Both the position numbers and the translations under genes were made by a program. From assembly GCF_037042905.1 (NCBI RefSeq), contig NC_087249.1, forward strand, positions 41,478,001-41,542,000: a stretch of DNA of 64,000 nt. The letters run 5' to 3'. This DNA comes from Lytechinus pictus (lineage: Eukaryota). Positions 1 through 64,000 of this stretch are shown here, piece by piece; positions within the stretch are counted from its first letter, which is position 1; the number at the start of each line of letters is the position of its first letter. The notes beneath the pieces are model-generated. The model saw only the letters and a program-made list of their open reading frames with translations, had not been told where the DNA came from and searched no databases.

Positions 1-195
1 GCCAGGGACTGGACGGGGTGGAAGTTCGACTGATACCGCTCTTCTCTCCCACTGGCCGACGGTGATGGTGACCGGGGCCCGGGGGAAGAACAACAAAGAA
101 GAAGAAGGTGAGCTGACGGATCCCTGGCCTTGGCGCTGGCATAAGTTCCAAATTGTCATGGGTAAAATGAAAGGAAACTAATTTGAAATGATGTA

Positions 196-853
196 CCGGT
201 ATGATGGGGTGTCCAAACTTCGCGGACTTTTAAAAAATATTCATCAGGCTTAAATTTGTTCACAAAATATTCATAATTTATACAAAACCAATTCAAGAAA
301 TATTTACCACATTGACGGCAAGATCCTAAACTATAAAATCATGGACGAAAATGTAAAGTAGGTCAAGGGGTTTCGCCGGTATCGCTATCTCAAAATTCTA
401 TTCCGATCGGCGAATGCGCGCTGTGCTGGAAAACCGTTCTGAAAAGTGTGACCTAACTTCGCGGACCAAAGTTTTTGTGGAGATTTAAACAAAAACTCAA
501 GCTCAAAAAGTGAAATATTTATACCAGATTGACAGCAAAATGCTATAGAATCAGTTAGTACCACATTTAACTCACATTTTTGATGATTTCTGCTTGCAAA
601 ATGGTGATATCGTGATGCTTGTTGAGAATATCAGATTTCTTCAAAACGGGCGCCAACGGTGACAAATTTGCCGATCTTTTGTCAATATTTTCATGATTAC
701 TGAACTCATCCTAAAGAAACTTACACCAAAGGGTAATTTTAGGTCGCTTTTCACGTTGATGATGTCAGATTTTAAGGATATCGGCTAGTTTTTGAGATAA
801 TGACCGTCCGCGAAGTATGGACACGCGCGAAGTTTGGACTCACTGCCATACAG
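196..853. mobile_element. Non-autonomous Tc1/mariner-like element
   Basis: Imperfect TIRs (GTATG..GTCCAAACTTCGCG / CGCGAAGTTTGGAC..CATAC) with TA on both flanks. Confidence 0.6.
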
Positions 854-1408
854 TAACTTGAGTTGAATGAAGGAAAGAGGAATGGAGAAATTTAAAAATG
901 AATGAAAGAGATTACTGATTAGTTGTAACTTGTATTCTGGATCTGGAATGTATACATATTAGTAGATGACTTTTACCCTCCAGGCTAGCCTGGAGAGTAA
1001 AAAATCAGTCTACTACACGTAGGCTTACTCCCCATGGAGCCTGGAATTGCTTCCCATACATCTACACACCGCCGAAAAACCTTAAACTTTCGCCCTCGAG
1101 ATTTCTACTTTTCTTCTAAAAGATCTATCGTTAGCCCTAATAAATCATGTACATGGGATACAACTTCATTTCCGACATTTCTACGATATTTATTTAATTT
1201 TTTAACAAGAATTCATTCAAAAAACGAGAAAAATGTTATGAAAAGATGGACAAGAACTTGCCACCGTGTTTACGTCACCATCTTGATTTCATTGTCTTTC
1301 GCTTGGCGACAGCGAAAGACGATGAAAAATAAATAATAAAGAAAATTCTGACAAAATTAAGAGGTAATCTGTCAGAGACAGACCACCTAATAATAATGTA
1401 ATATGCAT

Positions 1409-1680
1409 TTGTTTCTGTTTGTTTCTGTTTCTGTTTGTGGTAACTCCCGTAAGAACTCGACAGGACAGCATTTTTGCTGGTAAACGCCAAGCTGGTATAT
1501 AACCAATTACCTTGGAAACATTTTACGTCTAGGTTAATCAGTCATAGTGGCTGACGTAATAGACGACAGATATCACTCTTGGGCCTTTTTATCAAAGTGG
1601 AGACAATGGCAGAGTTGGGATTCGAACTCACAACCTTGCGATTATGAGTCCAATGCTCTAACCACTGGACCACACGACCC
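1409..1680 (-). mobile_element. tRNA-derived SINE
   Basis: Minus strand: A box (TGGTCCAGTGG), B box (GTTCGAATCC), no acceptor stem, (CAGAAA)n tail. Confidence 0.7.
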
Positions 1681-1897
1681 GTGTACTATAGACTTTCGAA
1701 CTGAAAAAGAGCCATTTTTCCCAATATTAAATGTTGCTGAAATCCAGATTGTAGGTTTTTGATACACATTTCATAGTATATTGTGATTTCATAGTATATT
1801 GTGATATATTTTCATTTGTTTCAATATTTTGTATTAGGTCTACAAGCAAAGCTGTATACTGATAGACCGTTATGATCATTAGCCAAAAATCACCAAA

Positions 1898-2127
1898 ATG
1901 ACCGAACCGAGTCTTCACAAGCTCTTGATGCACACCTGCTTGAAGTTTCCACATCGTTTGGCAGCCATGTTTGATGACAGTCGCCATGGTGCTGAGGTGC
2001 TGACATATGGACAAGTTCTGGAGACTGCAAATACAGTGACATCTTTTCTGAGTGCCCACTCCAAGTGTGGGGAGGTTATTGGCCTCTATACCGAGCCTAA
2101 CATTGCATTGCCTGCTTTTATTCTTGG
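1898..2127 (+). CDS. AASDH: AASDH coding exon 1
   Basis: ATG 1898, MTEPSLHKLL...PAFILG, donor GTAAGT at 2128, phase 2. Confidence 0.85.
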
Positions 2128-5100
2128 GTAAGTTTAACTGGAGTCAAATCTGCCTAAGTCAGCCTTCTATTTAAGTGGAATAATCACGCTAGTCCAAGAA
2201 ATTTTAAGACTAGACTATGTAAGACATGTTATTTAACTTCTTAAGTCAAATTTAAAATAGATGTCTTTGGTCTAAACTCCCAAGAGATTTGACTTAGGCA
2301 GAGTAACCTGTATTCAATTGGGCCCTGTCTTAAAAGTTTATGTATTGGTTTGCAGATATTATACAAATTCTAAATCATGTGATTACTATCTATACTTTTA
2401 TTTATCAGCTTTCAAGCTTTGCAAAGCTTTTGAACTTTTGTTGCAGGCATAAATTAATCCAAGGACATCAACTTATTTTTTACACCACTTTTTTAACTCT
2501 AAAAGGACTGGGGGGCCATGATGGCCCCCCTTGACGCTTCGCGCGATATTTCCGAAACACAAAAAGATAGTGCCACAAAATGTTATAACTTTTTTCTTTA
2601 AAGTCTCGCGCAACCTTTGAGACCAAATTCGCGACATACAGGTATAGCATCGCGACGCCATGTAACTTTTTACGAGACAATGTCAAATGGCTCATTTTTA
2701 TACTTTGTGTACAAAGTCTATAGGAGATGAAATTCATAAAAGGGTGATTATTTTTCATTTCAATTCTCGCTACCCCAAATAGGAACAAAAATCTCATAAT
2801 GCGCGAGACAAGATAATTTTCACTCCGTCGGGTCGTCATCACCACTTCCGGTTCAGAGTCATGCTCGCGCGAGGTTCGCGATACTGAGTTTTCCACCACG
2901 CTGAAATCGATGCCAATCAGCGTAATATGTACAGATTATAATACTTTTTATTAAATTTGGTCAGTTTTGATTCCATTTGAATTATAAATAAAAATAAAAA
3001 ATATATTTCACGTGAAAATAATTTTTATTCATGTTTTTATTTGGTTATAAAAAAAGTAAACAAAAAATGAATATCTTAAAATTTTGCATTTAGCGACCGG
3101 CCTGACATCACGATCTGACTAGACTAGACGCTAAATATATACAGCATTCACTCCGTTCAATTTTTCGTCGACCACAAAATGGATAAAAAAATCAGTTTCG
3201 GAACTAAAAAAAATCTTAACTGACAGAGGAATACCGTGCGATGGAAAGCGTCGGGCAGAATTAGTGACTTTAGCAGAAAAGACCGTTAAACTGTATCGTG
3301 AAAGAGAGGGTTGTGATCACGATTTTTCCGAGCAAAAGCGACGTTGTGTTGTTGTGCATGACGGCACTGTTGATCTGAATGGCAAAACAGTGCATTGGAC
3401 ATCCGAACAGGAAGTTGTAATACCGAAAAGCTATCCCATAATGCAATGCGCGTTACAGGGATTTTCCCGGATCTCGGCGAAATCGCTATTTGGGGTAGCG
3501 AGAATTGGTCTGCTTAATTAATTTAGGGTTTAATTTAGTTGTAAAATGGTCTGTAATAATTTCCACTGAAAAAAAAACAATGAAAAACAAAAGACAAAAA
3601 AAAAAGAAATACATAAGAAATTCTAAAAACAAATACACACACAAGGAAAAATTTGGCTTTTGCAATTTTCTTTGTGGAAACCTTTAAATTAGATTGAAAA
3701 GGTGACATCTGGAAAAAAGAAGAAAATTTGAAGTGAAATTGGGTGTTAAATATGCAAATAATGTTTTTCATGAATGAATTTGCACATTTTATTCATAAAA
3801 AATAATAATTTTCAGAATTTTTTTTTTACTGCCTTGTAGTTTATGTGGTAAAGACTGTGCGTGCAAAATTTCGGCGTGATCGCGCGAATGGCGGCTGAGA
3901 TCAGAAGGGGGGCAGTCCTCAATACATCTCAGGGTTAAAGGCATACTGTAAGCTAAAGGAATCATTGGTCAAATAATCCCATATGAAACAAGTTGAAACA
4001 TTTCGTTTCAGATCAGATAATGTGAGCTCACAAGTCAGATTTGCCCTAAAGTCAAACGGACCGAAGGCCCGAAAGGGTCTTTGAAAGTCGCCCATTTATT
4101 ATGATTTGCTGTATAAGACGCCTTGTTGATCAATTAGCAGCACACATATGTGAGTCATACATACTTAGAATGTGAACGAAAACCGTTGATTATAAATGAT
4201 GTTAATATTTTCATGTAATTTATTCTTAAAATCAACTTAAAAATGAGCTTCATGGTTTTGATAGTTTATGATAAATTTCCAAAATGCTCCTCATAGAGAG
4301 CATCATAAGAAATGGGCAACGCGAAAGACAGTCAATGCAAAGACCCTTTCATGAAAATATGTGCCTTGTTTGCATTGTCTTTAGATATTTCATTTCATTA
4401 AATTTAAAGGTATGGTAGCTGCAGCAGCTCAGTGTTTTAATTTATTTGATGGCAATTTGGTTGCCTCCACTCCAATGAAACAATGCACACCTTGGATTGT
4501 GCAGCCACTATCTATGGGGATGTAGACTGTGAATGCCTTTTGTTCCTGGCTGTACAAAGAGCCCTTGAAACCCAGTTGTGATCTATTCATGCCATTTCAC
4601 ATTCAATGCAAAGTATGGTCTGGAAGATTTGGAGTAAAAAACAAACAAAAAAAACCCACACAAAAGACACCCAAGTCCAAGTGCTCAGTGATCTCAACTT
4701 GAGCTAATTCCCCTTTTGATTCCTTATACTTCCTTTTTTTAAAATATGTGGGTATAATGAGTGAAAGACTCCAGTCACTTAAAGTAGTAAAGCAAAGAAA
4801 GCCTGCTACCTGTATAAATATAAGGCTGATAGAAAACATTGTGTGGTATTATAAACTGAGGGATTACAAAAGCAGTGTTTCCATATAAGGGGTTCATGAG
4901 AAAGAGCCTTGAGACCTCCAAGTTAGTCTGCATGTTATATACATATTCATGTTGATTTTGTAGTCCATGGACCTGGCTATGGAGGATTATCTATTAATAC
5001 TGTGGGTGCTGTGACAATGCTCAGCACCCCCAGTAACAATAGAATAATCCTTTGTGGACAGGGCCCTGTTGTAGTCACTGTATCTGTATCGTGTCTTGGC

Positions 5101-8100
5101 TTAAGTCGGCATATGCAGGCTTGCTGTACTCCGCCAACTATTTTGGAAAACGTCACCGAGCAAGCAGGTCACTACTTACTAGACTTTCGGGTGATATTTG
5201 TTTTGAAGGAGTCCAGCACTTTATTAGAGTTGTATCCATGTATAATTCATTCTAATATTTAGTTGTTCGAGGGCCAGAATTTAAATTGCAACTTTGTGGT
5301 GTTTCATTCTTGTTTTCTTTTGATCATATCACATTTATTTATTTATTCATTCATTTATTTATTTATTTGCAGTATTCTACAAGTGCCTGCTGCCTATGGT
5401 CCAATTGATCCTCATGCTCCTAGCTCCATCAATGAGTATTTCATCAGAGGGGTTGGCATTCGTATCATCTGTGTGGAAAGGAGTCTATTTGAGGTAAGTA
5501 TAAAGGCAAGCTAATATCCACCACCAAAATGATGTCAGTTATTAGTGCTAGGACAGAGCCCAGGATGTTAAACAATTTCGCCCCTGATATCCTCAAAACT
5601 TATTCTTTGGGGCGACTATTTGCTATAAAATCTCACAAAATCTTCCGCAACAAAAACCCTATTTATTTCATGATATTAATTTACATCTGTATATCTATGT
5701 TGGATCAATTTGATTATAACCATCAATATTAAAAGAAATTGAATGGAAAGTTTCATTATGATTGCTATGTTTGCAGTTTCCTTCCTTGCATGGTTTTCAA
5801 CTGAGTTCTCTTCTTTCTGAAAAAAAGTTGCTTTAAATAATTCTTTTGTTAGAAAAAAAGATATAGATTATCATTCTATATAGCATGTGAATGATAATCC
5901 AGATAAGTGATTTAGAGGCCTATTATTTTCCTCTAGTGATGCTTTAATTCCTCTTCTTCTTCTGTTGAGTACAATCCTCTTTATACAGTATAGTCGTACT
6001 TGACTGAGGCCACAATCACAAAAACACATGACATTTGGTGCAGTTGAACAATACTAAACTATAGTGCAAGTAAAAAGATGGAGAGCTAATGCAGGGTGAG
6101 TGGTTCCAGGTGGCTCCTGAAAGACTCAGTTGAAGGAGCCAAAACCACTATTGTAGGCAGGACATTCCACAAGCAGATGGTACTTGGGAAAAAGCTTTGT
6201 TGGTAGGAGAGGATTCTACAATGCTTTTGTTTGAATTATTCACTAGGCTAAATTTGAGATAAACTTTGCTTTATAATCATACATATTCAGATAGCCTATC
6301 TTTAAAAAACAAATTACATTGTTTTTTAGAAAAATATAGTCACTTTCTTGCATGAAGAGACCATGATTGAATTTTAACATTTTCTTTTGTTCATTTTTCT
6401 GCACTCCTCACTTCTAAAGCACTTTACAGACAGTCTCGGCAAGATCTTAGATTGGGAAATTTGCCACAATGTAGACCAAGAGATGGCGTCATGTGGACTA
6501 GTTCTAGTGCGACTAGTCTCCACCAAGTACAACACCGAGGACAGCTCTTCACCTCTGGCATATGCCCTTCACACCTCAGGCACAACTGGCAGGCCGAAGA
6601 TTGTGCAGGTACCACACTCATGCATTGTACCAAATGTCCTGGATCTGACGTAAGTCACAAATTAGTCTTCTGATTAAAAAAAAAAAAATCTACGCATTAT
6701 GGTTTGAATTTTGAGTAATTTTATCAGTATTTACATCCAACCCCCTACTCTTCAAACACAGGCTCATATTTGACACTCTACCATGCTTAGAGGGAAGACT
6801 AGATGCCAAACTCTTTGAGGCTGTTCTCACTACGTTCCTAAAACTAGTTTACTGGGAACCGGTTCAGAAAGCCAGTTTGGAAGATCGCTTTGCTAGCGTT
6901 CTCACTTGATCACACGAAAGTGGTTTTCAAAATCACTTCACGTATAGCGCTCTTGTTGCTATGGAAACGCCCTCAGTGGGGAGACACGTTTCGCGCGAAA
7001 TTCGAAACCGCAGCATAGGCATTCTACACCTGTCGTGTGGAGTAGCGCGCTCAAAATGTGCGAAGATCGCTTCCCGAAGAACGGTTGTGTCGTCACTTAC
7101 GCTAAAACCACTTTTCCGATGCGAAGCGATCTTGAAAACTACATCGCGAGGTGGTCTTCCAAACTGGTTTGGAAGAGCGCTTCCAAGAGCGCTTCGACCG
7201 TTCTCACTTAGCGTTAAACTAGTTTCCACTAAACTAGTTTAAGGAACTGAGTGAAAACAGCCTCTTTGTCTGTGTGAAATCAAGGAGGTTTCAAATGAAA
7301 TGGAGTAACAGCATATAAAATCTCTTTGAACAAGGTTAAAAGCCGCCAGCAGAAAGTATGTCAGGCATGCACTTTGCTCAACATCTCTTGCAATTGTGTA
7401 GACAAATGATTCCCGCATGACTCGCAGCTATAGGTCATACATCAGTGAAAAAAATACATGGGGGCGGCGGGCGAATTCGCACCGGAAATGCCTAAAGTCG
7501 CCCTCGAAATCACCCAAAATCATGCTTTCGGGGGCGACATTAAATCTGAATGTCGCCCCCGAAATTATTGCCGAGTGATAACAACTCAACGACCCACTAG
7601 CGCCATATGCTCGAGCTCCGCTTACCATTTAAAAATCATCCAAAATCATGAATAAGCCTTGAAAATAGCGAGGAGCGCAGTTTCAAATTCCGAAGTTGCG
7701 TCTTTTTTTCTGTACCACGTATTTCCACACACATGGTACCAGGTATGGAAAAAAAAATCAACGCGACGGTCGGTAAACAGTTGCATGTATAGGGGTCCAT
7801 TATGACTACCACCATGTGCAATTTCTAATGCACATGTTTCCCTTACAGATATCACAATTCTGTGATAAAATAATTCGAATTACACAGGAAATAAATCCCA
7901 GAGTCTAGTAACCTATCATTGGTGAGTTGTCATTCAGCTTTGCTTTTCAAAACCCCCCCCCCCCCACTTTCATTAAATCATCAAACTCTTCAGATCAATT
8001 TAAGAAACTTCTAAAAACATACCTCTTTTCCGATTAATTTCTTTTGCGTGTATTTGTATTGTAATTATTATGTACTTTTGTTTTAAATCGTTTGTAAACG

Positions 8101-11100
8101 CTGTGATATAGTTAACTATGGAGAGCGTACTAAATGCTAGTTATTATTATTATTATTATTATTAAAACGGCCTATTAACATCCAAAATAACTTACCTTAT
8201 TTATTAATTATTTATTAATTATAAAAATCATTTGTTTTATTTTTCTTGGGGATGTGGTAAATATCAGACAATTAATCATCAAACCAAGCGTTATCTATTT
8301 TACAAGGCCGGCGGCAGGCGCACGCATTGTAGGGACAGTGATTTTCCGTTTCAAAAAATTGCTTTTTCCATTTCAGAAAATCTCAAATTCCGTTTCAGCA
8401 TGTAAGAAAACGGAAATTCCGTTTCCCCATAGACTTTTACACACGGAAAAGTGACAATTCCGTTTACACATTGAATAGCAAAATCACAACACGCACACTC
8501 GCACTGGTCAAAATTTGTATCTGCTACTGTACCAACAACACAATAAAATCCGTTCTAATCGGATCTATGCGGGTGCATAAAATATTTTTACACACCCATT
8601 TTGCATGCATACATCCTCACCTTTCATATTATTAGCATTATTTCACGGTGAAATGATATTTCATCGATAATTTTTGGGGTTTTTGGACATCGTTATCATC
8701 AGTCAACGGCTATTGCCAATCCGCCATCTTGGATTTTAAGACCACGATATCATGCTGTTACATCTTCAAACGTAGAGGGCAGCAACACACGACCGTGTAA
8801 GGAGTTGAACGATATGTGTGCATGTGAAGCCCAACCCGGCGCGGCCGGCCGGGTACGGGTACGGTGCGGGGTACAATCGAGTGTGCTGATGTCGAGTGCA
8901 GTCACGATGTGTGAATTGTCATGATAGTAGCGAAGTGAGATCGTGTTTTCTGGGGTTTTTTGGCCATTTAATATTCTCATTTTGTTGTGATTTTGGAGTA
9001 ATTTCTGTTGCTATTCTGTGTATTTTGAGGGAAAATACGTTTTCCGTGATTTTCCGTTTGAAATGCCACTTTCCGTTTCAAAAGGCCCTTTCCGTGAATT
9101 CTGTCCGTTTTCCGCGATCGCGGAAAATCACTGTCCCTAGCATTGGCGCTTGTATTAGCTAGCCAGTCTGAGCTCTGTCTCTCTGCCAGAGCTCTGGGGG
9201 ACAATTCGCTCAGTAAAGGCCTCAATGATGGTGATTTTCTGTTTCAGACAGAGTTTACATTTCAGGTATATTATTCAAAACTGCCAATAAAGTTTGATGA
9301 TTTCTTCATTGTCATGTATATTTAAGTTCTTAATGAATACATTCTCACCAAATTTAGACTCCCCCATAGAGAAGTGCAATTTTCATGGAGATCTGCGTTT
9401 TCAAAGAACTTCACGAAAAGTTAGGGTATGTGGGCCTTTATTACATGTACATGGCCGGGTACAGGGTATTGTACTGGAATAGACGGAGTAGAAATTTGAT
9501 ATTGAATTCATTCATATCCAAGTCCAACTCACAGTCACACACACACACACCCAAGATTCTAAGCATGAAAAAAATAACTTAAACAATCATACAATATTAA
9601 ACAAAAAATAATAATTCATTAATAAGTGAACAGGTATTCCTCAAAATAAAAAAAGTAGCATTCAAAAAGAGCCCCCGAAATGCAAAAAGTAGCCCCCGAA
9701 AGGTAGAAATGGAGCCCCCGAAATTTTTTTTTTTTTCCCTGTCATACATAAAGGGAAATATGATGATATAATGATGATGATAATTACATTTTCGCGGCAT
9801 CTTCATGATCTTGGTCTGGTTATATGTGTAGTACAAAATTCGGAGGCATGCGAAAATAAACTATGCAATATGTCCTGAAATATGACTCAAATTTGCTCGA
9901 CTGGGCATGTGCGGGCACTCATCTGGCATATACAGTAATGAACAACAATATTCCACCGAACACATTTGAAATTTTTATTCGCCGCAAACGATCGGAAAAG
10001 TGTTAAAATCTGGTTTCAGTAAAGGTCAAATTCTTTCTTTTTTCACCAATTAAAGGTTAATTGATATAGTCTGGGCAAATATCTTGTCGTAATAGTGCTT
10101 GGTTATTGATGTTTTGTCATGCATTCAAATTTCAGTTTGTTTATTAATATGAAAGATGGAAAATTGATACCAATGGATATTCGTAAAATTTCACCCCTTG
10201 GATTTCTTCACTGAAACTGGCGGCTTCGAAGTCGGACATCAAAAGGTCCTTATTGCCTTTCTTTCTTTTGTGTTTCTTTAGAAATGAACAGCTGCTTGAA
10301 TAAATTTGTTGCCTGTTGGAACTCCAGTCATAGAATCTGTTTGGTCAAATATAGAGCTAGCCACAGTACATAGTGAATATAGTCTCACTAATTCAGACTC
10401 TGTATTATGCACTAGTATGCGGATTAGGCAAACCAAGGGTCTGTGCCTGTAGACTACCCCCTATTATTGGGACTTTCCTGACATTCAAGTCGTTTTTTTT
10501 CTAAGATTCTCAAATGGTTTGTATCCTATTGGTCTGCTAGGAGATGGAATAATCTCAGATTGTCTGACACCTTCATAGCTAAATTCACATGGCCTACCAT
10601 CGATATGTGTTCTAATTACTGTTCGTCCATCCTTAATTTGATCTAAAACTCACTTTATTAGACTAATTGTAATTTAGCCTTATGCTCAGACCAGTGTTGT
10701 AGTCAAGGCCCAAATCCTCAAGGCAGAGGCCAAGGCCATCTAAAGGCCAAAGCTTTTTAAGTCCAAGGCCAAGGCATTGATTGAAAAGGTAGGCCTTAAT
10801 TAAGGCACCTTTTAAGGCCAAGTCTGAGCATCAATGCACTCCCACATTGGCTCAGGTGCATAGTTTGAGTATAGAGACTATGTGGTGGTAAACCAAAATC
10901 AGTATTACACAAACAAAGAAGTGATGGAGAATGAATTTTATGTACTGTGTGGAACACCATTGTCATGTACATGCCATCCAATGACAGTAGAACAATAGGT
11001 GGATACCTGAATGGAATACCATTGACTGTAGAAAGAATGTATCTGCTCTGAACTTGTAAGCCACTTCACAACTTGGCAGCCAAGCAGAAAGCACCCCACT

Positions 11101-14100
11101 TAGCTCTCGGGTAAAGCCTGAATGTTAATGTGTACTTTGAGTGACACAGAACTCGGCCTCTATGTATATCAACTTATTGGAGAGTTGCTACTTGATATGA
11201 ATTGGGCCAGAACTACAGTTTGGAAAGGTAATTGTTCAACATGATTTAATAATAAACCTTTTGCGTGCATTCATTTTCCAAGTTTAGTGGAGGGGACACA
11301 GAGTTATGCTTCCAGTTTATGACTACACAATATTCATGTGTATGTTGGAATATATAGCATTATTTAATTGTTTTTCTCCTAATTGTCTTATTTCATATTT
11401 GGCAAATATTCCTTGTTTCACACAGATGCAAGATATCACAAAGAAAGGTATTCATAATGTTATCCATATCCATGATAATATTTTTCTTCTCTATCCCATT
11501 ATTTGACAGGATGGCGTTCACAATTACTGAAGATGATGTGGTGTTCATGGCTTCACCTTTGACCTTTGACCCGAGTGTAGTTGAGATGTTCATGACGTTG
11601 AGCAAGGGAGCGACCCTTCTGATTGTACCTACCGAGCTCAAGATGGCCCCCAGCTCTCTGGCCAGAGTCCTTAGGAGGAACCATGTGACGGTGCTCCAGG
11701 TAAAAAAAGATCTGGGCTTTCATTTGTTTTTTAAAGGAAAATAGTCTGGTTTATTTTGCTGTTTTTTATTTTTTTAATACAATTCAACTGTTATAATGTA
11801 TAATTAATTCCTAACTCGTCTTTTACAACAAATTTATTTCAATGTTATGGTAGCTGTCTAGAAAAACCCTTGAGGGTTTTGTACACCAGCAAATGTCCAT
11901 TTGTATTACTTTTTTTTATCTATATTATTTCAATATTGTATTTTGGTTATCATATTTATACCTCTTGGTGGCACTACTTCTATATGGAATGGATTAAAGT
12001 ACAATTGAATTGCATGCAAATGTATGTATCACTCTGCACAAAGTGGGGAAAAAAAAGTGACATGATATTTGTAAATGGGATTCCAGACTAGTAATTCCAG
12101 GGAATTTAGTAAATTTTATAGTAAAAGTTTTATCGCATTAAGGTATCATAGCATTTTTAGCTTCAAGCAATATTAACTGTGCTGTGCCATCCAAATTCAA
12201 GTTGATTCCTACTGATGCATAATGCTCAATACAACCAAGTAGTTTGTAACAAATGGGAACTATCCAACACATTTCCTTTAAAGCCATTTTGATGCTGCAA
12301 GGATAAAGCATGTTAGACATGTTCCTTATTGGATTTGTCTTGCAGATTGTATACTAAAGATTCCTTCCAAACTACAGACCTACTGGCCAGATACAATAGG
12401 AAATATGCTTTTTTAATAAATGGTAATTACTTTTCGCTGCCTCTGGTCGGATATTATGGGCAGACGCATTGCTAACTTCTACAGGGAAAAGCAAAAATAA
12501 ATAAATACATTTGGGTTTTCATTTTTTTGACATCCATTCAGTTCAGTTAGGTATTCAATTCAGATCAGTTTGGTATGTATACTATGTGCTTCAGATAAAT
12601 TTGTCTTTTATTCTTCATAATATTATAAGTCACTTTCCTACTTCTCTGGTCATCTTCATTGTTTTCCTATTCAGATGTATTCATTCATTCCATCCTCATA
12701 TCTGGTTCTTTTGTTGAACATTCTTTTATTACACAATCACCCTGGCCTACCCATATTCATCCTAGTTCTTTCTCATTGTGTTTTATTTTTATGAATTGGG
12801 TTACTACATTTCAGTTGGGTTCTATTTTTTTAGACACCTACCATGCAACAAATAATTCCATAGACTAGTCTGTCGTACAATGTAAATGAGGCATGAGATC
12901 TTAAGATATTTAAGAACAGGCTGTAAAAAAAGCACATCTGAAATCGTTTCATTGTCATTTGTCTCACCAGGCCACACCATCTCTTGTATCCCGCTTCTCG
13001 ACCTTGACCTTGCAACAGGACCTTCTTGGTGCTTCCTCTACCCTTCGAATCCTTGCATTTGGGGGCGAGTCCTGTCCCACACCAGCTACCATCGCCTCTT
13101 GGAGGGGGCCTGGGAACCAGACGGAATTCTTCAATCTCTATGGCATCACTGAAGTATCCAGCTGGGCATCCTGTTTCAAGATTCCAGAAGAGTGGCTGGA
13201 GAAGAGACTAGATCAGCAGTGAGTACCAAGCAGTATTGTCCACTTGAGATATATTCTTAAAGGGGGAGTGAATTGTGTGTGGTCTCTCATTTTATTTGTA
13301 TAGAGAAACCAAATGTTTTGAGAGGAAAAGTAATTGTTATGTTACTTGGTAACATTATTATTGCAGTATAAATGCATTGAGTAGTTAATTAGCATGTTAT
13401 CATTCAAGTGGGTCTTTATTACTAGATTACACTTGCATTATGGGTCACGAAACTGTCCAGGTATGAGTAGTTGAGGACTCGAGATGGAGCTATCGGTTCT
13501 TATCTGCTTTAAATCACAACCCAAGAAAATGTTCATGTTTTGGTGAGCTTTTGCCAGCGATACTGCTAACTTCATCGGGCCTCGTCGTAGATGGCATTGT
13601 CGTTACAAAAGTCTGGAGAGGACTTGGAGCATTGCAAGCAAAAGCTTATACCAAAACAGGAAACTTAATCGGATTGTGATAGAAAGGGCAATGCTATAAC
13701 CTGCATGATGTCTGCTCCCTGTGTGTGGGGTCTTCAGGGGCCTGTTTCATAAAGCTGTTCGTAAGTTACGAATGACTTTATGCACGACTGATGACCCTTT
13801 CTTGTGCTATATGATATATCCCTGTGTAGCTGACTTATGTATAAGAACATGTTCCAGTCTTTCGTAAAGTTGTGCGTAACTTTACGAACAGCTTTATGAA
13901 ATAACATTTGTAGTAGTGGCCTGTCCTTCCAAATCTTCTCCCATAGACTTTGTACACATGACGCGGGATGAAGCTGGCCTCGACTACACCCCTGATAAGT
14001 TTTCGTGGCTGTCTAATTTCTTAAAAAGTGCAAGTTATCAATGCTTAAGAAATTCATTAAGTGCAGTAACTTCCAGTATGGAAAAAATGGAGGTCAGATG

Positions 14101-17100
14101 TACAAAAAGGGTGCTCATTTGATGGAATTACCGTAAAGCATTATCTCATGTCATCGAACAATGAACTTTGTTTAAATGCCTTTTTTATATTAAAGGTTTT
14201 ACATTATTTTTTTTTCTTTCAGTATTCCATTGGGAGATGCATTAAAAGATACCATACTTCATGTTAGAGATGAAAGAGGACGAGTGATTCATTCAGGCAT
14301 AGGGGAGGTTTTTATTGGTAAATATAAGTAACATGTCCACTTAATCTTGATAAGGCCTGTTTAGGCAGCAGTGCATGTATTTATATCATATTGAATGAAA
14401 GTTACTTGAAAATAGATTTGAAAGTTGAATTTTCAGCTTTGTCACTTGAAGATATAATTCATGAGAGATTAAATTAATGATGTATGACAAAGTTTAATAA
14501 TTATTTCAAAGATGATTCAATTTTAAGAAGAAGTAAGCAAATTTCCTTGGAAATACAATGGAAGTACATGTATGTGCATGTTTTGTGCATATTAAACAAA
14601 ATAATTCTTTTTGTGGTGCGGTGTCTAAAAATGTTAGTGTTACAAAACGATGCTTTTTTTATGCATGATAAGTGATGTATAATGCATGGGATTTTTGTAT
14701 TGTATGGAGGAGCCGTGGTGTAGTGGTTCTGGCTCTCGCCTTGTAAACAGAGGGTCGTGTGTTCGAATCCCACCACTGTCTGGTGTCCTTTAGCAAGGCG
14801 TTAATCCACACTTTGCCACTATCGACCAAGGTGCTAAATGGGTACCCGGTAGGATGTGAAAGTCATTGTAGCTTGTCCAGTACTGTGTGCGCCTCACCAG
14901 CGACTTACTGGAATACTCCCCAGGGAGTGGAGGATGTGCACACATTGTGTGTGGGAATGACTGATTGAAGCCGATGACCGGGGTAATAATATATCTGTAA
15001 AGCGCTTTTTTAATAGACACGTCGTTCCGATGTGTATTAAGCGCTATATAAAAGCGGATTATTATTGTTGTTGCATTGATGTCAGTGTGAAGAACAGGAT
15101 AATATTTTCCTCTTAAAGATAAATGCCAGTTGTGGTAACGATCTCAAAATGAATTCGAACAGAATCCAATAAAATGGTCACCCAATTGTATGCGTGTATA
15201 AATAAAATATACCGGTATGTGCCAAATGACTCTTTGAAAAGATGTGTTATTACCGAGAAATTAGCAAAATAAGCATGGAATTCATAAAATGTCAGGTATT
15301 TTTCCAAGTAAATTAATATTAATTATATTAATACACTGTCCCACATATACCTTTTTGTGTCAGTGATCATCAGGTTTTCAGCTAAACTTTCACGATTTCA
15401 CTGAGAAGTTTATTTCAATGTACCAGCTTCAGATCTATGATAAATATTGTGGCAATTAACCTTGATTTTTAATGACTTTCTCATGAAATAATTGTTTTCT
15501 GCAACTACTATCTTTACCTTTAATAGAACACTTTAATTATACTCATAAAAATACTGTATACACCACTGGGAAAAGAAAAATTACACAGGGACTTGAAGTA
15601 TGAGAAATTCCCCATTCAATGCAATGTCTTGGCTTATCCTATGTGTTTCATGACATTTGCTCCGGCGACAATTGCTCCGCTCTAAATTCCACACACTATT
15701 CGAATGACCAATTTCAACCCTGGGCTTAACACTAAAGCCTACTCTAAACGTAACATCAAACCGTATTGCAACCCTAACCCTACATCTTAGACGAAATTAA
15801 GCCCGGAGTTATTGTCGCAGGAGCAAATGTCGTTTCACCATCCTACGTTACAGATTTAGGCAGTAGGTTGCAATAAGTAGCCCCCCCCAATTATTTTTTT
15901 GCCTGATACACCAAATATTTCACAATCAGTTATTCTGTGATTTTGTATAAGGTCAGGACGTTTGGTAGGTGCTCTTCCGTGATTTTTACATAAATAGAGA
16001 CACAGTTCAAATTCAAATTTGGGGTGATGATTGACTCACAAAATCCTTGAAAATAAAAATCGTTGTATACAGGAACACATTGGGTGATTTCAAGTCCGGT
16101 GTTGGCCTTGGTGTTGGTGTTGAAATTTGGATTGCTTCCTCTATCTCCAAAACTTATTCAGAGTTTGTAAAACTGATCCAGATCACATTATTGACATATC
16201 AACAACTAGTGTATGACTTTTCGGGACCATCTTCATTTTATGTTTGGTGTTATAATCTTGTAAAAATTGAGCTAACACCAACACCAAAAGGTCAACACTG
16301 AACTTGAAATCACCCATTTCGCCTTCCCTTGAATAATTCTCACCATCAGGCTTTATTATACCAGGAAATTTTCTTCCATCTCAGGAGGATACCATCGTGT
16401 GTGTTTCCTTGGCAATGAAGAACTTCAAGTTGGTAGAGACCAGCTGATCATGAGAGCAACCGGAGATATGGTAGAGGTCACCAAGAGAGGGCGCTTCTTC
16501 CTCGGTCGCGGGGATGATCAGATCAAGCGCCACGGCAAACGAACAAGTCTCTTTCGTATTAAACAGGTGATATTTTGTTCCGCTTGCCATCTCTACATTT
16601 ATGACAATGATACTTTAGTATGGGGAGTTTACTTGATGACCCTTTTTAGTCTTGAGAAAAAAATGTAAGAATAATTCTTCAACATTGGCAATAAAAAAAA
16701 AACCTGAGCCTTCATCTAATTTGAGCCTCTGCATCAGTATTCTGCACCTGAATTTTTTCTCTCATTTGGCATATTCTGCAATTCTTGTTTTTGCTTTTAA
16801 GGATTCATTTTATTTTAAGTGGAATTTAATTCAAAGCTGGAGTTACATTTGCTACGTTTGACACTTAAAATTTGACTATTACAAAATACTCAATTGCCAT
16901 GGTGATGGTGTTTTCATGGTATTTGTATTTATATATTTAGGCATAAGGAATCTGGAATTTTATGAAGACTTTATTCAATCAAGATTTGTAGAATGTCATG
17001 GTATGTGTATTTACATATTGGGGCATAGGGAATCAGTAATTTTGTGAATATTACTTTCAGTTATGGTAGAATTTTTTAATGTCTCAAATGTATGTCATGA

Positions 17101-20100
17101 TTTATTCTACAAGGGATGACCTTTGTTATGTTCCAGTTGAATAATGTCATGGTATTTGTATTTACATAAGTAGGACATCCTTAAAGGGGAAGTTCACCCT
17201 GAAGAAAACTTTGTTGTAAAAATAGCAGAAAAAATAGTAAAAAATATTGGTGAAGGTTTGATGAAAATCCGTTTAAGAGTAAGAAAGTTATTCGAGTTCA
17301 AAGTTTTGGATTTGTGACGTCATAAAAGTATGGGGAGTTTACTTGATGACCCTTTTTAGTCTTGAGAAAAAAATGTAAGAATAATTCTTCAACATTGGCA
17401 ATAAAAAAAAAACCTGAGCCTTCATCTAATTTGAGCCTCTGCATCAGTATTCTGCACCTGAATTTTTTCTCTCATTTGGCATATTCTGCAATTCTTGTTT
17501 TTGCTTTTAAGGATTCATTTTATTTTAAGTGGAATTTAATTCAAAGCTGGAGTTACATTTGCTACGTTTGACACTTAAAATTTGACTATTACAAAATACT
17601 CAATTGCCATGGTGATGGTGTTTTCATGGTATTTGTATTTATATATTTAGGCATAAGGAATCTGGAATTTTATGAAGACTTTATTCAATCAAGATTTGTA
17701 GAATGTCATGGTATGTGTATTTACATATTGGGGCATAGGGAATCAGTAATTTTGTGAATATTACTTTCAGTTATGGTAGAATTTTTTAATGTCTCAAATG
17801 TATGTCGTGATTTATTCTACAAGGGATGACCTTTGTTATGTTCCAGTTGAATAATGTCATGGTATTTGTATTTACATAAGTAGGACATCCTTAAATGGGA
17901 AGTTCACCCTGAAGAAAACTTTGTTGTAAAAATAGCAGAAAAAATAGTAAAAAATATTGGTGAAGGTTTGATGAAAATCCGTTTAAGAGTAAGAAAGTTA
18001 TTCGAGTTCAAAGTTTTGGATTTGTGACGTCATAAAAGTATGGGGAGTTTACTTGATGACCCTTTTTAGTCTTGAGAAAAAAATGTAAGAATAATTCTTC
18101 AACATTGGCAATAAAAAAAAAACCTGAGCCTTCATCTAATTTGAGCCTCTGCATCAGTATTCTGCACCTGAATTTTTTCTCTCATTTGGCATATTCTGCA
18201 ATTCTTGTTTTTGCTTTTAAGGATTCATTTTATTTTAAGTGGAATTTAATTCAAAGCTGGAGTTACATTTGCTACGTTTGACACTTAAAATTTGACTATT
18301 ACAAAATACTCAATTGCCATGGTGATGGTGTTTTCATGGTATTTGTATTTATATATTTAGGCATAAGGAATCTGGAATTTTATGAAGACTTTATTCAATC
18401 AAGATTTGTAGAATGTCATGGTATGTGTATTTACATATTGGGGCATAGGGAATCAGTAATTTTGTGAATATTACTTTCAGTTATGGTAGAATTTTTTAAT
18501 GTCTCAAATGTATGTCGTGATTTATTCTACAAGGGATGACCTTTGTTATGTTCCAGTTGAATAATGTCATGGTATTTGTATTTACATAAGTAGGACATCC
18601 TTAAAGGGGAAGTTCACCCTGAAGAAAACTTTGTTGTAAAAATAGCAGAAAAAATAGTAAAAAATATTGGTGAAGGTTTGATGAAAATCCGTTTAAGAGT
18701 AAGAAAGTTATTCGAGTTCAAAGTTTTGGATTTGTGACGTCATAAACGAGCAGCTGCCCCATGTGTTATGTAATATAAAATGCATGAATTTCAAATTTTG
18801 TATGGTTCCTGATGACTTAATTTTTTTTCTATTCATGATCGGGTGTGAAATGATTTGTCTATTGATATACAAAAGGTACAGTGAAAACCATTTTAAATTT
18901 TCTGAGAAAATGACATTTCATTGATTTTTTACCATTCGCTATGTAGGAATGCTGCTCGCACATGACGTCACAAATCAAATAATTGAAATTCTAATAACTT
19001 TTTAATTATTTGATGAATTTTTCTCAAACCTTCGGCAATATTTTTTATTATTTTTTCTGCTATTTTTACAATAAACTTTTTGTCAGGGTGAACTTCCCCT
19101 TTAACTAGACCTTGGGCCCGTCTTACAAGAGTTACGATTGATCCATCAATTGTTACTCTATAGAAATACATCAGTGTCATAATTTTTTCTACAGGAAATT
19201 TGCAAAATGTCCTTTGTAAACAAAGGAGATCACACCAAATTGTCAAGAAATCAATGAATTCATGGATATACGTTCATATCTAGATTAAAAAAAAATAAAC
19301 ATGCATTTTATATGTTGACTTTGCTGGCTATCCATTGTTGATTGGATCAATCGCAACTCTTTGTAAGACGGGGCCCTGATTTTGTGATGTCTTTGTTGTT
19401 AAATGATAATCATAGAAGAATAAAACAGCATCCTGCTCTTTATTCTGATCTCTAAAAGGTCATTGAAGCTTGTCCAGATATTGGATCCTGTGATGTTATT
19501 CATACAGATGGCAGACTCGTTGCGTTCTACACTTCAATCATTAACAACCCTACCTCAACGCCACCTCCACCGGAGCTAACCGTTCCAGAGAATGATAATA
19601 CCAAGAATTCCCTATTACCTTGGACAACTGGTGAGCCATCTCTGCCATCTCTATCAACGTCACCATCATTATCATCGGTAGCAACGCAAAGACTAGACCA
19701 AGAAACCTGTGAAATATCAGCTGGAGTAGAAGAGCTATCACAAGTGAGTGAATCTACTCCTTCAGTGGCTCAAAAGGATAAAACAACATCAAAATATATT
19801 TCATCAAGGCAGTTGGCAGAGCCATCAAGTTTACATTTCAATCACAAACCATCCTCTGGTATATCTGAAATAGATGTGGGTGACCACCCACATGATGATA
19901 GCGTACATTCAACTTCTGGAGCAACAGTTTCATCAGACTTGGACAGCTCATTGGGAAAATTAGCACAGCCTTCGAGGAATATAATAGAGTATCTTCGGGG
20001 TGCTCTTCCAAACCATGCCATCCCTGACAAGTTTGTGGTCCTCCAGACACTCCCCATCACAAGACATGGCAAGGTAGATACCGGTGCCCTCAAGGAACTG

Positions 20101-23100
20101 TATTGGCGCCTAGAAGCATCTGAGAAGGAGAGGAAAGAAAGGGAGCCCTCTTGGGGCCGAACCTTACCAGGAAGATGGAAAGAGATTGTGATACAAGAAT
20201 GGAAGGTGGGTAATACTAATAGAGCTTCTTGAATGCCAAGAAACTGAACAAACAATTGATACCGGCAGGAATCATAGATATTGTGACTCTGTCAGTGAAG
20301 AATCTTGGACAATTTTAATTCACCTTTTGTGAAGTGAATCCGGGTGGTGGATGTGATCTTCATGATCGATGACGGATCTATAACAGTCAGGGATTTCAAT
20401 ATTACCTTGTTATAACAATTAAGACTATATGAGAAAAAATGTCAAATTAATTACCGTTGTTAGGATAAGTACAAGAACATGTCATGAGGATCCCTGCAAT
20501 TTTTTCACCAGCATTATTTTTTTTTTTAAGGAAAGGCAGAGCTGGGAATAGGTGAAAAAAAAAATCCTGCCTTTTCTTTTCCAGGAAATATTTCACTACT
20601 TATGTTTGTTGCCTTCCTGATCTCTATATATGTTGATATAAAACAAAATCTTGTTTTATCTAGCTTTATCTTGTGCTGTCTTTGTTATCAGGTCTCCATA
20701 ATTTTATAACATTTTTCCCCTGTTGAAAACAGAGCTCTCTCTTCCTGGCCGAGTCGGATGCAATCAGAGACCACAACACTTTTATGACTCTCGGTGGAGA
20801 TTCTTTCCAAGCTCTTCGCTTGGTCCAATCTCTGGAAGCTTCCCTTGGCACTCCTCTTCCTGATCTCATGGATGTTCTCCTGCATCAGACATTCCTCGAA
20901 GTTCTGGAAACAATCGCACAATGTCTTCAAGAAACTTCTTTCCAACATCATCTTGAAAACTATCAAGATATGGAGATCAATAGTCAAAAGAGAATCAATC
21001 GTGATTCAGAAAATAATCGTGACATAAAGAGTTACAAACAAAAGGTCATTGATTCTGTCCAGTTTCGAGAAACTCATATTCATCATCAGCAAAATAATTT
21101 AAAAGACAGTAAGGAACAGTTTATGAATGAAACTCTGGAAAATGCAGTTGTTACAGGCACCAGTCATGAAACTGTCCTAAGCGTTGATCAGCTTAATGAT
21201 GTACCAACTTCAGAAAATAATTTTTTAAATGCATCGTTATCTCAGCACCCAAGTGATTGTCTTTTAGAAGTTGACTCTTCAACTAACAGAGTGGAAGCAG
21301 ACGATGGTATCCTCACCGGACAAAGACTAAAAAGAAAACTGGATTCTCTAGATCCTTTGGATGATGCTTCTTCAAAGAAGCCATTGAGCCCAGAGATAGC
21401 ACCTCTGTCAGGCTCAAACAGACTAACTTCACCACCAGATACCAAAAAAAACTCCATCGTTTCAGTAAGAAGAGGTTGCCAGATTTCTCATCATGGCAGT
21501 TTTCAGAAAATGGCAATGGAGGGGGACTATTGGCCTTTTGAGGATCCATCCATGGGGCCATCAGAACGTAGTAGAAAGATAGGAACGCTCACATTTGAAG
21601 AAAATTGGAGAGTGGACACTGGAAAATGTGTGGATGCTTCACCTCTTGTGGTTTGTACTAGGTAGGGAAATCTCTGTTGATTTGGATAATTAATACATTC
21701 AGTCACTTTGTTTATTTATTATTTTGGAGGGGGATGGTAAAAAGCCCTTATTAAAAAGATTGGATTTTCCCCCTATATATTTTTGTAATATATTTTCTCG
21801 TGTCCCAAGCAGATAGATGAATTCTTGTATAATCTTTCATAGTCTGTATAAGAATGGTGCTGGCACTTGTCATTGAAATATATGTACAATGTGTAGATTA
21901 CAGTTTCACAATGCAACAAGACTGCATTCCAATATTTGGGAGCTTTTATATTTTTTCAATGTAGGGTTTACCACTGTCCTGTAAATGTTAATCAATTTAT
22001 AGTGTGAAAGGATTATATATTTACATGAAAATTACATTTTCCTTATTGAAAAACATTTGCTTAATTTTCCTTTCTTTCCTCCTCACTGTATCCTGTAGCT
22101 CCTGCCAAACAGTTTATATTGGTTCGCATTCTCACCTTTTTATTGCTATCAACATGGAAACCGGGAATGTGTTATGGAAGACAGAATTGGGAGATCGAGT
22201 AGAATCATCAGCCTGTCTGTCAGCGTGTGGAAGATTTGTCATCGTTGGTAGGTACTTTTTCCTTGTTAAACTCAAAACTAATTGATTTATACAGTATTAC
22301 ATTGTTTTGAATATTTAGTGTTAAGATGTCGATTAGAATTCATTTGATATTTGTTGGCACATAAAATCAATGAATAGAATCTAAAGTTATTCCAAGTTGC
22401 ATCGTACTATCTGTCTTTACTTTGCTCTCATAGAATAAAATAAACCCTGCAAAATCATTGACTCATACTATTCCACAAAATTTGTGAACACCTTTTATAG
22501 ATGTTATAGAAGTGACATAGAGTGGCATATGATATGGCACAGCATGGGGCAGACTTTATTCCGACTACATGTACTATGCAGTCATGCTTGACCATCATTA
22601 AAATGGTTGTGATTTTTTACCTGATTGCTAAGAAAGCATGAATGCTTGTAAGCCTACAACCAGAGGACTGACGACTTAAGGTCTTCTCCGAGGGACCTGG
22701 TAATGAGGATTATTAATGCCTTACCAAAGGGCACTAGTGCACCAAGTGGGGATCGAACCAAGTTACTGGAATCCGAAACCCCCGCTCTTCTGACCGAGCC
22801 ATTGTGCTTGCATGTTGCCAGGCGGGTGGGAACAACATCCCCTCCCCCCCATTAGTTTAGGAAAATGGGTGTACGGTTGAGGAAGAAATATTGAGGCAAC
22901 ATACCCTCTCCTTTTCTTGTGCTTAGAATCCTCAATCAATATTAATTTTTGTTTCCAGGTTGTTATGATCACTTTGTGTACTGCCTGTCGGCATTGAATG
23001 GACACATTTATTGGAAGTACGAAACTGGCGATGTTGTCAAGTGCTCACCAGTCTGCGATGTCACAAATGGACTGGTCTACATCGGGTCACATGATCAACA

Positions 23101-26100
23101 CATCACGACCTTGCGAGTCAAGGTACTTTCAAAGAAATAATATGGGTTGCAGAATACGAAATGGCAACTTTTGTATTGGGAAACTCTTATAATGTTAAGA
23201 GAAAGCATTAGTAGAAATTCAACAACATTTGGGTAATTGATGTCATTTTATAGTAAAGATCGGCTATTTCATTGAAAGATAATTCTAACCTCGTTGTTGT
23301 GCTATAATCCACAAGGATTAGTTTTTGGTATAAAGACAGAAGCATATGTTTTTTATCCAAGTAGAGATGATATGTTATATATATTTATGTATATTTTGAG
23401 AAAAAAGTTAAATGTCAAAATTTCCCCCTCATCCCTCTCTCATTTCCCCCATAAGTTTTTTTGCACCACCCTAGATCAAGACATGCAAATTTATATCTTC
23501 CCAACGCTGTTTGGTGCCTTTCCAACCATTTTATTACATGATCTATTGTAATATCTTAGGGCTTCTGCATTTGGGCAAATTCTACAGTAATTTATTTCTG
23601 AATCTGTAGTGTTAGTTTGACTTTCCCCAGCTTGAAGTTCAATTTGCCCTTGGCCTCTGTTTTTTTCTGCCTGCGTTCTACTCATATTACTGAGTTCTCG
23701 CTCGGTGACGCGGAATGAATCTACAACGCAGCAAATGCATTGAAAATGCAAGTCAAATCGCAATGAAGTCTTTGTCAAGGGCCGGTGAATCAGAAAGGTA
23801 GTTTCGTCCATTTCAGAGCTGACGAAAAATCATGAGTATGTCTGTTGTCCAGAGTTACAGACGAAACTGCTGTTTCGCTTCACCGACCTTCGACAAAGAC
23901 TCCATTGTCATGAAGGGCATTAGACAATAGACTATCTACGTTTCAGATAGCGTCTGCATAGCTATTATGAAAACTCTCTATTTTTAGGAGGAAACGTTTG
24001 AGGTAAAATGGCGTTCACATTGCGGAGGAGGTTCTGTCTTTGCCTCACCTTGTCTTCACAGAACGACGGGAACTCTGATAGCAGCCACCCTGAGAGGAAA
24101 TATAGTAGCTTTTAACAAGGTAAGACCATGTCATCGCTTAACAAACTACCTACTGGTCCCTGTGCATAGTTTATGTGAATTACAGATTCTAGTAGTCAAT
24201 AGGTGAAATTAAAATATAAATGTATCAAATGGACTTTCTGATGAGTTATATAATACCAACGAACGTAGAGGGCAGCAACACACAAGCGTGTTGCTATTAG
24301 GAAGGTCCACTCGATACGTGCATACAAATGAAGTGCGCGAGCAATTTGGTAGTCATGCCAACGAAACCATGATCCGATTCAATACACTCACGGAGTGACA
24401 GCAAAATAGAGGTAAACTAATAGATTATGACAATAGTAGATTAAAACAATGAAAACAAAAAATATATATAAAATTGAATAATAATGTACCACATTCTTAA
24501 AATAATATATCACTCAATTATTGTCACAATTCTTTTGTACATCTTCAGTAAAACAGGATTAAATTCTGTCATAATAAACCAGTCTGCTAATTTCACCCGG
24601 ATTTAGCCAAGTCATTTTGTGACCACCGAAAACCTCTCAGAGCACTTTTTTAGTAGATTGTAGAGTTGATTTATTTTCATTTCCTCTTTATCATTATTTT
24701 TGCTTGAAATGTTTTTACATCAAATATCATGCTTAAAAATATGCAATACTTGTTCCTGTATTTTTCATAAAATATTACATGGTGGTGACAACAGTTTTAT
24801 GACTTTGCATATCAATATGATAACAATTATACGTGAGTTTGATACGTCTTCATCTAAATTTCGCTACACCATAATGTGCCTACACAATCCAGCACCGCCT
24901 CTTGAGTATACAAGCGCCATGGCTGGCATGACCACGCCGGCGCCCCGGGCCGGTCGGTGCTTAGGTAAGGTACGGTGGGCTGCTTGCATATGCTAACACA
25001 AATTTTTGTAAAATTATGGAATGAAAATAGTAAATGTGACATAGACCTTCGCCCCTTGATAGTTCGTCTCAAGTCAAGACCCGTCGGAATATACGTAGCT
25101 CGATACTGAACCAGATAATTTCTGTCTAATATTATGTCTAACGTTAGACTGGGACTTGGCTTTGCTGTTTAGTGGTCGTATTCGATCCTGCCTGATGGAT
25201 TGCAAAATGTGGGTTGGATTTGTGGATATAGCATAATTATTTTAGATTTTCAGACTACAATCTACACTGTAAGTGAAAATTAAAATTCTAACCTTGAATA
25301 TTTATCGTTGCTCATCCGCCATAGTGCCACATTAATGACAGACCAAGTCTATATCTTTCAAGTGCATATCTAGCTAAGTCGAGTCGCGTCGAGATTATCC
25401 TGCCAGTGCAGTGCAGTCAGCATTATCATTCACGCAGCGCAGTACGCGCACCGAGGTACAGGTGACCGGGGAAGTTTCGGCGCGGCCAGACCAGAACATC
25501 ATGGTCTTGGCTCTGGCGTTAGCTTGTGTAGATTTGGTAGGGGCAGCGAAATTAAGCAGAAGAACGGTAACACAAATGTCATCAGTCTATGTATTTTTAT
25601 TGCTATGTAAACTACAAGAATCATGATTACATTTTGTCTTACAATTTTTTAAAAATACAAATATTCTAAAATAATATTATTTAACAAATTTTCTTGGAGG
25701 TTTTATTAGCAATAAAAAATAGTAAAATTGAACAAACGAAAAAAAATCAACTCTACAATCTTCCAAAAAAGTGCTCTGGGAGAAAATGGTCACAAAATCT
25801 GAGCGAAGTGGACCTTCCTAAAAGCAATACTGCAAAGTGTTGCTGCCCTCTACGTTCGTTGTATAATACTATACAAATAATGAATGTTTATGAGTGCAAT
25901 GGACAGAATACTTCATGAGGAGAAAGATGAAATGATCCACTCAACGTTTATATGACACCTAGAAATAGATTCTTTTTCATATGAGATTTGTGAATTCCGA
26001 TGCAATATATGCGCATGCAATGCGAGGAGCTCAGTCTGTTAATTATCGCGTACATACAACATGCGCGCTGCAAACACGAGGGGTGCCTGCAGTCTGGGTG

Positions 26101-27542
26101 CGCGCGTGCAATGGACAGAATCGTATGGATACAAATTGTACGATGAATGGATCTAAAATTGCATGGTTGATGACGTTATTGTAAAATGGGCTGAATGATC
26201 AATATCGAACAACCAATCAAATGACAAGGATCTATCTAGGTGTAATATAAATCTCATTGTTTTAATGTCAGATTGACAACTTGTCAGACAAAAACTTCTG
26301 AAACACTCTCCTCTTGTTCCAAGATGAACTTATGTGACAGTTTGCATTGAATACTGCAGGAGTCTGGAGTGAAGAAGTGGTGTTTCTCCTGCCCCAAACC
26401 TGTCTTTTCATCACCCGTTGCTATGGATGATGGTGTTTTGTTTGGATGTGTAGATGGCGTCATGTACTGCTTATCACATGCTGGTATAAAGGTAGGTGCC
26501 TCAGATAAAGACCGGGGGGGGGGGGATGTTTTACAAAGAATTTAGAGATACTATGCTAGTTGTTGTAACAATTTCAAAATAAGTTTGTACAGAATTCATC
26601 AATATGACCGCCCAAGTTTCTGTTTTGCATATATAGAGAATATGTGCTCGAGGATTCTGGAATAATTTGTGTAATTACTGAGAAATTTTCAAACTAACAT
26701 TGGAAATCAAGCAAAGTGTCTTTTTTCCATGCAATAATGATACACTGTCCCAGGTGTGTTTATCTGTGTTACCGATCTACAGTCTGGTTTTTATTAGCTT
26801 AGTTTTTAGGATTTCTCAAAAATTAAGTTCGTGTAACTACCAGATTTAGATCCACGATCAAGTGACAGTAAATCTTAATTTTGCGTACTTTCTTGTAAAG
26901 TTACGCACGACTGGAAGCACAAGAAAGGGTCACCAGTTGTGCCTTAAGTCATTCTTAACTTACAAACAGCTCTAAGGAACATCCACCTGATCCATGTTTT
27001 GTATTGGTTGTTGCTCTTGGAATTTATAAAGTAAATCCTGAGATCAATGATTAGGAGATAAGGATTCTTTCAAAGAAGCAGATGCATGAATGATAATAAT
27101 ATTCTTGCTTTTGCAGCTCTGGATTTGGACAGTTCATGGACCCATTTTCTCATCGCCCTGCGTAACTAGTCTCCACCCGCCCTATCGGTCGGACTCCAAT
27201 AGCAACCAACCATCTGGTCTTCTGGTCATTTTTGGCTCACACTGCGGCTCCGTTACCTGTCTTGACCCCTTGACCGGTCAGCATGTGTGGACTTCAGCAG
27301 TATCATCCTTCCCGATCTACTCCACGCCTTTCATATTCAACCGGGGTGGTTGTCGCAGGGTGGCCGTTGCATCAACGGAAGGTCACATCTACGTGCTAGA
27401 TGTGCAGACATGCAAGATACTATCAGAAACAGAGCTTCCAGGTGAAGTGTTTTCCTCACCTATTGTGATTGGGAGCAAACATATCATTGTAGGATGTAGA
27501 GATGATTTTGTATATTGCTTATATTTAAAGGAAATGGAGTAA
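1898..27542 (+). CDS. AASDH: Beta-alanine-activating enzyme / NRPS-like AASDH (ACSF4), spliced gene with 14 coding exons, 1324 aa
   Basis: Exons 1898-2127, 5373-5493, 6420-6649, 11510-11699, 12971-13218, 14223-14317, 16385-16566, 19459-20205, 20733-21661, 22099-22247, 22959-23122, 23988-24119, 26360-26491 and 27117-27542 join in frame through GT-AG introns (3975 nt). Adenylation motifs YALHTSGTTGRPK, NLYGITE, RATGD, GRGDDQIKRHG and PITRHGK; carrier motif LGGDS; PQQ-propeller repeats (VDASP, VESSA, VFSSP). Confidence 0.95.
2497..3934. mobile_element. Non-autonomous piggyBac-like element
   Basis: TTAA at 2493-2496 and 3935-3938; ends CTCT...AGGG; subterminal GGACTG/CAGTCC. Confidence 0.55.
2761..3507. 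mobile_element. MITE nested in the piggyBac-like element
   Basis: Perfect 22-bp TIR CAATTCTCGCTACCCCAAATAG; the same terminus starts again at 63982. Confidence 0.8.
5373..5493 (+). CDS. AASDH: AASDH coding exon 2
   Basis: Acceptor TTGCAG; ILQVPAAYGPIDP (A2-like motif); donor GTAAGT. Confidence 0.9.
6090..6230 (-). mobile_element. CR1/L2 LINE 3' remnant
   Basis: Minus strand reads SFFPSTICLWNVLP...ESFRSH, a typical ORF2 C-terminus. Confidence 0.55.
6420..6649 (+). CDS. AASDH: AASDH coding exon 3
   Basis: AMP-binding signature LAYALHTSGTTGRPKIV; donor GTAAGT; acceptor AAG chosen by phase. Confidence 0.9.
6817..7264. mobile_element. MITE (PIF/Harbinger-like)
   Basis: TIR GAGGCTGTTYTCACT..AAACTAGTTTA; TTT on both flanks. 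Confidence 0.7.
7960..8164 (+). mobile_element. L2-like LINE 3' end with (TTA)n tail
   Basis: QFKKLLKTYLF C-terminus followed by an L2-type 3' tail. Confidence 0.55.
8330..9139. mobile_element. Non-autonomous hAT-like element with 6-bp TSD
   Basis: 19-bp TIR TAGGGACAGTGATTTTCCG; GCATTG on both flanks; subterminal TTCCGT repeats. Confidence 0.75.
10850..11230 (-). mobile_element. Degraded LINE reverse-transcriptase remnant
   Basis: Broken minus-strand motifs (WLTS, VNG, GVP) in RT order. Confidence 0.4.
11510..11699 (+). CDS. AASDH: AASDH coding exon 4
   Basis: ASPLTFDPSVVEMF...VTVLQ; acceptor GACAG, donor GTAAAA. Confidence 0.92.
12971..13218 (+). CDS. AASDH: AASDH coding exon 5
   Basis: ATPSL...LRILAFGGE...NLYGITEVSSWA; donor GTGAGT. 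Confidence 0.92.
13737..13902. mobile_element. Palindromic MITE
   Basis: TTTCATAAAGCTGTTCGTAA / TTACGAACAGCTTTATGAAA inverted arms. Confidence 0.65.
14223..14317 (+). CDS. AASDH: AASDH coding exon 6 (not in ORF track)
   Basis: Polypyrimidine tract plus CAG; IPLGDALKDTILHVRDERGRVIHSGIGEVFIG; phases 2/1 match the neighbouring exons. Confidence 0.88.
14706..15066 (+). mobile_element. tRNA-derived SINE with conserved central domain and L2-like tail
   Basis: A/B boxes, AAATGGGTACC core, GCGCTATATAAAAGCGGATTATTATT tail; second copy at 61799. Confidence 0.75.
15117..15519. mobile_element. Kolobok-like non-autonomous element
   Basis: TTAA on both flanks; AG...CT ends with imperfect TIR. Confidence 0.55.
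15642..15839. mobile_element. MITE
   Basis: GACATTTGCTCC..GCGACAAT inverted arms; ATCCTA on both flanks. Confidence 0.6.
16082..16315. mobile_element. MITE with 3-bp TSD
   Basis: TIR GGGTGATTTCAAGT; ATT on both flanks. Confidence 0.7.
16385..16566 (+). CDS. AASDH: AASDH coding exon 7
   Basis: GYHRVCFLG...MRATGD...FLGRGDDQIKRHGKR; donor GTGATA. Confidence 0.92.
16617..18746. repeat. Tandem triplication, 3 x 710 bp, in AASDH intron 7
   Basis: Units start at 16617, 17327 and 18037; identical ORFs at 16652, 17362 and 18072. Confidence 0.97.
18605..19100. mobile_element. Kolobok-like MITE
   Basis: TIR AGGGGAAGTTCACCCTGA with TTAA TSD; degraded relative at about 58900-59335. Confidence 0.85.
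19114..19376. mobile_element. MITE
   Basis: CCCGTCTTACAA..GAGTT.CGATTGATCC inverted arms. Confidence 0.7.
19459..20205 (+). CDS. AASDH: AASDH coding exon 8
   Basis: VIEACPDI...RLVAF, long S/T/P-rich insert, then LPNHAIPDKFVVLQTLPITRHGKVD; donor GTGGGT. Confidence 0.88.
20733..21661 (+). CDS. AASDH: AASDH coding exon 9 (carrier domain, linker, first propeller blade)
   Basis: FMTLGGDSFQAL phosphopantetheine site; WRVDTGKCVDASPL. Confidence 0.92.
22099..22247 (+). CDS. AASDH: AASDH coding exon 10
   Basis: TVYIGSHSH...WKTELGDRVESSA. Confidence 0.93.
22550..22805 (-). mobile_element. tRNA-derived SINE remnant
   Basis: Minus-strand B box GGTTCGATCCC followed by GTGCCCTTTGGTAAGGCATT core. Confidence 0.55.
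22959..23122 (+). CDS. AASDH: AASDH coding exon 11
   Basis: GCYDHFVYCL...VKCSP...YIGSHD. Confidence 0.93.
23761..23907. mobile_element. Short MITE
   Basis: CAATGAAGTCTTTGTC..CGGTGAA / TTCACCG..GACAAAGACTCCATTG inverted arms. Confidence 0.55.
23988..24119 (+). CDS. AASDH: AASDH coding exon 12 (not in ORF track)
   Basis: EETFEVKWRSHCGGGSVFASPC...AATLRG; acceptor TTTTAG, donor GTAAGA. Confidence 0.9.
24257..25861. mobile_element. Non-autonomous P-superfamily-like DNA transposon
   Basis: Perfect 25-bp TIR CAACGAACGTAGAGGGCAGCAACAC; 8-bp TSD TATAATAC (24249-24256 and 25862-25869). Confidence 0.85.
26360..26491 (+). CDS. AASDH: AASDH coding exon 13 (not in ORF track)
   Basis: ESGVKKWCFSCPKPVFSSP...GCVDG; acceptor TGCAG, donor GTAGGT. 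Confidence 0.9.
27117..27542 (+). CDS. AASDH: AASDH terminal coding exon 14
   Basis: GPIFSSP...IYSTPF...LPGEVFSSP...GCRDDFVYCL, stop TAA. Confidence 0.93.
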   Translation, partial: LWIWTVHGPIFSSPCVTSLHPPYRSDSNSNQPSGLLVIFGSHCGSVTCLDPLTGQHVWTSAVSSFPIYSTPFIFNRGGCRRVAVASTEGHIYVLDVQTCKILSETELPGEVFSSPIVIGSKHIIVGCRDDFVYCLYLKEME

Positions 27543-27614
27543 ATAATGGGTAATGTCAAGATCAGTGTTCATAGTGTTCAGGGCTCGAATAAGCCTTATG
27601 AATCTATAAAAGTC

Positions 27615-27620
27615 AATAAA
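27615..27620 (+). terminator. Candidate AASDH polyadenylation signal
   Basis: AATAAA about 70 nt after the stop codon. Confidence 0.5.
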
Positions 27621-27967
27621 AAGTATGAAGTTTTAGTATGTCATTTTTATTTGCAATTCGATAGCACAAACATGCAACCTTTTGTGCTATTTTGGAGCCA
27701 TATTCCAGCATGGTAAGAATTATCATGAAATATTATGTAACAATTTGTTTTTACAAAGAGTGGTACGGGATCTCCTTATCAATGTTTTTATGTCTTTCAC
27801 TATCGGTCCTGTCCATGTAGTATATTTTATATGTTGTCTCTGATTTTTTCATCAACTTTTTTTCAGCCACCAAATGAGATAGTGATCAGATATTGTTAAT
27901 CATATCTTGTCAAACTCCATCACATGGCTCACATTATCTTGAAAAAGTCTGTATCACCACCTGCATC

Positions 27968-28153
27968 TTACTTACTGAAAATGCTTTTTAAGAATTGACC
28001 ATTCCTGATCTTAAACCTATTAGGATTTACTTTCTGCTGAGGGAGGTTGGAAAGATACATGTAGGACAATGACTTGACGCTAGCAGAGACATTCGTTGCA
28101 CCACTATCAACCAAAATAAACTTGTTCTTTCCATTTAGGAGTTTATCCTTCAC
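27968..28153 (-). pseudogene. LTR-retrotransposon aspartic protease fragment
   Basis: LNGKNKFILVDSGAT retropepsin-like DSG motif. Confidence 0.5.
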
Positions 28154-28279
28154 AGAGTTTCTCTCAAATGCAATCCTTTGTCATCAGTTCCTAAATATGT
28201 AAAAGTCAAATTCAAATAAGGCCAAGTCTGATCTCTTGATTGGGAAGAAGAGCAATGAGCGCTGTTGATCTCTTCAAAA

Positions 28280-29015
28280 AGGATAGATAAAGAATAGATG
28301 TCACAAATGTCTCGCGAAATAATGAGCTCACTGAATACTGCAGAGAATAATTACCTGTTGAAATGTTCAGGTGGTTGATTTGGTTCGCGCAACATGCGTT
28401 TCAGAACTTGCAAATAGTTATCTGCGGGAAAGCCAGAAAATTGTCAACTGGTCCAAATTGCCTAACATCATCAGCTAAATGTATGACAGCATGGATATTA
28501 TAAATTAGCATCTCCTTTACAAACATATCTCCAAAGTTTCTTGAAAACACAATCAGCAATTCCTCCGCATACGTCACATATTTTATTGACAAAGATGGAC
28601 TGCTCAGAATTGTCATGCGGACATGCAAGAGAGAGAAATTTCCAAAAATCTGATCTGACAAAGTGCCTTTCAGGGCAACCATACCTGTATAGATCAAAAA
28701 TGTTCTAAACTCTGTTGCCTTCCATCTATCAATCTCAGCAAGAGATCTCTCTTTTCTTGAAAATTCACTTGGTATAACAGCTTTAAACTGAAGCAAGCTT
28801 CTGGAAATAGCATTGACATTTCCCGTCCAATTCGTGTCTGTAGAGGTCCACGTATCCAGACAAGAATCATTTTCCTGACAATACCTAAACATACATTATG
28901 CATATAATCTATTGGAAATTGACTGACCATTCCTACATGCAGTTGGGTCAATACACTTGTATCGTGATGGTGTTCTTGGTACACTTCTTGGTACACTTTA
29001 TGAAAGCACAGGCTG
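28280..29015 (-). pseudogene. EnSpm/CACTA-type transposase fragment, copy 1
   Basis: FPIDYMHNVCLG, IPSEFSRKERSL, WKATEFR, YNIHAVIHLADDV; frameshifted. Confidence 0.85.
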
Positions 29016-29109
29016 TTATAGGTCGCCTGTTTTAGGCAAGTCAAAATGAAAGAAAAAAAAAAAAATTAGGATTCTTGCATGCACATATCTTGGTCTTCTT
29101 CAAACATGT

Positions 29110-29332
29110 ATGGTACCTGTATGACAGTTTTCTCAGTTTGTGTTTGTGTTTTGCAAGTGGACGCTTGTGATCGGGAGAAAGTTTAATGTAACCGTTGATG
29201 ACGTTGACGATGCATTTGCATATGGCATCTACAAGTTCCTTGTCGGCTGTTTTTAGTAATGCCTTTCACTGATGCTGGCACAGTGGACCAGGGTCTTGAG
29301 AAGAACCGCGTGGGTTTTGATGCGGCCGGACA
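29110..29332 (-). pseudogene. Polinton/Maverick small basic conserved gene fragment
   Basis: SGRIKTHAVLLK...ADKELVDAICKCIVNVINGYIKLSPDHKRPLAKHKHKLRKL, resembling the ICECxLNxLxGN protein found next to the Polinton ATPase; second copy at about 34850-35071. Confidence 0.7.
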
Positions 29333-29369
29333 ACTTTCAAGAATAACGTTACTCCGAGATGAAGTTTTC

Positions 29370-29880
29370 ATTTGGAGGTCGCTGTACTGCGTCTCTCCTG
29401 GAAAGATGTCAGTTCTCAGACGAAAGGAATCGGGAGTGTCTGGTTTTAAATTGATAAAAAAGGTAACGATACTTGTCTTTGGAGGCATAAGTGTAGGCCT
29501 CTCGAAAGTACCTTACATGTCCTGGTTAGTGGTTACATTAGCAAAACAAGTAATATGCATTTTATCTCTACAATTTTTATAAATAAACAGTAATATTGAG
29601 TGTTGAGGGATATTACCGCTGACTCTTTTCCCCTATGAAACAAATATTGACTGATATAGATTGTACTGGCGTTTCTGTGATGACACCCCTTGGTAAACAG
29701 AGCCGCAACTTTTTTGTTATCACCCGCAGTGTCCATCAGGTCATCGATGCTGAAAAAAAAGGTTTTGTATCAGGGCTTTTTGTATTGTCAGTATATTCGT
29801 AAAAATCTTCTGGCAAATTTTCATGAAACTCAATATTTGGAACGGTTTTCAAAATGGTGACATGACACTAGACGAAATAT
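29370..29880 (-). pseudogene. Polinton/Maverick A32-like packaging ATPase, C-terminal part
   Basis: IEFHENLP, Walker B IDDLM, FTKGCHHRNASTIYISQYLF, ISLNTQY, INLKPDTPDSFRLRTDIFPGE; Walker A missing; second copy at about 35110-35620. Confidence 0.88.
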
Positions 29881-29884
29881 CCTT

Positions 29885-32800
29885 CACATCTCTTTTTTGT
29901 TTGTCAAAATGGAAGAAGCTTGACGCTCCTTCCATGCGCATGTCCAGATCTTCTTCGAACATACACTTGGTGTTATACACCTTATTCAATTGGTCAAAAA
30001 TATCTTTGACATTTAATCTGGCTAGGGCGGCTTCGAAGAATTGATGTATCTGTTCATCCCTTGTCAGCCATTGACATTCGGGGTGGTTTCGCTGCCCACC
30101 ATATTCATTTATGCATCCTATGCAGTTCTCATATACAACTTCATTGACTTAATTCGACAACGCTTTTACTGATAATATAAGTGGGCCTGTTGCTATGTTC
30201 AATCTTACCGGAATAGGCCTACTATCGGTATGCTCTGTGACATCCTGCATGTCCACTATCTGTTTTGGGCAAGTCAAAATTCAAGTTCTCTGGACCATTC
30301 TTCCGAGCGATAACATTTCTTTCAACTTTGACTTCACATGGGATTTTACATCTCTTTTTTGTTTGTCAAAATGGAAGAAGCTCGACGCTCCTTCCACGCA
30401 CATGTCCTGATCTTCTTCGAACATACACTTGGTGTTATACACCTTATTCAATTGGTCCAAAAAATCTTTGACATTTAATCTGGCTAGGGCGGCTTCGAAG
30501 AATTTATCTATCTGTTCATCCCTTGTCAGCCATTGACATTCGGGGTGGTCTCGCTGCCCACCATATTCATTTATGCATCCTATGCAGTTCTCATATACAA
30601 CTTCATTGACTTAATTCGACAACGCTTTTACTGCCATTATAACTGGGCCTGTTGCTATGTTCAATCTTACCGGAATAGTCATACTATTGATATGCTCGGT
30701 GATATCGGTCATGTCTGAGTTCTCTGGACCATTATTCCGAGCTATTACATTTCTTTCCATTTTGACTTCACATGGAATTTTACATCTCTTTTTTGTTTGT
30801 CAAAATGGAAGAAGCTCGACGCTCCTTCGACGCACAAGTCCTGATCTTCTTCGAACATACACTTGGTGTTATAGACCTTATTCAATTGGTCCAAAAAATC
30901 TTTGACATTTAATCTGGCTAGGGCGGCTTCGAAGAATTGATGTACAGGTATCTGTTCATCCCTTGTCAGCCATTGACATTCGGGGTGGTCTCGCTGCCCA
31001 CCATATTCATTTATGCATCCTATGTAGTTCTCATATGCAACTTCATTGACTTAATTCGACAACGCTTTTACTGATAACATAAGTGGGCCTGTTGCTATGT
31101 TCAATCTTACCGGAATAGGCCTACTATCGGTATGCTCAGTGACATCCTGCATGTCCACTATCTGTTTTGGGCAAGTCAAAAGTTAAGTTCTCTGGACCAT
31201 TCTTCCGAGCTATTACATTTCTTTCCATTTTGACTTCACATGGGATTTTACATCTCTTTTTTGTTTGTCAAAATGGAAGAAGCTCGACGCTCCTTCGACG
31301 CACATGTCCTGATCTTCTTCGAACATACACTTGGTGTTATACACCTTATTCAATTGGTCCAAAAAATCTTTGACATTTAATCTGGCTAGGGCGGCTTCGA
31401 AGAATTTATCTATCTGTTCATCCCTTGTCAGCCATTGACATTCGGGGTGGTTTCGCTGCCCACCATATTCATTTATGCATCCTATGCAGTTCTCATATAC
31501 AACTTCATTGACTTAATTCGACAACGCTTTTACTGATAATATAAGTGGGCCTGTTGCTATGTTCAATCTTACCGGAATAGGCCTACTATCGGTATGCTCT
31601 GTGACATCCTGCATGTCCACTATCTGTTTTGGGCAAGTCAAAATTCAAGTTCTCTGGACCATTCTTCCGAGCGATAACATTTCTTTCAACTTTGACTTCA
31701 CATGGGATTTTACATCTCTTTTTTGTTTGTCAAAATGGAAGAAGCTCGACGCTCCTTCCACGCACATGTCCTGATCTTCTTCGCACATACACTTGGTGTT
31801 ATACACGTTATTCAATTGGTCAAAAAAATCTTTGACATTTAATCTGGCTAGGGCGGCTTCGAAGAATTTATCTATCTGTTCATCCCTTGTCAGCCATTGA
31901 CATTCGGGGTGGTCTCGCTGCCCACCATATTCATTTATGCATCCTATGCAGTTCTCATATACAACTTCATTGACTTAATTCGACAACGCTTTTACTGCCA
32001 TTATAACTGGGCCTGTTGCTATGTTCAATCTTACCGGAATAGTCATACTATTGATATGCTCGGTGATATCGGTCATGTCTGAGTTCTCTGGACCATTATT
32101 CCGAGCTATTACATTTCTTTCCATTTTGACTTCACATGGGATTTTACATCTCTTTTTTGTTTGTCAAAATGGAAGAAGCTCAACGCTCCTTCGACGCACA
32201 TGTCCTGATCTTCTTCGAACATACACTTGGTGTTATACACCTTATTCAATTGGTCCAAAAAATCTTTGACATTTAATCTGGCTAGGGCGGCTTCGAAGAA
32301 TTGATGTATCTGTTCATGAGTTCATCCCTTGTCAGCCATTGACATTCGGGGTGGTCTCGCTGCCCACCATATCCATTTATGCATCCTATGCAGTTCTCAT
32401 ATGCAACTTCATTGACTTAATTCGACAACGCTTTTACTGATAACATAAGTGGGCCTGTTGCTATGTTCAATCTTACCGGAATAGGCCTACTATCGGTATG
32501 CTCAGTGACATCCTGCATGTCCACTATCTGTTTTGGGCAAGTCAAAAGTTAAGTTCTCTGGACCATTCTTCCGAGCTATTACATTTCTTTCCATTTTGAC
32601 TTCACATGGGATTTTACATCTCTTTTTTGTTTGTCAAAATGGAAGAAGCTCGACGCTCCTTCGACGCACATGTCCTGATCTTCTTCGAACATACACTTGG
32701 TGTTATACACCTTATTCAATTGGTCCAAAAAATCTTTGACATTTAATCTGGCTAGGGCGGCTTCGAAGAATTTATCTATCTGTTCATCCCTTGTCAGCCA

Positions 32801-33145
32801 TTGACATTCGGGGTGGTCTCGCTGCCCACCATATTCATTTATGCATCCTATGCAGTTCTCATATACAACTTCATTGACTTAATTCGACAACACTTTTACT
32901 GCCATTATAACTGGGCCTGTTGCTATGTTCAATCTTACCGGAATAGGCCTACTATTGATATGCTCGGTGATATCGGTCATGTCTGAGTTCTCTGGACCAT
33001 CATTCCGAGCTATTACATTTCTTTCCATTTTGACTTCACATGGGATTTTACATCTCTTTTTTGTTTGTCAAAATGGAAGAAGCTCAACGCTCCTTCCATG
33101 CACATGTCCTGATCTTCTTCGAACATACACTTGGTGTTATACATA
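29885..33145 (-). repeat. Tandem array (462/434/468-470-bp units) of a pseudogenised Polinton-like CxxC..H..C gene
   Basis: Anchor ATTTAATCTGGCTAGG at 30011, 30473, 30907, 31375, 31837, 32271 and 32741; minus strand ENCIGCINEYGGQRDHPEC. Confidence 0.9.
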
Positions 33146-33894
33146 TTATTGAATTGGTCATCTCCACTTCGTTATTGCCCTTTTCCGCCTCCCCCATGTC
33201 CTCTTCTTCCTCCTCCATTTCATAGTCTAAGCGACGGCGTATTGCAGGAAAAAGATATTTGATGAATTTGTCTCCGTCATCATTATCGTCATCCGAAATG
33301 GCAACTATTTGTGGGGTTGGTGGTGGTTGTCTCGATGTGGCGCCTATCCTTGGCTCTTCGTCAAGTTTAGCTACCACTGGTCTCCCACATGGCGTAGTAT
33401 GGAGCATGTTGTCTTTGAAGACGGTGGCAGCCAGCTACCACAGGGGCTTGTGGGGGTGACGCATCATCATCACTCACGATAATCAGTTTGGGTGTTTTGG
33501 CGATGCAGGAGCAGGTTCTGCCGTTCGAGAGATAGAAGCTGCGACGTTCTACTCCTCCATCTCCTTGACCACGTTCTGGATACGAAAAAGAGGAAATGGG
33601 TAGTTTTTTGAATTTGTCTATGTCATCATTATTGCCATCCACAAAGTAGCCAAGCCGTCTAACATGAGTTGAGGTGTCCAGAGCGAAGGCAGAGAGGAGA
33701 GTGATGATGTGGCAGAGATAAGTTGTTTTTTTACCAGATTAGGTAATTGGCAAAGCCGATCTCCTAATATCTATAGTTAAGAAAATAGGAAAGATTGTGT
33801 CCTACCTTAATACTTGTTTGCCAGAGTAGAAAGTGATCAACCGCTCAGATATACTGCACAAATCCCACAAAATATGTTTACACTTTACAATTTT

Positions 33895-34750
33895 AAAAAG
33901 GATAGATAAAGAATAGATGTCACAAATGTCTCGCGAAACAATGAGCTCACTGAATACTGCAGAGAATAATTACCTGTTGAAATGTTCAGGTGGTTGATTT
34001 GGTTCGCGCAACATGCGTTTCAGAACTTGCAAATAGTTGTCTGCGGGAAAGCCAGAAAATTGTCAACTGGTCCAAATTGCCTAACATAATCAGCTAAATG
34101 TATGACAGCATGGATATTATAAATTAGCATCTACTTTCCAAACATATCTCCAAAGTTTCTTGAAAACACAATCAGCAATTCCTCCGCATACGTCACATAT
34201 TTTATTGACAAAGATGGACTGCTCAGAATTGTCATGCGGACATGCAAGAGAGAGAAATTTCGAAAAATCTGATCTGACAAAGTGCCTTTCAGGGCAACCA
34301 TACCTGTATAGATCAAAAATGTTCTAAACTCTGTTGCCTTCCATCTATCAATCTCAGCAAGAGATCTCTCTTTTCTTGAAAATTCACTTGGTATAACAGC
34401 TTTAAACTGAGCAAGCTTCTGGAAATAGCATTGACATTTCCCGTCCAATTTGTGTCTGTAGAGGTCCACGTATCCAGACAAGAATCATTTTCCTGACAAT
34501 ACCTAAACATACATTATGCATATAATCTATTGGAAATTGACTGACCATTCCTACATGCAGTTGGGTCAATACACTTGTATCGTGATGGTGTTCTTTGTTT
34601 TCTTGGATAAGAAATCCATCATCGATTCTCGTGTCCACTGTCTGGGAATGTCATACGATGCTCGATATACAACCCCTCTTAGGTAGGGTACACTTATCAC
34701 AGCCATAATAGCCACTGTGACCCTTGGTACACTTTATGAAAGCACAGGCT
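33895..34750 (-). pseudogene. EnSpm/CACTA-type transposase fragment, copy 2
   Basis: As copy 1, plus AFIKCTKGHSGYYGCDKC. Confidence 0.85.
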
Positions 34751-37700
34751 GTTATAGGTCGCCTGTTTTAGGCAAGTCAAAATGAAAGAAAAAAAAAAAA
34801 ATTAGGATTCTTGCATGCACATATCTTGGTCTTCTTCAAACATGTATGGTACCTGTATGACAGTTTTCTCAGTTTGTGTTTGTGTTTTGCAAGTGGACGC
34901 TTGTGATCGGGAGAAAGTTTAATGTAACCGTTGATGACGTTGACGATGCATTTGCATATGGCATCTACGAGTTCCTTGTCGGCTGTTTTTAGTAATGCCT
35001 TTCACTGACTGCTGGCACAGTGGGCCATGGTCTTGAGAAGAACATGCGTGGGTGTTGATGCGGCAGGACAACTTTCAAGAATAACATTGCTCCGAGGTGA
35101 AGTGTTCATTTGAAGGTCGCTGTACTGCGTCTCTCCTGGAAAGATGTCAGTTTTCAGACGAAAGGAATCGGGAGTGTCTGGTTTTAAATTGATAAAAAAG
35201 GTAACGATACTTGTCTTTGGAGACATAAGTGTAGGCCTCTCGAAAGTACCTTACATGTCCTGGTTAGTGGTTACATTAGCAAAACAAGTAATATGCATTT
35301 TATCTCTACAATTTTTATAAATAAACAGTAATATTGAGTGTTGAGGGATATTACCCTTCACTCTTTTCCCCTATGAAACAAATATTGACTGATATAGATT
35401 GTACTGGCGTTTCTGTGATGACACCCCTTGGTAAACAGAGCCGCAACTTTTTTATTATCACCCGCAGTGTCCATCAGGTCATCGATGCTGAAAAAAAAGG
35501 TTTTGTATCAGGGCTTTTTGTATTGTCAGTATATTCGTAAAAATCTTCTGGCAAATTTTCATGAAACTCAATATTTGGAACGGTTTTCAAAATGGTGACA
35601 TGACACCAGAGGAAATATCCTTCACATCTCTTTTTTGTTTGTCAAAATGGAAGAAGCTCGACGCTCCTTCCATGCGCATGTCCAGATCTTCTTCGAACAT
35701 ACACTTGGTGTTATACACCTTATTCAATTGGTCAAAAAAATCTTTGACATTTAATCTGGCTAGGGCGGCTTCGAAGAATTGATCTATCTGTTCATCCCTT
35801 GGCAGCCATAGACATTCAGGGTGGTCTCGCTGCCCACCATATTCATTTATGCATCCTATGCAGTTCTCATATACAACTTCATTGACTTAATTCGACAACG
35901 CTTTTACTGATAATATAAGTGGGCCTGTTGCTATGTACAATCTTACCGGAATAGGCCTACTATCGGTATGCTCAGTGACATCCTGCATGTCCACTATCTG
36001 TTTTGGGCAAGTCAAAATTCAAGTTCTCTGGACCATTCTTCCGAGCTATTACATTTCTTTCAACTTTGACTTCACATGGGATTTTACATCTCTTTTTTGT
36101 TTGTCAAAATGGAAGAAGCTCGACGCTCCTTCCACGCACATGTCCTGATCTTCTTCGAACATACACTTGGTGTTATACACCTTATTCAATTGGTCAAAAA
36201 TATCTTTGACATTTAATCTGGCTAGGGCGGCTTCGAAGAATTTATCTATCTGTTCATCCCTTGTCAGCCATTGACATTCGGTGTGGTCTCGCTGCCCACC
36301 ATATTCATTTATGCATCCTATGCAGTTCTCATATACAACTTCATTGACTTAATTCGACAACGCTTTTACTGCCATTATAACTGGGCCTGTTGCTATGTTC
36401 AATCTTACCGGAATAGGCCTACTATTGATATGCTCGGTGATATCGGTCATGTCTGAGTTCTCTGGACCATTCTTCCGAGCTATTACATTTCTTTCCATTT
36501 TGACTTCACATGGGATTTTACATCTCTTTTTTGTTTGTCAAAATGGAAGAAGCTCGACGCTCCTTCCACGCACATGTCCTGATCTTCTTCGAACATACAC
36601 TTGGTGTTATACACCTTATTCAATTGGTCAAAAAAATCTTTGACATTTAATCTGGCTAGGGCGGCTTCGAAGAATTGATGTATCTGTTCATCCCTTGTCA
36701 GCCATTGACATTCGGGGTGGTCTCGCTGCCCACCATATTCATTTATGCATCCTATGCAGTTCTCATATACAACTTCATTGACTTAATTCGACAACGCTTT
36801 TACTGATAATATAAGTGGGCCTGTTGCTATGTTCAATCTTACCGGAATAGGCCTACTATCGGTATGCTCAGTGACATCCTGCATGTCCACTATCTGTTTT
36901 GGGCAAGTCAAAATTTAAGTTCTCTGGACCATTCTTCCGAGCTATTACATTTCTTTCAACTTTGACATCACATGGGATTTTACATCTCTTTTTTGTTTGT
37001 CAAAATGGAAGAAGCTCGACGCTCCTTCCACGCACATGTCCTGATCTTCTTCGAACATACACTTGGTGTTATACACCTTATTCAATTGGTCAAAAAAATC
37101 TCTGACATTTAATCTGGCTAGGGCGGCTTCGAAGAATTGATGTATCTGTTCATCCCTTGTCAGCCATTGACATTCGGGGTGGTCTCGCTGCCCACCATAT
37201 TCATTTATGCATCCTATGCAGTTCTCATATACAACTTCATTGACTTAATTCGACAACGCTTTTACTGATAATATAAGTGGGCCTGTTGCTATGTTCAATC
37301 TTACCTGAATAGGCCTACTATTGATATGCTCGGTGATATCGGTCATGTCTGAGTACTCTGGACCATTATTCCGAGCTATTACATTTCTTTCCATTTTGAC
37401 TTCACATGGGATTTTACATCTCTTTTTTGTTTGTCAAAATGGAAGAAGCTCGACGCTCCTTCCATGCACATGTCCTGATCTTCTTCGAACATACACTTGG
37501 TGTTATACACATTATTGAATTGGTCATCTCCACTTCGTTATTGCCCTTTTCCGCCTCACCCATGTCCTCTTCTTCCTCCTCCATTTCATAGTCTAAGCGA
37601 CGGCGTATTGCAGGAAAAAGATATTTGATGAATTTGTCTCTGTCATCATTATAGTCATCCGAAATGGCAAATATTTTTTGGGTTGGTGGTGGTTGTCTCG

Positions 37701-37980
37701 ATGTGGCGCCTATCCTTGGCTCTTCGTCAAGTTTAGCTACTACTGGTCTCCCACATGGCGTAGTATGGACCATGACAGCATGTTGTCTTTGAAGACGGTG
37801 GCAGCCAGCTACCACAGGGGCTTGTGGGGGTGACGCATCATCGTCACTCATGATAAACAGTTCGGGTGTTTTGGCGATGCAGGAGCAGGTTCTGCCTTTC
37901 GAGAGATAGAAGCTGCGACGTTCTGCTCCTCCATCTCCTTGACCACGTTCTGGATACGAAAAAGAGGAAATGGGTAGTTT
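33895..37980 (-). repeat. Segmental duplicate of 28276-33605 (EnSpm, Polinton ATPase, array, SDDD protein)
   Basis: Same order and near-identical sequence; shorter array (anchors 35749, 36211, 36645, 37107). Confidence 0.92.
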
Positions 37981-38046
37981 ATTTTTCTTTATTCGAAATA
38001 CATTTTTTTTGTAATCATTTGTATCATCATTTTTAGGACACTTCAT
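37414..38046 (-). pseudogene. Low-complexity acidic ORF with SDDD motifs (probably Polinton accessory)
   Basis: 210-aa ORF; same sequence as 33145-33600 and the 266-bp array. Confidence 0.45.
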
Positions 38047-38219
38047 TTTTGGGGGGTTGTTTATCTAGTTTTTTTTATCAAATGCTTTTAACAAAATTCA
38101 CAGAAAAATGCAAACTATAGGAACCAAAATAAGTTATGATGTTATTGTTGTAGTGCAAACTTATTTCTTACATTGATTAATTCCCGGACATATTTACTTA
38201 TGTCAAGTTTGGCCTGCAC

Positions 38220-38410
38220 CAAATGCCATTAATTTTCTGTCAAATTGATCCCCTTCTGTCCGGGAAGCATTATATTAGTTCCTTTCAATTTGTAGTACTC
38301 CCTAATATTGATGTAGGGGACACCCCTAAATTTCTTGACCACCGCAAAACGTTTAACCCCCAAGTGGAATGGTTTGGAGCCTTCCTCAAATTTGCACGAA
38401 TCTAATTTCT
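38220..38410 (-). pseudogene. PC4/Sub1-like ssDNA-binding protein (Polinton-type)
   Basis: FHLGVKRFAVVKKFRGVPYINIREYY...PGQKGINLT. Confidence 0.85.
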
Positions 38411-39099
38411 GACTAAAATGGCACCGCACCGTCAACCAATATTCGCTTTTTCTATCTTCCAATGCATAATAAAAAGACAACAACGTACAAACATTTATTA
38501 GGCATACATATTGAATATTTTTCTCTTGCATCTTAAACACTAAAACTAAATAAAACAAGAACAAATAATAATTTCACTTACCACCAATGTTTGGAATCCC
38601 GGAGGAGGCGATGGTGTGACCTTTCTCTGCTCAGTTGGTCAGAAAATCACAATAGACAACTTACTGCCCAACATGAATAAGAAATTATTTTGCAAGATCA
38701 ATACAACACCCACAACTCCATCCCCTTGTCCCAACCGTTTCCCAACCGTTCCCTGATCCACCAGTCTTTTTAAAGGCCTACATCTGTTGAGTTGATGCCA
38801 TTGAACGAGAGGGGGTGGTGGTTGATCTCCTTTTCCTCCTTTTAGCCACTTTCATCAATTATCTGTGTGTTTTTTTTGGGGGGGCCTGGGACTTCAGGTT
38901 CCATATTTCAATCTTCATAAGTAGAAGAATGAAAAGGTAAATGTCCGAAATACCTTTCCATTCCCGTAATTTAGATTTAGTCCTCTGTGCCATTTTATTC
39001 TCTGAATCATAGTACTGTTCTTCTAATTTGGACTTTACAGTTATAGGGTGTCTTATGTGGGCAAGTCAAAATGAAAAAAACCGCAGGATTTTTGCATGC

Positions 39100-40066
39100 A
39101 AAAAGAATAGATGTCACAAATATCTCGCGAAATAATGAGCTCACTGAATACTGCAGAAAATAATTACCTGTTCAAATGTTCAGGTAATTGATTTGGTTTG
39201 TGCAATATGCATTTCAGAACTTGCAAATAGTTCTCTAAGCGAAAGCCAGAAAATTGTCAACTGTTCCAAATTGCTTCACATCATCAGCTAAATGTATGAC
39301 AGCATGGATATTATGAATTAGCATCTCCTTCCCAAACATATCTCCAAAGTTTCTTGAAAACACAATCAGCAATTCCTCCGCATATGTCACATATTTTATT
39401 GACAAAGATGGACTGCTCGGGCTGACATGCAAGAGGGAGAAATTTCCATAAATCTCATCCGACAAAGTGCCTCTCAGGGCAAACATACCTTTATAGAACA
39501 AGAATGTTCTAAACTCTGTTGCCTTCCATCTTTTACTGCCATTATAACTAGGCCTGTTGCTATGTTCAATCTTACTGGAATAGGCCTACTATCGGTATGC
39601 CCGGTGACATCGGTCATGTCCGAGTCCTTTGGTTCCTGCATGTCCACTATCTGTTTTGGGCAAGTCAAAATTCAAGTTCTCTGGACCATTATTCCGAGCT
39701 ATTACATTTCTTTCAAATTTGACTTCACTTGGGATTTTACATCTCTTTTTTGTTAGGCAAAATGGAAGAAGCTTGGCGCTCCTTCCATGCACATGTCCTG
39801 ATCTTCTTCGAACATACACTTGGTGTTATACACCTTATTCAATTGGTCAAAAAAAATCTTTGACATTTAATCTGGCTAGGGCGGCTTCGAAGAATTGATG
39901 TATCTGTTCATCCCTTGTCAGCCATTGACATTCGGGGTGGTCTCGCTGCCCACCATATTCATTTATGCATCCTATGCAGTTCTCATATACAACTTCATTG
40001 ACTTAATTCGTTAACGCTTTTACTGCCATTATAACTGGGCCTGTTGCTATGTTCAATCCTACTGGA
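39100..40066 (-). pseudogene. Third, more diverged EnSpm fragment fused directly to the Polinton-like array unit
   Basis: HNIHAVIHLADDVKQFG; junction to the array sequence at about 39530. Confidence 0.8.
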
Positions 40067-40929
40067 AACGTTAAAACCTATAACTGTGATAATATATTCA
40101 TCGTGGCAGCCTTGCTTAAATATGTCAAGCAGCTTTTGAGCTGCCGTTTCATGAGAAAACTCTGATTTCTACCAGCCTACTGGCATTGAGTTGAAGGCGT
40201 TTAAGGAAATCTTAGGGCTTCTCCTGTTTGTCCTGAACCATGCCCATAAATTCTTGCAACAACAGGTTGTAATTCTGCACCCTCCCATATATGCTATCCA
40301 AGAAAGAGAGCAAATCTATTAAAGGCGGTGGCAGTTGATGCAACCTGCTTCGCAAAGTCCTTGGCAGGCAGGACAAGTCTCCCAATCGACTTCACCCTGC
40401 TTTACCAGAAAACAGGCCAAGTCGGGGCAGACGAGACTGAGAGAACCACTCGCACCAAGTGACTTCGAATAAGCTGGTCCAACTGTTCTCTAGTTAACCC
40501 AGACTCACTCAGGAAAGCACTTAATGTGTCAGTGGTAGGCATGGCAGGAGGAGGTGAATCTTCCTTCACTTCAAAAGACGAGCTAAGAAGATTGTCACTC
40601 TCTTGTGCCATGAATATTATAGAAAACAAATAATAAACAGAATTCTATTCAATTATCTTACCCTAACAAATAAAAAGGACTGTGAATACTGAGCAGAAGT
40701 AAATGTAACCAGGAAGATGTTAAATCTTTACTATACTTTACAAATGCAAATAAACAATATAATACTTAAAATAAAACATCACATAAAAAATCAACATGTA
40801 TAAAATATGAAAATACAGTTTTTTTTAATTGCACACTAACCTATCCAAATAATAGACTAGTCCAGTCTACTATAGAGGTGTGTGCAAAGTATGACAAAGA
40901 CAAAAGGACAAAGAAGGTGTCTGGGGGGT

Positions 40930-41192
40930 CTAGAGCACAAAGGCCCATTCAACTTGAAACTCTGAACATTCAGTGTCTAGCTCAGACAGGTTAATGAAAA
41001 AAAAAAAAGTGCAATCAGTGGGTCTACCTATGATTATTAACACATACACTGAAGCTCCAGTGTATGTGATTTTAACATTAACACTGAATATATAAAATAA
41101 TATTATGTAGTACACCAAAGGGGTGCTACAACTGAATTAACATTAACACTGTATATCAAAAAGAATATTAGGAATTACACCAAAGGGGTGCT
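40930..41192 (-). mobile_element. LTR-like terminus remnant
   Basis: TACACCAAAGGGGTGCTACA (TGTAGCACC.. on minus strand) shared with 50450-50809. Confidence 0.45.
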
Positions 41193-41207
41193 AGAGCAGG
41201 AGAAAGA

Positions 41208-42965
41208 TTTTCGATGAATTTGTCTATGTCATCGTTATTGCCATCCGAAATGACAACTATTTTTTGGGATGGTGGTTGTCTCGATGCAGCGCCTATCCTT
41301 GGCTCTTCGTCAAGTTTAGCTACCACTGGTCTCCCACATGGCGTAGTATGGACCATGACAGCATGTTGTCTTTGAAGACGGTGGCGGCCAGCTACCACAA
41401 TGGCTCGTGGGGGTGACGCATCATCATCACTCACGATAATCAGTTTGGGTGTTTTGGCGATGCAGGTTCAGGTTCTTCGATGAATTTGTCTATGTCATCA
41501 TTATTGCCATCCGAAATGACAACTATTTTTTGGGATGGTGGTTGTCTCGATGCAGCGCCTATCCTTGGCTCTTCGTCAAGTTTAGCTACCACTGGTCTCC
41601 CACATGGCGTAGTATGGACCATGACAGCATGTTGTCTTTGAAGACGGTGGCGGCCAGCTACCACAATGGCTCGTGGGGGTGACGCATCATCATCACTCAC
41701 GATAATCAGTTTGGGTGTTTTGGCGATGCAGGTTCAGGTTCTTCGATGAATTTGTCTATGTCATCATTATTGCCATCCGAAATGACAACTATTTTTTGGG
41801 ATGGTGGTTGTCTCGATGCAGCGCCTATCCTTGGCTCTTCGTCAAGTTTAGCTACCACTGGTCTCCCACATGGCGTAGTATGGACCATGACAGCATGTTG
41901 TCTTTGAAGACGGTGGCGGCCAGCTACCACAATGGCTCGTGGGGGTGACGCATCATCATCACTCACGATAATCAGTTTGGGTGTTTTGGCGATGCAGGTT
42001 CAGGTTCTACAATGAATTTTTTGGGATGGTGGTTGTCTTGATGCAGCGCCTATCCTTGGCTCTTCATCAAGCTTGGACCATGACAGCATGTTGTCTTTGA
42101 AGACGGTGGCGGTCAGCTACCACAATGGCTCGTGGGGGTGACGCATCATCATCACTCACGATAATCAGTTTGGGTGTTTTGGCGATGCAGGTTCAGGTTC
42201 TACGATGAATTTGTCTATGTCATCGTTATTGCCATCCGAAATGACAACTATTTTTTGGGATGGTGGTTGTTTAGCTACCACTGGTCTCCCACACGGCGTA
42301 GTATGGACCATGACAGCATGTTGTCTTTGAAGACGGTGGCGGCCAGCTACCACAATGGCTCGTGGGGGTGACGCATCATCATCACTCACGATAATCAGTT
42401 TGGGTGTTTTGGTGATGCAGGTTCAGGTTCTTCGATGAATTTGTCTATGTCATCATTATTGCCATCCGAAATGACAACTATTTTTTGGGATGGTGGTTGT
42501 CTCGATGCAGCGCCTATCCTTGGCTCTTCGTCAAGTTTAGCTACCACTGGTCTCCCACACGGCGTAGTATGGACCATGACAGCATGTTGTCTTTGAAGAC
42601 GGTGGCGGCCAGCTACCACAATGGCTCGTGGGGGTGACGCATCATCATCCCTCACGATAATCAGTTTGGGTGTTTTGGCGATGCAGGTTCAGGTTCTTCG
42701 ATGAATTTGTCTATGTCATCATTATTGCCATCCGAAATGACAACTATTTTTTGGGATGGTGGTTGTCTCGATGCAGCGCCTATCCTTGGCACTTCGTCAA
42801 GTTTAGCTACCACTGGTCTCCCACATGGCGTAGTATGGACCATGACAGCATGTTGTCTTTGAAGACGGTGGCGGCCAGCTACCACAATGGCTCGTGGGGG
42901 TGACGCATCATCATCACTCACGATAATCAGTTTGGGTGTTTTGGCGATGCAGGTTCAGGTTCTAC
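41208..42965 (-). repeat. Tandem array of about 7 x 266-bp units (two shortened to 193 and 230 bp)
   Basis: Unit ORF starts at 41434, 41700, 41966, 42159, 42389, 42655 and 42921. Confidence 0.95.
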
Positions 42966-43728
42966 CGTTTTAGAGAGAGAAGCTGCGCCGTTCAATTCCG
43001 CATCCATCTCGTTGACCACGTTCTGGATACAAAACAGAGGAAATTGGTAATTAGATATAATTTTTTTGTAATCGTTGTTATTTGTATCATTATCAGATTA
43101 TTGGGGGTTGCTGTTTATCTAGTTTTCTTTTTATCAAATGCTTTAAACCAAAATTTACAGAAAAATACAAGCTATAGGAAACAAAATAAGTTATGATGTT
43201 ATTGTTATTTCTTTCCATTCCTTCACTTCATCCTCCGAGACAGCTATGCCAGCAGCTCCGGCCTGATGTACTCCTAAAATAGGCTCATCCTCTGGTGTTG
43301 CACCAGTAGAGGGGATGTCACTCCTCACAGACAACTTTTTTGCCTTTTTTGGTGATTTCTTTTGCTTATGGGCGACATGTTGCACCAAAACTATTCACCA
43401 GTAACGAAGTGGAGTATTATGTATATGTCAAGTTGATCAGAAGTAGAAGATCCAGGCTATCAGAATATCTCGTGGAGTGGTTTAAAAGGGTGTACTGTTT
43501 AGCTGGCTGCCATTTTGTATTTTTTTTTAGATGGAGGTGCGTCTCCTCTGTAGGCCTCTGTTTCGCGTCGATTCCTTTGTTCGGAAGAGATCCCAGCAAC
43601 GTTTCTGGCTACGACCCATGTCCACAATTTAGCACAACTTTCACACCAAACGATGAAACAACAACAGCACAACAATGATTTAAATTCCAATAGAGTCGAT
43701 GTCTCAGTCATCACGAACCAGGCTATGA

Positions 43729-44073
43729 CAGACCTGCCAACCAGTACGTTTTAGCCGTATTTAGTACATTTTTGCAACCAAAATACGGCAGTACGTTTTT
43801 TCTTCGACAAATACGTTTTTTGTAAAAAAAAAAATGATAATAATCTCTATATGTCTCTATTTCATAAAACGTGCATTAGATCAATGTAATTTCAGGTAAC
43901 TTGTTTTTTTTTTCATCTGCAAGAGCAGTGCGCATTTTAGCTTGCATGCAGCTTGAGCGCCGCGATGAGCGAGTGCGCCAAGCATTTTATTATGAAATAC
44001 ACTTTTTTGGGGAAAAATACATTTTTTTAAATCACAGAATACAGTTTTTCATTCCCAGAGGTTGGCAGGTCTG
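43729..44073. mobile_element. hAT-like MITE with 6-bp TSD
   Basis: 14-bp TIR CAGACCTGCCAACC; CTATGA on both flanks. Confidence 0.8.
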
Positions 44074-44649
44074 CTATGAGCGATCTAAAAAATAACGTCA
44101 TGTTTGGCCTCCCCGTGTCGACTGCTAATCTAGCTTATTCTGGATTTTTACCTCTGAACTGAACTGTCGAAAGTCATGAGAGGATCGGGTCGATGTTCTA
44201 CCAAGGGTAGAGGTAAAGCAACGTGAACGGCAGCCTGGCCGCCTAGCCAGTGTGCCTTCTGCAAGAATTATGGAGAAAGCGAGATGTACAAAACATGCCT
44301 ATACAATATTCATTATACATGTAGCTCCTCAAAGGGTCCCTTGACCCTCAACTTCTTTCATATTCGGAAAGAGGATGAATTTTAGACATGATTTCATGTC
44401 TTTTTTACCCTCAATGAATGCTGAAATTAAAATCCCTTTATTCATATTCTTTCCACACAACTTTAATTCTCATTTCCCATTTTTCAAGATTTATCAACAC
44501 ATTCTTTTCAGAATAAGAGTTCAGTTTTCATCATGATGATCATATTGATCTGAATGAATATGGTGATCACATTCATGACCATGAAAGTCAGAGACAGATC
44601 ACCTAATTCGTCCTCGTGACAAATTAAAATTCTAGTTACCTAAATTTTT

Positions 44650-45351
44650 CTTGGATTTGTTCTTTTTCTTGCACAATGCATTCATTTGTATTTCCTTTTC
44701 CAATGTTACGTAGTGAGGCCTTTTTTGGTTACCTTCATGTAGCACTCGTGGGTCGGCTCATTCACACACTCCTTGCATATCGTGCAAAAGACTTGCGAAC
44801 AATCGTGGTCTTTCCTATATCCCGGAAGGACACCGACGTTGAACACATGCTCGCATTTTGGGCATTTGTTTTTGGTGTTACAAGCTGTTTCACCTTTGAA
44901 CTGTGCCGCGCTATGCAATCGAAAACACTGCTTTGTGAGGAATACCATGTTATAGTCTGCGCAGGTGCAAAGTGAGCATTTGGCGAGATCGTTACGGTCA
45001 CAATCGTTTGATGGCTATCGGGACAAATTTTGCAGCATTCATTCTGTAATACGGATTGTGTACTTCCACTGCACTTTTTGCATGCATTTCTCACGCATAA
45101 AAAGCAGCCATGTTTCTTATCACACTGTAGTGACCTGATTTGGTTCAGATACAGGTTAATGTTTTTGTCAGTGGGAGGACCCGCATAAATTCTAGAGTGG
45201 CCTCTTACGACCTCAATAAAATTACCAATCCATACTCTGGGTGTAAAACGGCTTGGAATTTACTGTAATGGCTCAAATCCTCTTCTCCTACTTGAACCCC
45301 ATCCCAGCACATGGAGTTTTGAAGCCTCTCATTTATTAGCCCTGCAGTAGG
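44650..45351 (-). pseudogene. Polinton/Maverick pPolB N-terminal Cys-rich region, copy 1
   Basis: KFQAVLHPEY, IYAGPPTDKNINLYL, GHYSVIRNMAAF, KCPKC..HDCSQVFCTICKECV..HECYMK. Confidence 0.75.
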
Positions 45352-45410
45352 CTTTCTTTTTTATTATTATAAAATTGATTCCTGTTCGATACTAGATTAT
45401 GACAGCAGTT

Positions 45411-46702
45411 TTACTTTGTTGGACATGTAAGAACATTATGTCCAGAGCCATGGCAGTTAGAGCACTTGTACGATCTAGAAGAAACCTTCACCAAATGCTT
45501 GAGCTTTGGGCTTGTGTAAAGCCAGTGAACCCCAATAATATCTCTGAGAGAAGCAAGAGTATTACTCTTTCTAGAGAAGTTCCGGCTCAAGTCTCTGAAG
45601 AGTTTATTTGCAGCCTCGTTGCCTTCTCCACTCAGAGCACTAATTGTCCCAGGGCCAAGAGGGTCTTGCAATACCTCCTGCACATGTTCAATAACCGTAT
45701 GAAGGTAATTGGGCCAGGATGCATATATATGTGAAATTACGTTGCAGGAGATCTGCCATCTGGATGGCATTGGCTTTGTACTCTGCGACATCAGCTGACC
45801 TTGGATGATGGGCCCTGTATACTGTACGGAGCTTAGTGAAAAGAACCATTACATCACGAAGATGATTCCTTCTCTCTTCATCAGGGATGATGCTAAGTAC
45901 TGAAGACATGTTATCAGGATCAAAAAGATGACGAGCATAATTACCTGGCATCATCAGGTTGGGTGCAAGTCCAAGCGTGGCTCTCATGTGGTCATTGAAC
46001 CGTTTCTCCCCATCCTCAAACATCGCCTTAACATCACGAGATATCTCCCATGTGTACGTACGTGCGACTTCACAAATGATCAATTTTTTTTAAAAAGATC
46101 CAATATTGATATCGGCATGAGTGGCATCTAATAATTTGTGATGAGGTTCTGATTTGAGAATTGGGTAGTCCTTTACTCCTTTTGCCACACTAGCCAAGTC
46201 ACTTTGGCTCAAATCGTCTGGATTTGTTTGGACATAGCTAGCAATGTCTACATTCTCTTCCAAGGTGCGGGTGATCTTAAATGTGCCGACATGTGAACGC
46301 GCCGTCTCTCTTGTCGCATGACAAAGAGTGCAGAGGAACTTTGACCCGCTTCCTTGGAGACCTCCCTGTGATCTGTCTAATTTCTCATCTATCATTGAGT
46401 TGAAAAAGATCAACCGATGTCTCCTCCACCATTCATTTGCGTGAACGCGCTGTGCTCTATACAGTCAAGCATTGTCACTCCACACGCTACATGATTGTCA
46501 TCTGCAATTGCCTCCAAATGGGCCTAGTAATTGTGATGGAGTTCGGGTTGTCGGGTTCATAGATGATAGCTTTACCCCCATCCTCCAACTGTACCTCGCA
46601 TTTGATAATGGCAAAGGCAGCTCAAAAGGCTTTATTTGGCAGTAGCCTAGCACTCGCTTCCTTTATGATGCTGATGTCTCCCATACCATCCGCACCATCC
46701 TT
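45411..46702 (-). pseudogene. RAG1L: RAG1-like (RAG1L/ProtoRAG-type) transposase catalytic core plus CTT1 tail, disrupted
   Basis: KDGADGMGD (D600 equivalent, 46688-46690), PNS..RP, MIDEK (D708 equivalent, 46387-46389), GSGSKFLCTLC, LDATH, MMPGNYAR, WPNYLH..IEH, EGNEAANKLFR (E962 equivalent, 45615-45617), HWLYTS, CSNCHGSGHNVLTC. One stop and several frameshifts. Confidence 0.92.
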
Positions 46703-46735
46703 CCCAATCGGATTCAGAAACGTCGATTGCATGCG

Positions 46736-47600
46736 GCGCTATGCAATCGAAAACACTGCTTTGTGAGGAATACCATGTTATAGTCTGCGCAGGTGCAAGG
46801 TGAGCGAGATCGTTACGGTCACAATCGTTTGAATGGCTATCGGGACAAATTTTGCAGCATTCGTTCTGTAATACGGATTGTATACTTCCACTGCACTTTT
46901 TGCATACATTTCTCACGCATGAAAAGCAGCCATGTTTCTTATCACATTGTAGTGACCTGATTCGGTTCAGATACAGGTTAATGTTTTTGTCAGTGGGAGG
47001 ACCCGCATAAATCCTAGAGTGGCCTTTTACGACCTCAATAAAATTACCAATCTATACTCTGGGTGTAAAACGGCTTGGAATTTACTGTAATGGCTCAATC
47101 CTCTTCTACTTGTACCACTGCCAGCTCATGGAGTTTTGAAGCCTCTCAGTTTAGCCCTGCAGCAGGTTTACAATCACTGCAGAACCACACCTTATATTTA
47201 TGATCCTTGTTCACAAAGTCATGCAATGACCACTTCATTGGCAAAACACACACTTTTTCTGTTCCTTGGAAGAAGGGATGGTGATGATAGATGAATTTCG
47301 AAAACATGCTTTGTCATCGCGCAGCCCATCTTTTTTCTCACGTAGCCCACCCCCCCCCCCCCCCCCCCCGGTGGGGTTGATGACATGGTGGAAATGGATG
47401 GTGAAGCCAGGGTTCAATATAAATTCCTGGTTTCTGTTTAAAACTCTCTCAATGCGATCAAGAATAGCACTTACATGTATATCAAACTCACTAACGACGG
47501 CCCAAGGGAATGTGAGGGGGACGCTATGTAATTTAGCACCTCCCATACCGAAGTATGATTCCTAATGTTCCCAACTAAATCATACCATGATTCTCTTACG
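46736..47600 (-). pseudogene. Polinton/Maverick pPolB N-terminal region, copy 2
   Basis: AILDRIERVLNRNQEFIL..FTIHFHHVINPTGGG..SIITI; 46736-47166 duplicates 44908-45351. Confidence 0.78.
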
Positions 47601-48652
47601 TCGAAGCGTTTGGATATACGAGAATCTACAAAATGCCACCTCAACGTTTCTGAATCCGATTGGGAATTAGGACCAAGAGGCTCATAATTTTAGGGGGAAT
47701 CCACCGGTTCTACATTATTTTTCTTTTGTTTGCGTTTTCCCCTTTTTTGGAATTTGGCTTAAGAGGCTCATCACTCTTGGGGTTCCACAGGTTCTACTTT
47801 TTTTTTCCCTTTGCGTTCACCGCCACCTCCCCCCTTTCAAGAATTTTGATTGATTTCACCGCCACCTCTTTGTGGTGTCGGCAACCAAGGGAATGTGAGG
47901 GGGGACGCTATGTAATTTAGCACCTCCCATACCGAGGTATGATTCCTAATGTTCCCAACTAAATCATACCATGATTCTCTTACGTCGAAGCGTTTGGGTA
48001 TACGAGAATCTACAAAATGCCACCTCAACGTTTCTGAATCCGATTGGGAATTAGGACCAAGAGGCTCATAATTTTAGGGGGAATCCACCGGTTCTACATT
48101 ATTTTTCTTTTGTTTGCGTTTTCCCCTTTTTTGGAATTTGGCTTAAGAGGCTCATCACTCTTGGGGTTCCACAGGTTCTACTTTTTTTTTCCCTTTGCGT
48201 TCACCGCCACCTCCCCCCTTTCAAGAATTTTGATTGATTTCACCGCCACCTCTTTGTGGTGTCGGCAACCAAGGGAATGTGAGGGGGGACGCTATGTAAT
48301 TTAGCACCTCCCATACCGAGGTATGATTCCTAATGTTCCCAACTAAATCATACCATGATTCTCTTACGTCGAAGCGTTTGGATATACGAGAATCTACAAA
48401 ATGCCACCTCAACGTTTCTGAATCCGATTGGGAATTAGGACCAAGAGGCTCATAATTTTAGGGGGAGTCCACCGGTTCTACATTATTTTTCTTTTGTTTG
48501 CGTTTTCCCCTTTTTTGGAATTTGGCTTAAGAGGCTCATCACTCTTGGGGGATCCACAGGTTCTACTTTTTTTTCCCCTTTGCGTTCACCGCCACCTCCC
48601 CCCTTTCAAGAATTTGGATTGATTTCACCGCCACCTCTTTGTGGTGTCGGCA
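47503..48652 (-). repeat. Tandem repeat, 3 x 384 bp
   Basis: ORFs recur at 47660, 48044 and 48428. Confidence 0.95.
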
Positions 48653-49749
48653 GAGTCTTGTTGGGAACTTGAATATTGTATTCATCGTCTGATGAGAAAA
48701 TACAGTTGACGTGAGCAGTTGGGCCTTTTTTGTTATATTCTGATTTTATTATTGTTATTATTTATTCGGCATTTCAAAATACATAAATTACAGTACAATG
48801 CAAATTACATAAACAATAGGACATACGTGACATAATACAAAGGACCTGGAATAGAGATGAAGGGGCTGCCTGGGTTTGGAAAAGGTTAACTAAATTACCA
48901 TGACCCACAGGTCTTCCTTCCCACACCCCTTTACCTCCATCCAGGTCAGTATAAGAATGTAAAAAGAAACATATGAATTAAAAGTATACAACTGAAACTG
49001 GCAACAGTTAATTTGGCGAAACAGATGTAACATGGATCCATCAGCAATTATCATTTCCTGGACCTTCCTGATGAGATGGGGCAGGAATATCCAAATTGAT
49101 AGGAATATTGGCAGGCTCTGGGACTAAGGCGTTTGAACATGGATCATTGTGTTGTTTTGCCCGTTTTCTCCTTCGAAGTTTGTTTCTAAGATCCGATTTT
49201 GATTGAGGGGGAACTTGAATCTCTTCGTCATCCTCCGATGAGAAAATAAAGTTGAAGTGGGGACATGGGGGTTGTTTTGACACGTACTGATTTCCAGAAG
49301 ACTCTGCGTGATGAGAAGGGGTGGGGATGTCGCGATCGTTCAGGATATTGGTACGTTCTGGGACTGATGCATTTGAACTAAATTGAGTCTTGCCTAGTTA
49401 CGTTTTCCTGCTTTATTGGAGTATGGATTGATTTTCTTTCAGATCGGTCTCGTCAATGTTTTTTTCTTTTTTGGAATATGAATTTCGTCTTCTTCGTCTG
49501 ATGAGGTGAAAAAATTGATGTATTGAATTCTAGGCTCTGAGTGATGAGAAGCGGCGAGGATGTCTCGATGGTTAGAGACGTTTGATTGTTTTGCTATTCT
49601 TTTCGTTGTCTTATGTTTTTTAGACTTTGAGTTATCTCTTATTGGCACACGATGGCACTGCCTGTTATTCGGCATTGTGTGCAGAAGGCAGAGCCTCGAT
49701 AAATCATCATCCGACCAATTATCAATTTGATTTTTCTATGTTGGAGGCT

Positions 49750-50350
49750 TCAGGAGCACCATGGCTCGCATGGTTACCCCTATGACCCACATCTCTTACA
49801 GAATTCTCGACTATGCATTGCTCAACTCCTCCTCTAGGCTTCTGTTCATTTCGATGATGTCCATTGCTTCCACTAGCGATGTTGGCTCTTTCATCCCTAC
49901 TGTGATCGCTTAATGCTGGTCACTCAGCCCTTTCATAAAATGTCGAATGGCGATTGACTCTCTGGTAGCTGTGTCTGCTGTCAGGTAGCCTTTATTGGTC
50001 AAAGTTCGTAGGTCGGCTACATATATTCGGCAATCGATTCAGTCCTTTTCAGTTTTCTTGCCTCCAATTTTGCCAGGTATGATGCAGCAGGACGACGGTC
50101 TCTGAAGCGTCGCAGCAGACTAGTCATGAGCTCGTCATAGGTTAGTTCATTAAAACTTGGCAATTCGAATATATCTTCGGCCGCCTCTCCTTGTAGAGCC
50201 GATGCAAGCCTTATTCTTTTCTCTTCTGAGCTCCATCCACTCGAAAATGCAAGAGTCTCAAACTGATTTTTGAATGCAAGTAGTGACGATGTTCCATCAT
50301 ACGAGTTTTGCCATGGAAGTGGTATTGTAGTTTTCAGAATCCTCTCTGCT
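49750..50350 (-). pseudogene. Ty3/Gypsy-like gag fragment
   Basis: YDGTSSL..FE..A...GW..EEK...LASALQGEA, YDEL...L..RF, ESIAEY..DL, AIRHFMKGL. Confidence 0.8.
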
Positions 50351-50449
50351 TGGAATAAGAAATCGCATGTCAAAATTTATGAAATAAAACATGTAATAGT
50401 AGAATCTCAAACCGACCTTTAGAATTTGGAGGGAATTTTTCTCAGACAA

Positions 50450-52050
50450 AGAAGGTGTTTCTGAGTCTAGGGCACAAAGGGCAATTAAACTTGGAGTAAT
50501 CTGAACATTCATTGTTTAGCTCAGACAGGTTAATATAAAGACAAAAGAGTGTTTGCAACCAGCAAGCCCTATGATTTATAACACATGCACTGAAGGTATG
50601 TGAATTTAACATAAGTTAGGGAAGATCTGGAAGAACATATATTTTATATTCTTAAGGAATGAAACATATACACAGTAGAAGTAATTTATGTTGCAAATAT
50701 TGAAGAATTCATATTATACATGTAGCTAAAGAGATATACATGTATGTTTAAAATCAAGAAATCATACCAAAGTTAAAAAGATTATGTAGTACACCAAAGG
50801 GGTGCTACACAAGCATGAGTAGGCTGCACCAAGTATTGTGTTCTAAATCCTAGTATTATAGCTTTTATCCCCTGAGTATTTAGTATGGTGTTACTCATAA
50901 GTAGTTCATTGTTATACCACTGAACTCTAACAATTGTATAGTTATGTATAGTTCAGTGGTTTATACTGTACACAATGTTTACAGCTTTTTCTTAACTTAA
51001 ACTGAAATGAAATGGATATTTTACTCTTACACATAGTTATCCACAAACCAGTTGCTGAACTTTGGATCCTTCCAGTACTCCTCGACTCCATGTAGTCCCA
51101 GTTTGGTATGGCCTCCAGGAGGTCAACATGAAATTCTTCTGGTGTCTCGACATCCACCAGACCCAAGGTTCTAATGCGTCTTTAGGAAATTAGTACTGTC
51201 AATTTCCTAATTATGAAATAGAAAAGGAAAGATTGTGTCCTACCTTACACATGCCTATAATTTGACTGAGGAAATGGATGACATAGCAGATAGATGTAGC
51301 ACTTCACTGGCAGTTGCCGCTCAAGTATTGCACAAATCCCGAAAGTTGTATTTACAATTTACAAAAGTACATGTATATGAAAGGTAAAATATATAGAGTA
51401 GAAATCACGGTTGTAGAAGGATAACTCGCGAAGTAGCAAGGCCTCACTAAATGTAGAGAATAGACTTCAAGAGGTGTGATTTAAAGTAGAGAATAGCAAA
51501 ATAAAACTGTAGAAGGGTAGAAGTAAATTGTAGTTCTCTAGTGGGCACGTGCTCCACGAAAGCAAGCTGAGACGAAGAGATGTTGTCAGAGCGAAGACAG
51601 AGAGAAGAGTGGTGATGTGGCAAAGTAGCAAGTTGGTTTTTTGCCAGCATCACCAAAAAGAGGGGGTACGAAAGACCGTGCCCAAAAGAGAGGCAAAAAC
51701 ACAGTTGAAAGGAGATGAGAGAGAGAGAAGAAAGAGCATATGTGTAGTGATGCAGTATAAGTGCAATTGGGAGCAAGGCCAGGACAATAAATCAAGTACA
51801 ATGTCAGGTTGCTTTGCTCCGAGTCCATTATGTAAAAGTGAAAGGAAGATGTTTGTTTGTAAGATTTAGGCAGAAAATATGCAAGAATGCCACGTTTTGC
51901 ACATGTGCAGTACACTAGTGGTATATATGCAATGTAGCACAAACAAGTGTAAAAAAGAGATGTATATGAATGTATAGCGGAAATAATATATATACATGTA
52001 ATGTAGAAAAAAACAACTGAAAATATACACAAGGGAAAGAATAGATATGC
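50450..52050 (-). mobile_element. LTR-retrotransposon-like non-coding remnants
   Basis: LTR-like end at 50809; 51200-51640 resembles 33660-33890; adjacent to gag. Confidence 0.4.
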
Positions 52051-53269
52051 TATAGTCAAGTCACTACACGTCCATCATGGGTGTCAACTTCATTGCCATA
52101 GGTCTAATCCAGAATTTCCTTCTGTGTGTCTTGATCAATCCCCAGCTCAATCAATTTCTGTTTGCAGTTCATCCTTCCATGTAACATGCAAAGAAGCCAA
52201 GAGGAAATCTTTATTTTATTTTTTCCTTTATTTTTTAGTTTATTTTATTCATTTTTTAATGCGCCGTTTCATGCGCCACTTCACGTGCCATATCACATGC
52301 CGATTATTGCTCTGTATAATGCGGCGTGCTTTTTACACTAAGCCTTTTCATGCGAGTACCTCGCCTGGCTCTTTGTATACTAATCTTCAATCAATCAATC
52401 TTATCACCATGTGTGGCTGCCGCTCTTTATCCTGGATAAGTGGACGGAGTTTCAAAGTCAGTACACTCCAACAGAAATATATTCACGAAAATGGCGTTGG
52501 CTTATGTTAAATGGTGCTTTATTTCATCATCCCAGATGAACCAAGATCGAGATAAAATACTGAAAATAAAACAGATACATATAAACATTTTGAGTTACAC
52601 ATTCAATCAACAAATGATTATACTCTACTTGTAATACTTAATTCTACATAACTTATATCTTGCTCTAAACTATTGACAGAAATACAGATATGAAATCTTA
52701 CCAATTGGAGGCTATAAGACAAGTACACCAGCAGTGAGAATCATCATGACAGTCGACTGGAGTTCGTCTCTCTCTCTTCTTTATAACACAAACTGAAGTC
52801 TCTTGGCTTTTTCAGTCTCTTTTTAAGGACTCTGATCAAACCAGAATGCACTAGACAGACTAATTAGAAATTAAGAGGAGCTAGTACTACTCAGCACTCA
52901 ACACCTTACAGACAAAGAACTTGATCGGCTATTCAAATCAGAACAATGAAGGTTGGACATTAGTCTAAAGACTTGGCTTTTCTCTGCCTACAGTTTTAAC
53001 ATATAACCAGCCCGATGGGAGTTTGTGTAGAAAAGGATTAAGAAAACCCAAAGTGCAAAATGAAACATTTTAAGTGGAATTTGAATTTAGACAACATATA
53101 TCGGACATAAATATATGCAGCCAAATATTACATAAATTTTCACTGCACACTGCTGCAGTGACACCATGTATGTAATTATGCGGGTAGAATTAGTCTTCGT
53201 CCAAAATGTACAGTGACTCGTTACATCATGCATTTCTTCTGTATTATCTTGTGGATGGCTGGGCTCTCA

Positions 53270-53450
53270 TTGCATAATGCTTCAAATTCTGCCGTGGTCA
53301 AAGTCACCCCCTTGTTGATGGGTTAGAACTTGCTGTTTTTCTCAAAGTAGTATAGTGGATGTCCACATGCACTTTATTGAGATACGTCTTGGCCACCACG
53401 TATTTCCGCCGCTTTTGCTTCAAGCTGATTGGACATTTGAAGAGAATTTC
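53270..53450 (-). pseudogene. Second, divergent PC4-like gene fragment
   Basis: RKYVVAKTYLNKVHVDI, frameshift, then PINKGVTLTTAEFEAL. Confidence 0.65.
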
Positions 53451-54089
53451 TGATTCCACGTCACCGTCTTTCTCCACGGGTTGTTGCGTCCATGCCACGC
53501 TTGTACCTGTCATGTCTGCAGGATTGTTGGTGATTGGATGTTTTCAGTTTTTTGGTTATACCCAAAATCATGGACAACACAAAAATTAACAAAAATGCTT
53601 CACACTGTCAACACACATCAAATCATCAGTGTCCTCACTGACGCAACGTATAGTTTACTTCTTGGTATCTCTTATAAGCAACATTTCCCACAACTTTATC
53701 AAACAATAGTACTTTAATTTGGTAGTTTGGTGTATATTCCCACTTCAATCAAAACCCAAATGTCAATCTTTCATTTCTTATCCCACCGCTGCTCACCAAA
53801 TGTTACGTAAATGGTTGAAGTGCTTGGAGTACAAAATAACACTGCACAAATTCATGTAGTTCAGAGTTACATGTATAATGAATTTCAACAAGAGTTCTTA
53901 TGTGTAGTATGATGTATAAGACCCTTGACATTAGTCATTAAGTTCTGACACTTTTTGCTTTTTGCATGATTAATGATCTTGTAGAAATAAGTACTTGGCC
54001 TTAAAATTTAATTCTTCTGAAATATTTTTCACCTATATTTAACTTTCTACCCCCACACTGAAAGTCACTGTCACCTTTGAAAAAAGAGA

Positions 54090-54768
54090 TGTCAAATGGC
54101 TCAACTTGCCCCATCTGTGGGGTAAGTTGAGCCACCTTCTGGGGTAAGTTGTGCCACAAAAACTATGTACAAAATGTATGGGGGAAGAACCAGCATGTCA
54201 TATTTTTAATTAAAAGTCTTTTCATTTGCTAATTCTCTATAAATACCAACATCCTCTAAAAGGAAAAGAACAGTCATGTAAATTTGCTCCTTTCTGCCTG
54301 CATATTGATGGCTTTTTAACGTTTGTTTTTTTATATACATTACCATAAGAATTGCCATGGCTCAACTTGCCCCATGTTGGTTGGCTCAACTTACCCCAGT
54401 CCTAACTTAATGCGATAATTTCGCATCCACACATTTCTTATGCATCCATCATGTAAAAAAAACTATGACAAGAATGAAGATCCATACCTGGACTAACAAT
54501 TTTGTTCTTATGTCTATTATATTTAAAGACGTGTGCGTGTAAAAAGCACTTATCTTTTTCACACTCTTTTTTTTACTTTTTTGGCTGAAATTTGTATTTT
54601 TCCCTCTAAAAAATAGTTTTTGTTTCAAAGTTGAAAACAATGTGGTGGGGTTAGGGGTTATGCAATAGGTCATCAATACATGGCACCACCACAATATCTG
54701 ACTCATTCATTATTGGCCTTGGGTGGTGACTCAACTTGCCCCTATGCTCAACTTACCCCGCCTTCCCC
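54090..54768. mobile_element. DNA-transposon remnant with GGCTCAACTTRCCCC subterminal repeats
   Basis: Multiple direct and inverted copies of the motif; right end CCCCGCCTTCCCC followed by TA. Confidence 0.55.
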
Positions 54769-55011
54769 TAATATATTTCACATATTTACATTCTCATGTA
54801 TATTTTGTCCTGAATTATTTATTGTCCATATGATTATGATAATGATTATCTATAGATTCATTGAAAATAAATCAATAGTATTCCTAAATTTGTGCAGATG
54901 ATATGTTGTATAATATAAGTACCTCAAATACACTTATCAAATGTTCTAGATTGAAAAAGATGTATACCATTTCCTCAATTCAATACATTGGTATTTTCAT
55001 ACTAATTGTTA

Positions 55012-55164
55012 TACCTCGGTCACATTTGGTCTAAGGCGGCCGTACGGCGAGTCAAAAACAGCAGTTTTATTCATTTTTATTCAAACCACCTATATGTAGC
55101 TGGTACAAAAATGGCTGTTTTTGACTCGCCGTACAGCCGCCGTAGAGCAAATGTGACTGAGGTA
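55012..55164. mobile_element. Palindromic PIF/Harbinger-like MITE
   Basis: About 50-bp near-perfect inverted arms; TTA TSD. Confidence 0.8.
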
Positions 55165-56770
55165 TTACTTGTAGGAAACTTGCTGGATGCATGTAAAACA
55201 GGCATCTTCAATTCAGTGTGTCTGATTGCTCAATATGAAAACAGTTGGCAAAAAATCTTCAAAGTTCAAACCACAAACAATTGCAGTAAAACCACACATA
55301 GTGGGAGAGGACGAACAGAAGCATTTATATTGATGCGTGGAGATGTGATATACCTAACCTTGAAAAAACCTTGTAATTTTGGAACCTTATTATATTTATA
55401 TCATCTCAATTTTGATGATGACTAACTCGAGCAAAATGTTGCATTTTTCCATCATTTTACTCAGGGGTTCTCACTATTTAGTGTAATTTTGTTCCTAATT
55501 ATTTCTAATAAAAAAGTTTTAAAAGGTAATGCATGATGAAAATCTTACATAAATATATGTATTATAATGATCGGGCATTAATTGCAGGTTTGTATATTTT
55601 TGTAATGTTTTTGTGTATTCATCATTTTACTTTTGTATCATTTTTTACGTGCTTATATTTTGCCAACAAATTGAAATAGGAAAATGTAATTTATATAATT
55701 ACGTTGAACATTCAATCAACCATGCTTCCCATATTGCATTATTGTGTAAATGATCATTTGAAATGACAATTAAAAAAGATCAACGAAAAAAATGAATGAC
55801 TGCTTAGTTGTCTTTGTAAAGTATGGTTTTAATGTAGGTGGTCTTACATTGAGTTTCGCTTTTTTTGTAATGGAAGGGTGAGAGTTAAAGGGATTCAAAC
55901 TAAGAAAAGGCAATGTAGCCTATTGTAAAAAGTACAAAAACTGTGCAAGAGCTAGTGATTTAGCCTACATCATACATCCAATAATTGCCCCAATTAAGGC
56001 ATATTTTGAAGCACTTGAGAATTCTGTCAAAATATCTCTCTATAAAGTGCACTGTTTTATTGAAATCAAATTCATGGTGCTGCTCCCACTTCATGCACTT
56101 TCAGGATGATATCTGTCTTGACAATTCATCAGGATTTGGACAAAATCTCTGCAGACTAGCTGCAGGGAATTGTTTTATTGGGGGGAAACAATTTGATTTG
56201 AATTTCAAATTTGATCTGCACCAATCAGGTGCAAGGATTTCAGTAGCTTATAACAAATAGTCAGAGAAAAGCCTGAACTATTTTGGTTCATGAAAATGCT
56301 CCCAACGGGTGTATGATGGCACAAGCTGCATGGATGTTTGTTGTGAGAGGACATTAAAAAAAATTGTAGAACAAGCCTCCTCCAGTCTAAAAAATACTGT
56401 TCTTTTAAAAAAATATTGGAAGGAAAGAGAGGGGGAGAGTGAGAGGGATAGGGGACCATTGGCTGGGTCCACTGCCATTATACATTGCAAGCTGGGAACC
56501 ATGCTCATCCACAGATTTAAAAAAGGACCCCAAACAAGTAATCTCGCTTTGATCTGGGGGTACCATACAGGCGCGGATCCACAGGGTCGAAGGAGCCTTG
56601 CCCCTATACCAAACAAATAAGAGGAAAGTGTAGAAAAGGAAAGGAAAAGGGGAAGAGCAGAGGAAAGGGAGAGGGGAAAGTCAAAGAAAAGGAAGGGGAA
56701 GGAGAGAGAGAAAAAAAAATAGAAAGGCCAAGGGAAGGGGAAAAGAAGGGAAAGGGAGAGAGAGAAGAAA

Positions 56771-57902
56771 AACAAGTGGAATGCCTCTGGAGTCTGGCGG
56801 TCTCACCTGCATCACGCGATTCAGTATAGCAGCAGTGCTGAATTTGAAATCTACTATAAAATAATTATTCACAAATTAATAACACCATTCATATAATGAT
56901 AAAATACTACGTTTATTGACATTTGACCTTGATCATGTGACCTAAAACTTGTCAGTTATACTTGATTACCCCTATATCCACATTTTATACACTATATCTA
57001 TAAACTTTGAAAGTTATGACAGCAGTCTAATAATTACCTCTAAAATGGCCAAAGTTCAATGACCTTAGATGACCTTTGACTTTGGTCATGTGACCTGAAA
57101 CTCGCATGAGATGTTCAGTGATAGGCCTACTTGATGACTCTTATGTCCAAGTTTTATGAACAAGACCAATATACTTACAGAGTTACAATGGTAATTCAAC
57201 AAATACCCCCAACACGGCGAAAGTCCATTGACCTTTGACTTTGGTCATGTGACCTGAAACTCGCACAAGATATTCAGTGATACTTGGTTACTCTTATGTC
57301 CATATTTTATGAACTAGACCAATATACTTACAGAGATATGATGGTAATTCAACAAATACCCAACAGGGCCAAAGTTCATTGACCATAAATGACCTTTGAC
57401 CTTGGTCTATGACCTGAAACTCGGACGGGATGTTCAAAGATACTTGATTACTCTTGTGTCCAAGTTTCATGAATCAGATCCATAAACTTTCAAAGTTATG
57501 ATAGTAATTCAATAGATACCCCCACATGGCCAAAGTTCATTGACCTTTGACATTGGTCATGTGACCTGAAATTCGCACAGGATGTTCAGTGATACTTGAA
57601 TACTCTTATGTCCAAGTTTCATGAATCAAATCCATAAACTTTCAAAGTTATGATGGTAATTCAACAGATAACCCCAATTTGGCCAAAGTTCATTGACCCT
57701 AAATGACCTTTGACCTTGGTTATGTGACGTGAAACTCAAGCAGAATGTTCAGTAAGTTACATGAACTAGGTCCATATATTTTCTAAGTTATGATGACATT
57801 TCAAAAACTTAACCTAGGTTAAGATTTTGTGTTGACGCCGCCGCCGTCGCCGTCGGAAAAGCGGCGCCTTTTGTCTCACTCTGCTATGCAGGTGAGACAA
57901 AA
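56771..57902 (+). mobile_element. Helentron-associated (HINE/DINE-1-like) element with internal ~170-180-bp tandem repeats
   Basis: Sub-TIR GTCTCACCTGCAT 56800-56812 / ATGCAGGTGAGAC 57886-57898; terminal hairpin 57869-57902; (GCC)n tract; A-run flanks. Confidence 0.7.
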
Positions 57903-58057
57903 AGGAGAGGAAGAGAAGGAAAAGAAAAGGAAGAGGAGAAAAAAGGAAGGGGAGAGAAAAAGAAGGGAAGGGAAAACAGAGGAAGAGAAGAAAGAAATGG
58001 AGAGTGTGCAGTGCAAAGATTGTTTTTAAAGAGCTTTGAAAAGCACTATAAAACCAT

Positions 58058-58605
58058 TTTTTTATTTTTTTTTATTTATTTCAAATATTTAAAAGAATGG
58101 TATAGCTCAATCAGCAACAAGCTGGTTTTCGTTGAGGCCCTTCGTGAACAAACACAAATATAAAACATGGTAACATATTCAAATATAAACAAAGAATAGA
58201 GCATAAATACTAATATTGAAAAAAAAAATGAAATGAAATAAGCATAATTAACTATGGAAAATAACAGAACAAATAAAATATGATACTGTACAGATGTTAC
58301 CTAAAACTAAACGAAAACATTATATACTCATGAAAACATGAAAAGAGATAAAATATGTACAAAATGAGGAGAAAGAATAAAATAGATTCCACCATTAGTC
58401 CCTATTACATATTAAAGGTTTTTTCCCATTTAGCCATTTCCCGTTTGAACTGTTTAATGTTTTCTATGAATCGGAGGTGTTCGGGTGGTTTATTCCAATG
58501 TAATGGGCCTGTGACAAAAAATGATTTCTGATAAAAGGTTGTACGAGCATATGGCACCTTGATTATCATCTTATTTGTTAAGCCTGGCCGGAATATGAGC
58601 AAACT
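58058..58605 (-). mobile_element. CR1/L2-group LINE 3' end
   Basis: ARTTFYQKSFFVTGPLHWN.PP..R.I...QFK, then 3' UTR and AATAAA/poly(A) on the minus strand. Confidence 0.7.
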
Positions 58606-59339
58606 TCTGTATTGTTTTCACTTTTGCCCCCCCCCCCAGCAATCCGGAACATGGAGTGACGCCCTTATCCGAGCATAAAGGAAGGAATTAGAACAAAGGA
58701 AAGAGGGAAAGGGAAAAGGAAATAAAGAAGGGGGAACGGGGAAAGGGAAAAGAAAACAGAAAGTAAAAAGAATCTCCGACTCGGTGCAAAAGACATATTT
58801 AAAATAAAAATTGTGAATCTATACAGGAGCCTAAATACCCTTGCCTCCTCTTTTACCAAAGTTGTGGATTTAGGTAGGGAAATAGGCGGAACTCTGGAAC
58901 AGAAGTGAAGAAAGGTCTGTGATAAAACTACACTAAGAAAAATAATAAAATATTAGTCAAGGTTTCAGTGAGGAAAATCCACCAAAGATTAAGAAAGTTA
59001 TTAGAATTTGAATTTTTGATTTGTCATGTTAGCAGCTACCCCATATAATATCAAATGCAACAAATTAATGACTAAACTTGTATTCTTTCAGGAGTGGGTG
59101 TGAAGTATCTTGTCTGTTGATGGTATAACCAAAACCATTTTCATTTTTTCGTTTTAGAAAATGATATTTCGTTGATTTTTTTACTGTACGATGGCCATAT
59201 AATATCACAAATCAAAATATAAAAATTCTGACATCTCCTTACTTTATCTTTAATGGGTTTTCCTCAAACTTTCACCAATATTTTTACTATTTTTCTGCAA
59301 TTTTTACAACAACATTTTTGTCGGGGTTCCCTTTTGAAG

Positions 59340-59530
59340 GCTCTCCCTTTTTCATTTTTTCAAAGACGCAGTGCGCTTGGCTGATGACATGATCTAGGCA
59401 ATTAATTTTGAGGACACCGTAGTAATTTCGCGTACAAATTTTCTGCGGATCGGCGCGGAGTAGTAAACAAAATTAAACCGACAGCTAATTCTCACGATTT
59501 CAAGCAGTTTTACGTGGAAAAAGGTAAGCA
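59340..59530 (+). promoter_or_regulatory. Possible promoter / non-coding first exon of a downstream gene
   Basis: CpG-rich, apparently unique sequence ending in strong donor AAG|GTAAGC at 59523/59524. Confidence 0.25.
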
Positions 59531-59988
59531 GTAGTGCTGAGCTTATATTAAAATATTTTTATTGTTATTGGATGTTAATAATATGGACTTGTTCATATCC
59601 TCTTTAGGCTGTTTGTTTTTCTTGCTTGTTTGTGTTTACGAACGATGTCGAGACTCGAGTTGACAAATTATTTTGTGCGAAAAACGGAATGTGTGGGACT
59701 GAACTGAAATCAACGCCCTCCGGTTATTCCTCGCGGCTTGCCCGGCCCTGCGGAGCTTCGCAACTCCGAGCCGCGGTCACTGCCCGTGGGCGTGGCCGAG
59801 GCGGGGCGCTAATGCAGTTTCGCACCGGACGACTTCCGAGAGAATTTCCCCATCATAATCATTCATCAAGAATTGTTCGCAAATGTCATAGCAAGTCTCT
59901 CAATCACATTTCAAGGTCGAATACCGGTATGCCCACCGGTTTTCAGATATCGTGATTAGGAACGGCTGTAGTGTAACTGTAATGTAAT

Positions 59989-61698
59989 CACTGGCGTAAA
60001 TCCCGGGGGGGATGGGGGGGATATATCCCCCCCACTTTTCGAGGAGGGGGAGATGGCCTGTACAAACATCCCCCCCACTTTTTACGAAAGAAATGAAGAA
60101 AAAAATCACAAGAGATAATTGTTTTATTGGTGAAAATTCTTCCTGAAATACCGCTTAACCCAAATAAAACAATATTATTGAATCATAAAATGCAAATAAA
60201 GAGCCAGTTCACCATTTCCAAACGTAATACTTATGTCCTTATTATAACATTGAAGAGAAACCCCCGTTTCTTCCAATTCATCAATGTTGGGGTCTTTGGA
60301 AAGGGATTAAGATGGAATGTAAAAGATGTTTGAATGTAATCTCTAATAAAACAATTAAACCATCATGGGGTAAAAAGATAATAATAATATTGGAGGGGTA
60401 TTTGCCATATGGACATACAGTGGCGTAACTACGGGGGGGGGGGGGGGGGGCATGGGGGACACATGCTCCCCCCATCGGCTGACCAAAATGGGGAAAAATA
60501 GAAAAGAGGGAGAAAGGAAGAGAAACGTAGTGGGAAAGAAGAAAATATTATTCATTATAATGTTATATTATAATTATGTTATGTTACATTATATAAGAAA
60601 CATTTTTATCATAACTTCATGAAACATAATTTGCCCAGGGCATACGTCTTCATAGTTCCTGGTGCTCGCATTGTCTGTTCAACGAGATATATAATCCTGT
60701 TGTACTAAAACATCCCGTTTTCAAGTCAATATAAACTAAATATATTTCCTAGCAATTGAGTTATCATTGTTTTATGTAGTGACATGAGCTTCTTTTACAT
60801 GATTAAAAAGGTGATTGCCCCATGTTAAGGTCTTTGTATATATAAAAACATTTCCTTCCGTGATTACGTTCGCATTAGTGGATTGGTGAGATATGTCTGC
60901 TCTTCATGAATTCCTAAAATCAGTCCTTGAAATGTCCCTTCTTCTGATCTGAATATCAAAAATTTTCAGCTCGCGCTTCGCGCTCGCATCATTTGGTTAA
61001 TGAAATACGTATGGTCCTAGTTAATTCCTACAAAGAAACCTTAGAATGCCCCACTTCAGGTCTGACTTATCTAAATTTTCAGCTCGCGCTTCACGCTCGC
61101 AATATTTGATTAGTGAGATGCGTATGATAATCATGATTGCAATGAGTACAAAAAGTGTTTCATGTGTTCAGATGTAATTCTAATAAAATCAGCAAGCGCT
61201 TGGCACTTGCATTAGATGACTATGGTGAGATATGCATACTCTTAATGGATTCCTAAAATATATTCCTTAAAATCTCGCTGTTTGGGGTCAAAATATACGA
61301 AAATTTCAGCTCGCGCTTCGCGCTCGCATTGTTTAGCGAGACAGGTACCTATCATGATTACACAAATTTGATTGTAATGTCCCTTTTTAGGTGTGAATAT
61401 AAACAATTCAGCTCGCGCTTCGCTTGCATTATTTGATCAGTGAGATACATATCCGTTCAATGACATTGTCCTTAAAATGTCTCTATTAGGTCAGAATAAC
61501 TAGCAACCGAGCGCGCTTCGCACGCTCACTCAGTGATTCGAAAATTTTGCTGGTGCCCCCACAATGCCGTGACCCACGGTACGCCACTGTGGACATATCA
61601 ATTACAATTCCTTGCATATCTAAAAACATGATAACAAAAAAAAAAGCCAAAATATTTCAGTCATCCCCCCCACCCCTCAACACGGATTTACGCCAGTG
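59989..61698. mobile_element. Composite non-autonomous hAT element, copy 1
   Basis: TIR CACTGGCGTAAATCC; 8-bp TSD AATGTAAT. Confidence 0.9.
60418..61589. mobile_element. Nested hAT element inside copy 1
   Basis: TIR CAGTGGCGTA; 8-bp TSD TGGACATA; internal CAGCTCGCGCTTCGCGCTCGCA repeats. Confidence 0.9.
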
Positions 61699-61798
61699 AA
61701 TGTAATAAAGCTGGCTGTATTTTTCGATCTCGACCTAAAGTTAGGTCCTAGCCTTGGCTTTGGCTTGAGGCTGAGCCTCGACTCCGTGATGATATTTT

Positions 61799-62179
61799 GG
61801 AAGCGCCGTGGTGTAGCGGTTCTGACTCTCGCCTCGTAATCAGAGGGTTGTGTGTTCGAATCCCACCATGGCCTAGCGTCCTTAGTTTTGCCTGAGTTTT
61901 GGCAAGGCGTCAATCCACAATTTGCCACTCTCCGTCCCAGGTGTTAAACACTCACACGTATTGCGAGGTTAGTATTAGTATACTAACCTCGCACCACAAA
62001 CCGCGTTTGGCAGTGGATTTCTAACTAGTGGGTCGTGCGTGCTGGGATCTCACTTCTTGGGTCCACAACACACGACTTCTATGGCTTGATTTTTCTGTGC
62101 GTGGCGGCATGTAATGAACCCTTGGATGGGTGTTAAATGGGTACCCGGTAGGATGCGAAAGCCTATGGCTATGTAGTAT
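61799..62179 (+). mobile_element. tRNA-derived SINE (same family as 14706), interrupted
   Basis: A/B boxes; AAATGGGTACCCGGTAGGATG core. Confidence 0.75.
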
Positions 62180-63967
62180 CACTGGCGTAAATCCCGGGGG
62201 GGATGGGGGGGGGGATATACCCCCCCCCCCACTTTTAGAGGAGGGGGGGATGGCCTGTACAAACATCCCCCCCACTTTTTACGAAAGAAATGAAAAAAAA
62301 ATCACAAGAGATAATTGTTTTATTGGTGAAAATTCTTCCTAAAATACCGCTTAACAAATAAAACAATATTATTGAATCATAAAATGCAAATAAAGAGCCA
62401 GTTCACCATTTCCAAACAAAATACTTATGTCCTTATTATAACATTGAAGACAAACCCCCGTTTCTTCCAATTCATAAATGTTAGGGTCCACTGGCGTAAA
62501 TCGCGGGGGGGGGATGGGGGGGATATATCCCCCCACTTTTCGAGGAGGGGGGATGGCCTGTACAAACATCCCCCCCACTTTTTACGAAAGAAATGAAAAA
62601 AAAATCACAAGAGATAATTGTTTTATTGGTGAAAATTCTTCCTAAAATACTGCTTAACAAATAAAACAATATTATTGAATCATAAAATGCAAATAGAGAG
62701 CCAGTTCACCATTTCCAAACAAAATACTTATGTCCTTATTATAATATTGAAGACAAACCCCCGTTTCTTCCAATTCATCAATGTTAGGGTCTTTGGGAAG
62801 GGATTAAGAGGGAATGTCAAAAAAATATGAATGTAATCTCTAATAAAACCATTAAACCATCATGGGGTAAAAAAGACAATAATATTGGAGGGGTATTTGC
62901 CATATGGACATACAGTGGCGTAACTACGGGGGGCATGGGGGGCACATCCCCCATCGGCTGACCAAAAAAAAAAAAACGGGGAAAGGGGAAAAAGAGGGAG
63001 AAAGGAAGAAAAACATAGTGAAAGAAGAAAATATTATTCATTATAATATATTATATCATAATTATGTTATGTTACATTACATAAGAAGCATTTTTATCAT
63101 AACTTTATGATTTGCCCAGGGCCTACGTCTTCATTGTTCCTGGTGCTCGCACTGTCTGTTTAACGAGATATATAATCCTGTTGTACTAAAACATCCCGTT
63201 TTCAAGTCAATACAAACCAAATATATTTCCTAGCACTTAAGTTATCATTGTTTTATGTAGTGACATATATGCTTCTTTTTCATGTCTCAAAAAGTGATTG
63301 CCCCATGTTAAGGTCTTCGTATATATGAAACATTTCCTGTCCGTGATTACATTCGCATTAGTGGATTGGTGAGATATGTCTGCTCTTCATGAATTCCCAA
63401 AATCAGTCCTTAAAATGTCCCTTCTTCTGATCTGAATATAAAAAATTTTCAGCTCGCGCTTCTCGCTCGCATCACTTGGTTAATAAAATACGTATGGTCC
63501 TAGTTAATTCCTACAAAGAAACCTTAGAATGCCCCACTTCAGGTCTGAATTATCTAAATTTTCAGCTCGCTCTTCGCGCTCGCATTGTTTAGCGAGACAG
63601 GTACCTATCATAATTACACAAATTTGATTATAATGTCCCTTTTTAGGTGTGAATATAAACAATTTCAGCTCGCGCTTCGCGCTCGCATTATTTGATCAGT
63701 GAGATACATATCCGTTTAATGACATTGTCCTTAAAATGTCTCTATTAGGTCAGTATAACTGGCAACTGAGCGCGCTTCGCGCTCACTAGCGCACTCACTC
63801 AGTGATTCAAAAATTTTGCTGGTGCCCCCCCCCAATGCCGTGACCCACGGTACGCCACTGTGGACATATCAATGACAATTCCTTGCATATCTAAAAACAT
63901 GATTGCAAAAAAATGCCAAAATATTTCAGTCATCCCCCCCACCCATCAACACGGATTTACGCCAGTG
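62180..63967. mobile_element. Composite non-autonomous hAT element, copy 2
   Basis: Same TIR; 8-bp TSD TGTAGTAT; nested element 62913-63860 with TSD TGGACATA. Confidence 0.9.
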
Positions 63968-63981
63968 TGTAGTATGCCTAG

Positions 63982-64000
63982 CAATTCTCGCTACCCCAAA
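63982..64000. mobile_element. Left TIR of a MITE (family of 2761-3507), runs off the window
   Basis: CAATTCTCGCTACCCCAAA. Confidence 0.65.

Follow-up and report, generated by a model that had tools for sequence, protein, structure and literature searches.

The locus examined here raises the question of why a block of about 25.6 kb (27977-53555), lying behind an expressed and spliced gene on the same strand, carries transposable element (TE) fragments of many kinds on the opposite strand. Coordinates refer to a window of 64,000 nucleotides of the Lytechinus pictus genome (NC_087249.1, 41,478,001 to 41,542,000). The block is an archive of shortened TE insertions facing against the direction of the host gene AASDH, with low-level, mostly plus-strand transcription. 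Its most probable nature (we would put the probability at roughly 0.6) is that of a read-through, mostly one-strand candidate piRNA cluster, like the mammalian piC-DoGs and the mosquito core clusters.

AASDH is a plus-strand gene with Pfam matches to AMP-binding, PP-binding and Beta-prop_ACSF4. Six GT..AG splice joints were seen in RNA, and the last exon has 96% identity with a Lytechinus pictus protein labelled beta-alanine-activating enzyme-like. The stop codon (27540-27542) is followed by AATAAA at 27615 and the first TE piece at 27977, a distance of about 360 bp, in agreement with the 350 bp given in a first-pass annotation of this DNA. The last exon with its poly(A) signal is likely the entry point of read-through RNA. 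At the far end, contig depth drops after 55733, near AATAAA 55507 and ATTAAA 55769, suggesting a second poly(A) region near 55507-55769. The plus strand of the block keeps 16 AATAAA sites, which we count against read-through; an apparent depletion of such sites (16 in 25.6 kb, with 16-52 across 38 overlapping windows) was dropped as an argument because it is confounded by composition.

Table 1. Pieces of the block and its borders, in order of position.
Feature	Position	Strand	Remarks
AASDH last exon, stop codon, first poly(A) signal	27115..27620	+	Pfam, RNA, protein match
Gypsy protease fragment	27977..28268	-	68% identical in DNA to an open pol frame of 1612 aa elsewhere
Gypsy LTR piece and EnSpm/CACTA-type transposase fragment	28273..28980	-	
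Further copies of the preceding piece	33733-34707, 39100-39531	-	
Polinton A small gene and packaging ATPase fragment	29116..29864; second copy 34852-35602	-	84% to intact C3 Polinton
Polinton B terminal-module orphan gene, tandem 430-470-bp copies	29883..33601; also 35620-37526, 39693-40067	-	14 units (two incomplete)
Polinton B orphan gene and PC4 fragment	37550..38634	-	
Gypsy (PNMA-type gag) 5' LTR and gag fragment	40083..41193	-	LTR 5' end mostly kept
Polinton B orphan gene, 266-bp tandem copies	41199..43222	-	Copies 98-99% alike
LINE (CR1/L2-like) ORF1 fragment	43217..43522	-	87-92% to copies elsewhere
Host nanos gene fragment, broken	43667..44286 (43667-43703 and 44078-44286)	+	78% to intact gene on C2; MITE-split
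MITE, complete, high-copy	43729..44073	.	14-bp TIRs, ctatga target duplication; inserted in nanos piece
Polinton A pPolB N-terminal half, in pieces	44636..49805	-	44636-45354; 46737-48723 (three 384-bp copies); 49055-49805
RAG1L core fragment, frameshifted	45400..46689	-	C-terminal Cx2Cx3GHx4C tail; between two overlapping pPolB pieces
Non-LTR 3' end with tail repeat	48742..49057	-	Young (96%)
Gypsy gag fragment	49801..50354	-	85% to a family with six copies ~99.5% alike
Three LTR or LTR-like pieces	50349..52079	-	50349-50815, 5' end kept; 50818-51031, likely minus; 51181-52079, oriented by 65% similarity with a Gypsy LTR region
BEL/Pao LTR and leader piece	52412..53164	-	LTR 5' end adjoins Polinton PC4 piece
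Polinton A PC4 gene fragment	53159..53555	-	Ends the mosaic
Transcribed tail with two MITEs	53556..55790	+	RNA contig depth

All 17 TE-coding segments of the block were on the minus strand, whereas 478 kb of flanking sequence had 13 on plus and 10 on minus (Fisher p=1e-4, for a window chosen post hoc). The 17 segments reduce to about 14 independent insertions, all minus where orientable, and for 13 independent insertions the two-sided binomial p is 2.4e-4, the window again being chosen post hoc. Six classes are represented (Polinton, Gypsy, BEL, EnSpm, LINE and RAG1L), where at least four had been claimed, and identity to relatives elsewhere indicates ages from old (68%) to young (96%). Elements elsewhere in the genome match 82% of the block (20939/25579 bases); the TE library was made from the block's own relatives, so the density contrast with the flank is inflated and only the strand contrast is fair.

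The named fragments (a Gypsy protease, three EnSpm, two Polinton ATPase, two PC4, several pPolB and RAG1L) were all recovered on the minus strand, together with gag, which derives from two Gypsy families. The broader statement that every coding fragment is minus holds for TEs and fails for the host nanos fragment; no other oriented piece of any length was found on the plus strand. The genes described as viral are Polinton genes, and no other virus was found. Using Pfam on stop-to-stop frames of at least 40 amino acids (127 minus and 150/160 plus frames, frames wholly within repeat copies being omitted), four minus frames and no plus frame scored above the curated cut-off. Short EnSpm, ATPase, pPolB, gag, protease and nanos pieces are invisible to Pfam and were identified via intact genomic relatives.

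The pieces had been described as devoid of TIRs and target site duplications. The MITE has both, and one natural end each is kept by two Gypsy LTR pieces, a BEL LTR and a LINE tail. Since several pieces retain one true terminus, they were presumably inserted first and then trimmed in place. Joints between pieces are sharp, and several share 3-6 bases. An assembly artefact is unlikely, as tandem copies differ by 1-12% and several joints are crossed by RNA contigs. The segment 38635-39099 has no match elsewhere in the genome, and Rfam and tRNA scans of the 64-kb window returned nothing.

Transcription of the block was assessed in two mapped parts, on either side of 30341-42969 (12.6 kb). In X1, a 3956-nt spliced AASDH contig extends to 28791, 1.2 kb past the stop codon and into the block, and depth was present in 30/30 bins of both mapped parts, while checked introns were empty. 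X1 and the genome assembly may not be independent, with zero mismatches over several pieces, and one contig is no proof of a single transcript. Mean plus depth per bin, from about 6% of each run, was 0.43-0.63 in the block (the left figure being inflated by multi-copy units) versus 1.58 in AASDH bins. High plus-RNA depth at 43.4-44.3 kb was excluded, as these reads come from other copies of the high-copy MITE. Stranded runs, calibrated on AASDH (91:0 plus:minus), were counted in 19/30 bins after dropping the MITE, the young LINE end and 53.9-56.6 kb. The left block gave 32:0 read-equivalents and the right block 74:29 (X19 21:21, X20 26:0, X21 27:8), with some minus-RNA reads mapping to the locus-specific RAG1L piece. 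The predicted plus-strand RNA antisense to the TE pieces is supported over both mapped parts, and on the left one contig joins it to spliced AASDH; in the right half the one-strand prediction is weakened, about 28% of reads (29/103, 21 of them from X19) being minus.

To account for these observations, we propose that some AASDH transcripts pass over the first poly(A) signal and continue for about 28 kb, probably as a single continuous precursor from the AASDH promoter to near 55.75 kb. This RNA would be processed into predicted antisense piRNAs that would act in trans to silence Gypsy, Polinton, LINE and related elements. The block would have grown by nested insertion, then deletion and local tandem duplication, with selection presumably retaining antisense pieces. 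Sense insertions behind the poly(A) signal should spare the AASDH mRNA, so that the usual intron argument fails to explain the bias. Live targets are available: Gypsy families elsewhere in the genome have LTR pairs 99.6-99.9% alike, and an intact Polinton has TIRs that are 97.8% identical. In the ATPase, PC4-A and gag pieces, 46-54% of 26-mers are within three mismatches of a copy elsewhere. With respect to retrieved copies, the proportion is 22% block-wide and falls to 8% for the units with the strongest amplification, so that a large part of the archive may be out of date.

An alternative is a transposon graveyard with leaky read-through, no piRNA role and a Polinton arm that inserted after AASDH and served as a neutral landing pad. 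Sense insertions would have been purged, because read-through would express them or because they end transcription, and deletion and duplication would have done the rest. The low RNA level, the poor resemblance of the most strongly amplified units to living copies, a RAG1L piece without an intact close relative, and the Polinton share (about 14 of 25.6 kb, colinear with two parents) all fit this possible, if unlikely, explanation. However, it demands that short, non-coding sense pieces of LTRs and LINE tails be strongly purged past a poly(A) signal, and X1 covers the block while checked introns are empty. Moreover, in mouse the TEs behind ordinary read-through genes are about as often sense as antisense, an antisense excess being confined to productive piRNA loci (PMC11615739).

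Quite improbable is a piRNA source driven partly by its own or LTR promoters, either with a right half transcribed from both strands or with a separate plus transcript from about 50.9 kb. The minus-RNA reads of the right half would fit, as would four LTR pieces within 50.3-53.2 kb and the X1 depth, which rises abruptly from 17 to 120 over 50.1-50.9 kb. But the step may be due to 3' bias or repeat k-mers, as the contig starts in a multi-copy LTR piece; X20 has no minus reads, and the left block is exclusively plus and contiguous with spliced AASDH.

The Polinton parts consist of two colinear scaffolds (A and B) plus tandem copies, so that Polinton pieces are not independent. The Polinton B orphan gene was not adopted as a host gene, having two homologues, both in this species and in a 3.6-kb unit with PC4. 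This unit begins with an AGTAGT end, as Polinton A does, and on C16 lies upstream of integrase and capsid-like frames. Polinton A pieces keep their parental order across 29.1-53.6 kb, but one cargo-capturing non-autonomous element (the alternative offered in the first-pass annotation) or a single decayed Polinton is hardly credible and largely refuted: genome searches gave no second locus joining different families in block order, the pieces match different loci with unshared joints, several retain their own LTR or LINE ends, no end TIR pair was present among the 25 longest of 479 inverted pairs, and the block has no integrase or capsid piece, only ATPase, small genes, the pPolB N-half and PC4 of two families.

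Read-through clusters resembling the favored reading have been reported. The piC-DoGs of mouse, human and hamster are piRNA clusters that follow genes, with dense antisense TE fragments directly past the last exon of the host (PMC11615739). As in the block, the spliced host transcript is prolonged past the poly(A) site, and a second poly(A) site is inferred. In contrast to piC-DoGs, where piRNAs have been demonstrated and LINE-1 and ERVs prevail, the block is a candidate in an echinoderm rather than a mammal and is dominated by Polintons, with EnSpm and RAG1L. Mosquito core clusters likewise start directly behind a modestly expressed same-strand gene and have antisense content, and those formed by read-through show a stronger RNA-seq signal at cluster ends (bioRxiv 10.1101/2022.08.22.504762), comparable to X1, whose depth is highest at 50.9-55.7 kb. 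They trap non-retroviral viral elements and have been tested by knock-down, whereas the urchin content is transposon and Polinton sequence.

The parallel with flamenco, drawn in the first-pass annotation, extends to TE fragments lying opposite to transcription in flam-like unistrand clusters (PMC10643416), yet the block is closer to piC-DoGs and mosquito read-through clusters. The flam-like candidates measure 227-1085 kb and have a Gypsy-driven bias (PMC10643416), as opposed to 25.6 kb and six classes here, and flamenco has its own promoter (bioRxiv 10.1101/2022.08.22.504762), while the block sits behind a gene. In two further cases, Tirant insertions lying antisense within the 3' UTRs of host genes (PMC13226689) and the anchors of "promoter hijacking" (PMC13252550), a host transcript likewise brings antisense TE sequence into the piRNA pathway. 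By analogy, such an event is a plausible seed for the urchin locus, although these are single fly insertions or mammalian loci and the block is a many-layered archive. Read-through piRNA clusters are a known kind, and the block is likely a candidate added member. In the open-access literature (titles and abstract starts) we found no account of this locus or of echinoderm read-through clusters.

If confirmed, the block would add an invertebrate deuterostome to the mammals and mosquitoes in which read-through piRNA clusters are known. It would also offer a discrete 25-kb unit that can be deleted, with two predicted targets, a Gypsy family active in the recent past and an intact Polinton. Orientation filtering of host sequence by clusters would also become testable. 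In line with the favored reading, the nanos piece, the sole host-gene piece, is sense to the block RNA, and this orientation is the harmless one. It is a rather doubtful extrapolation that sea urchins have read-through piRNA archives behind housekeeping genes throughout the genome, that the piC-DoG mechanism dates to the deuterostome base, and that this locus remembers giant Polintons and an extinct RAG-transposon lineage, sorting self from non-self by orientation (TE pieces antisense, the captured piece of the germline gene nanos only in the non-silencing sense orientation).

As for RAG1L, the best PDB match is 6b40 (RAG1L), and the piece is a 1.3-kb frameshifted core with pPolB pieces on both sides rather than a RAG (ProtoRAG-type) transposon, which would have TIRs enclosing an intact RAG1L and RAG2L. 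The idea of a silencing memory against RAG transposons lacks an intact target: open RAG1L frames elsewhere have about 64-65% DNA identity (where long alignments exist), and the closer relatives (77-86%) are broken relics. A RAG1L locus on C9 was rejected as a copy of the mosaic, as RAG1L is the sole coding piece that it shares with the block. A 26-nt inverted templated patch is found at 46701-46726.

The TE-fragment block behind AASDH is most likely a read-through piRNA cluster, a reading to which we give a probability of about 0.6. It resembles the mammalian clusters downstream of genes (piC-DoG; PMC11615739) and the mosquito core clusters (bioRxiv 10.1101/2022.08.22.504762) as the consulted parts of the sources describe them, both being of read-through type and defined by their piRNAs, a product that is predicted for the block. 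The block is nearer to these than to flamenco, the model of the first-pass annotation, from which it differs in size, content and promoter as far as the consulted parts of two sources describe it (PMC10643416; bioRxiv 10.1101/2022.08.22.504762). Most clusters outside flies are unistrand, according to part of a planarian preprint (10.64898/2026.01.28.702291). Among the titles and abstracts listed by a literature search, none dealt with the locus or with echinoderm read-through clusters.

From one study, three stranded runs depleted of rRNA (X19, X20 and X21, about 6% of each) and, besides these, one contig run (X1) were placed on 19400-30340 and 42970-56600, leaving out 30341-42969, and depth was converted to read-equivalents with both mates counted. 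RNA supports six GT..AG joints in AASDH. Plus to minus read-equivalents were 91:0 over AASDH (eight bins), 32:0 in the left block (seven bins) and 74:29 in the right block, where 19 of 30 bins were counted and 11 with high-copy repeats or past the block were dropped; by run, the right block gave 21:21 (X19), 26:0 (X20) and 27:8 (X21). The left side is in keeping with the proposed plus-strand precursor or AASDH read-through, and a 3956-nt X1 contig of spliced AASDH exons also extends into the block there; the right block is mixed. A cluster driven by promoters of its own, or by promoters in both directions, is improbable; the minus reads speak for it and the plus-only left side against it. X1 depth, from contigs whose strand and single molecules are not resolvable and whose origin is possibly common with the assembly, was present in 30 of 30 bins of each mapped region, at 8-19 between 43 and 48.4 kb in bins that hold a single family; in three exon-intron bins it equalled the exon share alone (arithmetic on depths), and therefore the introns there are empty. 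The RNA level of the block is low. A graveyard of transposons under leaky read-through is the foremost alternative, though an unlikely one.

Positions of features in the window (plain coordinates; the window is C5:41478001-41542000) and at other loci of the genome (C2, C3, C4 and C9 are other contigs)
Feature	Position	Strand	Remarks
AASDH intron tandem copies	16617-18746		three 710-bp copies, 99.8% alike
AASDH stop codon	27540-27542	plus	
A[AT]TAAA motif	27615		sole one within 27541-27980 (motif scan)
Block	27977-53555		
X1 contig end	28791		
Duplicated unit	28.3-33.9 kb		
Its repeat	33.9-39.6 kb		96-99%
Unmatched piece	38635-39099		465 bp; genome search, no match elsewhere; two short minus-strand frames
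nanos fragment	43667-43703, 44078-44286	plus	
X1 depth 120	50903-53964		
X1 depth 132	55140-55733		10 beyond
Poly(A)-type motifs near X1 drop	55507, 55769		AATAAA, ATTAAA
Gypsy, intact-looking	C5:41558347-41566355		PHD finger after integrase; 663-aa TatD nuclease frame directly downstream, same strand
Tandem duplications, 6-kb scale	C2:13440000-13470000		one exon each, presumably Sp/buttonhead N-terminal box-like; Polinton B module inserted in one
Polinton A, intact-looking	C3:20662988-20680224		17.2 kb; TIRs 97.8% alike; open pPolB, integrase-chromo, capsid-like frames, protease, ATPase, PC4
Open RAG1L frame	C4:15674907-15676589		
Second one-strand heap	C9:18117000-18196000		RAG1L relics, Helitron-like and LINE pieces; 20/21 segments plus in 120 kb, many within 4.1-kb tandem units; 303-aa minus-strand frame directly right
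Two broken nanos copies	C9:26566800-26570300	plus	84-85% to C2 gene; one abuts minus-strand Gypsy; neighbours are minus-strand B-box-like and LINE ORF1-like frames

With block-relative TE proteins and flank TE frames as library over 504 kb, all 17 block segments were minus, versus 13 plus and 10 minus among the 23 outside (Fisher p=1e-4). Only this strand contrast is fair, because the library is skewed to the block's families, and the 17 are not independent, because the pieces of Polinton A keep the order of one arm of their parent, those of Polinton B are copies in tandem, and one stretch is duplicated. Counted by source, with LTR and LINE-end pieces oriented via their parents, about 14 insertions are present, all minus (two on weaker evidence); for 13 on one strand the two-sided chance is 2.4e-4, uncorrected for a window picked by its pattern. 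The suspected orientation bias holds against the flanks. The claim that every recognisable coding fragment is minus holds for TE-coding segments and fails for a host fragment of nanos (78-84% to the intact C2 gene), which is split by a complete MITE. Any small RNAs from this fragment would not be expected to pair with nanos mRNA, since it reads in the same sense as the plus RNA. By a second explanation it may have come as antisense cargo of a retroelement, since the broken C9 copies oppose the adjoining Gypsy element.

Parents were identified by querying the own genome (812 Mb) at DNA and protein level with most of the block and fetching the relatives; tiling assigned 20939 of 25579 block bases. 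Proteins of this genome carry the database label Lytechinus pictus, a sea urchin. The parents comprise Polinton A (an intact element of 17 kb that encodes a 1786-aa pPolB, ATPase, integrase, protease and PC4 and is bounded by TIRs of 646 bp), a PC4-orphan module from the end of another Polinton (Polinton B), four Gypsy families, one BEL element, a LINE ORF1 region, a young non-LTR tail and a transposase that we take to be of EnSpm type from DUF4218 and a motif. The nearest PDB match of the RAG1L piece is 6b40 RAG1L. Pfam scans of 127 minus frames yielded PC4 and three frames of RAG1; among the plus frames, of which 150 out of 160 were scanned, no match passed a cut-off.

Some pieces retain one natural end, namely the 5' end in two pieces of Gypsy LTR and in the BEL LTR and the tail in the LINE piece, with sharp joints on the opposite sides; 3-6 bases are shared at 5 of 10 joints inspected by eye, and at the RAG1L joint 26 nt of pPolB sequence from close by recur in inverted form. 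These marks suggest that pieces inserted in place and later underwent deletion, template switching and tandem duplication. Identities to parents span 68% to 96%, which shows accretion over a long time. A single cargo-capturing element, raised in the first-pass annotation, is rejected as highly improbable, because genome searches with block pieces returned the whole mosaic at no other locus and none of the 25 longest of 479 inverted pairs forms end repeats at the block boundaries.

For the putative read-through cluster, uneven matching suggests at the sequence level that live targets exist for part of the archive and that another part is probably obsolete. At least 22% of block 26-mers differ from some fetched copy by no more than 3 mismatches. 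The share reaches 53% in gag from a Gypsy family whose six copies are about 99.5% alike, and 46% and 54% in the ATPase and PC4 of Polinton A, but stays at 6-9% in pPolB and at 8% in those units of Polinton B that are most amplified. Block RAG1L matches broken relics at 77-86%, and open RAG1L frames elsewhere (612-624 aa) at about 59% protein identity and 64-65% in long DNA alignments. Such open frames lie on C4 and on two further contigs, C182 and C233, whose scores are identical.

Follow-up and report, generated by a model that had tools for sequence, protein, structure and literature searches.

Echinoderms are described as carrying two lineages of RAG1L sequences, B1, which includes SpRAG1L, and B2, which is fragmented and multicopy (Morales Poole 2017, 10.1101/100735; here and below, papers are cited for the parts of their text that were accessible). 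The residue and tail features of RAG1L-B proteins are given in PMC10629977 and PMC7204232, and SpRAG1L has been described as TIR-less and possibly domesticated. The accessible text of two papers further states that no intact, transposition-capable RAGL element is known in echinoderms (PMC10629977, 2023) and that echinoid RAGL genes were found to have no TIRs around them (PMC9885083). PMC7204232 regards vertical descent as the main route of RAGL elements, and Polintons have been reported as gene carriers (10.1101/2022.07.12.499685). Short fold-back insertions and distant templated insertions have been described at DNA breaks (PMC11724301, PMC5728401). Here, we report on a RAG1L fragment that lies within the polymerase gene (pPolB) of a Polinton relic in Lytechinus pictus.

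Extent and lineage of the RAG1L fragment

We analyzed a 64-kb stretch of an 812-Mb L. pictus assembly (G000:C5:41478001-41542000), hereafter called the window, whose own numbering is used below. The first-pass annotation, made from the letters alone, had placed a RAG1L core running from just before the first catalytic Asp to the stop at 45411..46702, and this holds on the minus strand by six-frame translation, tblastn, Pfam, structure matches, and tree: the fragment is a RAG1L-B catalytic core that starts with the Lys preceding the first catalytic Asp and ends at the stop after a CCGHC tail. Six-frame translation and tblastn against P0001, an intact RAG1L of the same genome, gave four colinear minus-strand pieces (46702-46517, 46517-46452, 46458-45697, and 45725-45423) that span P0001 residues 392-825 at 50-66% identity. 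The three ORF pieces tested all passed the cutoff of Pfam RAG1 (PF12940), with E values of 1e-15, 9e-12, and 4e-13, and amphioxus BbeRAG1L (6B40) was the best solved-structure match of two pieces (E 2e-22 and 5e-23). The Transib chain 6PQN (HzTransib-type) reached E 0.09 with one piece and was not among the matches listed for the other.

The annotation had read across one TGA and several frameshifts. The frameshifts stand, three in number, at ~46517, ~46455 (where about seven codons are lost), and ~45720, but there are two in-frame stops rather than one, TGA at 46622-46624 and TAA at 46090-46092. No activity is predicted for the product of the fragment. Two raw RNA runs, sampled at ~6%, gave 10 and 3 mapped reads with 0 over 45640-46719, from which silence does not follow.

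All the motifs named at first sight, DGMGD, DEK, EGNE, the zinc ligands in CTLC and YLH..EH, WLYTS, and the C-terminal C-x2-C-x3-GH-x4-C, were recovered in the translation and alignment, and the tail reads CSNCHGSGHNVLTC. In mouse RAG1 numbering by alignment, D600, D708, and E962 are intact, as are the ligands C727, C730, H795, H937, and H942; the E662 column holds Asp. The proposed Ile 649, Met 848, and Ala 963 were borne out both by mapping onto mouse RAG1 via P0001 and against turtle RAG1 in a single alignment. The fragment combines the hydrophobic 649, hydrophobic 848, small 963, and CTT1 tail described for RAG1L-B. These features had been taken as an argument for a mobile, undomesticated copy, an argument that we had to abandon: they cannot tell mobile from domesticated because SpRAG1L (P0010) has V649/M848/A963 and the same CCGHC tail in our alignment, and because subgroup I Transibs have CTT1 as well (PMC9435367, accessible text).

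Support for a mobile origin comes instead from the tree. In a careful tree of 16 rows and 439 columns, into which the window protein was entered with X at every break, it grouped with P0002 (support 100/100; 76% identity), and these two joined the protein of the C182 element described below and two starfish proteins (100/98). SpRAG1L, Diadema, and the protein of the C4 pair formed a separate group (100/99). All of these sequences made up one echinoderm clade (99/96), away from turtle RAG1, P. flava RAG1L-A, and the outgroups P0122 and P0135, which are only presumed to be Transib-like (the structure matches for P0122 list no Transib chain). The window protein is 42-76% identical to RAG1L-B proteins versus 23-28% to P0122 and P0135. 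A quick tree, with 37 of 50 rows kept (13 dropped as short or redundant) and the careful search unfinished, placed a broken copy on C9 as sister of the window RAG1L. As judged from sequence, the fragment is RAG1L-B and not Transib, and its lineage is likely B2, a lineage for which the tree holds no reference. The stops, frameshifts, tree, and structure scores together agree with the original reading of a dead RAG1L copy of a transposon lineage, and the suggested tree of the frameshift-corrected protein gave the expected RAG1L-B/echinoderm grouping.

The window copy also lacks the surroundings of a complete RAGL transposon (a convergent RAG2L, N-terminal domains, CAC-starting TIRs, and a 5-bp TSD), as had been noticed at the outset. 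Neither RAG2L nor a RAG1L N-terminal part was found elsewhere in the 64-kb window (best off-locus E 0.02), and a scan for a TIR/TSD pair around RAG1L gave 0 matches in the window; the identical scan recovers such ends at C182 and C4.

A search of the genome for an intact parent succeeded in part, in that it uncovered RAG1L-RAG2L elements bearing both TIRs and TSDs. A 13.57-kb RAG1L-RAG2L element is present at G000:C182:10626-24199 and C233:12609-26181; the two copies differ by one gap in 13577 bases and have different flanks. Their ends, CACAATGGCAAAT and CACAGTGGCAAAT, are RSS-like TIRs that have in common an AAC..ATAG-like motif after the heptamer, at 12 and 23 bases. The C182 copy is flanked by a perfect 5-bp TSD, CGGAG, and empty sites with one CGGAG occur at C10:2975892 and C292:16556. 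The C233 flanks form no TSD, one of them mapping to C20 and the other being a common repeat. The RAG1L-RAG2L pair on C4 (G000:C4:15668080-15687843; 19,764 bp) has perfect TIRs of 15 bp, CACATCGAACTTTTG, and a duplicated CTCAG; although it groups with SpRAG1L, it looks by sequence like a transposon rather than a TIR-less locus. This genome therefore holds TIR/TSD-flanked RAG1L-RAG2L elements, one of them with an empty allele, to be set beside the statements in the accessible text of PMC10629977 and PMC9885083. C182/C233 as the direct parent of the window copy is ruled out by 61% protein identity and by DNA matches that are short and only 69-71% identical. The nearest DNA relative is the scrambled C9 copy (73-86%), and no intact copy of the window's own RAG1L subfamily was found in this assembly.

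The Polinton relic and the junctions

As a yardstick, we used an intact 17.2-kb Polinton at G000:C3:20662988-20680224, with TIRs of 646 bp and open frames for pPolB (1786 residues), integrase, capsid, protease, and ATPase (DNA_pol_B_2, rve, Peptidase_C5, and Pox_A32). The claim that RAG1L is joined to Polinton DNA proved correct, as both flanks are pPolB, 75-81% identical in nucleotides to and colinear with the C3 Polinton. By similarity to the latter, 44636..49859 (minus strand) is the broken N-terminal half of a Polinton pPolB that retains residues ~79-948 of 1786 and lacks the polymerase core; 384-bp tandem repeats occupy 47502-48652 within it. Similarity to the C3 Polinton also identifies two fragments of a packaging ATPase (29123-29863 and 34859-35601, within 29123..35602, minus strand) and a PC4 gene of the C3-type family at 53159..53555 (minus strand), the upper end of the recognizable relic. 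Between them, 29903..43048 (minus strand) contains tandemly amplified accessory genes and a PC4 (38232-38573) of a second Polinton family, at 75-86% nucleotide identity to G000:C16:4.55 Mb. The homology of pPolB, packaging ATPase, and accessory genes establishes the Polinton origin of the flanks.

A functional Polinton is not what remains, with no integrase, major or minor capsid, protease, polymerase core, or TIR of a Polinton in the 64-kb window and a single weak integrase-like match (23% identity, ~19 kb above) in the 10 kb below and 20 kb above it. The rearranged region covers 27.5-54 kb, of which 13804 of 26500 bases (about half) are internal direct repeat. It contains a second foreign cargo, three fragments of a CACTA/EnSpm-like transposase (28425-28978, 34044-34749, and 39238-39534, within 28273..39585, minus strand), each fused to ATPase or accessory DNA of the Polinton, along with which it was duplicated. 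Relatives of this piece carry PF13960 (DUF4218-type), which we take as its tie to CACTA/EnSpm. Beside the start of the pPolB relic, 50017-50445 is by eye what we assume to be a piece of a gag-like ORF; it has no Pfam match. Just below the relic, exons at 19456-27540 belong to a host gene that matches AMP-binding, PP-binding, and ACSF4 beta-propeller domains.

The RAG1L insert interrupts pPolB and is bracketed by a direct duplication of ~450 bp of it (a 93% repeat). By self-comparison and alignment with C3, the upper copy, R2, occupies 46732..47169 (minus strand; codons ~738-885 of C3 pPolB, frameshifted) and the lower copy, R1, occupies 44904..45354 (minus strand). R1 and R2 differ by 18 substitutions in 437 aligned bases. 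Compared with C3 pPolB, which at 75-81% identity, and 78-81% in this stretch, leaves single gap positions uncertain, both show frame changes at matching places and a stop at codon 746. As far as the sequences tell, the frameshifts and stop common to R1 and R2 mean that pPolB had very likely died before it was duplicated and RAG1L was captured; gene conversion between R1 and R2, with which the upper-copy letters in the lower flank of contig X5 (see below) would agree, is a possible alternative source of the shared disablements.

At the upper junction, read along the minus strand, the Polinton end (46736) is followed by a fold-back of ~12 nt, a 23-nt filler, and then the RAG1L Lys before the first catalytic motif. 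Sequence comparison identifies the former, 46724..46735 (plus strand), as a snap-back, an inverted copy of the adjoining Polinton end (10 nt exact, 46723-46732 versus 46741-46750). The filler, 46701..46723 (plus strand), compares as an exact inverted copy of pPolB 47644-47666, with tandem copies at 48028-48050 and 48412-48434, and it is the sole inverted match of >16 nt within the 26.5 kb of 27.5-54 kb. Such features resemble the scars expected of templated repair. The lower junction showed no templated filler. Here, the RAG1L stop is followed by a 56-nt AT-rich spacer (45355..45410, minus strand) with AATAAA and an A-rich run, which is likely the 3' flank of the donor; no match of >14 nt to it was found in 8 RAG1L regions or the C3 Polinton.

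A second RAG1L fragment in a Polinton relic

RAG1L was found at 11 places in the genome, which is a lower bound. The proposed search for further Polinton-RAG1L chimeras turned up one, at C2:26.7 Mb: this is the only one of the 10 other places with Polinton genes in the surrounding 30-90 kb, which makes 2 of 11 overall. The fragment is present twice (G000:C2:26718968-26720134 and 26739163-26740332, duplicated at 97.8%) in a scrambled relic of two Polinton families at C2:26.72-26.75 Mb. It is a C-terminal piece of ~85-125 residues (Pfam RAG1 E 7e-9), ~48% identical to the window piece and without DNA match to other copies. An ATPase fragment lies ~0.8 kb away from it and PC4 1 kb away, and internal repeat makes up 78% of the relic. 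Because the divergence between the C2 and window pieces far exceeds the 4% between the window flanks, the two captures would appear to be independent.

Grouping of 39 ATPase and 14 PC4 matches gave at least 23 Polinton loci. RAG1L was present in 2 of the 17 examined (20-80 kb each) and absent from the other 15. If Polintons are assumed to cover between 0.085% (23 loci of 30 kb) and 0.85% of the genome, a second overlap would arise by chance among 9 independent places with a probability of 0.008 to 0.074, with the reservation that repeat-rich regions may collect both kinds of DNA. Nor is capture limited to RAG, since the window also has its CACTA/EnSpm-like and gag-like pieces and a DDE_Tnp_4 piece lies beside a relic at C2:19.77.

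The first-pass annotation had raised the Polinton as a possible vehicle or trap for RAG-family sequence. The vehicle part is not supported for the window copy, whose pPolB is dead and whose Polinton is missing genes, but the C2 case lends some support to the trap. With fragments of two different RAG1L subfamilies in two Polinton relics of a genome whose RAGL transposons still move, RAG-family DNA might preferentially end up in Polintons undergoing rearrangement, and a capture in a live Polinton could let RAG1L travel between animals; we regard this proposition as doubtful. The window locus would be weightier should the C2 case not be due to chance, because RAGL passage is considered mainly vertical and Polintons are reported gene carriers (PMC7204232 and 10.1101/2022.07.12.499685, accessible text).

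Two further candidates were rejected. An 850-bp stretch common to the window (53939-54770) and the C2 relic is no link between them but a common repeat (40 of 1078 candidates were scored, all at >=88% over most of its length). The C9 RAG1L (G000:C9:18143048-18195719) is not another Polinton chimera, with no Polinton protein match in 90 kb; it is shredded into a ~4.1-kb tandem array beside a set of ORFs bearing DUF6570, presumably Helitron-like. Separately, G000:C14:9.87-9.90 Mb, PC4-bearing and 90% internal direct repeat, is another amplified Polinton-like relic.

Origin of the insert and comparison with known systems

We think it probable that the 1.3-kb RAG1L-B fragment was captured by template-switching DNA repair in the pPolB of a decayed, already dead Polinton. 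Events would have started at pPolB codon ~885, where the DNA broke or a fork stalled and the end folded back to copy ~12 nt of its own sequence. A switch to the opposite strand ~0.9 kb away would then have copied 23 nt, and a next switch would have led to RAG1L DNA for ~1.35 kb, until re-joining of pPolB ~450 bp upstream left the direct duplication behind. The order of the switches and the enzyme (Pol theta-like or break-induced replication) are our inference, and the donor would have been a RAG1L subfamily of which this assembly has yielded no intact copy. Repair capture is supported by the rearranged locus, the second foreign transposase fragment, the fillers at the upper junction, and the missing Polinton genes. 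Counting against it, the ends of the donor are not comparable, since the C9 copy, its nearest DNA kin, is itself scrambled; the lower junction has no filler, and its A-rich spacer fits an RNA template too; and a second RAG1L fragment in another Polinton relic is not easily put down to chance.

That last point would be met if Polintons were favored targets of transposition. A whole RAG1L-RAG2L transposon could have entered or adjoined the Polinton, after which rearrangement left the core re-joined to pPolB, and the genome does contain TIR/TSD-bearing RAGL elements, one of them polymorphic, just as the window locus is heavily rearranged. Yet no RAG2L, N-terminal part, or TIR/TSD pair has survived in the 64 kb, and at both ends the insert abuts one and the same pPolB segment, directly repeated over 450 bp, instead of a 5-bp TSD, so that we consider nested insertion followed by erosion unlikely. 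The lower junction bears on reverse transcription of a 5'-truncated RAG1L transcript into a pPolB break, as the insert is itself 5' truncated, co-oriented with pPolB, and ends 56 nt past the stop in AATAAA and an A-rich run. A clean poly(A) tail is missing, however, and usual retrotransposon target duplications are far shorter than 450 bp. The core is one exon in intact copies, which removes intron loss as a criterion. On balance, an RNA template is quite improbable.

The presence of RAG1L fragments in two Polinton relics within a single genome, together with the reported transfer of Maverick cargo (10.1101/2022.07.12.499685, accessible text), could also suggest that a live Polinton acquired RAG1L and carried it as in nematode Mavericks. 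The insert, though, disrupts a pPolB that was already frameshifted, the pPolB-RAG1L junction is single copy in a search of the assembly, and the 15 other Polinton loci examined have no RAG1L. The viral contigs gave no RAG1L relative (12 and 117 candidate stretches), 0 of 3 metagenome RAG1L loci hold Polinton genes (on contigs of just 3-5 kb), and the window fragment groups with echinoderm sequences. Neither this genome nor the viral contigs provided a complete element with such cargo in several copies or species, and carriage by a live Polinton is very unlikely for the window copy.

An assembly artefact at the RAG1L-Polinton junction, conceivable in so repeat-rich a region, is scarcely credible and largely refuted, given that contigs of two studies (X5 and X1) cover the insert. 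X5, from a second study, runs in one piece over 44908-46765 with 38 differences and 12 gap letters, covering the lower junction fully and reaching 30 bases into the upper Polinton flank, one base less than the 31 required for spanning it. Its length is close to one repeat period, and at 9 of the 15 differences listed for its lower flank it carries the upper-copy letter, hinting at unequal exchange or copy number variation. X1, from the other study, matches the region in pieces that show no differences, and the assembly may itself derive from it.

Seen as a single locus, this is a fossil in which a transposase of a known family ended up in a dead Polinton. No RAG1L-Polinton chimera appeared in the titles and abstract openings of the literature searched, which leaves subscription papers outside and supplements that may list RAGL copies. 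The systems compared here are likewise known from the accessible parts of their papers. Closest are the echinoderm RAG1L-B fossils and solitary "type II" sea urchin RAG1L (10.1101/100735; PMC9885083), which are similarly solitary, fragmentary, TIR-less cores apart from SpRAG1L; unlike those fossils as described, the window copy lies in the polymerase gene of a Polinton and is accompanied by templated fillers and a duplication of 450 bp. With ProtoRAG/BbeRAGL-B and other RAGL-B (6B40; PMC7204232, PMC10629977), it shares the catalytic and zinc residues, hydrophobic 649, Met 848, small 963, and CCGHC tail, but it differs from ProtoRAG/BbeRAGL-B in lacking RAG2L, the N-terminus, TIR, and 5-bp TSD, in its broken frame, and in the Asp of its E662 column. 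The templated and fold-back inserts reported at double-strand breaks (PMC11724301, PMC5728401) combine, as here, a short fold-back inversion with local and distant template copies at one junction; the window locus differs from them in being a germ line fossil, in the 1.35 kb of its foreign tract, and in its 450-bp duplication. The cargo genes of nematode Mavericks/Polintons (10.1101/2022.07.12.499685) are, like the window insert, foreign coding DNA inside a Polinton. Finally, Teratorn, a piggyBac-herpesvirus fusion (PMC10175614), also joins a DNA transposase to virus-like DNA, but it is a functional multicopy composite, whereas the window locus is dead and single copy.
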